64,000 nucleotides of DNA from assembly GCA_038207085.1 (NCBI GenBank), contig JBBRAE010000001.1, positions 192,001 to 256,000 of the forward strand, in the 5' to 3' direction. The notes under the pieces are model-generated. The model saw only the letters and a list, made by a program, of their open reading frames with translations. It was not told where the DNA came from and did not search any database. The stretch is from Armatimonadota bacterium. Lineage in GTDB: Bacteria > Armatimonadota > UBA5829 > DTLH01. The first letter of the stretch is position 1. Every line of letters begins with the position of its first letter. Below, piece by piece: positions 1 through 64,000 of this stretch. The position numbers and the translations under genes were made by a program.

Positions 1-1
1 T

Positions 2-1237
2 GCGGCAAGCGTGAGCGGGGCTCGAATACTGACCGGCCTTGACGACGCTCTCGTGCTCGATATTGGAGGGACAACTACAGACTGCGCCGTGTTCGAAAAT
101 GGTCGAGTAGCGGTTTCGGCGAAGGGTGCGAGGATAGGCAACTCTGTAATGGGTGTCGACGCTGCGGACATAACAACCGTTGGGCTTGGTGGAGACAGTC
201 GAATTGCGTTTGCTCCCGACAGACGGATACATATTGGGCCGACCCGAAATATCCCACTGTCGTGCCTTGCCTCGCAGTATAAGTCAGTAGAAGAATTCCT
301 CGATAACTTTAACATAGCAAGATACAAAGATTCAAGCGAAGCGCTCGCATTGGACGTTCTGGTGATTGGAAGTCCGGGCAGGATCGAGTTCACCGAACCC
401 GAGAAATCACTCCTTGATCTCCTGAAGGAGGGGCCAGCACCGGCTATTGTTGCTGCAGAAAAGCTCGGGCTCGCATCCCCCAGCCTACTGCCGATATCTC
501 GCCTTGAATCTCGCGGCATAGTAAAGCGTTCGGCGTTAACTCCTACCGATTTGCTCCACGTGGACGGCAGGTTCTCAAAGTGGAACCAAAAATCTGCCAA
601 GCGCGCCCTTGAGATATTCGCGGCAATGTATGGTCGCCCAGCCGAAGAGCTTCTTCACACACTTCTATTGCAGGTAACACGCAGGATATTTGAAGAGGTG
701 GTCAGGCGCGAGGTGTCTTATGAGAACCCCAAGCTCCACGAGCTTCCGGAGGACTGGAAGTTCCTGCTCGATAAAGCGTTCTTGGACGACGGCAAAGGGC
801 TAGGAGTCGCCTTTGAACTCAGGCGACCGGTGATCGCTATCGGTGCACCTGCGCAAGCCCTTGTCCCGGAGATCAGCAAACACCTCCGATCCGAAATCAT
901 CGTCCCTGAGCACGCTGACGTCGCAAACGCCATCGGCGCCATCGGAAGTGAGGTCGTAGTGCGGGAAGAGATCCTGATCAGACCGGGTGAGATGTCGAAC
1001 TATGTGCTGCATGGCACGGAAGAGCGAGTCGAGTTCTCCGAGCTTGAACGTGCTACGGAAAGAGCTGTTGAAATCGCGCGTGCACGTGCAAGAAAACTTG
1101 CCGTCGAAGCCGGGGCAAGATCACCGGAAGTCACAGTCTCTCGAATTGACCATCTAGGCACGATTTCCGACGGCGGCAAGATATTCATTGAGCGGAGAAT
1201 CACGGCAGTCGCTTCGGGTGGAGCATTTGGAGGGTAG
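2..1237 (+). CDS. Hydantoinase/oxoprolinase family protein, 5'-truncated by the window edge
   Basis: DIGGTTTD and GLGGDS motifs and C-terminal PEHADVANAIGA; frame is open to position 2 (AASVSGA). Confidence 0.85.
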   Translation, partial: AASVSGARILTGLDDALVLDIGGTTTDCAVFENGRVAVSAKGARIGNSVMGVDAADITTVGLGGDSRIAFAPDRRIHIGPTRNIPLSCLASQYKSVEEFLDNFNIARYKDSSEALALDVLVIGSPGRIEFTEPEKSLLDLLKEGPAPAIVAAEKLGLASPSLLPISRLESRGIVKRSALTPTDLLHVDGRFSKWNQKSAKRALEIFAAMYGRPAEELLHTLLLQVTRRIFEEVVRREVSYENPKLHELPEDWKFLLDKAFLDDGKGLGVAFELRRPVIAIGAPAQALVPEISKHLRSEIIVPEHADVANAIGAIGSEVVVREEILIRPGEMSNYVLHGTEERVEFSELERATERAVEIARARARKLAVEAGARSPEVTVSRIDHLGTISDGGKIFIERRITAVASGGAFGG

Positions 1238-1240
1238 TTG

Positions 1241-1282
1241 ACAGCTGACCAGACACTCTATATCTGGTCAGCTGTTTTGTTT
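1241..1282. terminator. Intrinsic terminator between convergent genes
   Basis: 13-bp perfect stem acagctgaccaga/tctggtcagctgt followed by tttgttt. Confidence 0.8.
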
Positions 1283-1295
1283 ACTATTCTTGATC

Positions 1296-3320
1296 TTACC
1301 AGGGGAATGCGTAGGTAGGTTCATTAACGAATCGCTCTGTAGCAGCATCAAGGGTAACAGTTGCGCCGGGGTCGAGCTTGACCACGAACGCCTTGCCGTT
1401 CACCTCGGAAGTCTGAAGGGAATCCTCACCATTCACGCAGGCATTGAACTTCACTGTCGTGAAGCTGTGCTCCCCGAATGCGCCACCCTGAACCACGACC
1501 TCGCGGGTGTCGATCGGGCTCAGGTTCACCAATTCGATCACCGTTCGGTTGTCCTCAAGCTTCTTCACAAGTGCCGCAACGTCGGCGGGAAGCCCCGGAC
1601 GCTTGCGCACGTTGTCGAAGTACCTCACGCGAGTCATCAAGAGGCCGCCGTTGTAGACTGGAATCGGGCCGCCGAGGGTGAGCTGGATCAAGCCTTCGAC
1701 GTTTACAGGGTTGCGACTCTGCAGATACGAGTCACTGAATGTCATCGGGGCCTGGGTGTCCTCGCGCATAAATGTCATCCTGTCGTAGGCCTGCCTCAGG
1801 GAATCGTTTAGTTTCTCCACGGGATAGCTCTCATATTCGCCCTGCAGATATGCGATCCACGGATACTCATGCCCGGACTGGTCTTTTTGCCGGACCTTGT
1901 AGAGCGAAAGATTGTTCCAGCCGTCCAGGTTCTCTCGACGAAGCTTTTTGATTCGCTCAAGATCATCAACGGCCATCGAGGCGCTCCAGAGGTGACCGCC
2001 GAAAGCCGGGTCCATGATCATATATTCGAACCAGCCGTCTTCCTGATACTGAGTCCCGTCCGCGTTCCGAAGCACGCTCAAGCGCTCCCAAGGGTCATAG
2101 TTGACGGTTTCAGGAGACCAATACTTGTGCGGAACGTAAAGCGCGTTATCTCCATGCTTGCCGCGTTTCATAAGCTCATCTATCTGTGAGCGGAACAAGC
2201 CCAGGTAGCTCGTGTCGTGCCCGAGCAGAGTCATGTTCTCGCTGGCTATTGCAAGCGCTGCGCCGATCGTTTCAAAGCCGTGCGGCCAGACCCAGCCGTA
2301 GTTACCGCCGAACCAGCGGCCTTCGTTGTATTCGCCGATCTTGCCGGAGAGCCCGATGTTGTCGGGAATGATGCCGCCGTTTTCTTTGGTGCGCTCTTCC
2401 CAAGCGACGAAGTAGTCTTTGATCCACGACTTATACTTCTGGTCGCCAGTGTAGAGAAAGGCGTTTGCCATCAAACTGGTAGATGCGAGGTTGACCGGGG
2501 TGTCGCCGAGCTTGTCGCGATCGTGTTTTGCCTTGCCGATTCGCTTCATCGCTTCGGGGTCGCTGTAGATCGCCGAGACACTCGTCGCACCATCGATGTC
2601 CCAAAAAGGCAGGCCGTAGCCTTCCTGGGTCCATGTGCCGTCGGTCGGGAAATGCTGCGGGCACGGGCCGGTGCTGCCGTTGTGAGGCGATTTGATAAGC
2701 TTTAGTTCGGTATCGAAGTTGTCGACTTCAGGGTCTTCGCCCATATAGAAACCGGCGTATCGCTTGGACCGCTCGATATTTTCCTGGTTGGTTGGGTCGG
2801 CGAGTCCGAGATGATAAAAGAAAGCGTATCCCTCGCCGTTGTGCATCCAGTCGTAGCCGGAGCAGAACTCCTTCTCGACCATCTTGTAGCCGTGGCCTGT
2901 CTCATAGTTCTCGAACTGCTTGGTGACGGCGTCATACTCTCGCAGCGAGAGGTCGAGCAGGTAGTCGTCGCCTCCGAGAATGTAGAACAGCGGCCAGTTG
3001 TGGAAGCTCTCGTATGCGTCGTCGAGGGCGTCAATTCCCTCGTGGGGTTTCGGACCTGGCGGCGGCCATTTGATAGAACCATCCGGGTTGACGTATTTCT
3101 CCACGATTGCCGGGACGGACTGGTTCATCACGTCAATCAGCTTTCTCTCCAGAATCGCCCACTGCGGTGCCTGGGCGAACGGAACGCTGGCGTGAATACA
3201 TGGTAGACTATTTTCTCTGCTCACAATGCAGCTCCTGATTCTTTGCGCCGGTAATGAGGCGCTTTTGGGGACCAGAATTGATCCGTCTACCTTCAGTGTT
3301 CTACCACAGAGGTCGAACAT
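1296..3320 (-). CDS. Conserved hypothetical protein, possibly an (alpha/alpha)6-toroid carbohydrate-active enzyme
   Basis: 674-aa ORF with GGAGG RBS; Trp/acidic motifs DDAYESFHNWPLFY, YDWMHNGEG, WFGGNYGWVWPHG; the fold is inference only. Confidence 0.6.
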   Translation of the reverse strand: MFDLCGRTLKVDGSILVPKSASLPAQRIRSCIVSRENSLPCIHASVPFAQAPQWAILERKLIDVMNQSVPAIVEKYVNPDGSIKWPPPGPKPHEGIDALDDAYESFHNWPLFYILGGDDYLLDLSLREYDAVTKQFENYETGHGYKMVEKEFCSGYDWMHNGEGYAFFYHLGLADPTNQENIERSKRYAGFYMGEDPEVDNFDTELKLIKSPHNGSTGPCPQHFPTDGTWTQEGYGLPFWDIDGATSVSAIYSDPEAMKRIGKAKHDRDKLGDTPVNLASTSLMANAFLYTGDQKYKSWIKDYFVAWEERTKENGGIIPDNIGLSGKIGEYNEGRWFGGNYGWVWPHGFETIGAALAIASENMTLLGHDTSYLGLFRSQIDELMKRGKHGDNALYVPHKYWSPETVNYDPWERLSVLRNADGTQYQEDGWFEYMIMDPAFGGHLWSASMAVDDLERIKKLRRENLDGWNNLSLYKVRQKDQSGHEYPWIAYLQGEYESYPVEKLNDSLRQAYDRMTFMREDTQAPMTFSDSYLQSRNPVNVEGLIQLTLGGPIPVYNGGLLMTRVRYFDNVRKRPGLPADVAALVKKLEDNRTVIELVNLSPIDTREVVVQGGAFGEHSFTTVKFNACVNGEDSLQTSEVNGKAFVVKLDPGATVTLDAATERFVNEPTYAFPW

Positions 3321-3368
3321 CCTCCGAAGATGAGGCTATTTTAGGAGATTTGTAGGAAATGGCAAGCG

Positions 3369-4304
3369 TCACTTTAGTGAGCCGGCGATTTTCTCAAGCT
3401 CCCGCTTGGCGATATCGCCGATGATAGTGTAAGTAATCGAGCCACGGTCGAACCTGAGCACCGTCGCCCACTTGCCGAGACCAGGCGGCTTCTGGCCCGA
3501 ATCGGAGCCCCGCTTGCGCTGGAATATGGATATTGTGTTCACTCCGTTGGTATACATCAGATGAGCCGCGTAGCCGGTCCCTATCTTGATCTTCCCCGTC
3601 TGCACGAGCACGTAGCCCTTTGGCACGTAACCAGGCTTCGTGACGGCAAAACCAAGGTCGCCTGAACTACCTGAACTTGATGAGAAAGCAGAAGCTTTCA
3701 CCTCAAAGGCCGACGACGGGATGTCCAGGGGCTCTATAGTGATCTGCTTGAACGCAGACACGCTGATGAGCGTGCCCGAGGAGTTGCGAAGCTCACTTCG
3801 GAGCGGCAAATAGCAGGACTTGTCGACCCAAACGGTCTCGCTCGGGTTCCCACGTTTCTTGGGGGTGAACTTGATGATGTAGGACGGTCTCCCGGCGATG
3901 ACCGCACTGCCGACAGACTCCACGTTGTAGTTCTTCAGCACAAGAGATATGGGCTCCGGCGCCGGATTCCACCGCGTGTGCTGCCACTCCCCGGTCGACG
4001 GCAGATAACGCCAGCTATCTCCGCCGCGATCTACCGTGACGATCCCGGAAAGGTCTGCAGGCGAGTAATAGTCGGCCCGTGTGCGGTCGGGTTTCTGGTG
4101 AGTCACCTTAAACTCCGCGCGCACGGTCTTCTTGCCTACCGATATGTCAGCGTATTTGATACCCCGGTAGCTGACGCTTCCCTCAGCCGCTTGACTCTTT
4201 GTGACGACGCCAAGGGCGTCGAGTGCAAAGACGGGAGCAACTGAAGAGAATGCCGCAAGCTGGGCGAGTCCTGCGGTCAGCGCCAGTAATCTCAGGTTCA
4301 TCAT
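3369..4304 (-). CDS. MucB/RseB-like (LolA-fold) periplasmic sigma-E regulatory protein
   Basis: Signal peptide, WVDK..YLPLR motif, third gene of the ECF operon. Confidence 0.75.
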   Translation of the reverse strand: MMNLRLLALTAGLAQLAAFSSVAPVFALDALGVVTKSQAAEGSVSYRGIKYADISVGKKTVRAEFKVTHQKPDRTRADYYSPADLSGIVTVDRGGDSWRYLPSTGEWQHTRWNPAPEPISLVLKNYNVESVGSAVIAGRPSYIIKFTPKKRGNPSETVWVDKSCYLPLRSELRNSSGTLISVSAFKQITIEPLDIPSSAFEVKASAFSSSSGSSGDLGFAVTKPGYVPKGYVLVQTGKIKIGTGYAAHLMYTNGVNTISIFQRKRGSDSGQKPPGLGKWATVLRFDRGSITYTIIGDIAKRELEKIAGSLK

Positions 4305-4314
4305 ACGTTCCTAA

Positions 4315-4824
4315 TTAGGGAGCACCCTGGTTATTATGTTGGAGTTGCGCTGCCGCGGCGATTGCAGCCGGGTCTGATAGCGCTTGCCTGCTGCGGAAAC
4401 TGGAGTATGCCTGCATATAGGCTTTATACTCAGCAGTCGACTCGGCAATGGCATCGCGTTTTGCCTCGGGCGTGTGGTCTTTCCCTGGGTGGGCCAGCAA
4501 CACAATTACCGACGCAGTCGCAACCGCGACGGGAACCGCGATTATCCGCCGTGCCGCAAACGTCGCAAGCCGCTCCAAGAGCCCTCGTCTGCGATACTGC
4601 TCTGCGACGATTCTCTCGGATACCCCACTCCACAGGTCATACGGAGCCTGGTTCCCCGAGAATCCCCCCAGCTTTCCGACAAGCTTTCTAGTCTGCTCCA
4701 CCTCTCTGCGGCAAGACTCACAGCCTGCCACATGAGATGCGACGAAGCTCTTATCGCGGTCGCCGAGGTTGTCGTCCACGTAGTCCGATATTAGTTTCCC
4801 TAGTCTCTCACAGTCTCTATTCAC
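4315..4824 (-). CDS. Zinc-finger (zf-HC2) transmembrane anti-sigma factor
   Basis: HVAGCESC (HxxxCxxC) followed by one TM segment; directly downstream of the ECF sigma. Confidence 0.9.
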   Translation of the reverse strand: MNRDCERLGKLISDYVDDNLGDRDKSFVASHVAGCESCRREVEQTRKLVGKLGGFSGNQAPYDLWSGVSERIVAEQYRRRGLLERLATFAARRIIAVPVAVATASVIVLLAHPGKDHTPEAKRDAIAESTAEYKAYMQAYSSFRSRQALSDPAAIAAAAQLQHNNQGAP

Positions 4825-4835
4825 TTTAGATCATC

Positions 4836-5411
4836 TCACATTCGTTCCAAATACTCACCAAGCATTGCCCGGATCTCGCACCGGGCCCGAGACACTCTTG
4901 ATTTTACCGTACCTACTGGACACTTAAGTACGGCTGCTATCTCTTCCTGCGAAAGCCCCTCGATATCATGCAGAATTATTGCAGAGCGCAGCTTTTCAGA
5001 TAGCGACGAGATCGCTTCACCGAGGAGCCGCCTCTCTTCACTGTTCGCCAAGACGTGCACAGGGTCTGACGATCTTCCCGCCGATGGCTCAAAGCCGGCC
5101 TCGCGGTATCTGTCGTCATCCAAAGAATCCACGCGCACCGAAGGTTTCTTACGTAAGTGGTCAATCGCCGTGTTGACAGCTATGCGATACAACCACGTGT
5201 AAAACGCCGATTTACCATTGAACCTGGCGAGGCCGGAGTACGCTTTTACAAAGGTCTCCTGAGCGAGATCCGCCGCCTCGTCCACACTGTTCGTATAGTG
5301 AAGTATGGTGCTATAGATTCTGTCCTGATATTTCCGGACTAGTAGCCCGAATGCTTCGGCATTGCCTTGCTTAACCTGCTCGACAATCGCCTGGTCTGAA
5401 CTGCCCGTCAT
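4836..5411 (-). CDS. ECF RNA polymerase sigma factor (RpoE/SigW-like)
   Basis: DLAQETFVKAY, FYTWLYRIAVN, GTVKSRVSRAR. Confidence 0.95.
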   Translation of the reverse strand: MTGSSDQAIVEQVKQGNAEAFGLLVRKYQDRIYSTILHYTNSVDEAADLAQETFVKAYSGLARFNGKSAFYTWLYRIAVNTAIDHLRKKPSVRVDSLDDDRYREAGFEPSAGRSSDPVHVLANSEERRLLGEAISSLSEKLRSAIILHDIEGLSQEEIAAVLKCPVGTVKSRVSRARCEIRAMLGEYLERM

Positions 5412-5532
5412 TCTGTACCATTTCGTTAAGTATTGAACCCTCCTGCGCCTTTTGCCAATCCATTGGTCGGGACGCGCATAGCAGAGCTATTAGTAATACG
5501 ACAGTTCTTACCCAATTGCTTTCATGTTTTTT

Positions 5533-5560
5533 GACGCAGACGGGTTCCCTTCGTTCCACA
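5533..5560 (-). promoter_or_regulatory. Putative autoregulatory ECF promoter tgtGGAAC-N16-CGTC
   Basis: Matches the ECF -35 GGAAC / -10 CGTC pattern, about 120 bp upstream of the ECF gene. Confidence 0.6.
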
Positions 5561-5655
5561 CTGTTCCATTCAATAGAAATAAATGTGTACAGCCTTTCAT
5601 TTCGTCATCCCTCGCAGGTGTATGTAACGATTGTTGGCAGCGTCCATGCTAAGTT

Positions 5656-5759
5656 TGGAGTGTGGCGTGCGAGCGCCGCTTTTCTCATTCGGTAACAACA
5701 AGGCGCGTAAGCGGCAAATCGGATGATTTGTGATAGCGGTGCTTGCACACCACACTCCA
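5656..5759. repeat. REPIN-like inverted pair (GGAG-type REP arms)
   Basis: 5656-5680 tggagtgtggcgtgcgagcgccgct and 5735-5759 are inverted repeats (22/25 match); each arm folds on itself. Confidence 0.6.
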
Positions 5760-5849
5760 CATAAAGGCCGCTTGTCGCCGATGATTCTTATGTGCATCCA
5801 TTCGACGCAGGACGAACGCATCTTAGCTGTCGGGCAGTGCCGAACGCCC

Positions 5850-5994
5850 GTAGTGGCGGGTCGCCGCGCCCGCCATCAGCACCAAAGGTGCTGCGTCAAC
5901 TGTGTATTGCGCTCCAAATGAGCAACTCTACGAAATTCCATTGTTTGTTCGGCGCGTTCCGCGCCGATGGCCGCCGCGGCGGGACGGCCACTAC
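5850..5994. repeat. GTAG-ended REPIN-like element, copy A
   Basis: GTAGTGGC...GCCACTAC ends and four hairpins; homologous to 23793-23914. Confidence 0.75.
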
Positions 5995-6063
5995 GTCGGT
6001 TGCCCGTCAAGATGCGTTAGCCCTGCCATTCCACGCTCGCGTGGTGCGTTCGCGGGAAATATC

Positions 6064-6155
6064 TGATATAATAGTGCTTGTTCAATAGCACACAGTCTTA
6101 TTTACATTAGCGCAAGGGAGCGTCGAGGGTGATCGTATACTCGACGCTCTTTTTT
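6064..6155 (+). promoter_or_regulatory. glnA leader: extended -10 (TGaTATAAT), ANTAR-like hairpin and overlapping intrinsic terminator
   Basis: cgc-AAGGGA-gcg (6111-6122) overlaps the terminator stem gagcgtcgag/ctcgacgctc followed by T6. Confidence 0.6.
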
Positions 6156-6337
6156 GTGGCCGCCAGCAAGCCCTGAACGTCGGGGATACGCATGATTAAC
6201 CTAATGGAAACATTCTGGAAACAATCATGCACGATAATAAGCGTGGCAAATTGAGACGTGCAGCGCCAATGACGACAGGTGCTAACCGATTGCGCTACGT
6301 GCGCCGTCGTATATGTATGATGAGAGGAGCGTCAAGC

Positions 6338-8434
6338 ATGATTGAAGTAAGAGAACCGATAACAAGTATTTTTGGTTCGAACGTGTTCAGCGAATCGGTG
6401 ATGCGGGAGAGGCTGCCGAAGATTGTTTTCAAGGCACTCAAGGCCACCATTGATGAGGGCCAGCCGCTCGACCCATCCATCGCTCATGTGATCGCAAACG
6501 CGATGAAGGATTGGGCCATCGAGAAGGGCGCGACGCACTTCTCTCACTGGTTCCAGCCGATGACCGGAATCACTGCCGAAAAGCACGATTCATTCATCTC
6601 CCCCACCGCCGACGGCCGCACCATTATGGAGTTCAGCGGCAAGGAACTGTTCCAGGGCGAGCCTGATGCTTCTTCCTTCCCGTCCGGTGGACTGCGCGCA
6701 ACATTCGAGGCCCGCGGCTACACCGCATGGGACTGCACAAGCCCTGTGTTCATCAAGGCCGACGGCGACAACATTACGCTTTATATCCCGAGTGCGTTCT
6801 GCAGCTACACCAGCGAGGCGCTCGACAAGAAGACCCCGCTCCTTCGTTCTATGGACGCTCTGAACAAGCAGGCAATGCGCGTTCTCAGGGGCCTTGGCAA
6901 TACCACGACCAAGCGCGTAACCGCAACACTTGGCGCTGAGCAGGAGTATTTCCTTGTAGACAGCAAGTTCGCAGAGGCCAGACTCGACCTGATCCTTGCC
7001 GGGCGCACCCTCTTTGGCGCCGCCCCTCCCAAGGGCCAGGAGATGGAGGACCACTACTTCGGAACTCTCCACGAGAGAGTCGCTTCCTACATGAACGAAG
7101 TCAACGTGGAACTCTGGAAGCTTGGCGTCTCAGCAAAGACTCAGCACAACGAGGTTTCACCGGCACAGTATGAGCTTGCACCGGTATTCGCAACGGTTAA
7201 CGTCGCGACTGACCACAACCAGCTCACGATGGAGACCCTGCAGAAAGTCGCTATCCGCCACGGGCTCGTCTGCCTGCTTCACGAGAAGCCGTTTGCAGGC
7301 GTCAACGGTTCCGGCAAGCACAACAACTTCAGCATGGTCACCGATGACGGTATGAACCTGCTCGAACCCGGCAACACTCCGCACGACAACGAGCAGTTCC
7401 TTGTGATCCTGTGCTCGATCATCCGCGCGGTTGATAAGTATTCGAAGCTGCTTAGAGCCACCGTCGCGACCGCTGGCAACGACCACAGACTCGGCGCTAA
7501 CGAGGCTCCTCCTGCGATCGTATCAATCTTCCTCGGCGCTCAGCTCTCTGATATTATGGATCAGCTTGCAATCGGCGCTGCGAAGTCGAGCAAGAAGGGC
7601 GGCGACCTGAAGCTTGGAGTCAGCACCCTGCCTCCAATTCCTATGGATAGCACCGACCGCAACAGGACTTCCCCGTTTGCCTTTACCGGCAATAAGTTCG
7701 AGTTCCGAATGCTTGGCTCCAGCCAGTCGACATCAGGCCCCAACTTCGTCCTGAACTCGATCGTCGCTGACGTTCTTGCAGAGGTCGCCGATAAGCTTGA
7801 GAAGGCCAGTGATGTTCACAAGGCTGCTCAGGATATCTGCTCCAAGATTGCAAAAGATCACAAGAACATTCTCTTCAACGGTGACAACTACTCTGATGAG
7901 TGGGTAAAGGAAGCTGAGAAGCGCGGACTGCCAAACATCCGCAACGCCGTCGACAGCATCCACACGATGGTCGAACCGATGGTTGAGGAACTCTTCGAGA
8001 AGCACGCTGTGCTGAGCAAGGGTGAACTCCATGCCCGCCACGAGATTCTCCTTGAGAGATATGCCAAAGAGATCAACATCGAGGCACAGACCATGCTCCA
8101 CATCGCAAAAAGGCAGATTCTGCCGGCTGCGATCGAGTATTCGGGCGTTATCGCAAATGCTGCGTCAGCAGTCAAGAGCGTCGGCGTGAACGCTGATGCC
8201 CAGGTCAGGGCGCTTGAAGATGTCTGCGGGCTGGTTTCCGACCTGCAGAAGAACATCGCCTCACTTCAGGCTGCCGTTACCAAGGCTCAGGAAACTGAGA
8301 CCGCCGAGACATATCGCGACACGGTCATCCCCGCGATGAGCACTGTTCGCGCGGCTGCTGATGGTCTTGAAGAGATCATGGACGCCGATCTTTGGCCGCT
8401 CCCAACCTATGCTGAGATGCTGTTCATCAAGTAA
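6338..8434 (+). CDS. glnA: Glutamine synthetase type III
   Basis: [67 protein letters not shown]; start chosen at the ATG after GAGGAG. Confidence 0.95.
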
Positions 8435-8466
8435 GAATAGACCAGTATCCATCAATAGCCATTCCA

Positions 8467-8500
8467 GGGTGGGGCCGCGTAATGCAGCCCCGCCCTTTTT
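8467..8500 (+). terminator. Intrinsic terminator after glnA
   Basis: GC-rich stem gggtggggc.../gccccgccc followed by a T run. Confidence 0.75.
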
Positions 8501-8534
8501 GCGTGTTTTTGGTGCTCTGGCTGAACGATTTCCG

Positions 8535-8563
8535 TTGACAATCCGCCCTTCACATGGTATAAA
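8535..8563 (+). promoter_or_regulatory. Sigma70-type promoter
   Basis: TTGACA-N17-TATAAA with an extended TG. Confidence 0.7.
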
Positions 8564-8727
8564 GCAATTGGTTGTACAATCGCATGTTTGCAGATACCAT
8601 CAACAGCGCCATTGTTCTGGTTATGAAATCACCTGTCACACCGATTTAGAGCGGCCACAGACTGCTGAGGATGATAGTGTGCCAACGTCGGCTCTTTGGC
8701 TGTATGATGGAGATGAAGGGAGACAGA

Positions 8728-11700
8728 ATGTCCAGACAACGCCTAATATTCTCACTTGTGGTCGTCGCAATGCTGCTTATCGCATCTCCGGTGCTCGCGG
8801 CTACGTTCAATCTTGCCACAGACTGGTCAAGCACGGCAAATCCCAACGGCCAATGGTCATACGGTTGGGTAGATGCTACTTCAGGTGCATTTTCTCCATA
8901 CAACGTTCACCCATATCAGCAATACTGGTATCCCGGGCAGAGCTATTGGTGCGTCGGGCAGGACTTGTATGGCTACGGCAACGCGAATAAGAACCTTGCC
9001 ACCGGGACAGTCGTATTCTATAACGGCGGATCCGCGCGCAGGACTACTGCTCGATGGGCCAGCAACGCAACTGCTAGCGTCTACATCTGGGCGACATTTA
9101 CTGCTTCATCTAATGGCACCTACTACAACCCCATCAGATGCGCGGTCCGCCGAAATGGTATTGAGCAGTTCGCGACAACGTCGAGCTATAACAATACGCT
9201 GCGCATCGCGGGAAGCATTAGTGTGAACGCCGGCGACTCCCTTGATATCTGCACGGGGGCCGTTCCTGGAGCGACTGGTCAGACGCAAAATTACGTAACG
9301 CTCAGCGCAATTATATCGACAGATCAACCCGGGACTGTCTCTGGGACGGTATACTCCAACCTCACCGGGCATCCCACGGTTGGTCACGCTGTTATAAAGA
9401 CGTCGGACGGAAAATACTCCACCACCTCCGACGCAAGCGGCGCTTACACTCTGGCGCTACCGCCCGGGTCGTACGCCCTTGTGGCCTCTGAGAATCGGTT
9501 TGCGTCTGATCAATCTGAGCAAATCAGCATCAGCCAGGGGGCTAACACCCCTCTCGACTTCGACCTTATCGCTGGAAGCTTGACGGGCACCGTAACCTCC
9601 GACACTGCTGGAAACCCGCCGATAGCGGGAGCGATCGTCCGCACCGATGGTAGCCCAAGTTACTCGGCGAACACCGGCGCCGACGGTGCCTATACACTCT
9701 TTGCCCCACAGATTGCCTCCACAACACGCCTTCTTGTCGCTGCGCCGGGCCACGACCCGCAGCGAGACGCTCTCGCTCTTTCGGCAGGCCAGACGAAGAG
9801 CAAGAGCTTTGCACTTCGCCCGACAGGGGCCGGGATGCTCATCAATCTTCCTGCACCGGGTGAGTGGGGTGAGCCAGGTATGGCCCCGACTGCTCCCGGA
9901 GATGCATTTGCTGTGAAGTTCTCGAACCCTACGGCGCTGCCGAGTCCCGGAGCGCCTGCTATCAGCGGTTGGAACGAGACTATCAAACCTGATGAAACGT
10001 TCACTATGACCGGAGTTCGCTTTACAGCCCGAACAGGCGTGGATACCGGAACCGATACGGTCGTCTGGCTCTATGCAGACACACCTTCGGGCGGCGTGCT
10101 TCGCCAGATTAAAGTGTGGCGGGTCACAGCGTCGAGCTTGACTGCGCTTATGCCTAGTGACATACCATTTGGGATGTATCTGGTCTGGATAGAAAACGAG
10201 GACGGAGTAAGCGCGCCGGTCACTGTCAACAGAACTACATCACAGTGGATTGGCCCGCTTGGCGCATCCGGCGCGGCAGGGGCGACCAAGAGGGTTTTTG
10301 GTCGGAATGTGTCCTCCAACCACGGAACTACATCGAGTTACGTGTATATTCAGCCTGCTGAGGGTGGTGCGTTTACGCAGTGCGCCGTCACGCAGGTCGA
10401 GCCATACGCGGTCTGGTTTACCATCCCGTCGGGAACGGCGAACGGCTACTACAAGGTCTACTTGCACAACGGACACGGAGGCAGGTACGGATGGAGCGAC
10501 CCCGTCGATCTCTCAGTTGCTCCAGACTGGACCAGAGACCCGGCGCAGGTTGCGGTGACCCCGAACGGGACGAACGACTCAATTAACATCCAAAACGCGA
10601 TCGACAGTCTGTCGCTCAACTCTAACGGCGGCACTGTAGTGCTTTCGGCGGGTGACTATATCTTGAAGGGTGGTCTGGACCTAAAGAACGGCGTCGAGAT
10701 CAAGGGCGCTGGAATGAACAGCACCAGGTTGCTCGCACAGCTGACATCCGCGGTCGCCGTCGTTAAGATCACCGGTGTGAATACTGCGCTCACAGATCTC
10801 ACGATTCGCTCAAAATCCGGGTTTACTAACCCTCAAGGCGAGATCACCAACGTTGCAGGTTCAAGCGACGCGAAGTTCTTGCGCATCAGGATTGAGTCCG
10901 ATGCCGGTATCTACTCAGGAAGCTTCAGCACACCGCTTCGCAGCGAGGTTGTCGGCTGTGAATGCAACCGTGAACCTGACCCTGCCGGACGCGCCTGGAT
11001 CCATAACTCGACCCTGTACGGTGACTTCCACTGGGCGACCGAGGCCGCGTTGAACCTTATGACTAACTACAATGTGGTAGAGTACAGCCACGTTGAGACA
11101 AAGAACTGGCCGGTTAGCCCTACCGGCAGCAAGAACTACACTCAGTTTATGACGTGGGAAGAGTTCAAAGACATCGTGTGGTCGATGAGAATCGCGCTCA
11201 CATACTGCTCTTACAACTACATCGCGCACCTGACGAGCAAAGATGTCGCCGTTCAGACGAACAAAGGTGAGATGATACTCTTCCACGGCCACGCCGCGTA
11301 CTGGTATGGCAACGTGATCACGTGCGACGGCACCAGGCTGACATTGCGGACCGATGGTCTTGTTGACGGGCAGCCTTCTGTGATTAACAACTATAGCGAC
11401 ATACACCTTGCTGGCGGGCAGATGGTCCCGGATGGTCCGGGAAGCTGGTACGCGCTTGACGGCAAGTATATATCAATCCTGGCAGGCGCGGGGTTCGGCG
11501 AGTCGAGAAGAATCGTTTCGCATACCCCGACCACAATCACAATAGACCGACCGTTCAGGGTGAACCCGGACGCAACATCAAAGGCGATGGTCCAGACCAG
11601 CTTTCAGGGAAACATCATATACAAGAACGATCTAAATGCCTTCCCTGTGGGTTATGACCAGACTGAGGGTTCGGCCAGCGTCGCAGTAGACATAGACGGC

Positions 11701-14316
11701 AATGGCTGGTCCAACATGTTCGAAGGCAACGTGTCCCACAGAACCAGAAGTGGATGCGCAATACTCTCAGTTTCCGGTGGCCCCAGCTACTGGAACGAGG
11801 CGAGAGATCACGAAGCCTACGATGTAGAAAGCGGCGGGTTCCAGATGATACCACGCGATGACCAGGCGATCGGGCCTGACCTCGTAGGCAACAGATACGA
11901 AGGCGGCATCATCAATGTAACTGGCAGCGCTGGCGGCGCGATCCACGCTGATGGTGGAGACGGCAACGCCTGCGAAGGGATCACCGCAACATCCAAACGC
12001 GGCATCTTTATGACTCACGGTGGCTACGATTGGCACCCAGCGACTCCCAACGGGCTCACGCTCTATCGCAATAACACCGTAACGACAGTCGATGCGCCTA
12101 CTTCACCCTCATCCCCGCAGCCAGTATATGTCATGAACGCAGACAGCTTGCAGTGGTTGATGAACAACAAGTATACGAACTCTTCCCAGCCATATGTGCT
12201 TGCGTCTGGAGTCGGGATGTATTCGACCCCGGTCGCTATGCGCAAACTGGTGAAGATCACCGGCTATATGGGCTACCCGATTGATGAGGTCTTGCTCGAA
12301 GTTGCAAATGTGGGATTATCGGGGATGACCTGGACTGCCGCGGCGAGCGCGCCGTGGATTGTGCCAACTGTGCTGAGTGGCAACCCCACCGGGCCGGAAA
12401 GCGACATGGGGCGGCTCCAGATCGCCGTCAATCCCATTGGACTTGCTGCTGGAAGACACTGGGGGTATATCGACATTCTCGCCGGCGCAAAGATCGCACG
12501 AGTCGGTGTTTGCCTTGATCTTTCCTCCGGCGCACCGCCATCGACTGCTCCTGTTGCGAGCTTTACAGCGACTCCTACGGTCGGCACAACGCCGCTTGCC
12601 GTATCGTTCGATGCCAGGTCTTCAGTAGCCCCAGGTGGCTTGATTACGAGCTACGTGTGGGAGTTCGGAGACGGGTCAACGGGCTTGGGCGATGTCGCCA
12701 GCCACGCGTATTTGGCTGGAAGCTACACTGCTACACTAACCGTAACTGACTCCAACGGCATCAGTGATACTGACAGAAAGGTGTTTACAGTCTACCCTGC
12801 AGTCAGCTCCATCTCGATATCCGGGTCCCCTACCCCCTTGACCGATGTTGGAACCCAGGTTACCTTTACCGCGTCTGCCGTGGGGGGATATGGCACAAAA
12901 TACAAGTTCCTGCTCAAGACTGGCAACGGTGGATGGGCCACCATGCAGGACTATTCAACTGCCGCAACGGCTTCATGGACTCCGACTGCTTCCGGGTTCT
13001 ATGCCATCAAGTGCCACGCACGGGCAAGTGACTCCACCCGGGTATACGACGCTACAAGCAAGGAACTCAGCTACCCTGTAGGCATTCTGCCAGCTAGCGG
13101 TATGGCGCTTTGGCTGAAAGCCGATGCAGGCACTACCCTTGACGCTTCGGGGAAGATAAGTGACTGGGCAGACCAGACATCAGGTTCAACAAAGAAACTT
13201 ACCCAGACGACCCCTAACTACAGGCCTGGTATAGTCCAAGGAGCGCTTAACGGCCAACCGGTTGTGCGATTTACGAGTGCCTCAACCTACCTTTCAACTA
13301 CCGCTTCCGTGCTCTCGGGTGCGACACCCTTTACAGCATTCACCGTGGCACGAGTCAACAGCAACCCCGCCTATAACTACCAGCATTTCTGGTGGTGCGG
13401 CACGGACTCAATCTATGCCGGTTATGCCCAGTGGATGACAACTTCAGGCAGACTTAGGGCAAGCTGGGGAAGCTCCGGCGCGCTGATATCCACATCAACG
13501 GCGGCAACACTCAGCAGTTGGTACACAATTGCGAGCCGCTATGCTCCCGGGCTCCACGAGATGTGGCTCAACAGCACGCCGGTGAACACCTCCATCAAGT
13601 CAGACTCGAACTTAGCTGCCGGGTTCACCGTCGGCAACTCTGTGTCCAATTGCCAAGGGCTCTACGGTGATATCGCTGAGCTCTTGATATTCTCAAGAAA
13701 GCTCACGGAGACCGAGCGCCAGGGCGTAGAGCAGTATCTCAGTGTAAGGTGGAGCAACCCTGTACCTGTGGCCGTCGACCGACTGAAAGACGTCAAAGCA
13801 CTCGGTGACGGTGTGCTCGTATCGATCTCAACGTCAAAAACTGCGATCACAGACTCAGGAGTCTACTCGGACGGCGGCGTCTACGTAAGCGAGGCTGACA
13901 GAACGTGTGGGCTCAAGATAACGATCGCGGACGTTGTACAGGCTTCGGAAAGACTGACTGTTACAGGAACCACGGACACGGATGTCCTGACCGGCGAGAA
14001 GGTGTTCAGGGTTACTTCATTCAGTAAAGACGTGGGGGAGAAGGTCAATCCTCTTGGAATGGCGAACAAGACCTTAGCTGCTTCCGGTCAGCTTCTGCGG
14101 GTGTGGGGACGTGTGAAAGAAAAGACCGCATCTTACATCACTCTTGACGACGGCTCGGGAGTGCCTGCAAAGGTTCAGATCGACGGGCTTACGACACCTA
14201 TAACGAGTCTGCCGGGAGTCGGTGACTACATAAGCGTGACCGGACCGGCAGGGGTGACGGCCGGAGGAGGAACCGCGATAAGGGTCCGATCCTCAGTCGA
14301 CATCAAAGTCTATTAG
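8728..14316 (+). CDS. Very large secreted multidomain protein: two carboxypeptidase-regulatory-like Ig domains, pectate-lyase-like beta-helix, BACON-like, PKD, LamG-like, and C-terminal putative OB-fold pair
   Basis: Signal peptide MSRQRLIFSLVVVAMLLIASPVLA; IQNAID..GGTVVLSAGDY..GAG beta-helix start; WEFGDG PKD motif; LWLKADAG..GDIAELLIFSRKL LamG-like motif. Confidence 0.8.
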   Translation: MSRQRLIFSLVVVAMLLIASPVLAATFNLATDWSSTANPNGQWSYGWVDATSGAFSPYNVHPYQQYWYPGQSYWCVGQDLYGYGNANKNLATGTVVFYNGGSARRTTARWASNATASVYIWATFTASSNGTYYNPIRCAVRRNGIEQFATTSSYNNTLRIAGSISVNAGDSLDICTGAVPGATGQTQNYVTLSAIISTDQPGTVSGTVYSNLTGHPTVGHAVIKTSDGKYSTTSDASGAYTLALPPGSYALVASENRFASDQSEQISISQGANTPLDFDLIAGSLTGTVTSDTAGNPPIAGAIVRTDGSPSYSANTGADGAYTLFAPQIASTTRLLVAAPGHDPQRDALALSAGQTKSKSFALRPTGAGMLINLPAPGEWGEPGMAPTAPGDAFAVKFSNPTALPSPGAPAISGWNETIKPDETFTMTGVRFTARTGVDTGTDTVVWLYADTPSGGVLRQIKVWRVTASSLTALMPSDIPFGMYLVWIENEDGVSAPVTVNRTTSQWIGPLGASGAAGATKRVFGRNVSSNHGTTSSYVYIQPAEGGAFTQCAVTQVEPYAVWFTIPSGTANGYYKVYLHNGHGGRYGWSDPVDLSVAPDWTRDPAQVAVTPNGTNDSINIQNAIDSLSLNSNGGTVVLSAGDYILKGGLDLKNGVEIKGAGMNSTRLLAQLTSAVAVVKITGVNTALTDLTIRSKSGFTNPQGEITNVAGSSDAKFLRIRIESDAGIYSGSFSTPLRSEVVGCECNREPDPAGRAWIHNSTLYGDFHWATEAALNLMTNYNVVEYSHVETKNWPVSPTGSKNYTQFMTWEEFKDIVWSMRIALTYCSYNYIAHLTSKDVAVQTNKGEMILFHGHAAYWYGNVITCDGTRLTLRTDGLVDGQPSVINNYSDIHLAGGQMVPDGPGSWYALDGKYISILAGAGFGESRRIVSHTPTTITIDRPFRVNPDATSKAMVQTSFQGNIIYKNDLNAFPVGYDQTEGSASVAVDIDGNGWSNMFEGNVSHRTRSGCAILSVSGGPSYWNEARDHEAYDVESGGFQMIPRDDQAIGPDLVGNRYEGGIINVTGSAGGAIHADGGDGNACEGITATSKRGIFMTHGGYDWHPATPNGLTLYRNNTVTTVDAPTSPSSPQPVYVMNADSLQWLMNNKYTNSSQPYVLASGVGMYSTPVAMRKLVKITGYMGYPIDEVLLEVANVGLSGMTWTAAASAPWIVPTVLSGNPTGPESDMGRLQIAVNPIGLAAGRHWGYIDILAGAKIARVGVCLDLSSGAPPSTAPVASFTATPTVGTTPLAVSFDARSSVAPGGLITSYVWEFGDGSTGLGDVASHAYLAGSYTATLTVTDSNGISDTDRKVFTVYPAVSSISISGSPTPLTDVGTQVTFTASAVGGYGTKYKFLLKTGNGGWATMQDYSTAATASWTPTASGFYAIKCHARASDSTRVYDATSKELSYPVGILPASGMALWLKADAGTTLDASGKISDWADQTSGSTKKLTQTTPNYRPGIVQGALNGQPVVRFTSASTYLSTTASVLSGATPFTAFTVARVNSNPAYNYQHFWWCGTDSIYAGYAQWMTTSGRLRASWGSSGALISTSTAATLSSWYTIASRYAPGLHEMWLNSTPVNTSIKSDSNLAAGFTVGNSVSNCQGLYGDIAELLIFSRKLTETERQGVEQYLSVRWSNPVPVAVDRLKDVKALGDGVLVSISTSKTAITDSGVYSDGGVYVSEADRTCGLKITIADVVQASERLTVTGTTDTDVLTGEKVFRVTSFSKDVGEKVNPLGMANKTLAASGQLLRVWGRVKEKTASYITLDDGSGVPAKVQIDGLTTPITSLPGVGDYISVTGPAGVTAGGGTAIRVRSSVDIKVY

Positions 14317-14391
14317 CCCGCCTATTCGGCCCGGGGTTCAAACACTCCGGGCCGTTCATCATAAGCTATAACAAATACATACGAGGAATAC

Positions 14392-16089
14392 ATGAATATA
14401 GACGTAAGTTACACTCCATTCAGCCGCTTCGGCTCGTACATCGCGTTTTCACAGATCGACGACAGCAGAGCTAAGCTGGCCAACATCACGCCAGGGCTTT
14501 GGATGCGCTGCGTCCACGGAGATGCAGCCAAGGAGGTCTTTCGCCTTGAGGTTCTGGTTGACGGCGTGCCCGCGCCTTACGAGATATCAGCCGAACCGGC
14601 CGTGCTGACACTTTCCACTGAGCGAGGCAGCGTACGTGTGTGCATCTCAAGCACGGATCAAGTGCGCTTCCAGGGAAACGGCATTGGGCTGAGGCTAGTC
14701 GGGCGTGACGGCGCTAATAACTGCGCCATACCCCAACCTGAGGGACGCTGGCTGATCACAATGGCCACGGCGTTTCGCAACTACGTAGCCGTGCCGCTCG
14801 CGGGTGAGCTGAAGGTAGATGCCCCCTGGGGAATCGCAAAGTGCAACTATGTTCACGTCGATCTTCTGCCGGACTCAACAGAATTCTTTGATATCGCGCT
14901 TGATCAGGTCGTCGGAGCTTGGACACCCGGCGTCTATTCGAGCTCGTTTGATGATATCGCAGACGCGATTGACCATGAGTTCCGCCAGTTTGCCCAAGGG
15001 TGCGGCAGTGTGCCCACGGAGTTCGCGGAAACAGCAGAAGCGGCTGCCTATCTCAACTGGTCGACAGTCGTTCACCCCTGCGGGCTTTTAGGTCGTCCCG
15101 CTATGCTGATGAGTAAGAACTGGATGACCAACGTCTGGAGCTGGGACCATGCATTCAACGCGATGGCACTTGCCTACGGTCACCCGGAGCTTGCCTGGGA
15201 TCAGATGATGACCATGTTCGACCACCAGCAGCCCGAGGGCCAGATTCCCGACTTTGTAAACGATGTCGTCATGCTCTACTGCTTCGTCAAACCGCCGATC
15301 CACGGTTGGATCCTCTCCAAGATGATGGACGCCAACCCCTGGTTCAGAGACAAGTCACGCGTCGAGGAGATATACGAGCCGATGTGCAAGTTCACCGACT
15401 GGTGGTTTGCGCACCGCAACCCAGACGGCGACGGTCTGCCGCAGTACCACCACGGCAACGATTCTGGCTGGGATAACGGCACCGTGTTTGATATTGGTCT
15501 TCCAGTGAAAGGCTGCGATCTTGCAGCGTTCCTGGTGGTCCAGATGTCGGTCCTCGCTGATATGGCGACAATGCTTGGACGCGAAGAAGAGTCTAAGAAA
15601 TGGTCGGCAAGGTCTGATGAGACGCTTCAGAAACTCCTAGCCAAACTCTGGAAAGGCGATTGCTTTGTTTGCCCATCAGCGATCGACGGAAGCGTCACAG
15701 AAGAATCTGACAGCATCTTCACCTGTCTGCCGATTATTCTTGGAGATAAGCTTCCACTAGAGATTAGGCAGAAGCTTGCGTCTGACATCGAGCGCCATTT
15801 GACGGAATGGGGACCGGCAACCGAAAACGTGGGCTCTCCGCTCTACGAACGTGACGGCTACTGGCGCGGCCCCATCTGGGCACCGCCGACGATGATCATC
15901 GCGGACGGGCTTCGCCGCGCGGGCTTTGATGATCTGGCAAAGGACGTAGCAGGCCGATTCTGCAAACTCTGCAAGAAGAGCGAGTTTGCCGAGAACTTCG
16001 ACGCTGTAACCGGCGAACCGCTCAGAGACCGCGCCTACACCTGGACTTCGAGCGTGTTCCTGGTGCTCGCGCACGAGTTCCTGTCCTAA
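14392..16089 (+). CDS. GH63/MGH1-like (alpha/alpha)6 glycoside hydrolase
   Basis: WSWDHAF, KPPIHGW, DSGWDN, YWRGPIW, FAENFD motifs. Confidence 0.8.
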   Translation: MNIDVSYTPFSRFGSYIAFSQIDDSRAKLANITPGLWMRCVHGDAAKEVFRLEVLVDGVPAPYEISAEPAVLTLSTERGSVRVCISSTDQVRFQGNGIGLRLVGRDGANNCAIPQPEGRWLITMATAFRNYVAVPLAGELKVDAPWGIAKCNYVHVDLLPDSTEFFDIALDQVVGAWTPGVYSSSFDDIADAIDHEFRQFAQGCGSVPTEFAETAEAAAYLNWSTVVHPCGLLGRPAMLMSKNWMTNVWSWDHAFNAMALAYGHPELAWDQMMTMFDHQQPEGQIPDFVNDVVMLYCFVKPPIHGWILSKMMDANPWFRDKSRVEEIYEPMCKFTDWWFAHRNPDGDGLPQYHHGNDSGWDNGTVFDIGLPVKGCDLAAFLVVQMSVLADMATMLGREEESKKWSARSDETLQKLLAKLWKGDCFVCPSAIDGSVTEESDSIFTCLPIILGDKLPLEIRQKLASDIERHLTEWGPATENVGSPLYERDGYWRGPIWAPPTMIIADGLRRAGFDDLAKDVAGRFCKLCKKSEFAENFDAVTGEPLRDRAYTWTSSVFLVLAHEFLS

Positions 16090-16231
16090 TAACGCACGTC
16101 CGGGAGTCACTCACACTGGCTCCCGGATATCTACCCCCAATCGCACAATTCCCCAAAATCCCTCCAAAAGAAGCAGGTAATCCCACGTTTTCTGGCGAAC
16201 TCATCATTAGCAAACTGTTTGCAAACAGGAG

Positions 16232-17065
16232 ATGATCTTTACGATGAGTTTGTTTTCATTGACCGGTAAGAACGCGGTTGTTCTCGGCGGCGCTGGCGTG
16301 CTCGGCTGTGATGTTGCCCGCGGGCTTGCTGCTAACGGCGCAAGTGTAGCTGTCGCCGACCTCTCGCTTGAGAATGCTCAGGCGCTTGCATCCAGCCTGA
16401 ACACGAACGGCGGCAAGTGCTCCGCCTATCGTGTTGATGCGATGCTCGCAGAGTCGCTTCAGGAAGTGTGCGACCAAGTTGTAGATGACTTTGGCCAGAT
16501 CGACATATTGGTTAACGCAGTCGGCGGCAATTCCAAGGCTGCAACCATCTCAAACGAGGTCGATTTCTTCAATCTGCCCATCCCGGCCCTCCAGAACGTT
16601 GTCAACCTGAACCTCTTTGCTGGGGCGATTCTTCCTTCGCAGATATTCGGCAAGGTGATGACAGGAAACGCCGACGGCGGTTCGATCATCAACGTGAGCT
16701 CCATGAACGCATTTCGTCCGCTGACGAGAATTGCGGGCTACTCCGCCGCAAAGGCTGCCGTAAGCAACTTCACCCAGTGGCTCGCAGTGTATCTTGCTCA
16801 GGCAGGGTATCCGATGCTCAGAGTGAACGCGATTGCGCCAGGGTTTTTCCTCACGGAGCAGAACAGATTCCTCCTCACCGACGAGAAGTCCGGAGAGCTT
16901 ACCGAGCGCGGGCAGAAGATTCTGGCTCACACTCCGATGAACCGTTTCGGCAACCCCGAGGACCTGATCGGCACACTCATCTGGCTCGCCTCCGACGCCT
17001 CGAAGTTCGTAACGGGGATCGTTGTCCCGGTTGATGGCGGTTTCTCGGCTTATAGTGGAGTTTAG
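16232..17065 (+). CDS. SDR oxidoreductase, D-mannonate oxidoreductase (UxuB-type)-like
   Basis: GGAGVLG, SSMNAFRPLTRIAGYSAAKAAVSNFTQWLAV, NAIAPGFF, VDGGFSAYSGV. Confidence 0.85.
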   Translation: MIFTMSLFSLTGKNAVVLGGAGVLGCDVARGLAANGASVAVADLSLENAQALASSLNTNGGKCSAYRVDAMLAESLQEVCDQVVDDFGQIDILVNAVGGNSKAATISNEVDFFNLPIPALQNVVNLNLFAGAILPSQIFGKVMTGNADGGSIINVSSMNAFRPLTRIAGYSAAKAAVSNFTQWLAVYLAQAGYPMLRVNAIAPGFFLTEQNRFLLTDEKSGELTERGQKILAHTPMNRFGNPEDLIGTLIWLASDASKFVTGIVVPVDGGFSAYSGV

Positions 17066-17069
17066 AGAC

Positions 17070-18365
17070 ATGGCAAATAGACCTCGAAATGTAGTCGTTG
17101 CGCAGTCCGGCGGGCCTTCGCCGGTCATCAACAACTCGTTGCGCGGCGTAATTGAAACCTGCAAGTCTATGCCCGACGTGTTCGGAACGGTCTACGGCGG
17201 TTGGCACGGCGTTGAGGGCCTTCTAAGGGAAGAACTACTCGACATCAGTAACCAGAGCCCTGAGGAGATTTCGCTTCTTCGGACGACCCCCGCTGCGGGA
17301 TCGATCGGCACATGCCGCTACAAGCTGAAGAAAGACCGGCAGGAAGACTTTGACAGGGTAATCGAGATATTCAAGGCCCACGATGTAGGATTCTTCTTCT
17401 ATATCGGCGGCAACGACTCGATGGATACTGCCCATAAGATCAGTGAGCTCGCCCATGAGAAGGGTCTTGACCTGATTGCCGTCGGCGTGCCGAAGACGAT
17501 CGATAATGACGTAGGTGACTCAGAGTTCAAGCTTATCGACCACACGCCGGGCTACGGAAGCGTCGCGAAGTATTGGGCGCACTATATCCAGTGCGCGAAC
17601 GAGGAGAACCAGGGTTCGTCCCCCGCTGATCCCGTGCTCGTCATGCAGGTAATGGGCCGCAAGATCGGCTTTATACCCGCTGCCGCGCGTCTCGCCGACC
17701 CGGATCGCCGTATGCCGCTACAGATATATCTTGTGGAGTCAGGCCTTTCGCTTTCAGACCTCGCCGATGGGGTTAGCGATCAACTGAGGACCGACGGACG
17801 ATGCCTGGTCGCCGTCAGCGAAGGGTTCAATGTCGGTGACATCGGCGAGATGAAGGATTCCTTCGGTCACACGACGTTCAGCTCAAGCCAGATCACAGTT
17901 GCTCAAGTTATCACCAATTACTTGAACAAGGTTGGACTTCCGGTTGGCGGCGCAGCGCGGTGTCAGGTGCCGGGATGCGACCAGCGGGATGCCATCGCCT
18001 ACGCGTCGACGGTCGACCTCGATGAAGCGTATCTCGTCGGCTGTAAAGCCGTCCAGGTCGCATTTCAGGACGGAAACGGCTATATGGCGACGATTCTCAG
18101 GAAGCCGGGCTCGATCTATAGCGTATACTACGACAAGGTCCCGCTTGAGAAGGTCGCAAACTCAGAGAGAACCTTCCCCAGGGAGTGGCTTTCCGAGTCC
18201 CGCACAGACGTGACAGACGAGTTCGTAGACTACGCGAGACCACTGATCGGAGAGGACTTGGTAAGCGTGCCGATGGTCAATGGCCTGATGCGTTTCGCGC
18301 GGTTTGAACCGAAGTTCGCAGACAAAAAGCTGCCGGACTATATGCCGGTTGGATATCGTAAATAG
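17070..18365 (+). CDS. PfkA-family kinase with PPi-dependent signature
   Basis: QSGGPSPVIN, GGNDS (Asp at the phosphoryl-donor position), PKTIDND, MGR. Confidence 0.85.
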   Translation: MANRPRNVVVAQSGGPSPVINNSLRGVIETCKSMPDVFGTVYGGWHGVEGLLREELLDISNQSPEEISLLRTTPAAGSIGTCRYKLKKDRQEDFDRVIEIFKAHDVGFFFYIGGNDSMDTAHKISELAHEKGLDLIAVGVPKTIDNDVGDSEFKLIDHTPGYGSVAKYWAHYIQCANEENQGSSPADPVLVMQVMGRKIGFIPAAARLADPDRRMPLQIYLVESGLSLSDLADGVSDQLRTDGRCLVAVSEGFNVGDIGEMKDSFGHTTFSSSQITVAQVITNYLNKVGLPVGGAARCQVPGCDQRDAIAYASTVDLDEAYLVGCKAVQVAFQDGNGYMATILRKPGSIYSVYYDKVPLEKVANSERTFPREWLSESRTDVTDEFVDYARPLIGEDLVSVPMVNGLMRFARFEPKFADKKLPDYMPVGYRK

Positions 18366-18401
18366 CAAGTTATTCAGAATATCTTGATGGAGGAAGTCAA
18401 T

Positions 18402-19289
18402 ATGTCAGATCCGGCACAGGCGCTGAAGGATCTTAAGAAAGAACACGAGTTTTTGGTCGGGATCGACTCCGACGGCTGCGCGTTCGATACGATGGAGATC
18501 AAACACAAGGAGTGCTTTATCCCCAATATCGTCAAATACTGGGACCTGCAGGCTGTCTCAAAGTATGCCCGCGAGGCTGCAGAGTTCGTCAATCTGTACT
18601 CCAAGTGGCGCGGAATCAACAGGTTTCCGGCGCTTCTGATGGTCCTTGATCTGCTCGAAGAGCGTGATAACGTCAAGAAGCGCGGCGTAACCATCCCCCG
18701 AGCTGAGTCGCTTCGCAAGTGGGCGGAGACCGAGACCAAGCTTGGTAACCCTGCCCTTATAAAGGCTGTCGAAGCCACCGGCGACCCCGTTCTCATCCAG
18801 ACGCTTGAGTGGTCCAAGGCCGTCAACGCAAGCGTTGAGGACATTGTCCACGGCGTGCCGCCGTTCCCGTTTGTCAGGGAGAGCCTGGAGAAGGTGCTGC
18901 CGCTCGCCGATATGGTCGTCGTTTCGGCTACTCCCGGCGAGGCACTCGTTCGAGAGTGGGAAGAGCATGACATCGCCAAGTACACCAAGGTGATCGCGGG
19001 CCAGGAGATGGGTAACAAGAAAGAGCATCTGAAGTACGCGATCGATGGTCGCTACCAGCCCGACCACGTGTTGATGATCGGCGATGCTCCCGGAGATATG
19101 AAGGCCGCAAAAGCCAACAACGCGCTCTTCTACCCGATTAACCCCGGCGACGAGGACACTTCCTGGCAGAGGTTCTACGAAGAAGCGTTCGACAAGTTCA
19201 TCGCTGGCGAGTACGCCGGTGAGTACGAAGCAAAGTTGATCGCAGAGTTCGACAAGTACCTGCCGGACACACCTTTCTGGAAGAAGTAG
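18402..19289 (+). CDS. HAD-superfamily hydrolase/phosphotransferase
   Basis: Motif I DSDGCAFD, motif II VVSAT, motif IV MIGDAPGD. Confidence 0.85.
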   Translation: MSDPAQALKDLKKEHEFLVGIDSDGCAFDTMEIKHKECFIPNIVKYWDLQAVSKYAREAAEFVNLYSKWRGINRFPALLMVLDLLEERDNVKKRGVTIPRAESLRKWAETETKLGNPALIKAVEATGDPVLIQTLEWSKAVNASVEDIVHGVPPFPFVRESLEKVLPLADMVVVSATPGEALVREWEEHDIAKYTKVIAGQEMGNKKEHLKYAIDGRYQPDHVLMIGDAPGDMKAAKANNALFYPINPGDEDTSWQRFYEEAFDKFIAGEYAGEYEAKLIAEFDKYLPDTPFWKK

Positions 19290-19291
19290 AT

Positions 19292-20536
19292 ATGATCGGA
19301 ACAGGATACCAAGACCGCCAGCTCACCGAGAGCGAGGCGGTCAACCTAATTCGTATAGCTCTTGAAAGCGAGAGCTTCGACGGCAAGCGTGTTCTTATGC
19401 TGCTGCCGGACCACACGCGTTCGGCTCCGGTGCCGATGATGTTCAAGGCGATCTACGAAGCACTGGCGCATCGAACAGCCGCGCTTGACGCTTTGATCGC
19501 TCTTGGAACGCATCCCCCAATGGCCGAAGAGCATATACATCAGCTCGTAGGCATCACGGGCGACGAACACGAGACTAAGTACTCCAAGACTACGTTCTAT
19601 AACCATATGTGGAAAGATCCCGACGCGCTCACGTGCGTTGGAACGATCCCCGAAGACCGAATCTTTGAGATCACCGAGGGAAAGTTCAGGATGCCGGTTG
19701 ATGTGGAGGTCAACAAGCTTCTCCTCGATTACGACCACATCATGATCGTCGGTCCGGTCTTCCCGCACGAAGTCGCGGGGTTCTCCGGTGGAAACAAGTA
19801 TGTCTTCCCTGGAGTCGCAGGTCAGGGGATAATCGACTTCTTCCACTGGCTTGGGGCACTAATCACAAACCCGGTCATCATCGGGACGAAATACACCCCG
19901 GTGCGCGGCGTGATCGACGAGGCTGTGAAGTATGTCCCCACGGAGCGGAGCGCCTTCTCAATGGTGATGCAGGGGCACGACCTGATGGGGATCTACTACG
20001 GTGACGTTGACGAATCGTGGTCAGCTGCCGCCGATCAATCCGACAAGCTCAATATCATCTACAAAGACAAAAGCTTTCACACCGTGCTTTCCCGCGCTCC
20101 TGAGATGTATGACGACCTCTGGACCGGCGGCAAGTGCATGTATAAGCTCGAACCGGTTGTCGCCGACGGCGGCAAGCTCATCATCTACGCGCCGCACATC
20201 ACCGAGATCAGCTATACTCACGGCAAGGTGCTCGACGAGATCGGGTATCATACCCGGGACTACTTCACGGCCCAGTGGGACAAGTTCAAGGACTACCCCT
20301 GGGGCGTCGTAGCCCACTCCACCCACGTCCGAGGCATTGGGATCTACGAAAACGGGGTAGAGAAGCCTCGCGTGGACGTGATACTCGCAACCGGCATCCC
20401 ACAAGAGCGATGCCGACAGGTCAATCTCGGGTACATCAACCCGAAGGACATCAACCCCAGCGACTATATGGACAGGGAAAATGAAGGCGTGCTCTATGTG
20501 CCAAGAGCCGGTGAGATGCTTTACAGACTGAAGTAA
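19292..20536 (+). CDS. LarA-family nickel-pincer racemase/epimerase
   Basis: PDHTRS, ALGTHPP, PHEVAGFSGGNK motifs. Confidence 0.85.
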   Translation: MIGTGYQDRQLTESEAVNLIRIALESESFDGKRVLMLLPDHTRSAPVPMMFKAIYEALAHRTAALDALIALGTHPPMAEEHIHQLVGITGDEHETKYSKTTFYNHMWKDPDALTCVGTIPEDRIFEITEGKFRMPVDVEVNKLLLDYDHIMIVGPVFPHEVAGFSGGNKYVFPGVAGQGIIDFFHWLGALITNPVIIGTKYTPVRGVIDEAVKYVPTERSAFSMVMQGHDLMGIYYGDVDESWSAAADQSDKLNIIYKDKSFHTVLSRAPEMYDDLWTGGKCMYKLEPVVADGGKLIIYAPHITEISYTHGKVLDEIGYHTRDYFTAQWDKFKDYPWGVVAHSTHVRGIGIYENGVEKPRVDVILATGIPQERCRQVNLGYINPKDINPSDYMDRENEGVLYVPRAGEMLYRLK

Positions 20537-20573
20537 CATAGCGATTTGTACGACTTTCAGCAAAGGAGATTCT

Positions 20574-21986
20574 ATGTCTAAAGCAAATATGGGTATGGTC
20601 GGGCTCGGCGTAATGGGCCAGAACCTTGCCCTGAATATGGAAAGCAAAGGCTTCAACGTCTGCGGCTACGACACCTCACGCGAGAAGGTCGATGCGTTCG
20701 TTAACGGCAAAGGCCAGGGCAAGAACGTCTGCGGCGCGTATTCGCTGCAGGAGCTGATCGACTGCCTGGAGAAACCTCGCAGAATTATGATGATGGTGCC
20801 GGCGGGCAAACCAGTTGATGAAGTTATCGACACTCTTGCACCGATGCTTGAGTCGGGCGATATTCTGATCGACGGAGGAAACTCTTACTTCCGAGACACT
20901 ACCCTGCGCACAAAGGCACTTGAGAGCCAGGGTTTGCTCTTCATCGGCACAGGTGTCTCCGGCGGTGAAGAAGGCGCGCTCCGAGGCCCGAGCATTATGC
21001 CCGGCGGCTCGCCTGACGCATGGCCCGCAGTACAGCCGATCCTCCAGAAGATCGCCGCCAAGGTCCCTGATGGCACTCCGTGCTGCCAGTGGGTCGGACG
21101 CGACGGCGCGGGGCATTTCGTCAAGATGATCCACAATGGCATCGAGTACGGCGATATGCAGCTCATCTCCGAAGCCTACTTCATCATGAAAGAGGCGCTC
21201 GGACTCTCAGCCGATGAGCTTCACGAAGTTTTTGCCGAATGGAACAAGGGCGAGCTTTCGAGTTATCTCATCGAGATTACCGCTGATATCTTTACCAAGA
21301 AAGACCCCGACACCGGGCTTCCGGTAGTCGATATCATTCTGGACTCGGCAGGCCAGAAGGGCACAGGAAGCTGGACGAGCCAGATCGCCCTTGAGTTCGG
21401 AGTCGCCGCACCGACGATCGCCGAAGCGGTCTTTGCGCGCTGTATTTCAGCGATCAAGAGCGAGCGGGTTGCGGCCTCCAAAACGCTTTCCGGCCCAGAC
21501 GCTAAGTTTGAAGGCGACAAGAAGCAGTTCATCGAAGATATTCGTCAGACGCTTTACGCATCCAAGATCTGCTCCTATGCTCAGGGTTTCGGCCTTATGC
21601 GCGAGGCTAACAAGGAGTATGATTGGGGTCTCAAGTTCGGCGATATCGCTCTGCTTTGGCGCGCAGGCTGCATCATCCGTGCCGCGTTCCTCGACCCGAT
21701 CAAAGAGGCGTTTGACACCAACCCGGAACTCCCGAACCTCCTGATGGCACCCTACTTCACTGATGCTGTCGATAAGGCGCAGAAGAGTTGGAGAAATGTT
21801 GTCGCCATTGCTGCTCGGCTTGGGATCCCAATCCCTGGATTCAGCTCGGCGCTCGCCTACTTCGACAGCTACAGACGCGACAGGCTCCCTGCGAACCTGA
21901 TTCAGGCGCAGCGCGATTACTTCGGCGCGCACACCTACAAGAGAGTCGACAAAGAAGGCACATTCCACACCGAATGGATCGATTAG
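20574..21986 (+). CDS. gnd: 6-phosphogluconate dehydrogenase, decarboxylating
   Basis: GLGVMG, GVSGGEEGA, HFVKMIHNGIEYGDMQ, QAQRDYFGAHTY. Confidence 0.97.
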   Translation: MSKANMGMVGLGVMGQNLALNMESKGFNVCGYDTSREKVDAFVNGKGQGKNVCGAYSLQELIDCLEKPRRIMMMVPAGKPVDEVIDTLAPMLESGDILIDGGNSYFRDTTLRTKALESQGLLFIGTGVSGGEEGALRGPSIMPGGSPDAWPAVQPILQKIAAKVPDGTPCCQWVGRDGAGHFVKMIHNGIEYGDMQLISEAYFIMKEALGLSADELHEVFAEWNKGELSSYLIEITADIFTKKDPDTGLPVVDIILDSAGQKGTGSWTSQIALEFGVAAPTIAEAVFARCISAIKSERVAASKTLSGPDAKFEGDKKQFIEDIRQTLYASKICSYAQGFGLMREANKEYDWGLKFGDIALLWRAGCIIRAAFLDPIKEAFDTNPELPNLLMAPYFTDAVDKAQKSWRNVVAIAARLGIPIPGFSSALAYFDSYRRDRLPANLIQAQRDYFGAHTYKRVDKEGTFHTEWID

Positions 21987-22246
21987 ACTAGTGGGTCACT
22001 TGGCATGAAATCAGCCATTGTTGGGTGGCAATTTCCGAATCGCCACCCAAAAGCTAAGACGAAATTTCCGAATCCCGAATGGCGTAATGCATGGCAATTG
22101 ACCGACTAGTTGTTAACATAAAGCCCACTCAAGGTAACATAATACCTATTTACTGCAACCTATTTAAAATCCTAAAGCTCAGCACTTGACGAAGCCCTCC
22201 TGGTTGCCGACAATAATGATATAGAACCTGGCAATATTACGGAGGG

Positions 22247-22513
22247 TTGGAAGTGTTAATTACAACAAAGATGCGCTGTTTGTCTAGGACTGCCGTGCTG
22301 TTTGCGGTCGCCGGATTCTGTATGCCGATGCAACTGCATGCAGCAACAGACCCAACCGACATTATGATCAGGGCGCTAGTAAAGATAAGCTTTCCGGGTT
22401 GCAGTTCAACTACGAATGGCGTCGCAGACAGGGCACGCAGCCTAGCTTCGACCAGTTTATTGCACAGATTCAGGCCAGGTTCTAAGGTTGTTGTTTACAA
22501 AAGTCCTCTGTAA
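22247..22513 (+). CDS. Short hypothetical secreted protein or gene remnant
   Basis: GGAGG RBS and signal-peptide-like N-terminus; no recognisable domain. Confidence 0.3.
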   Translation: MEVLITTKMRCLSRTAVLFAVAGFCMPMQLHAATDPTDIMIRALVKISFPGCSSTTNGVADRARSLASTSLLHRFRPGSKVVVYKSPL

Positions 22514-22611
22514 AAGCTCACATTATTAGCCAATTCTGTGTATGAAATGACCGCTAGCGTGGTAGAATATTACTCGGTATCTCAACAATTATGATCGTAT
22601 CGAAGTGAGCT

Positions 22612-23748
22612 ATGAGATTGTTAGCCAAAATCAAACACAGCCATATCTTTCTATCCGCAGCTGCTCTTGCTCTTGCGACAGGCGCTGCCGTCTTTATGAT
22701 AGACGGACAGCCCAGCAGTGGGAGTATGCACGGTTCCGGGACCGCTCGCTGCCAGGACTTGCTGCAGCCTGTTGAGCTTGCGTACCTACCGGAAGCCTTC
22801 TCTGCGCGACTCTTCCCGCTCAGCCCGTTTGCCCGATCACCCCTTGCCAGCAGAGGCCTGTTTTCACTGCAGGGTTACGACGTGAGATCGTTCGCTGACG
22901 TGCTCGTAATCCACGAGATAGACCTACGCAGTGGCCCCGATGAGCTCACCAACGTCGAGCTTGCGAGCGAGGCGGTGGACGGTCACGTTATAGCGCCCTA
23001 TGACACGTTTTCGTTCAACTCCGTCGTCGGAGAGCGTTCAGCCGATCGAGGATTCCGTCCGGGGCTGATGTTTTCTCGCGGAGAGGTCGTCACAGGAGTC
23101 GGTGGTGGCGTCTGCATAGTATCGACTGCGGTTTACAATGCCGCAGTGCGTGCGGGTTATCAAGTTATAGAGCGATACCCACACTCGGGGTGCGTCCGCT
23201 ACGCCGAACCGGGCCTGGACGCGGCGGTTGTTTACGGATGCATGGATATGCGTTTCAAGAACAACACCGGCAACGCCGTCCTTTTGCGGAGCAAGATCGT
23301 CGACGATAAGCTCGTCGTCACGCTTCTGGGTAAGAAGCGGCCTGGACTCACCGTGGAAATAGCTCGCGAGGGGTTCAGAGAGCTTCCGTTCAAGATTGTC
23401 ACGAAAGAGGATCCGACTGTCCCTGAAGGCACGGTGCAGGTCAAGACCCCTGCGAGAACAGGCTTCGAGGCGACGACGATACGTGTCATCAAGCTCGGTG
23501 GCAAGGTCATAAAGCGCGAAGTCCTAAGCGTCGATCACGTCCCGGCCCGCGACAAGATCGTGCTCGTTCCTCCAAAGAATATCGATGAGATGGACAAGCC
23601 TGTCGACTTGAAAGCGACTGAAGACGCCACACGGGTCGAGGCCTCTCAGCCACTTACGGAGCCAGCCAAGGCATCCGACCCGCCGACTTGGACGATGCCG
23701 ACTACTCAGATAGAGCCAGAACTCGACGTTAAACTTGGGACCAAATAA
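22612..23748 (+). CDS. VanW family protein with C-terminal G5 domain
   Basis: FSFNSVVGER, GGGVCIVSTAVYNAA, ERYPHS, PGLDAAV; G5-like EDPTVPEG. Confidence 0.9.
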   Translation: MRLLAKIKHSHIFLSAAALALATGAAVFMIDGQPSSGSMHGSGTARCQDLLQPVELAYLPEAFSARLFPLSPFARSPLASRGLFSLQGYDVRSFADVLVIHEIDLRSGPDELTNVELASEAVDGHVIAPYDTFSFNSVVGERSADRGFRPGLMFSRGEVVTGVGGGVCIVSTAVYNAAVRAGYQVIERYPHSGCVRYAEPGLDAAVVYGCMDMRFKNNTGNAVLLRSKIVDDKLVVTLLGKKRPGLTVEIAREGFRELPFKIVTKEDPTVPEGTVQVKTPARTGFEATTIRVIKLGGKVIKREVLSVDHVPARDKIVLVPPKNIDEMDKPVDLKATEDATRVEASQPLTEPAKASDPPTWTMPTTQIEPELDVKLGTK

Positions 23749-23792
23749 CAAGACGACAAGTAGTCTGAGAGCGTATCTGAGAAATCCCGATT

Positions 23793-23957
23793 GTAGTGGC
23801 CGGTCGCCGTGCCGGCCAGCAGCGCCGAAGGCGCTGCCCTACTCAATTGACACGAAATTCCACCGTTCTCCGGCTCCTTCGGAGCCGATGCCCGCCACAG
23901 CGGACGGCCACTACACTTATCCAGATGGCTGTCAAAGCGGACGGCCACTACACTTAT
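23793..23957. repeat. GTAG-ended REPIN-like element, copy B (23793-23914), plus a duplicated right end (23936-23957)
   Basis: Homologous to 5850-5994; the 22-mer agcggacggccactacacttat occurs at 23899 and 23936. Confidence 0.75.
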
Positions 23958-23968
23958 TAGACACGCTC

Positions 23969-24727
23969 TTAGTCGATCGGCTCAATTTTCCCCATAACAG
24001 GCGACGGATGAAGGACGTACGCGTCAATCACGGCGCTTATACTCGCCGGATACTCACGAATCGGCGCGCGACTGTCTGAGGTCGCGGGAGCCGCAACTCC
24101 GTAAGCTTCGAGACCAACTGAGCGAGCAAGAAATAGCGCCCGAGGCAAATGATACCCCTGCGTTACGATAACGAGCTTGTCGAGCAAAAATATGTTCTTT
24201 GCGCGGTAGACTGAGTCGTAGGTTCTTCGCCCGGCATAATCCATCACCACGTCAGACGAGGGCACACCCTGGGAGACCGCATAATCGGCCATTCTCTGAG
24301 GCTCGTTATAGTTCTGCACGCGGTTGTCGCCCGACATCAGTATCTTCTCGACCCGACCTGCGTTGTAGAGGTCAATTGCGGTGTTTACCCGGTGCCTGAG
24401 TGTCCAGCTAAGCGCGCCGTTTGGCTGCACACCGGCCCCCAGCACCAGCGCGACGTGGTAATTCGGCATCTCCGACATTGTTTTGTAGACCCTATTATTG
24501 GCGGCGGACTGCACTATCACCATACACAGGGCGAGTGCCAGAGAAGCGCCGATTGAGACCACCATAAACCAAGACCGCAGCCGTTTCCAAAGTTTGCGCA
24601 CAGACGCTTTCGCAAACCAACCCGTTTGCCGACTCACTCGGCGTCGCCGGGTTTTTCTAGTGGTCGAATAACTCCTGCTCGCGCTTGTGGTGCGCCGTCT
24701 CCTGTAGCTCGATCGCCTCTTGGCCAT
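23969..24727 (-). CDS. SanA/YdcF (DUF218) family membrane protein with Arg-rich N-terminus
   Basis: LVLGAG, MSGDN, DYAGRRTYDS, TQGYHLPRA, RE motifs. Confidence 0.9.
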   Translation of the reverse strand: MAKRRSSYRRRRTTSASRSYSTTRKTRRRRVSRQTGWFAKASVRKLWKRLRSWFMVVSIGASLALALCMVIVQSAANNRVYKTMSEMPNYHVALVLGAGVQPNGALSWTLRHRVNTAIDLYNAGRVEKILMSGDNRVQNYNEPQRMADYAVSQGVPSSDVVMDYAGRRTYDSVYRAKNIFLLDKLVIVTQGYHLPRALFLARSVGLEAYGVAAPATSDSRAPIREYPASISAVIDAYVLHPSPVMGKIEPID

Positions 24728-24838
24728 CTCTATTCTCCCAAGTCAGTGGATAATTACCTAGAAAGACTATCACTACGCGAGCGAAATGTCTATGCCTGAT
24801 GTGTTAGTGACCCACAAATATGGGAGTCGTCGCAGAGT

Positions 24839-25822
24839 TTAGGCAAGTGGAGCAGTGGCAACACGAGGATCGGATATCGACGCGGCCAATATTTCGGCGT
24901 GAGTCTTGAACGAATCACGAGAGCCTGCGTTTGACTTCGTCATTCCGAGTGCAAAGAGCTTGTTGTCGTAGGCTGCGGCAATTTTCGTGACGAGTTCCAC
25001 GCGGTGCATAACATCACCCTGGCCGTCCCAAAGGCAGTTTACGGTCTCTACCGACAACTCCGGGAGTTTGCAGAACTCGCGGTACAGCCACTTGGATTCA
25101 GGCGCATATCTACGGTTCAGCAAGAAACCAAGACGCATCGCGGCCTCGGCGAACCTCCACCAGGCCATCTGAGCGGTGTAGTAGTCGTCGCGTGCAATCG
25201 CCCTGGGAAGCATATCCTGACCATAACGCCAGCACTCATCGAGCGCATGCGACATTCGCCGCCGCCATGCGTCCTCCGGGTAATATCTAGCAAACCCCTG
25301 CCTGCGGTCCGTCAGCTCCCCTACGGGGTCATAAAAGACCTGACCGTGCGTCACCTCAAAGAGACACGACTCGGGGATTCTTAGCCAATCCAGGGCGGTT
25401 TCTGGCGAGTGTGCGAATCCGGCGAGGTCGCCGCAGCAGGTGTTTGACGCAAAAAACTCGTCGATAGCGAATACGGGGTTGTTGGTCCGACCTGTGCTTC
25501 TGCAGTGAGCGCCCTCATACTGGGTCGGCAGCTCATTCAAAACACATTGGAGGTCGTGCCCGAGGGTTGCGAAGTCGGAACCTGTAAGAAATACCTGGAA
25601 TCGCGGGCCCCAATCGAAATCCCGGGAGACTTCGTCATCGTTTCCCGAGCAGTCCGACCCGGCTGCAATAAGCCCTGCGGCTATGCGATCGACACTCTTT
25701 GGCAGCATGCTTTCAAGTGCCGGAAGCCCTACCTCCCAGAAATATCTGGAGGCTATCTCTATTCCTCTGGCCGATGCGGCGATGCCTTGGTTGGCATTCT
25801 GTCCGATCATTCTCACTTCCAA
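24839..25822 (-). CDS. DUF4037 domain protein (nucleotidyltransferase-like)
   Basis: GSDCSGNDDEVSRDFDWGP, GQVFYDPVG, YAPESKWL. Confidence 0.75.
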   Translation of the reverse strand: MEVRMIGQNANQGIAASARGIEIASRYFWEVGLPALESMLPKSVDRIAAGLIAAGSDCSGNDDEVSRDFDWGPRFQVFLTGSDFATLGHDLQCVLNELPTQYEGAHCRSTGRTNNPVFAIDEFFASNTCCGDLAGFAHSPETALDWLRIPESCLFEVTHGQVFYDPVGELTDRRQGFARYYPEDAWRRRMSHALDECWRYGQDMLPRAIARDDYYTAQMAWWRFAEAAMRLGFLLNRRYAPESKWLYREFCKLPELSVETVNCLWDGQGDVMHRVELVTKIAAAYDNKLFALGMTKSNAGSRDSFKTHAEILAASISDPRVATAPLA

Positions 25823-25968
25823 ACCTCTAGCGTCGGATTAACCCGAACCTGGGAAATCCATATTTCTAGCTTCGAAGCTTCTGCACGCAAAACACCCGTC
25901 AGTGCGGGCTATATTGTTAAGTTAAGCGTACATAAGCGTCTATGTGTTGTGCTCATGTCAAGTTAATA

Positions 25969-25997
25969 GACGAACGAAACGTCCGGTTTGTTCCACA
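25969..25997 (-). promoter_or_regulatory. Putative ECF promoter tgtGGAAC-N17-CGTC
   Basis: Same boxes as the site upstream of the ECF sigma gene. Confidence 0.5.
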
Positions 25998-26081
25998 ACT
26001 GCGGCCTCATGAATAGAATTCTACCCAAATGATTACAATATAAGTGTAAGCACGATGACATATGTAAAGGGGGAAAGCTCG

Positions 26082-26603
26082 ATGAAGACCCGTTTTGCGG
26101 GAATTCTTATCGTAGTCGCGCTGGCAATTCTCACATCAACCCTGGCTTGGGCCGATGCGGACACCCCTACGCGCTATTTTGGTCCGGGGCCCGGATATCC
26201 TGATAACCCCGGCTCGAAATATTTCTACCGGTACTATCCGCCAGATCAATGGCAAAAGTATGGTTATGGTACCGGACACATGGGGGTCGGGTACGGCCCA
26301 TATATTTACGGAGGACAACGACCCTCTCCGGGTGCTCGTGATGCGGCCATCTACGGCCCGTCGCTCATAATCCCGAAGTTCAAGATGGTTGGAAACAGTC
26401 AGGTAATGATCTCCGCTCCTGGCGTGGGAGTTACTGGCCTCACGGTAAATGTCCTCTCGTTCGGGGGAGCTGTGCTGCAAACTGGCTACGTGAACGCGTC
26501 GCCATTCGAGATTGTTGCAAATATTCCTGACGGTGCTACAGTGCTTCAGATTCGTGTCGACACCGTCTCAGGCTTCCGGGCAATGGGGTATTCACTCTAC
26601 TGA
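26082..26603 (+). CDS. Hypothetical secreted protein, Gly/Tyr/Pro-rich N-terminal region
   Basis: Signal peptide MKTRFAGILIVVALAILTSTLAWA; purine-rich RBS. Confidence 0.7.
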   Translation: MKTRFAGILIVVALAILTSTLAWADADTPTRYFGPGPGYPDNPGSKYFYRYYPPDQWQKYGYGTGHMGVGYGPYIYGGQRPSPGARDAAIYGPSLIIPKFKMVGNSQVMISAPGVGVTGLTVNVLSFGGAVLQTGYVNASPFEIVANIPDGATVLQIRVDTVSGFRAMGYSLY

Positions 26604-26755
26604 CTGTAACAAGCGTAGGGCCGGTGAATAATCGTCGCCGGCCCTGTCGGTATTATGCGACTTCGGTTCTTGACATATCCTCGTCTATGGTGCAAAATGT
26701 CTTCGCGACTCTGACGGCGCAATTGCTTGGCACGCGGTCGGTCGCTGGAGGGACC

Positions 26756-27319
26756 ATGATGACTGGTTCGATTAGCATGTTGATTATATTTGGGGTTCTG
26801 GGGCTGGTTGTGTTCTGGGTAATCCTCACTTACAACCGACTTGTGGTGCTCAAAAATGGAATTGAAAACGCGTGGTCGCAGATTGACGTTCAGCTTAGAC
26901 GACGTTTCGACCTGATACCGAATCTCGTTGAGACCGTGAAGGGTTACGCTTCCCACGAAAAAGAGGTCTTTGAGAAGGTTACGCAGGCCCGTGCATCGAT
27001 GGCAAACGCTCAAGGCGTTGCACAGCAGGCCGAAGCTCAGAACCTGATCACCGGAGCGCTGAAGAGCCTCTTTGCGGTAAGCGAGGCTTACCCCGAGCTA
27101 AAAGCAAACGAGAACTTCATGATGCTGCAGGAAGAGCTGTCGGGCACGGAATCGAAGATCGCCTACGCCAGACAGTTCTACAACGACTCTGTGATGTCGT
27201 TCAACACGATGATACAGTCGTTCCCTGCGAACCTGCTCGCTGGCGCATTCGGGTTTGCTGCTAAAGAATACTTCCCTATGGAAGACGTAGCCCGCGAGCC
27301 GGTGAAGGTTCAGTTCTAA
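26756..27319 (+). CDS. lemA: LemA family protein
   Basis: WSQIDVQLRRRFDLIPNLVETVKGY, EAYPELKAN, ARQFYND. Confidence 0.95.
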   Translation: MMTGSISMLIIFGVLGLVVFWVILTYNRLVVLKNGIENAWSQIDVQLRRRFDLIPNLVETVKGYASHEKEVFEKVTQARASMANAQGVAQQAEAQNLITGALKSLFAVSEAYPELKANENFMMLQEELSGTESKIAYARQFYNDSVMSFNTMIQSFPANLLAGAFGFAAKEYFPMEDVAREPVKVQF

Positions 27320-28500
27320 CGGACTATCCCAAGCTCTTTTCCGACCCGGCCAAGGGCATCGAGCGCCCGGTCGAGATGTTCACGCGTATGCTCTGAGGTC
27401 ACAATGGTGCGCACGCGCGACTTCTCCTCCGGGACAGTCGGGTAGCCGATCCCCTGGGCGAACACGCCCTGCTCGAAAAGCCTGTCAGAGAGTCTCATCA
27501 CAAGCTCGCCTCGCCCGACGATGATCGGTGTGATCGGCGTCTCGCTCGATCCTGTGTTGAACCCAAGTGTAGCAAGTTCACTCTTGAAGTAACGGGTATT
27601 CTCCCAAAGCCGCGCTATTCTCTGGGGTTCAGAGAGAAGCACATCGATTGCGGCGATGCAGGTGGCTATGACAGACGGCGGATGCGACGTGCTGAAGAGT
27701 AGTGGTCGAGCGCGGTGGATCATGAGCTCGCGAACCCGTTCGCCGCAGGCCACGTACCCGCCCATCGCCCCTATTGCTTTTGAAAGTGTCCCAACTTGTA
27801 TGTCTACCCGCCCGTGGAGGCCGAAGTGGTCCACCGTCCCGCGGCCGTTTTGCCCCAGTACCCCGCTTGCGTGGGCATCGTCAACCATCAGGATCGCGCC
27901 AAACTCATCAGCAAGGTCAGCAAGAGCAGGAAGCGGGGCGATGTCGCCGTCCATGCTGAACACCCCGTCTGTTACGATCAGCTTCTTGCGATATTCGCCA
28001 GACTCACTCAAAATGGCTCTGAGGGCATCTGTATCGCGGTGCGGAAAGACCTTCCGGGTCGCTTTGGTGAGCCGCAACCCGTCGATGATGCTTGCGTGGT
28101 TGAGCTCGTCGCTGATCGCGAGGTCGCCTTCCTCCAGGATAGACCCAAGCACCGCAAGGTTCGCCACAAACCCGGACTGCAGAACGAGAGAGGTCTCCGT
28201 CTTCTTGAACTCGGCAAGTTTTTGTTCGAGTGTCTCGTGAATCGACATCGTTCCGGCGATTGTTCTGACCGAAGCCGTCCCCACCCCAAGTTCTTCTATC
28301 GCACGGATCGCAGCCTGTTTCAGCCGGGGGTGAGTGGTAAGCCCGAGGTAGTTGTTGGAAGACAGGTTGATGACCTCGCGGCCGTCGAACCTCGACACGG
28401 GCAACTGCTCACCGTCAAGCACCCGCAGACGGCGGTAAAGCCCCTTCTCTTTCAGAGAATCAAGAGTGGCGTCTACGAAATCGAGCGCACGAGCCGTCAC
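27316..28500 (-). CDS. kbl: Glycine C-acetyltransferase (2-amino-3-ketobutyrate CoA ligase)
   Basis: SSNNYLGL, NHASIIDG, DGVFSMDGD, GTLSKA; adjacent to tdh. Confidence 0.9.
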   Translation of the reverse strand: MTARALDFVDATLDSLKEKGLYRRLRVLDGEQLPVSRFDGREVINLSSNNYLGLTTHPRLKQAAIRAIEELGVGTASVRTIAGTMSIHETLEQKLAEFKKTETSLVLQSGFVANLAVLGSILEEGDLAISDELNHASIIDGLRLTKATRKVFPHRDTDALRAILSESGEYRKKLIVTDGVFSMDGDIAPLPALADLADEFGAILMVDDAHASGVLGQNGRGTVDHFGLHGRVDIQVGTLSKAIGAMGGYVACGERVRELMIHRARPLLFSTSHPPSVIATCIAAIDVLLSEPQRIARLWENTRYFKSELATLGFNTGSSETPITPIIVGRGELVMRLSDRLFEQGVFAQGIGYPTVPEEKSRVRTIVTSEHTREHLDRALDALGRVGKELGIVR

Positions 28501-29540
28501 TTTGGCACCTCACCGTTGGGATATAGCAGCACCTTGCCGCACTGCCCAGAGGCCATTATCTCCATAGCGCGATCGATGTCTTCAAATCGCATCCGGTGGG
28601 TGATGATCGGGAAGAGGTCGACCCTGTGCGACTGTATCAGCCTGGTTGCCTGGTACCACGTCTTGAACATACGCCGTCCGTGTATTCCCTGGACGATCAA
28701 ACCCTTCAGAACAACATCGCTTCCGATATCGATTTCAACCGGCGACTTTGGAAGCCCAAGAAGCGACACCCTGCCTCCCGCGCGGGCCATTTTGAATGCA
28801 GATGTGATGGCGTCGGGGTCGCCTGACATCTCAAGCACTACGTCGAAACCGACGCCCTCGGTCAACTCCGTCGCTGCTTGAACTGCGCCATTCCCCCCGT
28901 TAACCACGGCGTCCGCTCCGAGTTTCCTGGCGAGCGCGAGTCGGAAGTCGGATATGTCAAACCCAACCACACGGGTTGCCCCAGCCGCCCGAGCGATCGG
29001 AATAGCGGCAAGACCGATCGGGCCACATCCGACGACCGCCACAGTCGTCCCAGCGATCTCGCCCGAGAGCACAGTGTGGACTGCGTTGCCGATGGGGTCG
29101 AAAATCGCGCCAACTTCGGCGGGAATCTCCGGGGCGAGCTCCCAGACGTAATGCTCGGGCATCACGAGGTACTCGGCAAAGCTGCCGTTTCGGTCGATCC
29201 CGCAGACCTCGACGTGTGAACAGACATGTGCCTGGCCTGTTTTACATTGATAGCAGTGTCCACAGGTGATGTGACACTCGGCGGTGACCAAGTCCCCAAC
29301 TCGAACGCGACGGACCTCCGACCCGACCTCAACCACCTCTCCGCAGAACTCGTGCCCGAGGACCACGGGCAGTTTCAGACGTTTAGCCGACCATTCGTCC
29401 CACGAATAGACGTGCAGATCCGTGCCACAGATCCCGGCTATCTTGATCTTGATCAAGACGTCCCCGGGGCAGACGGTTGGCATTTCAACCTCCACTACGT
29501 CCAGGCCGGGTAGTGGAAACACCTTCGCGATCGCTTTCAT
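28497..29540 (-). CDS. tdh: L-threonine 3-dehydrogenase
   Basis: GICGTDLH, GHEF, structural-Zn Cys cluster, DPIGNAVHT, GIHGRRMFKTW. Confidence 0.93.
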   Translation of the reverse strand: MKAIAKVFPLPGLDVVEVEMPTVCPGDVLIKIKIAGICGTDLHVYSWDEWSAKRLKLPVVLGHEFCGEVVEVGSEVRRVRVGDLVTAECHITCGHCYQCKTGQAHVCSHVEVCGIDRNGSFAEYLVMPEHYVWELAPEIPAEVGAIFDPIGNAVHTVLSGEIAGTTVAVVGCGPIGLAAIPIARAAGATRVVGFDISDFRLALARKLGADAVVNGGNGAVQAATELTEGVGFDVVLEMSGDPDAITSAFKMARAGGRVSLLGLPKSPVEIDIGSDVVLKGLIVQGIHGRRMFKTWYQATRLIQSHRVDLFPIITHRMRFEDIDRAMEIMASGQCGKVLLYPNGEVPK

Positions 29541-29668
29541 AATTCCCTCGACTCAAAGGCAAGCTGCTTTTGTGATACCCAGGGTAAATATTTCCCACAC
29601 AAAGCAGTCGCCTGCTCGGTGTGAACAAACTGTACGGGAGGGTATCATGACGGTGCAGGAGGACTACT

Positions 29669-30052
29669 ATGGACCTGAATACAACGTTCCCACGGGCAGG
29701 CGAGATGCTGCTCGGTGGTTATCCCTGGGTTGCTCGCATGTCAGACAAGGCGCGGGCTTACAACGAAGGCACTCTCGGTGACTTTATCTATCCATGCCCG
29801 ATCGACAAGGAGATGCTTGCGGAGCTCAATCTAACCGGAGAAGAGTTCGCGGAGATTGCCGAGCAGTGCCCGACCGATATCGACCTGCTTAACGAGCTTG
29901 GGTTACCCGAGGACAACAAAGACCACGATGTTCATCGCTGGGCGATGGAGTTTCTGTCTAACCGGCACGATAGCCTGATGAGGCAAGCCGAGGAGGAAGG
30001 CCGTGTCTACCATCCTCCTGACAGCATTGAGATCATAAGGCCATTTGCGTAG
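29669..30052 (+). CDS. DUF5069-like small protein
   Basis: LGGYPWVARMSDKARA..YPCPID motif; AGGAGG RBS. Confidence 0.65.
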   Translation: MDLNTTFPRAGEMLLGGYPWVARMSDKARAYNEGTLGDFIYPCPIDKEMLAELNLTGEEFAEIAEQCPTDIDLLNELGLPEDNKDHDVHRWAMEFLSNRHDSLMRQAEEEGRVYHPPDSIEIIRPFA

Positions 30053-30087
30053 ATTAGGACGAGTGGTGGGCGGTTAACCACTTCCCA

Positions 30088-31209
30088 TCACTCGTCGCTC
30101 ACTTTCCCCCTGGCCCGTGCCTTGAGAGCGTTGGAAACCGCAGGCTTTGCCTTTACCCACAGCCAGTACCACAGAGGCGAGAGCACCATGTCGTACTCCC
30201 CGATATACTCAACGTAGCGGGGAGAAAAGCCTTCTTTAAAGCGATTAAGGCCCTGGAGGTGATCGTCGTCCTCGCTCGCACCACGCCTTGGCGAGACTCC
30301 GCGGAAATCGTACCACTTACACCCTGCCTCTTTGGCCCACTGGATGGCTACCCACTGCATCAGGTGGTTTGGCATCAGGTTGCGGTGCTCATTGCTCGAT
30401 GCGCCGTAGACGTACCATGCGCGGTCACCGATGATGAAGTTGAATGCGCCGGAGATGACCTGTCCTTCGTGATAAGTGAGGAAGAGCTTGACGAAGCCTG
30501 AGGGCTCAAGGATGTCCCACATCGTCTCAAAATAGCTAAAGCCACGCACCAAAAACTCGTCGCGCTTTGCTGTGACTTGCAGAACATCGTAAAACGCCCG
30601 CAGGTCTTCTCTCGTGCAGTCACTTTTGACGGTGACTCCCTTCTTCTCGGCAAGCCGGATGTTGTAGCGCCATTTGGGCTTGAAGCTTGCGAGTAGGTCG
30701 TCTATGCTCTGGTCGAGATCGAGCTGCATCACGCACTTTGGCTGAGTGCCGCCAAACCCTGTCGGGTCGGCGACAAGCTTGAAGCCCGCCTGCTCGATAT
30801 TCAACGCGGAAACGCTGTCCTCAATGGGAACAGGTGGGTCGATTTTGAGAAGTATCGCGCCATGCTTCAGCGCGATCGCACGCAGGCCTGCTGTAAACTC
30901 TGAAACGAGTCGCGGGTCGATAGTGTCCATAACCGGGCCGCGCGACACGTAAGCGATGAACTTGCCGGTCCTTGGGATACTGCGAAGTAGCACGGAGGCA
31001 ATGGCGACGATCCTTCCGGATTCGTCCTCACCGACTACCCTCACGGGCCTCCAGCCACTCTTAGCTTTTACATCTCCCCATTCCCAGGACTGCATAAGGT
31101 CGCCGGTCGGGAAATTGGCGACAAAACCGTTAAAACTGGCCTTTTCGGCCTCGGGTATCTCTCGAATATTCACGCGGAAAATTGTACCACCACCGGCGTA
31201 TTCCGTCAA
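30088..31209 (-). CDS. FemABX-family lipid II aminoacyltransferase (start may be the GTG near 31173)
   Basis: QSWEWGDVK, RGP, KWRYNIRLAEKKGV, YVYGASS, YDFRG, GLNRFKEGF. Confidence 0.9.
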   Translation of the reverse strand: MTEYAGGGTIFRVNIREIPEAEKASFNGFVANFPTGDLMQSWEWGDVKAKSGWRPVRVVGEDESGRIVAIASVLLRSIPRTGKFIAYVSRGPVMDTIDPRLVSEFTAGLRAIALKHGAILLKIDPPVPIEDSVSALNIEQAGFKLVADPTGFGGTQPKCVMQLDLDQSIDDLLASFKPKWRYNIRLAEKKGVTVKSDCTREDLRAFYDVLQVTAKRDEFLVRGFSYFETMWDILEPSGFVKLFLTYHEGQVISGAFNFIIGDRAWYVYGASSNEHRNLMPNHLMQWVAIQWAKEAGCKWYDFRGVSPRRGASEDDDHLQGLNRFKEGFSPRYVEYIGEYDMVLSPLWYWLWVKAKPAVSNALKARARGKVSDE

Positions 31210-31234
31210 TCAAAAGATATCGAGCACCCAGGGA

Positions 31235-31603
31235 TTAGCCCTGGTTCTGCCTGACTTTCAGTGCTGCAAGAGCCTCTTTGGCCTTCTGATAGAAAGGTTC
31301 GATGTCGAGCGCCTTCTCATACTCGTACTCCGCCTCGGCCAATATGCCGGTGGCTTCGTAGGCCTGAGCTATATTGTAGTGGGACTTGGCGACATCTGGT
31401 GCTACCTGCACGGCGAGCTTGAACGCGCCGATCGCCTTGTCCATACGTCCCTTGCTCGCGTAAGCCGCGCCGAGATAGTTGAACACGCGGTAGTCGGACT
31501 GACTGAGTCTGGTAGACTCCTCAAGTTCGGCTATCGCCGTATCCAAGTCGCCAGCCTTCATAGCCGTGAGACCAAGCTGAAAATGTATCTGTTCTTGCTC
31601 CAT
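31235..31603 (-). CDS. TPR-repeat protein
   Basis: Three TPR motifs; AGGAGG RBS before the ATG at 31603. Confidence 0.85.
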   Translation of the reverse strand: MEQEQIHFQLGLTAMKAGDLDTAIAELEESTRLSQSDYRVFNYLGAAYASKGRMDKAIGAFKLAVQVAPDVAKSHYNIAQAYEATGILAEAEYEYEKALDIEPFYQKAKEALAALKVRQNQG

Positions 31604-31693
31604 ATCAAATATCCTCCTGTGCGTCCAGTATATAGCGCAAAGCACACATGTGTAAAGATCGGCTAAATGGTGTAAATTGTTCAGAGCCAGCTG

Positions 31694-32085
31694 ATGAGCC
31701 CTGTTCCTAGGTTACTACTACTCGCAGACCACTGACCGTTACGCTGACGCGACCAAAATCCCAAATCCGACAACTCACAGCGGCACGGTTAAGGTCTATG
31801 GGCTGACACCCGGACAGTATACGCTGGAGCGATGGAGCACCACAGACACCAACCCGGCCACCCAAGTTACGTCAACGTCTACGATCACCGTTGGATCAGA
31901 CGGAATCGCGACTGTTTCGACTAGCAGCATAACCTGCGGCGTGGAGTTCAAAATCAAGCCAGCTGGCGCGCCAACCCCTCCTCCTCAGCCGACTCTCAAG
32001 CAGCACAGGAAGAGTCTCGTGGACGATATCGAGCGTTGCTTCTGGGGCATCTGGAACGGTCACCTTCCAGGTTAAAGTCAACTGA
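31694..32085 (+). pseudogene. Remnant of a secreted protein: C-terminal beta-sandwich fragment plus an out-of-frame DUF11-like tail
   Basis: Start-less frame ..GTVKVYGLTPGQYTLERWST..VEFKIKPAGAPTPPP, then in another frame VSWTISSVASGASGTVTFQVKVN*. Confidence 0.6.
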
Positions 32086-32090
32086 TTCCC

Positions 32091-34253
32091 CTACCCCAAA
32101 TAGAGAATATTGACTACGGAGTTCATCGCCCGCTGGGTCCGCTCGGTCTCGGTGGCGATGAACTCGTCGCTTGTCTCCGTCCGAAACGCGCGGGATGCGA
32201 TGTGGGCAAGGATGTCGTGCACCGCAGCGCTGTGGCCTATCTTCAGGAGCTCTCGGATGCGTGCGGCAAGCCCATCAAAGCCAGTCGTGCCCGCCTTTAG
32301 TTCATCCTCAAATACCTGCACGGCCTCAGAGACGAAACGCAGGCGTTCGATTGGGTTCGCCTCAAAGTCTACTGACCGTATCGGAAGACGTCGCACATCC
32401 TCAAGCTCGATCTGAGGCTGAACCATCTTGTACCCCGTAAAAGCGCGAAATACGTAGTCGCTCATCAAGCGTGAGTTCAGTATGGCAAGCAGATAGAGAT
32501 AGTGATACTTGCCAGGCCCAAGCTTTATCCCGTATACGGACTGAGGCACGACAAAACCGTGGTCGTCGTAAGCGGCGACTACCCTCGCAGAGCTCTTCTG
32601 AAGGACGATCTTGGGGCCGCTGTACCAATCCAGAGGCTTCCGCACAGCCTCTCTGCTGATACCAAGGCCCTCCCAGGCGGTTCGCCCGCGGTGGATGCTC
32701 TCCCCGCCAAGGAGTATCGGCATATCTCCGGCAGAGGCCGCAATCTTTCGCTTGCCGATCTCTTCACCACGAAATACCCTATCGACAATATCTACTTCAT
32801 TGAGAAAGACAAAGGGTGTTGCGACGTTCGTAAGTGATTTCTCTGGCCCGTGGATGCGCTCAAACACTCCCTCATAGGCCGAGTCGACCAGATACAACAC
32901 TTCAGAGCGCGGCTGGGCAAGCGCGAACGATGGGCGAACCGTCCTTGCCTGTCGAAACGTCGCGAGCTTGGGGTCGAGTTCGAAAGCCTTCCTGTCCGGG
33001 GTAGTCTCCAGTCTAAGAACGGGAAATGCGCGACCATCGGAAGGTGTGTTTGCGGCTACAAGAATAATGTTTGCCACGTGCGCCCCTGGAAACGCGCCAG
33101 CGACGTGAACGACGCTTCGAACGGTCCACTTTTTGAGAAGCTTCTCGCGAACAGCGGTTGCGTTGGTGCGCACAAGAAACGGGTCGGGGAGCACCATCGA
33201 AAGAGCCCCTCCGGGTTTGACGAGGTCTTTTGCGATCACGCTTTCGAGAAACAGCAGATAGTAGTCGCTCTGCCCTTTCACACCGTGGACGGCTTGATAA
33301 TCGGCCATAGCGGAGTTCTTCGCCGCAACATACGGCGGGTTGCCGATTACCGCGTCAAAGCCGGGGTACCCGGCAAATAGCCCAAAAGCATCGGGGAATC
33401 GATCGTTCCATGAGAGTTCGCCGTTGCCAGAAAGAGCGTCCGCGCAGACGAGGTGGCTTGCGATCATAGAAGCGTCAGCACGACCACCTGACTCGAGCCA
33501 CAGGAGGAACCGGGCGATGTCTACGGCGATTGGGTCGATGTCACAGCCGTAGATGCACCAGGTTGCGATATATCCTGGGTCAGCGCTCTCCGAAAGCCTG
33601 TGAAGTGCCCCTACAAGGAAGTCGCCGGCGCCCATCGCCGGGTCAAGCACACGCGCCATCACGGGGTCGCTGACGCGCCCGAGCGACTCATGAACTATGT
33701 AGTCGATGATATATCCAGGGGTGAAGAACGCGCCGTTACGTTTGCGACTGCTTGAGTCAGCGCGTAGACGCACGCCGGGTGGGTCAGGGACGATCTCGGG
33801 GCGGCGATCCAGAAGATATTCGTAGAGCAAGCTTATCCAATTTGCCGGGATAGAGCCGAAGTAGACGCTGGATATTGCGGGGTCGCTTCCGGATCCCAGT
33901 AGCTGCCTCAGGATGACCCGGGCGTGCTTTGCGGGCACGGATTCACCATCGGTGGACTTCAGCAGGTCTACGCCTGTCGTCTCCCCACAGGAGATCAGAC
34001 CGGCACAAGCCTTGCTCCAGCTCCCTCGACCAATCGCGACATCCCTCATGGAAGCACACGACTTTGCCACTCCGCCGATATCCCGAGAATCGAGAATAAA
34101 CGCGCCGAGGATGCTGAAGACGAATCGAATGGCGGTCCTGTAGGAAGTCTGAGGATCGGAGGTATCGGAGACGAGCCCAGCCGTAGCTACAGCCACCGCT
34201 CCTGCGGCTCGTGAACAAAACTCAGTAAACTCTTTGCTCTGCCGGGTTATCAT
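32091..34253 (-). CDS. N6-adenine DNA methyltransferase (Eco57I/TaqI-like) with TaqI_C-like TRD and no evident nuclease domain
   Basis: GAFFTP, VLDPAMGAGDFL, GNPPY, YLLAILNS. Confidence 0.85.
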   Translation of the reverse strand: MITRQSKEFTEFCSRAAGAVAVATAGLVSDTSDPQTSYRTAIRFVFSILGAFILDSRDIGGVAKSCASMRDVAIGRGSWSKACAGLISCGETTGVDLLKSTDGESVPAKHARVILRQLLGSGSDPAISSVYFGSIPANWISLLYEYLLDRRPEIVPDPPGVRLRADSSSRKRNGAFFTPGYIIDYIVHESLGRVSDPVMARVLDPAMGAGDFLVGALHRLSESADPGYIATWCIYGCDIDPIAVDIARFLLWLESGGRADASMIASHLVCADALSGNGELSWNDRFPDAFGLFAGYPGFDAVIGNPPYVAAKNSAMADYQAVHGVKGQSDYYLLFLESVIAKDLVKPGGALSMVLPDPFLVRTNATAVREKLLKKWTVRSVVHVAGAFPGAHVANIILVAANTPSDGRAFPVLRLETTPDRKAFELDPKLATFRQARTVRPSFALAQPRSEVLYLVDSAYEGVFERIHGPEKSLTNVATPFVFLNEVDIVDRVFRGEEIGKRKIAASAGDMPILLGGESIHRGRTAWEGLGISREAVRKPLDWYSGPKIVLQKSSARVVAAYDDHGFVVPQSVYGIKLGPGKYHYLYLLAILNSRLMSDYVFRAFTGYKMVQPQIELEDVRRLPIRSVDFEANPIERLRFVSEAVQVFEDELKAGTTGFDGLAARIRELLKIGHSAAVHDILAHIASRAFRTETSDEFIATETERTQRAMNSVVNILYLG

Positions 34254-34302
34254 GCTCGCTCCCTATAAAGGGTTTGACAACGGCCCGGTAACTCCTCCTT
34301 GG

Positions 34303-35073
34303 TCAAGCAGCTTTTTGCAGTGGTTTTCTTGCCAAGATCATGAGAATAACGCCGAATACGACCACAGCAGCGATGCTCGCAACCTGTGCCTGGGTGAGCC
34401 CCCAAAACCAGACCTCCGCCGTTGCGCCTTTTCGAATGAACTCGATTCCAAAGCGATACACAGAGTAGAGCACGAGGTAGCTGAAGAACACGAAGCCCCG
34501 CGGCCGCTTCAATCGCTCAATGCGAGTGAGCAGTGCGAATATTACCAGGCTGATGACAAAAGCGTAGAGCTGTGCGGGGTGACGAGGGTCGGTGAGCGCG
34601 CCGGAAGCATCGGTGAAGCGAACCCCCCAGGGTAGATCGGTATGCACGCCGTAGCAGCAGCCATTCAGGAAGCACCCAATGCGGGCAAACGCATATCCGA
34701 TCGCGGCCGATGGGGCGAGCAGATCGGCGAACTTCAAGAAGTCGAGTCGTTTAGCCCTGACATACACGGCAAGGCAGGCAATTGAGGTAACCAATCCACC
34801 GTGGAACGAAAGACCGCCCTGCCAGATTTTACCGGCTTCGGCAAATATACCCCATCCCGCGTGCGGCACTGCAAGCAGCAGGTAGAGCAGGCGACAGCCT
34901 ATAATCCCCGAAATGAGCATTAGAACACACGCATCGACGACCTGCGACGACGGTATGCCACGCTTTTCGCAGACCTTTGTCGCTCTCCACAGACCGATCA
35001 GGAAGCCGAAAACGAGAAAAGTGCCGTAGGCATGAACGGGTATAGGGCCAAGTTGAAAGAGAATAGGTCTCAT
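34303..35073 (-). CDS. lgt: Prolipoprotein diacylglyceryl transferase
   Basis: GGLSFHGG, RIGCFLNGCCYG, HPAQLY, RFGIEFIR. Confidence 0.95.
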   Translation of the reverse strand: MRPILFQLGPIPVHAYGTFLVFGFLIGLWRATKVCEKRGIPSSQVVDACVLMLISGIIGCRLLYLLLAVPHAGWGIFAEAGKIWQGGLSFHGGLVTSIACLAVYVRAKRLDFLKFADLLAPSAAIGYAFARIGCFLNGCCYGVHTDLPWGVRFTDASGALTDPRHPAQLYAFVISLVIFALLTRIERLKRPRGFVFFSYLVLYSVYRFGIEFIRKGATAEVWFWGLTQAQVASIAAVVVFGVILMILARKPLQKAA

Positions 35074-35107
35074 CAGTAATATCTACGTCCCGCAAGTGGA
35101 AAATGTC

Positions 35108-35653
35108 TCACGAATGATGGCTCTCAGCCGGAGCGCTAGCACTTTTCCCCCCGCGTTCTCTTTCGGCGATGATGGTGTGGCACATCAGCATAACCACACC
35201 GACGACGATCGCTATGTCGGCAACGTTGAATGTGGGCCACGTCACCATACGTCCGGCGATCGACACCCCGAAATCCAGAAAATCCGTGACGGGGCCGAAG
35301 ACAATGCGGTCGATCAGGTTTCCAAGAGCCCCACCAAGAAGCAGGCCGAGGGCGACCGCCAATAGCTTGCTCTTGGCGCGCTCTTTTCGGAGCGCAAACA
35401 CAGCGAGCACCGCAGCGAGGCCAATCAGTATCAGTAGTGGCGGCCAAGAGCCCATCAAGCCAAACGCCGCGCCGGGGTTCTCCACCAAACGGAGCGAGAA
35501 AAAGCCTGGAACGACCTCTACCTTATGGCCGAATTCGAGCACATGCCTCGCGGCGGCCTTCGATACCTGGTCCGCAACAAGCGCGCCAACCGCGGCTATA
35601 TAGAACGCGGCCTTGCCTATCTTCCCTCTACTATATCCTGACAATCTATGCAA
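35108..35653 (-). CDS. lspA: Signal peptidase II
   Basis: DQVSK, NPGAAFG, GALGNLIDR, VTDF, FNVAD. Confidence 0.95.
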   Translation of the reverse strand: MHRLSGYSRGKIGKAAFYIAAVGALVADQVSKAAARHVLEFGHKVEVVPGFFSLRLVENPGAAFGLMGSWPPLLILIGLAAVLAVFALRKERAKSKLLAVALGLLLGGALGNLIDRIVFGPVTDFLDFGVSIAGRMVTWPTFNVADIAIVVGVVMLMCHTIIAERERGGKSASAPAESHHS

Positions 35654-35994
35654 AAAGTCGCGTAAGGCAAAGCTTTAAGCCTCTCTCGACTGATTTCCCT
35701 TTCGCAGCGGTCACAAATCCCATAAGTGCCAGCCTCGATCTTGCCGAGCGCACGGTCGATATTGGCGATCAGGTCATCGACGTTTCGATCAAGCGCAAGG
35801 TCCTTCTCCCTCTCAAAGGTCTCCGTGGCATAGTCAGCGGGATGATTGTCGTAGTCGGCAAGCTCGCTGACTTCGTCGGCCTGATTTTCTTCACTGTTAC
35901 GACGAGCGATACGCTTGGACTCGCTGCACAACCGCTCACGGTCCCGAAGGAGCGCTTCCTTGAACTTCTCTATATCAAGTCGTCTGGTCGCCAT
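35617..35994 (-). CDS. DksA/TraR C4 zinc-finger protein
   Basis: NHPAD, YGICDRC..ERLKALP..CIDCQ. Confidence 0.9.
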   Translation of the reverse strand: MATRRLDIEKFKEALLRDRERLCSESKRIARRNSEENQADEVSELADYDNHPADYATETFEREKDLALDRNVDDLIANIDRALGKIEAGTYGICDRCEREISRERLKALPYATFCIDCQDIVEGR

Positions 35995-36065
35995 AAGGCA
36001 GTACCCCCGTAAAGTATTTTTCTAATCACTCTCGGCGGAACCGACCTCAGGCGACCGACCAACTA

Positions 36066-38846
36066 TTATGCATCATGCGGTTCAAGCGACGAAACTACGT
36101 CCGCACACCGGTCACACAGACCAGGGTGTTCGGCGTTCTCGCCAACCGTTTCCAGCACAAGCCAGCATCTCGCGCACTTGTCGCCCTCCGGCTTGCCGAC
36201 CTCCACAGAGAGATCGGACCCCTCAGGCGCACGCACGAGCACGACCTGCGAAACGATCAACACAGAAGGCAGCTCATTTGCATAAGACTGCAGAAGATCG
36301 TAAACAGTCGCCGGGGCTGAGATCACTACCCGCGATTCGAGTGGCTTTCCTATTGTTCCCGCCTGCCGTGCCTGTTCAATCACTTTATATACTTCGTCGC
36401 GAACTTCAAATATCCTAGCCCACTTTTCAGCAAGGGCATCGTCGACATACTCGTCTCTAACAGTCGGATATTCGGCAAGGAAGACAGACTGCGCCTTCCC
36501 CTCGCCGGGGACAAACCGCCAAACTTCCTCGCACGTATGCGAAAGCACAGGCGCAAGCGCGCGAACCAGCGTTGAAAGCATCTCGAAGAGCGCGGTCTGA
36601 GCCGAACGCCTCTTCAAGTCTTTAGGACCAGACGAGTAAAGCCTGTCCTTGATGATATCAAGATAGAGTGCGCTCAGGTCAACAGCAGCAAAGCTGTGAG
36701 CGGTATGGAACGCCCGATAAAACTCGACCGATTCATACCCCTCGGTCATCTCTGTGACGACCTTCTGGAGTCTGTGTAGCGCCCACCTGTCGATCTCAAG
36801 CATCTCATCGACGGGAACCCGGTCGGCCACTGGATCGAAGCCGCTCAGGTTGCCAAGAAGGAACCGGAACGTGTTTCGCAGCCTTCGGTAGGTGTCCGTG
36901 ACCCGCGTTATCATATCGGGGCCGATCTTGATGTCCTCGGACACGTCAACCGACGCCATAAACAGCCGAAGAACGTCTGCGCCGACTTCCTTGATGACCT
37001 GCTGCGGGGCAATCACGTTGCCGACCGACTTGCTCATCTTTCGGCCCTGCGCATCGAGCACAAAACCGTGGCTCACAAGTTCCCTAAAGGGCGACGACCC
37101 CCTGGTCGCGGTTCCGACGACGAGCGATTTATTGAACCAGCCCCTGTGCTGGTCCGATCCCTCACAGTACATATCCGACGGATAGGTATCCAGCCGTTTC
37201 TCGACAACCGCGCGGCAGCTTGAGCCGGAGTCAAACCAGACGTCGAGCACGTCGTTCTCTTTTGTAAACTCATCACCGGCGCACTTCGGGCACTTGAAGT
37301 CCGGGCCGAGCAGATCCTTGGGGTCCTTCTCGAACCACGAGTCGGAGCCGTTGGCAAGCGAGTCCTGATAGATCGCGTTGACAGATTCGCTCGTCATAAT
37401 CGCTTCGCCACAGGATCTACAATAAAAGACGGGAATTCCGACTCCCCACGACCGCTGCCTGGAAAGACACCAGTCAGGCGAGTTTTCGATCATAGCCCGC
37501 AGCCGGTTCGACGCCTCAGCCGGGTAGAAAATGATTTTTTCGATCTCTTCGAGCATCTTCTCCCGGAGGTCGTTGTGATCGATAGACATGAACCACTGAA
37601 CGGTGGTCCTGAAGACAACCGGCTTGTGGCACCTCCAGCAGTGCGGATAGCTGTGCGTGATTTCCATGCAACCAAGAAGCGCGCCGGCCTCGCGAAGCGC
37701 CGCAACGACGGCATCGTTACCTTGCTTGAGGACGTGCATGCCTTCGAACTGACCGGCATCTTTGGTGAAGACACCCTTCTCATCAACTGGGTTGAGCGGC
37801 GTCAAGCCATATCTCTGACCAGTGAGGAAGTCCTCACGTCCGTGACCAGGCGCAGTGTGGACCACGCCGGTTCCGTCTTCCATAGTGACGTAGTCGGCGA
37901 ACACCAGGATCGAGTCGCGATCATACAAGGGGTGCTTGAAGACCATTCCCTCAAGATCACTTCCCGGCACGGAATCCGTGACGACGAACTCGGCTATTCC
38001 CATAGCCTCCATCACCTGCCCGGCGAGCTTCTCAGCAATCAGGTAGCGGTCGTCACCGACATCGACGAACGAATATGTCTCCTCAGGGTGAACCGCGACT
38101 GCGAGGTTCGCGGGTATCGTCCAGGGGGTTGTCGTCCAGATTATCGTATAGTTGTTCTTCTTGGGTGTATTGACATCAAATAGCCCCTTGGGGTCTGTTA
38201 CGAGCGGGAAACGAACATAGATCGACGGCGACGTATGCGGGGCGTACTCTATTTCAGCCTCAGCAAGCGCCGTCTTGTCGTTGATGCACCAGTGGATCGG
38301 CTTGAGTCCCCTGTAGATATATCCCTGCTCCGCAAGCTCGCCGAATACTTTGACGATGGTTGCCTCGTACTCATAGTTCATCGTGAGATAGGGGTTGTCC
38401 CACTCGCCGATGACGCCGAGGCGCTTAAACTGCTCGCGCTGTTTGTCCACCCAACCGGCGGCGTAATCGCGGCAGGCCTTGCGCATTTCAAGTAGGCTCG
38501 GAGTCTCGTGCTTCTTGCGGAAACTCTCTGACACCCGCTGCTCGATCGGCAGACCGTGGTTGTCCCATCCGGGGATATAGGGCGACTGATACCCGTTCAT
38601 TGTCTTGTAACGGGTAACAAAATCCTTCAGTAGCTTGTTCAGCACGTGTCCGATGTGAATATCACCGTTTGAGTACGGCGGTCCATCGTGCAGAATAAAC
38701 CGCCCGCGAGGAGCGTCCTTCTCCAGCATGAGCTTGTAGAGGTCGATATCCTCCCAGAACTTCTGGATCTGCGGCTCCCGGTTGGCGAGGTCGGCCTTCA
38801 TCGGGAAATCTGTCTTTGGTAGGTTGATTGTTTTACTATAATCCAT
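36066..38846 (-). CDS. ileS: Isoleucyl-tRNA synthetase
   Basis: HIGH and KMSKS motifs, C-terminal zinc finger. Confidence 0.98.
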   Translation of the reverse strand: MDYSKTINLPKTDFPMKADLANREPQIQKFWEDIDLYKLMLEKDAPRGRFILHDGPPYSNGDIHIGHVLNKLLKDFVTRYKTMNGYQSPYIPGWDNHGLPIEQRVSESFRKKHETPSLLEMRKACRDYAAGWVDKQREQFKRLGVIGEWDNPYLTMNYEYEATIVKVFGELAEQGYIYRGLKPIHWCINDKTALAEAEIEYAPHTSPSIYVRFPLVTDPKGLFDVNTPKKNNYTIIWTTTPWTIPANLAVAVHPEETYSFVDVGDDRYLIAEKLAGQVMEAMGIAEFVVTDSVPGSDLEGMVFKHPLYDRDSILVFADYVTMEDGTGVVHTAPGHGREDFLTGQRYGLTPLNPVDEKGVFTKDAGQFEGMHVLKQGNDAVVAALREAGALLGCMEITHSYPHCWRCHKPVVFRTTVQWFMSIDHNDLREKMLEEIEKIIFYPAEASNRLRAMIENSPDWCLSRQRSWGVGIPVFYCRSCGEAIMTSESVNAIYQDSLANGSDSWFEKDPKDLLGPDFKCPKCAGDEFTKENDVLDVWFDSGSSCRAVVEKRLDTYPSDMYCEGSDQHRGWFNKSLVVGTATRGSSPFRELVSHGFVLDAQGRKMSKSVGNVIAPQQVIKEVGADVLRLFMASVDVSEDIKIGPDMITRVTDTYRRLRNTFRFLLGNLSGFDPVADRVPVDEMLEIDRWALHRLQKVVTEMTEGYESVEFYRAFHTAHSFAAVDLSALYLDIIKDRLYSSGPKDLKRRSAQTALFEMLSTLVRALAPVLSHTCEEVWRFVPGEGKAQSVFLAEYPTVRDEYVDDALAEKWARIFEVRDEVYKVIEQARQAGTIGKPLESRVVISAPATVYDLLQSYANELPSVLIVSQVVLVRAPEGSDLSVEVGKPEGDKCARCWLVLETVGENAEHPGLCDRCADVVSSLEPHDA

Positions 38847-38862
38847 AGGTGCCCTAATGATA

Positions 38863-38937
38863 GAAAACCCCTGTCTTGCAGGGGTTTTCGTAGATTTCGC
38901 TAATCAAAGTATACCGTTTTGAAAGCTCACTCGTCAA
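38863..38937 (-). promoter_or_regulatory. ileS promoter (TTGACG-N18-TATACT) and leader hairpin
   Basis: Boxes at 38932-38937 and 38908-38913; 11-bp perfect stem gaaaacccctg/caggggttttc at 38863-38889. Confidence 0.55.
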
Positions 38938-39047
38938 GCTCAGCAGAACCGTGACCCCCTATCAATCACTGGGAACTGATCTGCGAGGAAGCTCTGAAAG
39001 AACAGGGACAACACATAGCAAAAGATGTATAATATGAGGTAGTTCAA

Positions 39048-39128
39048 CTAACCCGCATTATTCACGCTACTCGTGAATAATGCTCTGTTAGCGAAAGTTT
39101 TATTCGCTTCACGAATAAAGCGGGCTAA
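39048..39128 (+). mobile_element. 81-bp CTAA-bounded double-hairpin miniature element, copy 1
   Basis: Near-identical to 58921-59001 and 63523-63603; loops ctact and cttca. Confidence 0.85.
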
Positions 39129-39144
39129 ACGATTGGAAGAACCT

Positions 39145-39903
39145 ATGCTAACCTCGACATTTGTTCACGCGCAGGGAATTGGAGCTACTACAGAGCAGCG
39201 GATTTGGCAGGCGGGTATTACCGACTGGCAGGCGTTTCTGGATCGGCCACAGGATGGTCTGCTTTCGGAGCGCCAGTATTCGGCGCTTGCGCCTGTGGTC
39301 GAGGAGTCGCAGAAGAAGTTCGACGCCGGAGACTTTCTCTATTTTGCGAAGCAGGTGCCCAACTGTGAGCATTGGCGAGCGTACGGTGAGCTTGGGGCTC
39401 GCGCAGCGTATGTTGATATAGAAACGACAGGCATGGGCATGGACTCGGCGATCACTGTGATCGGCCTATATGATGGAGTCAACACCAAAAGCTACATCAA
39501 AGGGTTCAATATCGAGGAGTTCGCTGCCGATATCCTGGAGTTTCCACTGATCGTAACCTACGCCGGGGCAACCTTCGACCTGCCGCACCTCCGTCATGCG
39601 TTTCCCGGGACGCCACTCAACCAGCTTCACGTCGACCTCTGCCCCACCCTCCGCAAGATCGGCTACAAAGGCGGACTGAAGTCTATCGAAGAACGGCTCG
39701 GACTGAACCGCGAGGACGGCATCAAAGGCCTCAGCGGCTGGGATGCAGTTCGGCTTTGGCACGAATGGGAGCGCGGACGCCAAAAGTCGCTAGACATACT
39801 CGTTGAGTATAACCGCGCCGACGTTGAAAACCTCAAATTCCTCGCAGAGTTCGCATACAAACAGCTCCGGACGCACATTTTGCCCGTCGGCCTCACTTTA
39901 TAG
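39145..39903 (+). CDS. RNase H-like (YprB/DEDD-type) exonuclease
   Basis: YVDIETTG, TYAGATFDLP, HVDL, GGLKSIE, YNRADV; the upstream ORF extension is the inserted element. Confidence 0.85.
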   Translation: MLTSTFVHAQGIGATTEQRIWQAGITDWQAFLDRPQDGLLSERQYSALAPVVEESQKKFDAGDFLYFAKQVPNCEHWRAYGELGARAAYVDIETTGMGMDSAITVIGLYDGVNTKSYIKGFNIEEFAADILEFPLIVTYAGATFDLPHLRHAFPGTPLNQLHVDLCPTLRKIGYKGGLKSIEERLGLNREDGIKGLSGWDAVRLWHEWERGRQKSLDILVEYNRADVENLKFLAEFAYKQLRTHILPVGLTL

Positions 39904-40014
39904 CCTCTTTCAATCCCCATCCTCCTACAGCATTAGGCCTGCTGGTTACCCGCCCCGCCGAAGGGGTATACTTAAAGTGGCCCGGCGTCATTGGTCACTA
40001 CCGGTTGCTCTTAT

Positions 40015-40040
40015 GTTTTGGGTAATAGGGCAGTGGGTAA
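40015..40040 (+). promoter_or_regulatory. SigB/SigF-like promoter GTTT-N16-GGGTAA
   Basis: Upstream of the DUF948-YtxH pair; related site at 40787-40813. Confidence 0.45.
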
Positions 40041-40090
40041 ACCAGCACACGACTGGGCGACGAACGTCTCTAACAAATGGAGGTGTCGAG

Positions 40091-40498
40091 ATGTCCGAGC
40101 AGTTGTCGCTTGCGATAACGGCGATCTGCATGCTGGTCATTACCCTGGCTATTATTACGGTCTCTATAGTAACCGTAATGCTGCTGCTTCGAGTCCGTAA
40201 GTCCGTATCCACGGTGACAAACCGAGCCCAGCCGCTTATAACACAGGCTACTGAGACGGTCAAAACCGCAAACGGCATAGCCCAGAACGTCAAGACCCAC
40301 GCGGATCGCATCATGGACCGGGCGGAGGACACTGTCGATAATGTCACCCGCAAGGTCAAAACCACTACGAACGTTATCCAGGATTCTATCAATCCATCCG
40401 TAATAACTGTGGCCAGTGTACTAACCGGTGTCTCACGAGGACTGGAAGTATGGAGCCAAGTGAGAAGAAGAGGAGGTAATGGTCATGCGAGGACTTAA
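40091..40498 (+). CDS. DUF948/YtxG-like membrane protein
   Basis: GGAGG RBS, N-terminal TM helix plus coiled coil, precedes YtxH-like gene. Confidence 0.65.
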   Translation: MSEQLSLAITAICMLVITLAIITVSIVTVMLLLRVRKSVSTVTNRAQPLITQATETVKTANGIAQNVKTHADRIMDRAEDTVDNVTRKVKTTTNVIQDSINPSVITVASVLTGVSRGLEVWSQVRRRGGNGHART

Positions 40499-40772
40499 CT
40501 TTGTGGTCGGCCTCACCGTCGGCGTGGCTGTGGGCGCGTTAGTCTCTGTGATGTTCGCTCCGAAATCCGGTATAGAAACCAAACAGAGTCTCCGCGAGAT
40601 AACCGAAGAAGCCCGTCGGCGTACAGAAGAGATAAAGAGCAGGGGTCGACGGTATGTAGAGACCGAACGAACACATATCCAGGAGGCCGTCGATGCCGGT
40701 CGGCAGGCGGCTGAAGAAAAGCGCAGACAACTCGAAACGCAACTACACGTCGAATCGCCCACTGTTGTGTAG
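40485..40772 (+). CDS. YtxH domain protein
   Basis: FVVGLTVGVAVGALVSVMFAPKSGIETK. Confidence 0.85.
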   Translation: MRGLNFVVGLTVGVAVGALVSVMFAPKSGIETKQSLREITEEARRRTEEIKSRGRRYVETERTHIQEAVDAGRQAAEEKRRQLETQLHVESPTVV

Positions 40773-40786
40773 CTGAGGTAGTTCGA

Positions 40787-40813
40787 GTTTCTAGTCTGCT
40801 TGTATTGGGGTAA
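40787..40813 (+). promoter_or_regulatory. SigB/SigF-like promoter GTTT-N17-GGGTAA
   Basis: Upstream of the KGG stress gene. Confidence 0.45.
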
Positions 40814-40893
40814 CATAATGGTGACTGAAAAGGCAGCTAACCAGTGCGTGCCGATTCATTGTATATGGCGGAAATATGATAGGGGGTGACCTC

Positions 40894-41226
40894 ATGGCCG
40901 AAGATAAACCCGGACCGGAACCAGGATCCGAAGGTGCACGAAAAATAGCTGAAGCCCATAGGGGCTCTCATGAGCATGACCGCGAAGGTGGTTTCGCTGC
41001 AAACCCGGAACTGGCCAAGGAAGCTGGTCGCAAAGGCGGCGAAGCCGTCAAGAAGAAATATGGGCCGTCGTTCTACCGACAGATCGGTAAGAAGGGCGGA
41101 GAAACCGTCAAACAGGAGCGTGGATCTGAGTTCTACGCTGAAATTGGCCGCCGGGGCGGAGAGATGCGGAGTTCCCGCATGAAGCAGCGCAAGGCGGAAG
41201 AAGAGAGTAAGGAAGGTCCGAAGTAG
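40894..41226 (+). CDS. KGG-repeat general stress protein (GsiB/YciG-like)
   Basis: Three repeats EAGRKGG / QIGKKGG / EIGRRGG. Confidence 0.9.
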   Translation: MAEDKPGPEPGSEGARKIAEAHRGSHEHDREGGFAANPELAKEAGRKGGEAVKKKYGPSFYRQIGKKGGETVKQERGSEFYAEIGRRGGEMRSSRMKQRKAEEESKEGPK

Positions 41227-41254
41227 TCACAAAAGTGGCTGGCTTCAACCTCAC

Positions 41255-41290
41255 AGGGCGCAGATTTCCAGAAATGGTTCTGCGCCCTTT
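41255..41290. terminator. Terminator hairpin between convergent genes
   Basis: agggcgcaga/tctgcgccct stem followed by ttt. Confidence 0.65.
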
Positions 41291-42545
41291 AGTTTTGTCG
41301 CTCGTTTCGCATCCCGACAATCTGCATCATCATTCCAAGAAGCATTAACACCATCGTTATACCAAACAGGTAGCCGATATTCCAGTGGTTTGACGCAAAC
41401 GTCTTCATCGCCCAAGCACCTGCAAACGGGGCCAGCGTCCCCCTAATCCCCAAGAGACACGAGAAGAGCGCCATGTAGGTGGAAATCCTACGCGGGTCGG
41501 CAAACCGCAGCACAGCGTTGAAGTAGGCAAGCTCAATCCCAGCCGCCGATATTCCAAGCGCCGCAGCCGATGGAAACAGCGCAACAATAGTCGGGTGCCC
41601 CAATGAGCCTGCGATAATATAGTTCAGCGGGATCATCATATTGATGAGGATGTTGATGATAATGATCTTCAATGGGTTTGAGGTATCTACACGTCGTCCC
41701 CAATAGAGATATGAAAACATCCAGAACACGTTAAATACGAGCGTAAGCACTGATACGTCTTTGGGGCCGAAATTGAGCTTATCCACTTGGAAGATCGGGA
41801 TAATCGGCTGGAGGAGGAGGTTCCCGCAGCCATAAGTAAACACCGAAAGCGCAAACCACAAAAAGAGCCTGTCCTGCCCGAGGATCTTGATCGCGTCTGC
41901 AAGAAACTCGTGGGTCTTCTTTTTGCCTTGGATCTCTTCTACCGTAGGTTTGGATACATTTATTGTTCTGAAAAACACTGTTGAGAGAATGCCAAACGCC
42001 GCAGCTATAGGAAACACAAACCGGTAGCCGTCGCCTGAGAGCATTCTTCCCGCGATCATCGCTGTAACGACGTTCGCAAGCGCGATCAGCACGCGCACGT
42101 ACCCCATCATCCGGCCGCGCAGCTTGTCGGGGTAGATGTCCTTCATAATCGAGGCGTAAGCAGGCGACGTAATCGTTACCAGGAACTGACTCGACGTGAC
42201 GATAGCCGCGTACCAGATAGGCGTGTGCACAAAGAGCATCAGAAAGAATATCGCGCGACCGATGATGCACGGCCACACGACGAAAGGCATTTTGGAGCGG
42301 CCTTCCATCGCGTTTGCCCAGAAGAGCGCGAACAGGTTTCCGATAAACGGCGCAGCGACCATCAGCCCGATCAGGGCCTCGCTCATATGAAGCTGCTTGC
42401 GCGCCACGACCAGCACAAACGGCATTATCCCGCCGATGTAAATGCCGCAGAAGAACCCCGCCCAAGCGTCCCTCGACCACGCGCCGCGAGTCTTCCCCGG
42501 CACTTCAAATGCCCGGTACACAGTCCTGCGAATACCAAGCTTCAC
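41289..42545 (-). CDS. MFS transporter (start uncertain; frame open to 42689)
   Basis: About 12 hydrophobic segments; YPDKLRGRMMG. Confidence 0.85.
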   Translation of the reverse strand: MKLGIRRTVYRAFEVPGKTRGAWSRDAWAGFFCGIYIGGIMPFVLVVARKQLHMSEALIGLMVAAPFIGNLFALFWANAMEGRSKMPFVVWPCIIGRAIFFLMLFVHTPIWYAAIVTSSQFLVTITSPAYASIMKDIYPDKLRGRMMGYVRVLIALANVVTAMIAGRMLSGDGYRFVFPIAAAFGILSTVFFRTINVSKPTVEEIQGKKKTHEFLADAIKILGQDRLFLWFALSVFTYGCGNLLLQPIIPIFQVDKLNFGPKDVSVLTLVFNVFWMFSYLYWGRRVDTSNPLKIIIINILINMMIPLNYIIAGSLGHPTIVALFPSAAALGISAAGIELAYFNAVLRFADPRRISTYMALFSCLLGIRGTLAPFAGAWAMKTFASNHWNIGYLFGITMVLMLLGMMMQIVGMRNERQN

Positions 42546-42710
42546 GCCGGTCTGCAGTCCCCTTGCTGGGATTGATCGCTGATTATCCTGCTGGCTCACG
42601 GACAAAAAACCCACCAAAACAAGGGCCCGCTGGCGTTTGCCAGTGAGCCCCATGAACTTCACATATACTGAATGACGTGACCACATCACAAGATATAGCC
42701 AGTCAGCTCG

Positions 42711-44291
42711 TTAGAACTGTACTTGTTTTGCGCTCTCGATGCCTTCGACGCCAAGGAGTTCGCCCATAACGTCGTCGGGTATCGTGCTGTCAACGGAAAG
42801 CACCATAATCGCGCGGCTGCCCTGAGACTTTCGCCCCACGTGCATTCCGGCGATGTTGATGCCATTGTTGCCAAGGATCGTGCCGACTTTGCCGATGATA
42901 CCGGGCTTGTCCGTGTGCGGAGCGACGAACAGATTGCCGTCCGGGACGACGTCTACGCGGTAGCCATCGATCTGAACGATGCGCACATCGTTCTTGCCAA
43001 GCACCGTGCCGCTCAGCTGCTTGTTGCCCTTATCGGTCTTTGCGTCAATGGAGAGAACCGATGTAAAGTCGCCGACACTGGCGCTCTTGCTCTCGGTCAC
43101 TCGAATGCCGCGTGCTTCGGCGATCACAGGAGCGTTTACGAAGTTGACTGTTTCGCTCAAGATCGGCCGCAGGATCCCTGTAAGCACTGCACGGGTGATG
43201 GGGCCGGTCTCCTGGCCTGCAACTTCGCCGCAGTAGGTGATCTCGATAGACTCGATGCCACCTTCGCTCGTCTGAGTCAGAAGCGACCCGAGCCTCTCAG
43301 CAAGCGTGAGGTACGGGCTGATCTGCTTCAGCACTTCGCTAGAAACTGCCGGCATATTGACTGCGGAGCGAGCGGGCTTGCCGCTGAAATACTCTACCAT
43401 CTGCTCGGCAACGTCGATCGCAACCTTGCTCTGGGCCTCTTCGGTCGAAGCGCCGAGGTGCGGAGTTGTGACGATATTGACGGCTCCCGGGAGCGGGTTA
43501 TCGGCGGCAATCGGTTCGGCTGAGTAGACATCCACAGCGGCTCCGGCGACCTTGCCGCTTGCAAGGGCCTGTGTGAGCGCCGCTTCACTGATGATACCGC
43601 CGCGCGCGACATTTATGATACGCACGCCGTCCTTCATCATCGAGAACTCTTTTTCGCCGATCAACCCTTCGGTTTCCTTGTTTCTGGGAAGATGAAGGGT
43701 GATGTAGTCACTGCGCTTCAGGAGCGTGTCGAAATCCACGGACTCGATTCCGAGCTTGTTTGCAACGTCGACCGAAAGGAACGGGTCGCAGGCAACAACT
43801 GACATCCCGAAAGCCTGCGCGCGCTTGGCGACCTCGCGTCCGATCTTGCCAAGACCGAGAATACCGAGGACCTTGTTATATACCTCAACCCCCACATACT
43901 TGTTTCGCTCCCACTCACCGTGCTTGACTGATGCGTCTGCTGCAGCGATGTTTCGGGACATCGCAAGAAGAAGCGCCATAGAAAGCTCAGCCGCGGCGAT
44001 AGTGTTACCCTCGGGCGAGTTGACGACGACTATGCCTTTTTGTGTGGCCATAGGCACGTCGATGTTGTCTACCCCCACCCCCGCTCTGCCGATGATCTTG
44101 AGTTTGTCGGCAACAGCGATTACATCGGCCGTAACCTTGGTCGCGCTTCGGACCACCAGTCCATCATACTCACCAATGCAGGCGATCAAGTCCTCTTTGG
44201 GCATACCAGTCTTGACGTCGACCTCGGCGACCTGTCTGAGGATATTTACACCCTCCTCCGAAATCTTGTCAGCTACCAAAACCTTAGGCAT
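42711..44291 (-). CDS. serA: D-3-phosphoglycerate dehydrogenase with ASB and ACT domains
   Basis: GRAGVGVDNID, NVARGG, TPHLGAST, DKPGIIG. Confidence 0.97.
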   Translation of the reverse strand: MPKVLVADKISEEGVNILRQVAEVDVKTGMPKEDLIACIGEYDGLVVRSATKVTADVIAVADKLKIIGRAGVGVDNIDVPMATQKGIVVVNSPEGNTIAAAELSMALLLAMSRNIAAADASVKHGEWERNKYVGVEVYNKVLGILGLGKIGREVAKRAQAFGMSVVACDPFLSVDVANKLGIESVDFDTLLKRSDYITLHLPRNKETEGLIGEKEFSMMKDGVRIINVARGGIISEAALTQALASGKVAGAAVDVYSAEPIAADNPLPGAVNIVTTPHLGASTEEAQSKVAIDVAEQMVEYFSGKPARSAVNMPAVSSEVLKQISPYLTLAERLGSLLTQTSEGGIESIEITYCGEVAGQETGPITRAVLTGILRPILSETVNFVNAPVIAEARGIRVTESKSASVGDFTSVLSIDAKTDKGNKQLSGTVLGKNDVRIVQIDGYRVDVVPDGNLFVAPHTDKPGIIGKVGTILGNNGINIAGMHVGRKSQGSRAIMVLSVDSTIPDDVMGELLGVEGIESAKQVQF

Positions 44292-44866
44292 TATATCCGT
44301 CTCCTCTCCATAGCAACTTTAGCATACAAGGGAGTTAGACAATATACCTCTCAAAACCTCTGTAATTGGCTCGAAGTTTGCACTATTCATATTTGGTGAC
44401 GTTCGCAGCTAATGACGAGTATGTTTTACACGATTGTTACATACTTGTTGTTACTGCGTTGTACATTACTGCTAATCTAGTAGTGGCGCGGTAGTTTGCT
44501 TTGATTTGCGTAGTGTCCAGAAGCGACTCCGACGTTACTTTTCAGTATCGAGGCAGCAATGGGGCTGCCCTGAGAACACTTGTGATAGCGTAACACAGTG
44601 ATCTCAATAGACCTCTCACCGGAGTGCGAAGATCCGGCTTAATATGCGGTTAAAGATTCAACACCGCTCTTCGCAGAGATCGATCACCGGCGCGCCGAGC
44701 GCTGTTGATCTAAATAGATCGGCAAATCTTAAGAATTTCCAAAAGACATGCAGGCATAGGATCGTTGGCTCTGTTACATGCAGCGATCCACCAATCCAAA
44801 GGAGATACGACGCACGGTGGCGGGCACGAAAGGCCGAGTCCACCGGCAAGAAGGGAGGCAGGGTTG

Positions 44867-45781
44867 ATGAGCAGCAAAGCTATAAATTTGGCGGAACGCG
44901 ATGAGATGATCGATTCCGAACCAGAAGCTGAGGAAACTCACACTGAAGCAGCAGTAACCGATTCTATGGATCTTTACCTCAATAAGATCGGGAAACGGGC
45001 ACTGCTTACACATCGCGAAGAGGTTGATCTCTCACGGAGATCAAGGGCTGGGGATGCCCACGCCAAACAAAGACTGGTGGAGTGCAACCTAAAGCTCGTA
45101 GTCAGCATCGCAAAGATGTATTCGAGCTCAGGCATTCCGCTTCCCGACCTGATCCAGGAAGGGAACATCGGACTTATCAAGGCAGTGGAAGCCTTCGACC
45201 CGGAACGCGGCTTCAGATTCAGCACCTACGCTGTTGCATGGATCAGACAGTCTATTACGCGGGCTATCGAGCGTCAGGGACGTACTATCAGAGTCCCGAG
45301 CTACGTGATCCAGACAATTCGCCGCCTCCACAGATTGGAAACTGACTTTATGGGGGAGTGTGGTAGGGAAGCCACACTAGAAGAAATCTCACAGCGGGCG
45401 TCCATTTCGTGCGAGCAAGTCGTGCGCCTGCGGGGAGCATGTGAAGTCCTGGTGTCTCTGGACGACACAGTCAAGGATGATACCACAACAGCGCTTCTTG
45501 AGCGACTTACAGATACCACAGCCGAAGACCCCGAAACTCGTGCCCTGCACAGGGAAAGCAACGAGATCATCGGCAAGCTGGTAGAAGGTCTGAGTCCTCA
45601 GGAGAAGCTAATTATCGAGAAGCGTTTTGGCCTGGGCGACGGTGCAACGTCTACGCTCCAGGAACTGGGTCAGCAACTCTGCATCACCCGTGAACGAGTG
45701 CGCCAGCTCGAAGCCCGAGCCATAAAGAAGCTGCGAATGGCCGCAGCGAGGAGTAGGCTGGACGGCTACTTCCTCATCTAG
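44867..45781 (+). CDS. RpoD/RpoS-family sigma factor lacking region 1.1
   Basis: [40 protein letters not shown]. Confidence 0.92.
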
Positions 45782-45802
45782 CAGAAAGGGAGGCTGGGGA
45801 GT

Positions 45803-46054
45803 ATGGAGACTACACTGGAATCAGCGTTGATTTCTCTTCAAGACACAGACGTAGTCTCTCGCCTCACAGACAGAGAACGGGAAATTCTGCGCCTCATATT
45901 CGACGGGAAGTGTTCGAATGAGGTCGCGTCGGTCCTGTGTGTGAGCAAGAGGACGGTGGATTTCCACCTCGCGCGCGCTTATGTAAAACTAGGGGTGTCT
46001 AACCGGTTTCAAGCGTTCAAGCGTGCTATAGAACTAGGTATTATCGAGAGTTGA
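45803..46054 (+). CDS. Stand-alone LuxR/GerE-type HTH protein
   Basis: LTDREREIL..G..EVASVLCVSKRTVDFHL..KLGV; no receiver domain. Confidence 0.9.
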   Translation: METTLESALISLQDTDVVSRLTDREREILRLIFDGKCSNEVASVLCVSKRTVDFHLARAYVKLGVSNRFQAFKRAIELGIIES

Positions 46055-46070
46055 GAGAATAAAGGGGAGT

Positions 46071-46135
46071 GTCTAAGGTGACGAGTGGTGAGCGAGGGGA
46101 CTCACAGTGTCTCACTCGTCACCAAGTTCTTAGAC
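46071..46135. other. Long imperfect stem-loop between convergent transcription units
   Basis: gtctaag/cttagac and ggtgacgagtg/cactcgtcacc stems. Confidence 0.55.
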
Positions 46136-46224
46136 GTCCTCAATAACCTATGGCGCGGTCAAACACGTTCAGCATCGCGCCGTCGCTCTCAAACGCGTCA
46201 AGATTCACCATCTTAAGCCCCATA

Positions 46225-47109
46225 TCACCCTCCGTGGCTGTCGGCAACTCGAAGCGCTGCCTTTGCGGCGGCGACATCAGCCGGCATCACCACTATCAAG
46301 TCTTCCCCAGCGCTGACGCTCTTGCCGATCGATTCAACCCGCACGGGTTGCGGAGCAAGCTCTGGTTCTACGAATGAGATCCCGCCGTTGTCAGAAAGCC
46401 TGGCAGCGAGCTGCAGCAGTTCATCGTCGGGGGATGGGCACACAAACACCAGGGGTTTGCTGACCGCCATGGCGGCGACCATCTCCACCGCTTCCACCTC
46501 TGCATCAGCCTCCCCCATCCTGCCGTCGTTTTCGATCACTTCGTCAAGGTAGACAGTAAGTGAATCTGCGCCCTGCGAGATCGCAAGCTCAGCGTCATCA
46601 AGCGACGATACGACGGCTGAAACTGTGATCACCCTTCCGTCAGATGTGAAAGTCGGCAGGTCGTCTGCGTCAAAGGTTATAGGGGCGCGAGAATCGGTCT
46701 CTGAATTGTCCTGGTAATCGATCACGCTGTAGATATCCGGGTCGATAATAACCCGCCCGGAGTCAGCGTCGACGATAACCATGCTTTCGGGGCCAACAGA
46801 GCTTACTAGACCAGCAACACCAGTCATACACGGGACTGAAAGCGGCTGGAGCGGTTCGTCGTCAGACTCACAAGCAATACCGATGATCCGACTGCCCGGA
46901 ATCATCACGTTCGACCCAATCGCGAGCACGTCACAGACTATGACCACCTCCTGCCACTCAGCCTCAGGGAGCCCGCTGCGCAGTGCCTTGATTCCGGTCA
47001 TCATCACGTTTTCAGTAATGCCCGCAAACCCACGGTCAGAATCCACTACAACACCGACCGCCATCGCCACTCCCGCGTGCCTGCTAACGCCGCCAAGTTC
47101 GTGCATCAT
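46225..47109 (-). CDS. Degenerate PTS Enzyme I/PEP-utiliser-like protein without the phospho-His
   Basis: GV..GVAMAV N-terminus, VIVDADSGRVIIDPD, TSDGRVITVSAVV..GAD resemble PtsI; the SH motif is replaced by ESDDEPLQ. Confidence 0.55.
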   Translation of the reverse strand: MMHELGGVSRHAGVAMAVGVVVDSDRGFAGITENVMMTGIKALRSGLPEAEWQEVVIVCDVLAIGSNVMIPGSRIIGIACESDDEPLQPLSVPCMTGVAGLVSSVGPESMVIVDADSGRVIIDPDIYSVIDYQDNSETDSRAPITFDADDLPTFTSDGRVITVSAVVSSLDDAELAISQGADSLTVYLDEVIENDGRMGEADAEVEAVEMVAAMAVSKPLVFVCPSPDDELLQLAARLSDNGGISFVEPELAPQPVRVESIGKSVSAGEDLIVVMPADVAAAKAALRVADSHGG

Positions 47110-47963
47110 TGCTTAGTCTCAGCAGGCTTGTCCTGCCCTGGCTTTTTCTCAGCAGGCTTGTCCTGCCCGGCTTTCTTCTCTGCAGGCTTGTCCTGCCCGG
47201 CTTTCTGCTCTGTAGGCTTGTCCTGCCCCAATTCTTCATCTAAGTCGAAGTTGAGCGTTGCGCTGGCCGTGCCTGACTCGATCCACTCGCCACCCTCTTT
47301 CAGCGACACCTTGATCTCGCCGGGGCTAGAGAAGGCCTGACCCTTTTCGTCAGTAACGCGCACCCCGCCCGAAAGCGTGACGAACTGAAGGCCCACATCA
47401 TATACTGCACGAGTACCGACAAGAGTTCGCCCTTTGGATGTGATTTTGAGGCCGCCTTCGGCCGTAGCAATTTTCTTCTTGTACAGATACTCAAGCTTGT
47501 CGCAGACAATGTTGACTGGGTCACGAAGCTTTGCCGCCACTGAGTCCGGGTTCTTGGTGCCAGCATCGGGCTTTGGGGAGCCCACAAGCTTCACGTTGCC
47601 TTCGACCACGTTCTTGCGATCGTTCAGGTAAGTTGTCGCCTTTTCACCCGTAATGACGTTCTGACCGTCGACGATCTTCAGGTGGCCGACAACAACAGCT
47701 GTCTTGCCCTTCTCGTCATAGTCGGCTTTGTCACCAGTAATAACGGTGTCGCCATGCTTGATAACGACGTTTCCAGTGATGCTGTATGAGCTCGTATCTC
47801 CGGCACTGCTCCACTTCCACTTGTCACCGTCAATGCTGACCGTCTCTTTGGCCTTCTTTGGCGGGGATGCTTTGGTTTCTGGAGCGCCCGTAGCCATCAC
47901 GATCGCAATAGAAGCGAGTATCGCAGCCGACGCGGCTGTCAGTAGTTTGTTTGGTATCCTCAT
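47106..47963 (-). CDS. LptA/OstA-like beta-jellyroll protein
   Basis: Signal peptide; repeated GNVVI..ITGDKA.Y strands. Confidence 0.8.
   Translation of the reverse strand: MRIPNKLLTAASAAILASIAIVMATGAPETKASPPKKAKETVSIDGDKWKWSSAGDTSSYSITGNVVIKHGDTVITGDKADYDEKGKTAVVVGHLKIVDGQNVITGEKATTYLNDRKNVVEGNVKLVGSPKPDAGTKNPDSVAAKLRDPVNIVCDKLEYLYKKKIATAEGGLKITSKGRTLVGTRAVYDVGLQFVTLSGGVRVTDEKGQAFSSPGEIKVSLKEGGEWIESGTASATLNFDLDEELGQDKPTEQKAGQDKPAEKKAGQDKPAEKKPGQDKPAETKQ
47118..47228. repeat. 30-bp tandem repeat (about 3.7 units) encoding GQDKPxExKx
   Basis: aggcttgtcctgccc recurs every 30 bp. Confidence 0.9.
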
Positions 47964-48577
47964 TGGACTTTACCTGAGTTCCCGGGAGTATCTTCCCCCA
48001 GCTTTTCGAGCACTGATACTTCAACGGCGAGCTTCCCATTGTCCAGTGTCACTTCACCGTTACGTACATCGGCGATGAGGTTGTTTCCAGCAAGACTGCC
48101 ACCCTTGGAACGAAACACCACTTTACCCGGGCAATATAGGTGCTTGTTGAATCCGGTCCAGACGACTTTTTGAGCCTCAGCCTGGTACCCATCGACTGAC
48201 TTGATCTTTACCCCGTCCGTAACCTCAACGTTGCCGTTTATCGAATTATACACAGCCTTGCCCGCAGCCACCGTGGCGACAGGTTTCCCACGGTCATAGA
48301 GCTTGCCAGCGCGGACATCGGTTAGAATAGTGCGCACTCGGCCTCTTGAGACGTCCGCCCGCCTGGCATCGAAGCTCCAAGCGGGCTTGCCATCTTCTCG
48401 CCCGGCAATCTCAACATCACGAAGGCTCATCACCACTTCAGGGTTCCCTATCAAATCGCGCCTGACGTGGTAGGGAGAATAGCCGCGAAAGTGCACCAGG
48501 CTTGCAACAAGAGCGGCAAGCACAACTGCAGCTATCACAGGGAAAATAAACTTCCTAATTACGGTCGTAGTGTTCAT
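47960..48577 (-). CDS. LptC-like protein
   Basis: N-terminal TM anchor; GKPAWSFDARRA..AGKAVYN jellyroll pattern. Confidence 0.7.
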   Translation of the reverse strand: MNTTTVIRKFIFPVIAAVVLAALVASLVHFRGYSPYHVRRDLIGNPEVVMSLRDVEIAGREDGKPAWSFDARRADVSRGRVRTILTDVRAGKLYDRGKPVATVAAGKAVYNSINGNVEVTDGVKIKSVDGYQAEAQKVVWTGFNKHLYCPGKVVFRSKGGSLAGNNLIADVRNGEVTLDNGKLAVEVSVLEKLGEDTPGNSGKVQ

Positions 48578-48649
48578 AGCCAGATGCGAAAACTCCCCCC
48601 GGCACATGTGACACCCAGGGGGAGGCTCTCATTTCTTAGACGTTCCCGA

Positions 48650-49093
48650 TCAGAACGGGATAATGGGAGGAGGCGGAGCGTTTTCCTTATTGACAACGTA
48701 TATGTTGCCAAGCGACCCACCACTGTTCAGCCCAGCAGGGTATGTGACGGATGCCGGATCCTGACTGGTTCCGTTTGCCCTGACCCACCATGTATACACA
48801 GCAGGGACGGAACTACTGAGATCAACGGAATAGGTGTTCACTCCAGGAGCGCCTGCCATACTGAAACTAATGTTCCCCTGATTGTTGCTTGTGCTAGTGT
48901 AGCTGCCGATGGTGACTCTGGCACCAGCCACACCGTTGCCGGAGTTAAGGTCGACAACTCGGCCTGAAAGACTGAAAGTCCCAGGAGGTACAGGAGGCGT
49001 GCCGCCTCCACCTCCACCACCACAACCCGATATAACGGCAGCAGTGGCGATCACGCAGGTGATCATCGATATGATACGAAATTTGTTACGCAC
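48650..49093 (-). CDS. Lipoprotein with carboxypeptidase-regulatory-like Ig domain
   Basis: Lipobox ISGC followed by poly-Gly; AAGGAG RBS before the GTG at 49093. Confidence 0.75.
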   Translation of the reverse strand: MRNKFRIISMITCVIATAAVISGCGGGGGGGTPPVPPGTFSLSGRVVDLNSGNGVAGARVTIGSYTSTSNNQGNISFSMAGAPGVNTYSVDLSSSVPAVYTWWVRANGTSQDPASVTYPAGLNSGGSLGNIYVVNKENAPPPPIIPF

Positions 49094-49205
49094 TCTAGTC
49101 TCCTTAGCCTGGGGCTCTATCACGGCCACCCCGGGCGGCGCCAGCCCGTTCTCTCCAGTTAGATTATAATGCAACAAGGCGAGCATAGCAAGCAGATTTG
49201 CCAGC

Positions 49206-50297
49206 TTAGCGTTTCATCAGTTCGCATACGAGGTCCACGTTGCGAAGTGCGGCATCTTTGAACTCATTGACGTGCTTCACTGCCTTCTGTGAAATGTCCT
49301 CGCGCCGCTCCCAAGCATCGAGAATGCGGGCAGATACCTCAGCGGCGGTCAAATTCTCGATGCTGATCGGCTCCTCACCGATTGCAGCGTTTGTAAAGGC
49401 GGCAACCTTCGGATCATAGGCCACACCTACAAACGGCACACCAAGAATTGCTGAGAAGATCAAAGCATGCAATCTCATACCCACAAGCATCGAGGTCTTG
49501 CCGATGACAGCCATCGTCTGCGCTGGTGAGAGCTGGTTTGCCACGACTGAGGTCGGAGTCTTCATCTGCGACGCTACATGCACGCTTATGCCAAGATCCT
49601 GGTCCTTTTGCATCGGGAGGAATATCGGGGTGGCGCCTATCTTGTTCGCAGCGTTTTCGATGCCCTGTGCAAGCTCAGGTAGCCAGTGGGCTTGAACCAG
49701 CCACGGACGGATCGCTACACCGAGCACTTTACCGCCCTCCGGCACACCCGCGGCCTTGAGGATCTCATCTGCCTCCTCTGCCGGTCCTGGCTCGACCGCA
49801 AAGGACGGGTCAGCGGTCACAACGATCTCCGGGACTGTTACCCCAAGCTCCAATAGATAGTCCCGTGAGCCGGTGTCACGCACACTGATCAGATCGATCT
49901 TGTTCAGCACCGAACGCACAGCTCTTCTGGCCGACGGTTTCGTGAGCGGGCCGATACCCTGTGCGTAGACCATCACTTTCTTGCCCAGTCGCTTTGCGAC
50001 CCAGATAATCGACAGATAATACAACAGCGACCGAATACTGGTGACATCCTGAAGGAGGCTGCCGCCACCGGAGAGCAACACGTCACATTCCCGAAGCGCA
50101 GAAATCACTTCGGTAGGGTTCATTCTATTGACGGCGCGTATCCCGTGCAGTTTGGTAGTCTCTGCCGGGTTGGAAGATAGCGCCGTTATGCCAGTATTCG
50201 GGCAACGCTCTGCAAATGAGCCGACTATGCCCGAGAGCACAGCCTCATCTCCTGCGTTGCCGTAACCATAATATCCCGAAACAACTACAGCGCCTAC
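49206..50297 (-). CDS. csaB: Polysaccharide pyruvyl transferase CsaB (non-canonical start inferred)
   Basis: SGYYGYGNAGDEA lies in frame upstream of the called ORF; GGGSLLQDVTS, AQGIGP, MRLHALI, YDPKV. Confidence 0.9.
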   Translation of the reverse strand, partial: VGAVVVSGYYGYGNAGDEAVLSGIVGSFAERCPNTGITALSSNPAETTKLHGIRAVNRMNPTEVISALRECDVLLSGGGSLLQDVTSIRSLLYYLSIIWVAKRLGKKVMVYAQGIGPLTKPSARRAVRSVLNKIDLISVRDTGSRDYLLELGVTVPEIVVTADPSFAVEPGPAEEADEILKAAGVPEGGKVLGVAIRPWLVQAHWLPELAQGIENAANKIGATPIFLPMQKDQDLGISVHVASQMKTPTSVVANQLSPAQTMAVIGKTSMLVGMRLHALIFSAILGVPFVGVAYDPKVAAFTNAAIGEEPISIENLTAAEVSARILDAWERREDISQKAVKHVNEFKDAALRNVDLVCELMKR

Positions 50298-52195
50298 TTT
50301 GCCACCCCCACAATACTTCGCACGTTTCTAGTCTTTGTCTTGATCACGTTGCCGCGCTGGCGGAAGAACAAATGGACCAGAACGATCGCAAACAAAATGC
50401 CAACTATCGCGCCGATGATGCCCCGAGCAATCGAGATCGCGACCGGCGTGTGAATATGGCACATCGTGTTAAGAAGCGAAATCTCACCGAACGCCCCAAT
50501 GACAAGTAGCACCGACGCAAGGTTTCGTCTCCCGCCAAGCGCCGCCATAATGCCGAAAATAAGCGCGGGGTGACCGACAAGAAACTCCTTGGTGCGCGGA
50601 CGAACAAAGAGGATCGCGTCAAGGAACGATCTGAACTTCAGCTCAATCGACGATACCCCTACCCCTGGTTCGTTTCCTGAACGAAGAACCAAAACCGCCA
50701 CCATAACAAGCAGCACAAACCCAAGCCCCGTCTGCCACATAAGCAGTGGCTGAGAGCCGATTGCCCGCGCCCGCTCGATGACTCGAGCTTTCTGAGCGTC
50801 CCAACTGTCAGGCCGCCATCCGATTCCAGCCGCGTAAGCAAATGCAAGGAACATCAGTGGTAAAACAGTCGCAAGCTTTACACCACCAAATTGGTCTATG
50901 TGGAGCATAAAGCTGAGTCTTGCAAGTAGCCCAGCAATGAACAACCCGCCGGTCATCGATATGGCGACGGCACCTGCAAAACGCACAACGGACGGCCACA
51001 GATAGACACCAAGTCGGCGCGCGGAAGACTCGTCCGGCGTCCATGCTCCGGCGTAAAGCACCGCAAGAGTCGGAAAAACGATCGCGCTTGCCAATGCGAC
51101 CGCCTTCAGACCAATGGCGATACCCGGAGCCGCCATAGCAGCAAACATAAGAACAGCAACAATCGTCCCAATACGAACAAGCCTCGCGGGAAGACTGACA
51201 ACCGAAAGAATAAGCAACATAAGTCCGGCTGCGACGCCCGCAGCCATCACGATTCGGGCGAACACGCCAACTCCAGGGTCCTTAAATGGATGCGCCTGAT
51301 GAATGGAGAGCCCTTCTTTTTTGAGCCCGGCAGATATCTTGCTGACGTACTCGGAGTTGGCCGCCAATGGGTCGGGGCTGCTCATATCAAACATCCGTAC
51401 GTAGATCAGGCGAATATTTCGCTCTCTCGCCGCTTTCACGAACCGTTCGATCGCGGTCGGCATATCGAGCGTCCCCATCTCAGCTGAAGTGATGCTGTGA
51501 ACCCGAATCACGTTTGGCAGCATCTTGAGCGACATTTTGGCATCGCCCTTCTGCTTGGAAAACTCAACTGAGCCAAACGCAATGGAGTTCTGAGTGAAGG
51601 ATTTGGCTACAGGATCAATCGCGCCGCGGAAGCCGAGCACCTGATCCGATGCGAAGATAACCGTCTTAACACCAAGCTGCTGGAGTTTCTGGGCGGTAAG
51701 CTCCACGTCAGGCTCTTGCACACCGGGGTAGTTGACGAGCCTTGCGACTATGGGCATATTGAGCTTCTTCGCCGCGTCGAACGCTGCGGCAGGCAGCCCG
51801 TAAGGCAGTGAAAGCGCGTAGTCCGGGGTTCCAGACACGGGTGCGTAAATCGGGCGACTAAGAGGAACGATACTGCCGGGGATAGTCTCTTTGAACACCG
51901 TAGTCGGCCCCGGCTTCACGGAAACAGTGGCGAGGCCCAAGTTTACAAGGACTGCGCCGGTCATCTCCTGCACGGCAACAGTCGTAGCGCCGGATTCCTT
52001 GAGCCTGGACAGAACCTCGCGAACGGACTTATGAGTCGCCCCGGCAAGGTCGGTCACTTCGGAGTAGTCGACTGCGACCTCGACGGATCTGTTCGCCGTC
52101 TCAGCGTCGTACCTGGGAGCAAGCGCGCCGATTGCGGCGACAATTACCCCGATCACAAGAATCGCTGTCAAAAACCTGTATTGTCTAAAAACCAT
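50294..52195 (-). CDS. DUF5693 family membrane protein
   Basis: ERNIR, FGGVK, RSGN, RPRTKEFLVGHP, NTMCHIHTP; adjacent to csaB. Confidence 0.8.
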   Translation of the reverse strand: MVFRQYRFLTAILVIGVIVAAIGALAPRYDAETANRSVEVAVDYSEVTDLAGATHKSVREVLSRLKESGATTVAVQEMTGAVLVNLGLATVSVKPGPTTVFKETIPGSIVPLSRPIYAPVSGTPDYALSLPYGLPAAAFDAAKKLNMPIVARLVNYPGVQEPDVELTAQKLQQLGVKTVIFASDQVLGFRGAIDPVAKSFTQNSIAFGSVEFSKQKGDAKMSLKMLPNVIRVHSITSAEMGTLDMPTAIERFVKAARERNIRLIYVRMFDMSSPDPLAANSEYVSKISAGLKKEGLSIHQAHPFKDPGVGVFARIVMAAGVAAGLMLLILSVVSLPARLVRIGTIVAVLMFAAMAAPGIAIGLKAVALASAIVFPTLAVLYAGAWTPDESSARRLGVYLWPSVVRFAGAVAISMTGGLFIAGLLARLSFMLHIDQFGGVKLATVLPLMFLAFAYAAGIGWRPDSWDAQKARVIERARAIGSQPLLMWQTGLGFVLLVMVAVLVLRSGNEPGVGVSSIELKFRSFLDAILFVRPRTKEFLVGHPALIFGIMAALGGRRNLASVLLVIGAFGEISLLNTMCHIHTPVAISIARGIIGAIVGILFAIVLVHLFFRQRGNVIKTKTRNVRSIVGVAK

Positions 52196-52230
52196 CAGTC
52201 CTCGTACCAGCTGTTATAGAATAAGCGCTA

Positions 52231-52977
52231 TTAGCGCCTGTCGCGAACAATTTTGCGACCACCGAGCAGCAATATGCCGAGCGCTCCGGCGGCGAACCCG
52301 CCGATATGCGCCCAGTAAGCGACGCCACCAGTGCCTTGCCCCGGACCTGCTGACATTGTCGTGCTGAACACTTGGATAAAGATCCAGTAACCCAGTAACA
52401 CTACGGCAGGAATGGACACTGTCGTCACAAAGAAACCGAGAAAGATGAGCGTAAGCACTCTCGCTTTTGGAAATAGCACCATGTATGCCCCAAGCACAGC
52501 CGCAATCGCCCCGCTTGCCCCAACCACTGGCACCTGCGAGCTTGGATCACTTAACACGTGCGCCGCTGCAGCCGCAAGCCCACCGATCAGATAAAACGAG
52601 AGAAACTTCCAGTGACCGAGAACATCCTCAACATTGTTTCCAAATATCCAAAGGTAGAGCATATTTCCGCCGATGTGCAATAGGTTGGCATGCAGAAACA
52701 TCGACGTAAATATGGTAATCCACACCGGACTTGGGCTGGGGTGCGGGATAGATATAAACCCCTGCCCACGCGACAACAGTTGAGCCGGCAGGTTCGGATC
52801 GCCTACCGATATCTGTTTGGGAATCATAGTGAAATCCCAAAGTGCCCCGACAGGGATACCGTGGTAGTTTCCACCGCCGGTAATGTCCACCAGATAAGCG
52901 ACAATATTGAGCACAACAAGCGCGTACATAACATACGGCGTAATGCGCGAAGGGTTATCATCTCTAAGCGGGATCAT
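52231..52977 (-). CDS. Rhomboid intramembrane serine protease
   Basis: HIGGNM, GASGA, AHIGGF. Confidence 0.95.
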   Translation of the reverse strand: MIPLRDDNPSRITPYVMYALVVLNIVAYLVDITGGGNYHGIPVGALWDFTMIPKQISVGDPNLPAQLLSRGQGFISIPHPSPSPVWITIFTSMFLHANLLHIGGNMLYLWIFGNNVEDVLGHWKFLSFYLIGGLAAAAAHVLSDPSSQVPVVGASGAIAAVLGAYMVLFPKARVLTLIFLGFFVTTVSIPAVVLLGYWIFIQVFSTTMSAGPGQGTGGVAYWAHIGGFAAGALGILLLGGRKIVRDRR

Positions 52978-53235
52978 AACTCCGCCTCCCTGCGTCCCAT
53001 AGCACTAATACCGGATAGCCTAGCGCATAGCGCCGCCGATCCTGAATCCGTCGGCCTTCGCCACTCTCGCGTCGAAGCATCTGCACGCAAAACAATGACC
53101 ACAGCAGTAAATAAGAACCAGATGAAGCGTGCAGTAGATTCTAACACAAAGCGTTCATGGTGTAAACGTAGCGGGCTGACGACCGTATGCAAACGTATAC
53201 AATGGCGGGTGCAGCGCTTATGCCAACGATGTGCA

Positions 53236-53348
53236 TTGACGAGCGCCTGCTTTATTAGGTACAATCATATTGATGAATTAGATGGCGAATGCCGCCTTTC
53301 GACGGCGCTATCCGCGCCGTCTCTTATTGGCTGGCGCGGATAGCGCCG
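53236..53348 (+). promoter_or_regulatory. Sigma70-like promoter and a 16-bp leader hairpin
   Basis: TTGACG-N18-TACAAT; stem 53303-53318/53333-53348. Confidence 0.5.
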
Positions 53349-53376
53349 CCGGGAAAGTGAGAAAACACGAGTCGCA

Positions 53377-56094
53377 ATGTATGACTGTCGAGAAAATGAG
53401 CACCAGGAGTTATTTCACCTCGGTGTAAACCCAAATAGTCCAGTTTCCATTCACATTCCCAGCCCGATTGGCACACTAGGGTACTACGTGTTCGTTTGTG
53501 TTCCCGCTGATGCCATTACGCGACTCACTGGGCTCAAGATGAAAATCGACATCGGCGGTACGCGCGAAGATCATCTTATGATCGATGTCTACCCGGAGCT
53601 TGTGGTCACCCAATCGAAAGATCCGGGACATGTCTGGGTGCAATTGGCAAGGCCTAATGTCTCGCGCGGAGATGGAACGATCGATTTTCAGGGCTGGCCT
53701 ACAGACGTGACAAACGCCGACGTGCTGCTTTGCACTTGGCCGAGGTTCGTCGAAAGCGGGATGGCAGACGACTGGATCGCTGCTCAGGCTGACCCGCTGT
53801 GGGCCGCGTCAGGAGTCCCGATGGGTGGCATCGGCTGCGGTCGAGTTGATATTTGCCGCGACGGCCGTTTCCGAAACTTCAGCATGAACAATAACCAGGA
53901 CGCCCCGCTCGAAGACCCAAACGGCGTCGCTGGCGCATATCTCGCGGTTGCTATGGGCGACTCAGTGAAAGACATTGCCTCCCGCCCGATAGTTTCGGGA
54001 CATGGCGAGGTTGACACACTTCGTTACGAAAGCAGATTCCCGCAGGCGACTCTCTCGGCGACAGCTGTTTTTCCCGGGGTCGACGTGAGCGTTACTGTGT
54101 CGGGGCCGTTTGCTCCGCACAACATCAAGAGGTCCTCACTTCCGGGTTTGGTAATTAGATTTTCAATAAAGAACCGCGGCGACTCAGATGCGACGGTTCG
54201 CTGCCTGATGGGCTGGCCGAACCTGGTGGGCCTCGGCGGAGGAATCGCTTCAGTTGAGAGCGGAATCGGCTACGGTGACGGGTTCTACCGCTATTGGTCC
54301 GACCCCACCGGGCGCAAGGAAGAGCGCATCGAGCTTGACGGAGCCATCGCAGCTAAGCTTTCCGGCGCTCCCGGGGAAGACTACATCGCCTCCGCTGGGA
54401 CTCACATACTTGCAGTTTCGACTTCGGGGTGCAAGGCAGGCGTTACCTGCGCAAACGGAGGCTCAGAGGCTGAAGGCGCTGTGACAGTCCCCGCTGGTGG
54501 CGAAGCGACGGTCACAATGGCACTCGCTGTTGAAATGCCGAACTGGATCGACTCACTCGGAGTCAACTGCGGGCATATGTGGCAGAACTTCTACGCTGGC
54601 GCCGAAGAAATCGTCACGGAGATACTTGCAGAGGCCGATCAAATACTCTCCGAAGCCGGAGCGCTTGCAGAGCATCTGGACGACAGCACTCTGCCCGATT
54701 GGCTGCGCGCCAGACTCTCGAACTGCAACTATCCGCTGGTAACCAACAGCGTCCTCTATAAAGACGGTCGCTTCAGCATCAACGAAGGGCCGACCGAGAT
54801 GGCGGGATGCTACGGGACGATAGACCAGCGCCTCGCCGCGCACCCATCCACCCAGATTTTCTTCCCTGAGCTGAACAAGACCGAACTCGGACTATTCAGC
54901 GCGATTCAGGGCCCGAACGGTGGAATATGCCATGATCTTGGAAGTGGCCATCTAGAAAGACAACCCGGCGAGATTCCTTGGCCGGACCTGACGTGCTCCT
55001 ATGTGATTCAGACAGCCAGACACACGTGGACCACGGGGGACACGGAACTCGAAAAGAGCGTGTGGCCGCGTGCCAAAGAGGCGATTATTCGTCATTCCAA
55101 ATGGGCGCTTGAGGGCGGCGGTGTCGCACAGGTCGGAAACGGACTTGGCACGAGTTACGATGGATACCACTACGAAGGCACAACCGGATATATGGCGACA
55201 CTCTGGATAGCCGCGCTTACCGTCGCAGAGAAGTGGGCACGCAAGAACGACGACCAGGAGTTTGTATCTGATATCGCCACATGGAAAGAGGCCGCTGTGG
55301 CGAAGCTTGACAAGGATCTTTGGAACGGTAGCCATTACATCGCCTACGGAAACGGAAATGGCGTTCGGCGAGAGACCTGTCACGCAGGTCAGATCGCGGG
55401 ACAGGCGTTTGCGCGCATGCTTTGCGGACAGAACGTCCTGGACGACTCCCGGCTGAAGCAGTGTGTGGACTCGATCATGGCGCTGAACGGCAACGAACGC
55501 TTCGCAGTGCCGCCGGACGAAGCCGCAAGCGACGGGACGGCAGCCACAGAGTTTGGATGGCTCCCATATATAGAAGGGTTTATGCTCTCAGCCATCGCAT
55601 CGCTCGGGGATCAGCGACTGTGGCCCGTTTGGGAACGCATGATGAAGGCGGTCGACCAGAACGGTGCAAGCCCGTGCGACACCAGGCTTATGTATCGCCC
55701 CGAAAGCGGCGCACCGAGCTGGGGCTGGTGCTACATGACCGCTCCTGCGAGTTGGCTGGTCTACGATTCGGCGTTCGACTTCTTCTTCACTGCAACTGAT
55801 GGTGTGCTTCGGATGCGTTCTACGATGCCCGGGCGCTTCCCGCTCGTTCATCCCCTGTTCTGGGGAACAGCCGATGTTGATGAGGACGGCGCAATCCGAA
55901 TAAGCATCAAGAAGGTCTTCGCAGACTCGACGGTCAGAGTTCAGACTATCGAGGTCCCCACTTCTGTCTGCACTGTAACCGTCGGAGGTCAAACACTGGC
56001 CGCAGCCAACACCGAAGGCGATTACACCCACTACTCACTTCCCATACCCGTGGCGCTTGCGCCCGGCGCGGTTATCGAGTGGAAGGCAAGCTAG
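53377..56094 (+). CDS. GH116 (GBA2-like) glycoside hydrolase; start uncertain
   Basis: GVPMGGIGCG, FPQA, HDLG, WPDL, TSYD, LWNGSHY. Confidence 0.85.
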   Translation: MYDCRENEHQELFHLGVNPNSPVSIHIPSPIGTLGYYVFVCVPADAITRLTGLKMKIDIGGTREDHLMIDVYPELVVTQSKDPGHVWVQLARPNVSRGDGTIDFQGWPTDVTNADVLLCTWPRFVESGMADDWIAAQADPLWAASGVPMGGIGCGRVDICRDGRFRNFSMNNNQDAPLEDPNGVAGAYLAVAMGDSVKDIASRPIVSGHGEVDTLRYESRFPQATLSATAVFPGVDVSVTVSGPFAPHNIKRSSLPGLVIRFSIKNRGDSDATVRCLMGWPNLVGLGGGIASVESGIGYGDGFYRYWSDPTGRKEERIELDGAIAAKLSGAPGEDYIASAGTHILAVSTSGCKAGVTCANGGSEAEGAVTVPAGGEATVTMALAVEMPNWIDSLGVNCGHMWQNFYAGAEEIVTEILAEADQILSEAGALAEHLDDSTLPDWLRARLSNCNYPLVTNSVLYKDGRFSINEGPTEMAGCYGTIDQRLAAHPSTQIFFPELNKTELGLFSAIQGPNGGICHDLGSGHLERQPGEIPWPDLTCSYVIQTARHTWTTGDTELEKSVWPRAKEAIIRHSKWALEGGGVAQVGNGLGTSYDGYHYEGTTGYMATLWIAALTVAEKWARKNDDQEFVSDIATWKEAAVAKLDKDLWNGSHYIAYGNGNGVRRETCHAGQIAGQAFARMLCGQNVLDDSRLKQCVDSIMALNGNERFAVPPDEAASDGTAATEFGWLPYIEGFMLSAIASLGDQRLWPVWERMMKAVDQNGASPCDTRLMYRPESGAPSWGWCYMTAPASWLVYDSAFDFFFTATDGVLRMRSTMPGRFPLVHPLFWGTADVDEDGAIRISIKKVFADSTVRVQTIEVPTSVCTVTVGGQTLAAANTEGDYTHYSLPIPVALAPGAVIEWKAS

Positions 56095-56128
56095 CAAACA
56101 CGTCATAACTGCAATTTGTGACTATACC

Positions 56129-56159
56129 GGCCCTGGACAGCTTTTGTTCAGGGCCATTT
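56129..56159 (+). terminator. Hairpin after the GH116 gene
   Basis: ggccctggaca/tgttcagggcc stem with weak T tail. Confidence 0.45.
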
Positions 56160-56286
56160 ATGTCTCTCGGGCACGTTCGGTGGCGCGTCTTCCGTAACTG
56201 TTAATGCAGAGGTTTATCATTGGGAGTAACTGTGGAACAAACTCTGCGTCTGATATAGTGTAACCAAACAACGAGAGGTACCTGAG

Positions 56287-57714
56287 ATAAAGACTCTGGC
56301 AATCATCATACTGATCGGCCTCGGCTGCGCGGCGTTCGCTGCTTCGCCGCGTTCTGAGTTCAGAGGAGCGTGGGTAACTGCGTGGAACTACGGGTTCCTA
56401 AGTCCCGCCGAAGCAGACGAAACCGTGCGACTCGCTAAAGAGGCGAACATCAACGCACTCTTTATCCAGGTGCGAAAGACCGGCGACGCCTATTACAAGT
56501 CCGCCTTTGAGGCTCGGGCGACCAATATTGCCGGTGACCCGGATTTTGACCCCCTTGCCTATATAATCCGTGCTGCGCACGCTCAGGGTATACAAGTCCA
56601 CGCCTGGATGAACACATTCAGGATCTGGGGCAAGACGACGCCTCCAGCCGACCCCAATCATATCGCAGTGCTCCATCCCGACTGGATAACGCGCACCGCC
56701 ACAGGTGACACTGGCGCAGGCGAAGGACTGTTTCTCGACCCTGGAGTTGCCGAAGTGCGGGACTATACGTTTAATGTCTTTATGGACGTAGTGCGCAACT
56801 ACGACATCGACGGCATTCACCTCGACTACGTTCGTTATCCCGGCGCAGAGTTTGGCTACGCTCCACCCGCCGTTCAGCATTTCAACCTTGAAAAAGGTCG
56901 CGAAGGCACGCCGGTAAATACAGACCCCGAGTGGATGCAGTGGCGGCGCGATCAGGTGACGGCGCTTGTGTCCAAAATCTATAAAGATGCGACTGCGCTC
57001 AAACCCAACATCATGGTATCAGTCGCTGCAGTGCCTTGGGGGGATTGTCAGAACAATTTCTGCGATACTCTGCCATTTCGCAAGGTGTATCAGGACTGGC
57101 GCGGTTGGCTTGCGCAGGGGGTGATCGATGCCTGCATCCCTATGAACTACCGCGACGAGAGTAATCCCAAGTCCGCCAAGCAATATAGAAACTGGCTTGA
57201 TGGCTTCAACCAGTGGAAGTATGACCGCCAAATCTATACAGGGTTGGACTTCAACAGAAGCCCTGAGATGGTTGTGCGTCAGATTGAAGCCGCAAGAAAG
57301 CGCGGAATCGCCGGAATGGTCGGCTTCTCGTTCAACCAGACGCCGGAGCGGACCAAGCTTGTTCAGGTTCTCAAGCAAAAGATATACAGCGAGTCTGCCG
57401 ATTTCCCTGAGATGACTTGGAAACTTGCCTGCATTCAAAGGCAGAGTCGCGACCTCTATCGGCGTGCAATCGACGCGGTCACTCTCGAAAACGATCTGGA
57501 CAAGGGGTTGGACCTGCTAACTCAAGCGGTCGAGATCGACCCCAAGTATATCGACGCGCACTTCAGGCTTGGCCGGATCTACTCAAAGAAGGAATTGTGG
57601 GCCGACGCGGTGAAGGAGTTCGATGAGGTCCTGCTGCTTAGTCCAAGTTATTTGGCTGCACGGACTGAACGAGACGCAGCCGCCAAACGCCTCGACACCG
57701 GCACTGCCAACTGA
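56287..57714 (+). CDS. GHL10 (YngK-like) glycosyl hydrolase with C-terminal TPRs; ATA start inferred
   Basis: EFRGAWV, FIQVR..GDAYY, FDPLAY, YDIDGIHLDYVRY; the signal peptide lies upstream of the called ORF. Confidence 0.85.
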   Translation: MKTLAIIILIGLGCAAFAASPRSEFRGAWVTAWNYGFLSPAEADETVRLAKEANINALFIQVRKTGDAYYKSAFEARATNIAGDPDFDPLAYIIRAAHAQGIQVHAWMNTFRIWGKTTPPADPNHIAVLHPDWITRTATGDTGAGEGLFLDPGVAEVRDYTFNVFMDVVRNYDIDGIHLDYVRYPGAEFGYAPPAVQHFNLEKGREGTPVNTDPEWMQWRRDQVTALVSKIYKDATALKPNIMVSVAAVPWGDCQNNFCDTLPFRKVYQDWRGWLAQGVIDACIPMNYRDESNPKSAKQYRNWLDGFNQWKYDRQIYTGLDFNRSPEMVVRQIEAARKRGIAGMVGFSFNQTPERTKLVQVLKQKIYSESADFPEMTWKLACIQRQSRDLYRRAIDAVTLENDLDKGLDLLTQAVEIDPKYIDAHFRLGRIYSKKELWADAVKEFDEVLLLSPSYLAARTERDAAAKRLDTGTAN

Positions 57715-57748
57715 GCCAGCAGCAAACGAATGGAATCGGAGTGACACC

Positions 57749-58924
57749 GTGCTTAGAACACTGATCGCATGCATACTGCTATCCTCCTCCATCGCTTGTG
57801 CGAAAGCCGACACGCTGCGTATCGGCCTTATCTCGCAATTTCGAGGGATCGACTCCGTCTCCGTCAAGTCTTCCGCTGGTCTATGCGTAACCTATTCCGG
57901 CTCAAAGCTCGTTACGTGCATCGATCCCGGGCGCGAGCTCAAAATCAGCCGGACATCCGACACGCTTGAGTTTTCAGAGTCCGACGGCGGGACCAATCAG
58001 GCTGACTTACTACACATATCGTCGGACACCCCCGGTGCTGTTATCACCGTGTCCTCCGGCAAGACCAAAGACAGCTTCCGAGGCGCTATCGAGATCACTC
58101 CCTCAGCCAAAGGCCTTCTATTGGTCAACCAAGTCGATCTTGAGGAATATATGCTAGGTGTTGTGGCATGCGAGATGCCTTCTGAGTTCGATGTTGAGGC
58201 GCTGAAGGCGCAGGCAGTCGCAGCAAGAACCTACGCGTGGGCCAATAGAAACAAGCACCGCAAAGAAGGGTTCGACCTCTGCGATTCCACCCACTGCCAA
58301 ATGTATAGCGGAGTAGACAGGGAGACCGAGCGCACGACCAAAGCCGTTCGAGACACCAAGGATCTAGTCGCACTTCATCACGGCAAATTGATATGTGCAC
58401 TCTACTCCGCGGACTGCGGCGGCATCACCGAATCGGGCGATAAGCCGTATCTCTGTTCTGTGTCTGACAAGCCCGACGACGACGGCCCGGACTACTGCGA
58501 TCGCTCCGGCCACGCGTGGACGCTCACTTGGACACTTTCTGAGTTAGAGGCACTGCTTGAGCCCAGGCTGCCGAAACTCCAGGGGCTGAAGAGCATCACT
58601 GTATCCAAGGCTGACGAGTGCGGTCGCGCGGTGGAGGTCAAGATTGAAGCAGATAAGGGTTCAGTCAGACTATCTGGACAGAAACTGCGCTCGGTCATCG
58701 GGGTGAATGTTCTGCTGAGCACCGCTTTCACCATCAAGAAAGATGGCGAGAAGGTCACGGTGGACGGCCGAGGCTACGGGCATGGCATAGGGTTATGCCA
58801 GTTCGGCGCAAACGGCCTCGCCAAGTCTGATCAGGGGTACTCCTTCGAACGGATACTAAAGCACTACTACCACGATATCGAGATCAAGCCACTCAGTTCA
58901 AGCCAACTTACAGACACTGACTAA
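57749..58924 (+). CDS. SpoIID/LytB domain protein
   Basis: LEEYMLGVVACEMP, EALKAQAVAARTY, CQMYSG, GYGHGIGLCQFGA, ILKHYY. Confidence 0.93.
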   Translation: MLRTLIACILLSSSIACAKADTLRIGLISQFRGIDSVSVKSSAGLCVTYSGSKLVTCIDPGRELKISRTSDTLEFSESDGGTNQADLLHISSDTPGAVITVSSGKTKDSFRGAIEITPSAKGLLLVNQVDLEEYMLGVVACEMPSEFDVEALKAQAVAARTYAWANRNKHRKEGFDLCDSTHCQMYSGVDRETERTTKAVRDTKDLVALHHGKLICALYSADCGGITESGDKPYLCSVSDKPDDDGPDYCDRSGHAWTLTWTLSELEALLEPRLPKLQGLKSITVSKADECGRAVEVKIEADKGSVRLSGQKLRSVIGVNVLLSTAFTIKKDGEKVTVDGRGYGHGIGLCQFGANGLAKSDQGYSFERILKHYYHDIEIKPLSSSQLTDTD

Positions 58925-59001
58925 CCCGCATTATTCACGAGTAGCGTGAATAATGCTTTGTTAGCGAACGCCTTATTCGCTTCACGAATAAAGCGGGCTA
59001 A
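58921..59001 (+). mobile_element. 81-bp CTAA-bounded double-hairpin miniature element, copy 2
   Basis: Loops agtag and cttca; the left CTAA contains the SpoIID stop codon. Confidence 0.85.
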
Positions 59002-59003
59002 GA

Positions 59004-59489
59004 CTATAAGTTCGCCGCTGGGTTGTCGCTCGTCTGGCTGCTCAGGAAGTCTTCAGCAAGGAGTAATGCCGCATAGTCATCATAGGGCTCGGTGGGGACC
59101 AGGAAACCCCTCGGGACGAGTCGTCTCCAGCCCCGTGGTGGGTTCTCTTTGAAGTAGCGCACACGGGCGCGCTGGGTGCTAAACCATTCGTCGACGATGT
59201 AGATGGGTATCGAGAGCGAGCTCAGCGTCTTTGCTGTGGCCTCGCCGCCGGTTCCGCCGCCTACGATGAGCGCCTCAGGCTCCATACGCGAGGAGAGGAG
59301 TCTTACTGTATCGCGAACGTCGCCAGTTGGTACAACGGTCTTTGCGATGACTCCCTCTGTTCGGGAAACCACCGCAACTCCACACTTCGCCCTACCTGGA
59401 TCAACTGCGATTACACGATCTATCAAACCCAAAGACTCCTCGTTCTTGCCCGAGAATAGGCGAGCTCTCCATCGTTCTTCCATGTTCAA
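59004..59489 (-). CDS. YqgF/RuvX-like RNase H-fold protein
   Basis: AVDPGRAKCGVA, VDEWFST, DDYAA. Confidence 0.85.
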   Translation of the reverse strand: MNMEERWRARLFSGKNEESLGLIDRVIAVDPGRAKCGVAVVSRTEGVIAKTVVPTGDVRDTVRLLSSRMEPEALIVGGGTGGEATAKTLSSLSIPIYIVDEWFSTQRARVRYFKENPPRGWRRLVPRGFLVPTEPYDDYAALLLAEDFLSSQTSDNPAANL

Positions 59490-60970
59490 CGCTCCGCTGT
59501 AACCATAGTTGAGATCGCGAAACCAATGTTGTCGAGATTGATGGGTCCCGCGACGTAGATGTCCTTTTCTGCAACGGCCTTCAGCTCCACCTGCTTACCC
59601 GCAGTGCGGATAGTCTCGACCAGATCGATAAGAAGATCGAGCTGCTTGTCGGAAATCGGCTCGACGGCCTTGTCCGGGTCGGACGTCGCTATCGGGATAA
59701 CTCCCTCGCGCGCGGCTGCCGCCCGAACGTTGTTGCGTAAGAAATCCATAACGGCAAGAAGGACGCGGCCTTCGGACTGTTTGCCGTCTACAATTCCCCG
59801 GGCAATGTTATCTCCACGCTGAAACGCGAGCCTGTTCCACCGCAGCTGAAGATCCACCAGCGCTGTTTCGTCCTTGAGCGTATTGCGGACAACAGTGACA
59901 ATAGCGACGACACCGTCCACCGGACCACTGCGGCCTTTCAAGTAGATCGTCTTAACGGCCTCCTCAATGCATGTATCTTCATCGTTGGAGACAATGTCGC
60001 GGCTGCTGTCAACAAAAACCAGGCGAATAGCCCGTTTGCTGGCGTCCGAGCCTGCATGAACCGCCTTTGCCTTGTCGCTCGCGCTTTGAAGAAGGTTTGT
60101 AAGCTGCTCACGGACCTCACCGGGCGGCAGATCGGCATCGATCACGCGCCGGCCGATTTCCGTGCCCTGAGCAATCACCATATCTGTTGCATACAGCTCG
60201 TTGCGTTCGGCCTCGTGCTTTATATCTTCCTGCTGTTTCTTGATGAGTTCTTTGTTGTACTCTATCGTCGACTGAGCGGTGAGGATATCTTTCTGCGCAA
60301 CCTCAAGCTCTCTGCTTTTCGCGTCAAGCTCCGCGACCTTGGTGTCAAGATCTTTCTGAATAACGTCGAGTCGACCGTTTCGCACCCTAAGCTCTGACTT
60401 GATACGTCGCAGGTCCGCCGAGCTTACCTGTAGGCTCTCTGAGACTTGCCGCAGACGGCCTTCAGTCAGTTTGCCTGTGCGCCGCAGGTCACTTAGTTCC
60501 GCTTGACGGATGTCTATCAGGCGCGCGAGGCCCCTCATCTGTAACTGAGCAAGATCGCGTGCTCGGAAAGCGTCCTGCGACTCTTTTCGGGCTCGTGAGA
60601 CCTGTACGGACTTCTCATTCACCTCACGGGTGAGCTTGGAACTCTGGTCGAGAAGCTGTAGGTTCAGCTTACGGAGAGTGTTGTTGCGCTCAAGGTTAGC
60701 TTCGTACTTTGACGCAAGAGCTTCGTTCTTCTCGGCGAGTTGCAGCCCCTGAGTGAACACGAGGCGCATCCGGGAGTCGATGGTCATCAGGGTGCCGAAG
60801 GTCAGGGCGGCGATCAGCATTCCCGTGACGGATGTGACCAGAATTGCCGTGTGCCTGGGCCGCATGCCGAAAAGCCTCAGTCGACGTTTTCCCATCCGCC
60901 GCCCGAGCAAATCGCCAAGATACGCGACCAATCCCGACACCAATACCAGCAGGATAATGGTATAGATCAA
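59486..60970 (-). CDS. DUF3084 coiled-coil membrane protein
   Basis: AYLGDLLGRRMGKRRLRLFGMRPRHTA. Confidence 0.85.
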   Translation of the reverse strand: MIYTIILLVLVSGLVAYLGDLLGRRMGKRRLRLFGMRPRHTAILVTSVTGMLIAALTFGTLMTIDSRMRLVFTQGLQLAEKNEALASKYEANLERNNTLRKLNLQLLDQSSKLTREVNEKSVQVSRARKESQDAFRARDLAQLQMRGLARLIDIRQAELSDLRRTGKLTEGRLRQVSESLQVSSADLRRIKSELRVRNGRLDVIQKDLDTKVAELDAKSRELEVAQKDILTAQSTIEYNKELIKKQQEDIKHEAERNELYATDMVIAQGTEIGRRVIDADLPPGEVREQLTNLLQSASDKAKAVHAGSDASKRAIRLVFVDSSRDIVSNDEDTCIEEAVKTIYLKGRSGPVDGVVAIVTVVRNTLKDETALVDLQLRWNRLAFQRGDNIARGIVDGKQSEGRVLLAVMDFLRNNVRAAAAREGVIPIATSDPDKAVEPISDKQLDLLIDLVETIRTAGKQVELKAVAEKDIYVAGPINLDNIGFAISTMVTAER

Positions 60971-61125
60971 CTAATCCCCATTCCTTCTTATGGATTTTCG
61001 GCAGATAGCTTTACGGTCAGACACAGAGTATTCGAACCGAAAATCTCTCTCGACTTTCGGATTGAAAACTGAGTGGATATACGTTAAGTCGTTGCCCGAA
61101 TGTCAATAGATGCCTGAATATCAAG

Positions 61126-62214
61126 CTACTTCGCCGCGCGCAGGAGCAAAATCACCCCTAGCGAGAGACCAAGCACATCAGCCACGAATGCGCCCACGAT
61201 GGGAGGAATGCTCCCCTGTATCGCAAGCGCCGTAGTGAAGTGCCAGACAAACCAATACATAAAGATGATCAGGACGCTGAACCCAACACCGACCGATGGG
61301 TTACCCCGCTGCCGCTGTATGGCAAGCGGAGCGGCGACAAACGCAAACACCAGCGCCGCAAAAGGTATCGCCAGCTTATTGTATAGATCAACTTTCATAT
61401 CCAAAAGTTCCTTGACTGGCACGCTGCCATCAAGCTGACCTATGAAGTGCTTTAACTCGCCGAAGCTCATCTCCTCCGGTTTTCGCTGCCTGCGAAGAAT
61501 ATCGTCCGGATTTTCGTGAAGTTCCACCTGCTCTGTATCAAGCCCGTTGAACGCGATCGTCACGGTGCTGCCGTCGGGCTGAAACTTACGCATGAGACCG
61601 TTAGAAAGCTTCCAGTCATAGCCCTTTTTCCACTGTGCATTCTCGGCCTGGAATATAACTGTCGGATTGATTCCGTTTCTCTGAGTCACGATCACTTCGT
61701 GCATCGTTCTCGTGGCAGCATCGAACCCGCCGCCAACATATATTATGGCCTGAGTGCCCTTGTCTATAAAGACAAAAGGCTTATCAGAAGAAAGCTCTTC
61801 TTTGAGAGCGCGGGCCTGAATCTCTTTTGAAAGCCGCGCGCTTCCCGGTACGACGTATTCGCTCATCCCAAACGCGAGCGCCGAGACGATCAGACCAAGA
61901 GCAATCACCGGAATAACAGCGCGATACAGGCTGATGCCACTCGCGTAAAGCGCAACGATCTCACTGTCCATCGACATCCTGCTAAAAGTAACCAAAACGG
62001 CCACGAGGCAAGACATCGGCAGCGTGAAGACGATCACCGACGGCATATAAAGCAGCACGAGTTGAATCGCCGTGAACGCATTCAAGCCCTGAAGCACGAG
62101 CTTCGTCAGGTCGAGCAAGTGCTGACCGGCGAAGAAGATCGACGTAAACGCAGCTACACCAAACAGAAACGGCCACAAAAGCGCTGAGCCGATGAAACGG
62201 TAGAGCAGTTTCAT
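61126..62214 (-). CDS. LptF/LptG permease
   Basis: RMSMDSEIVALYASGIS, PEEMS, KLAIP. Confidence 0.92.
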   Translation of the reverse strand: MKLLYRFIGSALLWPFLFGVAAFTSIFFAGQHLLDLTKLVLQGLNAFTAIQLVLLYMPSVIVFTLPMSCLVAVLVTFSRMSMDSEIVALYASGISLYRAVIPVIALGLIVSALAFGMSEYVVPGSARLSKEIQARALKEELSSDKPFVFIDKGTQAIIYVGGGFDAATRTMHEVIVTQRNGINPTVIFQAENAQWKKGYDWKLSNGLMRKFQPDGSTVTIAFNGLDTEQVELHENPDDILRRQRKPEEMSFGELKHFIGQLDGSVPVKELLDMKVDLYNKLAIPFAALVFAFVAAPLAIQRQRGNPSVGVGFSVLIIFMYWFVWHFTTALAIQGSIPPIVGAFVADVLGLSLGVILLLRAAK

Positions 62215-62221
62215 CAGTTCT

Positions 62222-62944
62222 TCACATCTCAAACCGGTCGCCGAGGTAGTATTTCCTCGCGATCGGATCGTTGGGCAGGTCAGCCGCAGGGCCAGCCGTA
62301 GCAATCTTGCCTTCAGATATGATGTAAGCGCGATCTGTAATGCTGAGTGTCTCCCGCACGTTGTGGTCGGTTATGATAATACCTATATTCTTCTGTTCGC
62401 GAAGCGCATTGATTGTGGTCTGGATGTCGTGAATCGCAATCGGGTCGACGCCGGTGAATGGCTCGTCGAGCAGGATGAACGCGGGGTCGGTCGCAAGCGC
62501 CCGGGCGATCTCCGTCCGTCGCCTCTCACCGCCTGACAGCACCTGTCCACGCTCGTTGCGCAGGTGCTTCAGCCCCAGTTCGTCCATGAGCTGATCCAGT
62601 TTACGCATTCTTTCCTTGCGCCCTACCCCAGCCATTTCAAGCACGAGGAGGACGTTCTCAGCCACAGTGAGCTTTCGGAAGACCGATGGCTCCTGCGCGA
62701 GATACCCGATGCCGAGCCTTGCGCGCGCGTACATCGGACAACGCGTGATGTCCTGATCGTCTAGATAGACGCTGCCGCCGTTGGGGTGAACGAGACCGAC
62801 GACCATATAGAACGTGGTCGTCTTGCCGGCCCCGTTTGGCCCGAGGAGACCTACGATCTCCCCCTGCCCCACATCAATACTCACGCCGTTCACGACTCGC
62901 CGTCCCCGGTATACTTTTGCGAGATTCTCTGTCCTGATCCGCAC
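62222..62944 (-). CDS. lptB: LPS export ABC transporter ATPase
   Basis: [48 protein letters not shown]. Confidence 0.96.
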
Positions 62945-63514
62945 TTATTTCTTCTCTTCCGGTGTCTTTGAAGCAGATTCCTGCGGCTTCTTCGGAGTAA
63001 ACTCCAGCCGACTCTTCTCAGGAGTGCTCTCAATACGTATTCTCGGCTCGTCCGGGCCAAGTTTCGAGTTCAGGCTGATAATCGCCCGGTCCCCGACCAC
63101 GGTTGCAGGCCCGACGAACAGGTCCGGGTCGGTGCTTGTGATATGAACCGAGCCGGAAAGCACCGCTTCCTGGGCCTTAGCGTAGTCAATGAGCGCATTA
63201 TCGGCGGTCGCCGTAGTTACCTTGGTCGGCTCCGTCGACGCTTTCAGCCATACCCCGCCGGTTAGTTTGGCGGTCTGGTAGCTGCCTTTAGCGTCCTTTG
63301 TGACAACTACCCGGTCGGCCTTTGCTGCAAACGACCCGTCCTTGGCGGTTATGCGCACCTTGGACTCGGGGCTTCCGCTCAACGTGTAAGACTTATCGGT
63401 CACGGTGAGCATAGCGAAGCCTTCAATCGTCACCTTGTCAAGCTGCAGGTTCTGAGCCGCGCACGGCACTGCCAACGCGACTACCAGGGCGGCGATAACG
63501 GCGATTCGTTTCAT
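62945..63514 (-). CDS. LptA-like periplasmic protein
   Basis: Signal peptide, beta-jellyroll pattern, lies between lptC-like and lptB. Confidence 0.7.
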   Translation of the reverse strand: MKRIAVIAALVVALAVPCAAQNLQLDKVTIEGFAMLTVTDKSYTLSGSPESKVRITAKDGSFAAKADRVVVTKDAKGSYQTAKLTGGVWLKASTEPTKVTTATADNALIDYAKAQEAVLSGSVHITSTDPDLFVGPATVVGDRAIISLNSKLGPDEPRIRIESTPEKSRLEFTPKKPQESASKTPEEKK

Positions 63515-63522
63515 GTGTTCTC

Positions 63523-63603
63523 CTAACCCGCGTTATTCACGAGTAGCGTGAATAATGCTCTGTTAGCGAAAGCTTTATTCGTGAAGCGAATAAAGCGAGC
63601 TAA
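63523..63603 (+). mobile_element. 81-bp CTAA-bounded double-hairpin miniature element, copy 3
   Basis: Loops agtag and tgaag; the right CTAA contains the stop codon of the lptC-like gene. Confidence 0.85.
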
Positions 63604-63998
63604 TGCTTGCCTATCACGGCCCGCGCTTCTGCCGGGTCTGAAAGTATGCGAATGCTTCTTAGCTGAGTGTCGGCGATAAAGGCGGCGGCGTCGATCGAAG
63701 CGACCGGACCGCGGGCCTTTATCCCGCCGTTTCCGACGATTCGGTTGTCGCGTGCATACCACTTGATCCAGCTGGCTTTGACTGTCTTGATTGAGCTCTT
63801 CGGGTCGGACGTGGTAAGCGTAACCCCGCCGCTTGCGGTCAATACGCGAGAGTTCTCGTCGACTTGAACAAGAGGAGCCACTATGGTAGCCGTCTGTTTG
63901 CCATTGCTGAAGAGCCTGGCGTTCACGCGCTTCAAGGTGGCTTCGCCAGAGATGGTGTTACCCGAAAACTCCTGCGCGGTCGCCTTCATAGAGACTTT
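63600..63998 (-). CDS. LptC-like protein, 5' end beyond the window
   Basis: Jellyroll pattern (LTASGGVTL, ASWIKWY, GNGGIK); frame open to the window edge; lpt operon context. Confidence 0.75.
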   Translation of the reverse strand, partial: KVSMKATAQEFSGNTISGEATLKRVNARLFSNGKQTATIVAPLVQVDENSRVLTASGGVTLTTSDPKSSIKTVKASWIKWYARDNRIVGNGGIKARGPVASIDAAAFIADTQLRSIRILSDPAEARAVIGKH

Positions 63999-64000
63999 GC

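Follow-up and report, generated by a model that had tools for sequence, protein, structure and literature searches.

Three copies of an 81-bp element in a 64-kb stretch of DNA (hereafter the window, meaning the whole stretch that was analysed) carry hairpin loops in two reverse-complementary states, which raises the question of how the loops came to be inverted and whether their inversion is part of the way in which the element spreads. The copies lie exactly where the initial annotation had placed them, all on the + strand, and are composed as follows.

39048..39128, + strand: copy 1, isomer with loop A CTACT and loop B CTTCA
39048-39051 and 39125-39128, + strand: CTAA pair of copy 1
39055-39083: hairpin A of copy 1, loop at 39067-39071, perfect 12-bp stem
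39084-39096: spacer of copy 1, with GTTAGC at 39087-39092
39097-39121: hairpin B of copy 1, loop at 39107-39111, one stem mismatch
58921..59001, + strand: copy 2, isomer with loop A AGTAG and loop B CTTCA
58928-58956: hairpin A of copy 2, loop at 58940-58944, perfect stem
58970-58994: hairpin B of copy 2, loop at 58980-58984, one mismatch
63523..63603, + strand: copy 3, isomer with loop A AGTAG and loop B TGAAG
63530-63558: hairpin A of copy 3, loop at 63542-63546, one mismatch
63572-63596: hairpin B of copy 3, loop at 63582-63586, perfect 10-bp stem

The element has a 73-bp core bordered on each side by an invariant CTAA (both sides, 3/3 copies), and contains two related hairpins (12-bp and 10-bp A+T-rich stems, 5-nt loops) separated by a 13-nt asymmetric spacer. 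Its ends are mutual inverted copies, each folded back on its own internal copy; of the outer 12 nt inside the CTAAs, 11 agree with the inverted partner in copies 1 and 2, and 10 in copy 3. The 12-bp stem originally described for hairpin A holds without mismatch in copies 1 and 2 and needs correction in copy 3, which has one mismatch, while the 10-bp stem of hairpin B is perfect in copy 3 only, copies 1 and 2 having one mismatch each. A repeat search of the window grouped the copies as a single family, with 89% and 83% identity to copy 1, and 6 of the 71 non-loop columns are variable, all of them as singletons (one in copy 1, three in copy 2, two in copy 3). Inspection by eye revealed no coding capacity, all three + strand frames being closed in the three copies. 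Both strands, whether treated as DNA or RNA, fold far more stably than shuffled sequences (z -5.1 to -7.1 in 12 folds, with 0/200 shuffles folding as well in each). In 8 of the 12 minimum-energy folds, the internal GTTAGC pairs with one or other of the outer CTAA-containing pentamers, to both of which it is complementary.

Regarding the loops, a script check of the states initially assigned to copies 1/2/3 (CTACT/AGTAG/AGTAG for loop A and CTTCA/CTTCA/TGAAG for loop B) confirmed that the variants are exact reverse complements, a relationship expected for a random 5-mer once in 1024 and seen here at both loops. It was also correctly stated that the hairpins were inverted singly and not the element as a whole, since the asymmetric bases beside each hairpin (CCC versus TCT/TTT beside hairpin A; GAAA/GAAC versus GGG/GAG beside hairpin B) keep one orientation in 3/3 copies, and that three of the four possible isomers occur in the three copies. 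There are 2 flips in 6 hairpins and 6 substitutions in 213 site-copies, which puts the frequency of flipping at about 12 times that of substitution at a single site, and a rate this modest requires no enzyme. Because all point differences are singletons, the copies are related by a star tree, on which the data amount to two one-off inversions; three copies can reveal no more than this, and it is the pattern that the initial annotation had named as counting against its reading. Perfect stems are found in 2/2 minority-state hairpins and 1/4 majority-state hairpins, a trend without significance (Fisher p = 0.2) that homogenisation of the arms during a template switch would predict.

Such inversions closely resemble the spacer inversions attributed to template switching in yeast (PMC8604942) and in rRNA (PMC8794818). 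As in those cases, the arms here are perfect or near-perfect over 10-12 bp, a 5-nt spacer is exchanged for its exact reverse complement while the arms and flanks stay as they were, the repeats behave independently of one another, and the events look single-step; a difference is that the hairpins belong to a dispersed repeat, so that the alternative states are found in different copies rather than in different strains or species. According to the parts of the yeast study considered here, spacer inversions occurred only where arms were longer than 9 bp and spacers were 2-5 bp, 9/10 events affected already perfect repeats, and the events were recurrent and reversible (PMC8604942); with arms of 12 and 10 bp and spacers of 5 nt, the element falls into the same class. 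Perfectly paired rRNA hairpins are described as having undergone 69 loop-only inversions, bacterial examples included (PMC8794818), hairpin-loop inversions in chloroplast DNA, known as "minute inversions" (Kelchner & Wendel 1996, cited in PMC6005162), are frequent enough to cause homoplasy (PMC6005162), and E. coli provides documented cases of template switching at inverted repeats (PMC5941160). As loop inversion at perfect inverted repeats (arms of 10 bp or more, spacers of 2-5 bp) is an established outcome of template switching, nothing extra is needed here, and such an origin of the flips would be the simplest reading. During replication, the nascent strand would now and then switch to the complementary arm and then back; equivalently, the two arms of one hairpin may recombine. 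Either event would invert the 5-nt spacer and leave arms and flanks unchanged. Alignment of each copy with its own reverse complement gave a score of 82 for copy 2 and 64 for copies 1 and 3, and the dyad-symmetric isomer of copy 2 (AGTAG/CTTCA) is likely to be the ancestral state, from which loop A would have flipped once in copy 1 and loop B once in copy 3.

Instead of being inverted in place, loop states might have been exchanged between copies, if an oppositely oriented copy aligned with a palindromic hairpin and donated its reversed loop by short ectopic gene conversion or a cross-copy template switch. The copies share identical stems over 10-12 bp to either side of the loop, giving the microhomology needed, and intermolecular switching is a proposed route for spacer inversion (PMC8604942). 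This is nevertheless quite unlikely, as all three copies have the same orientation with no oppositely oriented donor in the 64 kb, and the partner arm in the same hairpin is always nearer than another copy; in the present data, its outcome would be indistinguishable from that of switching in place. Still less credible, and indeed highly improbable, is an origin of the loop variants in errors of assembly or sequencing at palindromes. The contig that contains the window (273,626 bp) is of a draft or metagenome type, its proteins are singletons in the database, and repeats shorter than the assembler k-mer or the read length may be mis-threaded between copies. However, inverting a 5-nt loop in a 12-bp stem would need a k of about 17 or less in a k-mer graph; the flanks of the hairpins are not symmetric, so that longer k-mers fix the loop orientation. 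Moreover, each copy has private point differences, and mis-threading could swap states but not create them, so that the sample would have to contain each loop in both of its states.

Flip/flop isomers are also known from the terminal repeats of parvoviruses and AAV, where reverse-complement isomers arise within a hairpin, independently at two hairpins, as they do here. In the viruses, a linear single-stranded genome physically ends in the hairpins, which flip at each replication round by Rep nicking at a terminal resolution site, and rolling-hairpin flip/flop requires that the hairpins be terminal in a linear replicon. The hairpins of the present element are, in contrast, internal to a bacterial chromosome, amid ileS, spoIID-like and lptC/lptA-like genes, which argues against a rolling-hairpin mechanism. 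The proposal of the initial annotation that the element propagates through hairpin nicking or resolution is without support: no transposase, HUH, recombinase or Rep-like gene was found among the 51 ORFs of at least 100 aa in the window, of which 39 have Pfam matches and the remaining 12 were rescanned at E<=1. The best match among the 12 was a sub-threshold one to RuvX/YqgF, a common housekeeping family, in an ORF adjoining copy 2 (E 3e-5, 24.8 bits against a cut-off of 29.2). Nor are nicking and resolution needed to explain the flips, as template switching generically inverts loops in the cases described (PMC8604942, PMC8794818, PMC6005162).

As for the spread of the element, the copies sit at borders of housekeeping genes, on the Armatimonadota-like chromosome of an uncultured bacterium.

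36066-38846, - strand: ileS, divergent neighbour of copy 1
39005-39033, + strand: promoter-like site (consensus match only), just upstream of copy 1
39145-39903, + strand: PF13482 RNase_H_2 gene, other neighbour of copy 1
57623-58924, + strand: SpoIID/LytB-like gene, convergent, left of copy 2, with its TAA stop inside the left CTAA
59004-59489, - strand: ORF, convergent, right of copy 2
62945-63514, - strand: LptA-like ORF, starting 8 nt beyond the left CTAA of copy 3
63600-63989, - strand: LptC-like ORF, ending in a TAG formed by the reverse complement of the right CTAA of copy 3

Given the promoter-like site, copy 1 would be in the 5′ leader of the RNase_H_2 gene. Copy 3 is within a - strand gene pair (LptC-like and LptA-like), and its left CTAA overlaps the AGGAG-type ribosome-binding site of the LptA-like ORF. 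Removal of the element together with one CTAA would leave ordinary compact gene junctions. These contexts, in which CTAA supplies stops or overlaps a ribosome-binding site, look like insertions and suggest that the element may be mobile; most likely, it would have spread by insertion at CTAA sites of gene boundaries.

A position exactly at gene boundaries would also suit a structured signal in RNA or DNA that the host maintains by selection at particular gene junctions, such as an mRNA stabiliser, an attenuator or a site of protein binding, with loop orientation functionally irrelevant or serving as a switch. The very stable folds on both strands noted above are compatible with such a role, hairpin A of copy 2 was flagged as terminator-like 3′ of the spoIID-like gene, and REP elements are described as affecting mRNA stability and termination (PMC6006769). 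Yet the orientation relative to transcription differs among the copies (sense in a 5′ leader for copy 1, between convergent genes for copy 2, antisense in the - strand gene pair for copy 3), a T-rich tail follows only 1/6 hairpins, the neighbouring genes are unrelated, and the precise CTAA-to-CTAA boundaries resemble insertion. Rfam returned no family at the gathering threshold, the matches below it being two miRNA hits at chance level (E 0.11 and 0.53). A host signal is very improbable.

Among mobile elements, there is a likeness to classical DDE-derived bacterial MITEs (reviewed in PMC3184786 and PMC10969869), which are likewise non-coding, intergenic, under 100 bp and dispersed in several copies, with terminal inverted repeats that directly abut a short direct repeat. 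Unlike in these, the direct repeat changes neither its 4-bp sequence nor its orientation from copy to copy, each terminal repeat makes up one half of a perfect hairpin, and no parent insertion sequence is known. The identity and common orientation of CTAA in 3/3 copies make it indistinguishable from element sequence; with a symmetric cut-and-paste enzyme, CTAA and TTAG flanks should be equally common, and the chance of three alike is about 0.25. The ends of E. coli IS5, which targets YTAR with a 4-bp duplication, are no more similar to the element than chance allows (71/500 and 146/500 shuffles score as well).

It is also conceivable, although unlikely, that an HUH Y1 transposase of the IS200/IS605 TnpA or RAYT type moves the element as single-stranded DNA, inserting it 3′ of CTAA, with the subterminal hairpins as binding sites, the internal TTAG as guide, and the flips arising from hairpin processing or incidentally. 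The initial annotation recognised no such hairpin processing among the described bacterial MITEs or REPs, which is inaccurate for REPs, as TnpA(REP)/RAYT is described as doing exactly that (PMC6006769). Subterminal hairpins are present at both ends, and their 25-29 nt fall in or close to the range of 20-25 nt reported for the ends of IS200/IS605 elements; one tetranucleotide borders the left end and also forms the last bases of the right end, in a single orientation in 3/3 copies, as described for that family and its miniature derivatives (PMC6006769). The internal GTTAGC, complementary to both CTAAs, would fit a guide, and strand-specific insertion would predict the one chromosomal orientation shared by all three copies in a region of mostly negative GC skew, although three like orientations have a chance of 0.25. 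In contrast, the signatures of both REPs and IS200/IS605 are missing or incomplete. Between the left CTAA and the foot of hairpin A lie only 3 nt (CCC), too few for a separate 4-nt guide immediately 5′ of the foot, and the tetranucleotides that directly precede the two feet (ACCC; GAAA or GAAC) show no relation to one another or to CTAA. TTAG is 5 nt from the foot of hairpin B rather than at the foot, where the description in PMC6006769 would place it. The element ends form a terminal inverted repeat, which IS200/IS605 elements are not known to have. No Y1/HUH gene, including TnpA, is among the 51 ORFs, and no known step in the pathway inverts a loop.

REPs are described as G+C-rich, RAYT-linked and bearing GTAG or GTGG at the 5′ foot, whereas the present element has A+T-rich stems, CTAA flanks and no RAYT in the window; neither GTAG nor GTGG occurs at a distance of 0-2 nt 5′ of a hairpin, whichever strand is considered, GTAG being found inside loop A only. 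In the REPINs, or REP doublets, of Pseudomonas fluorescens SBW25 (PMC3337134, PMC3116915), which are associated with RAYT, the central unpaired bases are the sole orientation mark of each palindrome, and TT-AA and AA-TT configurations coexist in one genome (PMC3337134). As far as that account goes, both palindromes change together, which is explained by another choice of element boundaries, in contrast to the independent flips seen here (PMC3337134). No description of loop inversion within a bacterial MITE or REP family was found in searches of open-access papers.

Further copies were not detected in a scan of GTDB genomes, plasmids, phages and protein databases, which thus yielded neither an empty site nor a second genome carrying the element. 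Within the window, patterns for hairpins A and B (<=3 mismatches) each matched the three loci and nowhere else, with 0/100 shuffles giving any match, and an nhmmer profile built from the three copies recovered no extra copy or half copy, its other matches being palindromic self-matches of the same loci or having E>5.

Taken together, the element is best regarded, with a probability of roughly 0.6, as a small MITE/REPIN-type repeat, dispersed and non-coding, whose loop isomers would result from template switching, separately from its propagation. The pairing of the internal GTTAGC with the outer CTAA pentamers is unexplained by a simple MITE reading. A cut-and-paste type transposase that duplicates 4 bp and would be encoded outside the window is slightly favoured as the mover.

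The 81-bp double-hairpin repeat is present in three copies in the window, and the positions at which the initial annotation had placed them proved exact, as did the + orientation of all three:

Copy 1, 39048-39128, + strand: between divergent ileS and a PF13482 gene, directly 3' of a promoter-like site.
Copy 2, 58921-59001, + strand: between convergent genes, with the TAA stop of a spoIID-like gene lying within the left CTAA.
Copy 3, 63523-63603, + strand: between an lptC-like and an lptA-like ORF, both on the - strand.

Repeat finding within the window revealed that the copies form one family, with copies 2 and 3 sharing 89% and 83% identity with copy 1. Patterns for hairpin A (12-bp stem) and hairpin B (10-bp stem), searched with up to 3 mismatches, matched at the three copies alone and gave no match in 100 shuffles, and an nhmmer profile built from the three copies detected no extra copy in the 64 kb, returning merely palindromic self-matches of the same loci. 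The 5-nt loop variants, which had been described as exact reverse complements of each other, were checked by script and are so; loop A reads CTACT, AGTAG and AGTAG, and loop B reads CTTCA, CTTCA and TGAAG, in copies 1, 2 and 3, respectively. Outside the loops, 6 of 71 columns are variable, and no difference is shared between copies: copy 1 has 1, copy 2 has 3 and copy 3 has 2. The loop-isomer observation is confirmed and lies far beyond chance. The stems are less regular than had been described: the 12-bp stem of hairpin A is perfect in copies 1 and 2, the 10-bp stem of hairpin B is perfect solely in copy 3, and the other three of the six hairpins each carry a single mismatch. Both strands, as DNA or RNA, fold far more stably than shuffled controls (z -5.1 to -7.1), and the window contains just one perfect hairpin (stem of at least 9 bp, loop of 3-8 nt) besides those of the element.

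Each hairpin is bordered by asymmetric bases (3 versus 3 nt of differing sequence for hairpin A, 4 versus 3 nt for hairpin B) that keep the same orientation in all copies; therefore, the inverted segment is confined to the hairpin itself. These unchanged flanking bases, found in 3/3 copies, uphold the earlier claim that each hairpin inverted independently of the other. Hairpins A and B are related to each other in mirror image, and copy 2 is the most dyad-symmetric copy, scoring 82 against its own reverse complement, compared with 64 for the others. As copy 2 also carries the majority state at both loops (AGTAG and CTTCA), it is taken as the ancestral form; the state of copy 1 would then have arisen by one flip of loop A, and that of copy 3 by one flip of loop B.

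Considering these features together, we favor a dispersed repeat of the MITE/REPIN kind whose loops were flipped by template switching, an account to which, as a whole, we give a probability of about 0.6. During replication, template switching is known to act on perfect inverted repeats that have a short spacer, as described in the accessible parts of PMC8604942 and PMC8794818. In such an event, the nascent strand pairs with the complementary arm, copies the spacer off the wrong strand and then switches back; this switch-and-return inverts the spacer and leaves the arms as before. The accessible text of PMC8604942 reports yeast spacer inversions in which the arms were always longer than 9 bp and the inverted spacers were 2-5 bp, with 9 of 10 occurring at already perfect repeats; these inversions arose in parallel repeatedly and were reversible. 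For rRNA genes, the corresponding part of PMC8794818 describes 69 loop-only inversions at perfectly paired hairpins and figures bacterial examples. Hairpin-loop inversions in chloroplasts are common enough to cause homoplasy among close species (PMC6005162, in its accessible portion, citing Kelchner & Wendel 1996), and template switching at inverted repeats has been documented in E. coli (accessible portion of PMC5941160). The element fits the arm and spacer sizes given in the same text of PMC8604942, as its arms measure 12 bp (hairpin A) and 10 bp (hairpin B) and its spacers 5 nt, and both further features of this class, a spacer that is the exact reverse complement and flanks that are uninverted, are present. 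The element shows each template-switch feature that is open to testing on three copies. As each hairpin is its own inverted repeat, the independence of the two loops is expected. Perfect stems were observed in 2/2 flipped hairpins versus 1/4 unflipped ones, a trend that is not significant (p = 0.2) and fits arm homogenization during a switch.

The initial annotation, which had suggested that propagation may go through hairpin nicking or resolution, was partly right: independent loop inversion holds, and the nicking or resolution mechanism finds no support, as no HUH, recombinase or Rep gene is present among the 51 ORFs of at least 100 aa in the window and the hairpins are internal to the chromosome. 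The gene content of the window (G+C 55%) is that of an ordinary stretch of bacterial chromosome and includes ileS, a glnN-type glutamine synthetase gene, serA, gnd, sigma factor genes, lptC/lptA/lptF-G, a spoIID-like gene and further housekeeping genes. Other features of this segment include a 720-aa ORF (32091-34253, - strand) with Eco57I-type methylase, N6_Mtase and TaqI-like specificity domains, which probably encodes a restriction-modification protein of type IIG or IIL, and a tandem repeat at 47117-47228 (30 bp, 3.7 copies, 93% matches), which lies at the 3' end of an OstA/LptA-like ORF (47106-47963, - strand) whose protein would end in 10-residue repeats. Among the 51 non-overlapping ORFs of at least 100 aa, 39 have a Pfam match (E<=1e-5), none of them to a transposase, HUH protein, recombinase or Rep, and rescanning of the remaining 12 at E<=1 gave nothing mobility-related except a sub-threshold match to RuvX/YqgF, a Holliday-junction-resolvase-like family. 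This RuvX-like ORF (59004-59489, - strand), which ends 2 nt from copy 2, was considered as a "resolvase" lead. The match (E 3e-5) scores 24.8 bits against a Pfam cut-off of 29.2, the ORF has no NCBIfam match and the family is a housekeeping one; a link to the element was rejected, and the nearness to copy 2 is probably due to chance.

In parvovirus flip/flop, the hairpins are the ends of a linear replicon and work with a Rep nickase. The hairpins of the element are not replicon ends and no Rep gene was found in the window, so that the element is not a flip/flop system of the parvovirus type. A site-specific invertase switch has an adjoining recombinase gene, whereas none was found among the ORFs neighboring the element, and a phase-variation switch of this kind was rejected on that ground. 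A 5-nt segment between 12-bp arms is also far smaller than known invertible segments. For the three copies, which form a star tree, crude rates of 2 flips among 6 hairpins and 6 substitutions among 213 site-copies make a flip only ~12 times as frequent as a substitution at one site, implying that no dedicated enzyme is needed. It is highly improbable that the element is instead the substrate of a hairpin-specific ssDNA enzyme encoded elsewhere in the genome, with the loops flipping during a cycle of excision, replication and reinsertion. On this reading, an HUH or other nuclease would recognize CTAA via a single internal TTAG guide, all four isomers would be about equally frequent, and reads from any one locus would show a mixture of loop states. 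If true, the element would be a bacterial, chromosomally located equivalent of the flip/flop hairpins of viruses.

Regarding the architecture of the element, CTAA is present at the start and end of each copy (3/3), and the outer 12 nt inside the CTAAs constitute terminal inverted repeats matching at 11/12 positions in copies 1 and 2 and at 10/12 in copy 3. Each end pairs with an internal inverted copy of itself, and this pairing accounts for the two hairpins; the element is therefore one 10-12-nt word in four alternating copies. The left CTAA and hairpin A are 3 nt apart, as are hairpin B and the right CTAA, and the folds are stable. The 13-nt spacer between the hairpins contains GTTAGC, whose complement occurs at both ends of the element, as CTAA plus one further base on the left and on the right; in 8 of 12 minimum-energy folds GTTAGC pairs with one of the two, lengthening hairpin A or B. 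At copy 3, the TAG stop of the lptC-like ORF comes from one CTAA, and the ribosome-binding site of the lptA-like ORF overlaps the other. Taking out the element and one CTAA would leave compact, normal-looking junctions at all three loci, a structure that insertion at a CTAA site would give.

How the element spread is the weaker part of the account of a MITE/REPIN-kind repeat, and an origin from a DDE-type transposon is slightly favored. The small size (81 bp, where such MITEs are shorter than ~300 bp), the non-coding character and the terminal inverted repeats abutting a 4-bp direct repeat are those of a DDE-type MITE. The target-site duplication of a MITE differs between insertions; the flanking 4-bp repeat is invariably CTAA in 3/3 copies, and may be such a duplication, element sequence or an HUH-type target. 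A full-length insertion sequence with the same ends would be expected in a genome with a DDE-derived MITE, and the 64-kb window contains no transposase. IS5 targets YTAR (CTAA-like) sites with a 4-bp duplication. IS5 was tried as a parent and rejected, since comparison of the E. coli K-12 IS5A ends with the element gave scores that were equaled in 71/500 and 146/500 shuffles.

Spread by a single-strand HUH mechanism is unlikely in our estimation. Subterminal hairpins stand at both ends of the element, as they do in IS200/IS605-derived miniature elements. The tetranucleotide that lies beyond the left end recurs at the right end, with a fixed orientation in 3/3 copies, the complementary TTAG lies inside, and the three copies share one chromosomal orientation. 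However, the defining marks of IS200/IS605 ends and of REPs, as set out in the accessible part of PMC6006769, are lacking. In IS200/IS605 elements, a guide tetranucleotide matching both the flanking target and the terminal tetranucleotide precedes each hairpin foot on the 5' side, whereas the feet here carry no such guide: the bases are ACCC and GAAA/GAAC, unrelated to CTAA, and the left CTAA is just 3 nt from hairpin A. The sole motif complementary to CTAA is the TTAG in GTTAGC, which occurs once, at a distance of 5 nt from the hairpin B foot.

The same portion of PMC6006769 places GTAG or GTGG 0-2 nt 5' of the hairpin foot in REPs and REPINs. The element lacks this signature, GTAG and GTGG being absent from the hairpin feet on both strands (+ strand, CCC and GAAA/GAAC; - strand, CCC/CTC and CAGA/CAAA), and no RAYT or Y1_Tnp-like ORF was found among the 51 ORFs of at least 100 aa in the window. 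REPs and REPINs are typically numerous in a genome and flank a RAYT gene. A REPIN is a doublet of two inverted REPs, and the element is alike in that hairpins A and B are mirrored, best in copy 2. In the REPINs of SBW25, as described in the accessible text of PMC3337134, the palindrome center is the sole mark of orientation and two configurations coexist, and the element resembles them in this architecture; both palindromes of SBW25 REPINs change together, for another reason, whereas the loops of the element change singly. Loop A (39067-39071, 58940-58944 and 63542-63546) does carry CTAC/GTAG, which in REPs stands at the hairpin foot but in the element is confined to the loop. An alternative central pairing that would place GTAG at a foot is broken by a bulge and a mismatch, and the tetranucleotide was rejected as a REP signature. 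By our own estimate, a 5-mer contains CTAC or GTAG with a chance of ~1.6%, and its occurrence in loop A is treated as a coincidence.

A second structured element, unrelated to the 81-bp repeat, lies at 23792-23957, in the intergenic space that separates a VanW/G5 gene from a DUF218 gene. It contains an 11-nt word, which includes GTAG followed by G+C-rich sequence, in three exact occurrences within 160 bp (one on the + strand and two on the - strand), and none of 100 shuffles reached 5 matches at up to 1 mismatch. Long inverted arms surround two small hairpins rich in G+C; their 3-nt loops (GAA and TTC) are mutually reverse-complementary, and the fold of the region has z -4.9. This region looks closer to a canonical GTAG-type REP cluster than the 81-bp element does, and by this resemblance a RAYT may exist elsewhere in the genome.

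From copy to copy, the element differs in its orientation relative to transcription, a point against a conserved RNA function, and no Rfam family reached its gathering threshold in the whole window, the only matches near copy 2 being two at chance level to miRNAs (E 0.11 and 0.53). On the ileS side of copy 1, a perfect 11-bp hairpin (38863-38889, - strand) whose descending arm ends in a T run separates a promoter-like site (38937-38908) from the ileS start (38846). It looks like a leader terminator or attenuator; neither a T-box nor another Rfam family was detected at this leader hairpin. Regarding the coding capacity of the repeat, all three + strand frames hold stops across the 81 bp, and one - strand frame is open for 26 codons through the element in 3/3 copies (39051-39128, 58924-59001 and 63526-63603), ending at the TAG of the outer TTAG. 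A gene reading into this frame would gain a 26-residue tail whose sequence is set by the loop states. A profile of the open frame, a 43-column alignment including the natural upstream in-frame residues, matched no protein among 5.8 billion at E<=10 (322 longer candidates and 1 near-length candidate), which is weak negative evidence.

The lineage carrying the element is poorly sampled. The best relatives of its IleRS share 100% (a 5.4-kb Logan contig), 84% (a 2.8-kb JGI contig) and 75% identity, named Armatimonadota MAGs reach at most 69%, and 5 of 8 window proteins looked up, including those of gnd, glnN and serA, are singletons at 90% identity among ~15 billion proteins; the other 3, as translated from the start codons chosen here, gave no entry. 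A core pattern fitting all three copies gave 7 matches in GTDB representative genomes, all in unrelated taxa and none with the element on inspection; the pattern has 18 specified bases, for which we estimate ~17 chance matches from the size of the collection. BLASTN of copy 1 with its flanks against plasmids and phages in distant mode returned no match. A cyanobacterial origin, or a relation to HIP1-type repeats, was rejected, as merely 3 HIP1 octamers occur in the 64 kb. Searches of the open-access literature turned up neither a bacterial MITE or REP family with loop-flipped isomers nor any work on repeats of Armatimonadota, and the terms flip, loop, inversion and both orientations are all absent from the accessible text of PMC3116915.

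The element represents a small repeat family that is new but of a known type, and the mutational process that it shows is already known; it adds such a family from a phylum with few studied genomes. Far greater importance would follow only if flipping were frequent, ongoing and tied to a dedicated enzyme, to which nothing here points. If the ordinary reading holds, that is, a MITE/REPIN-kind repeat with template-switched loops, the three copies would provide a clean natural case of template-switch loop inversion on copies of a bacterial repeat. Alignments and trees should then score a loop flip as one event rather than five substitutions, and loop states would be poor markers of lineage.
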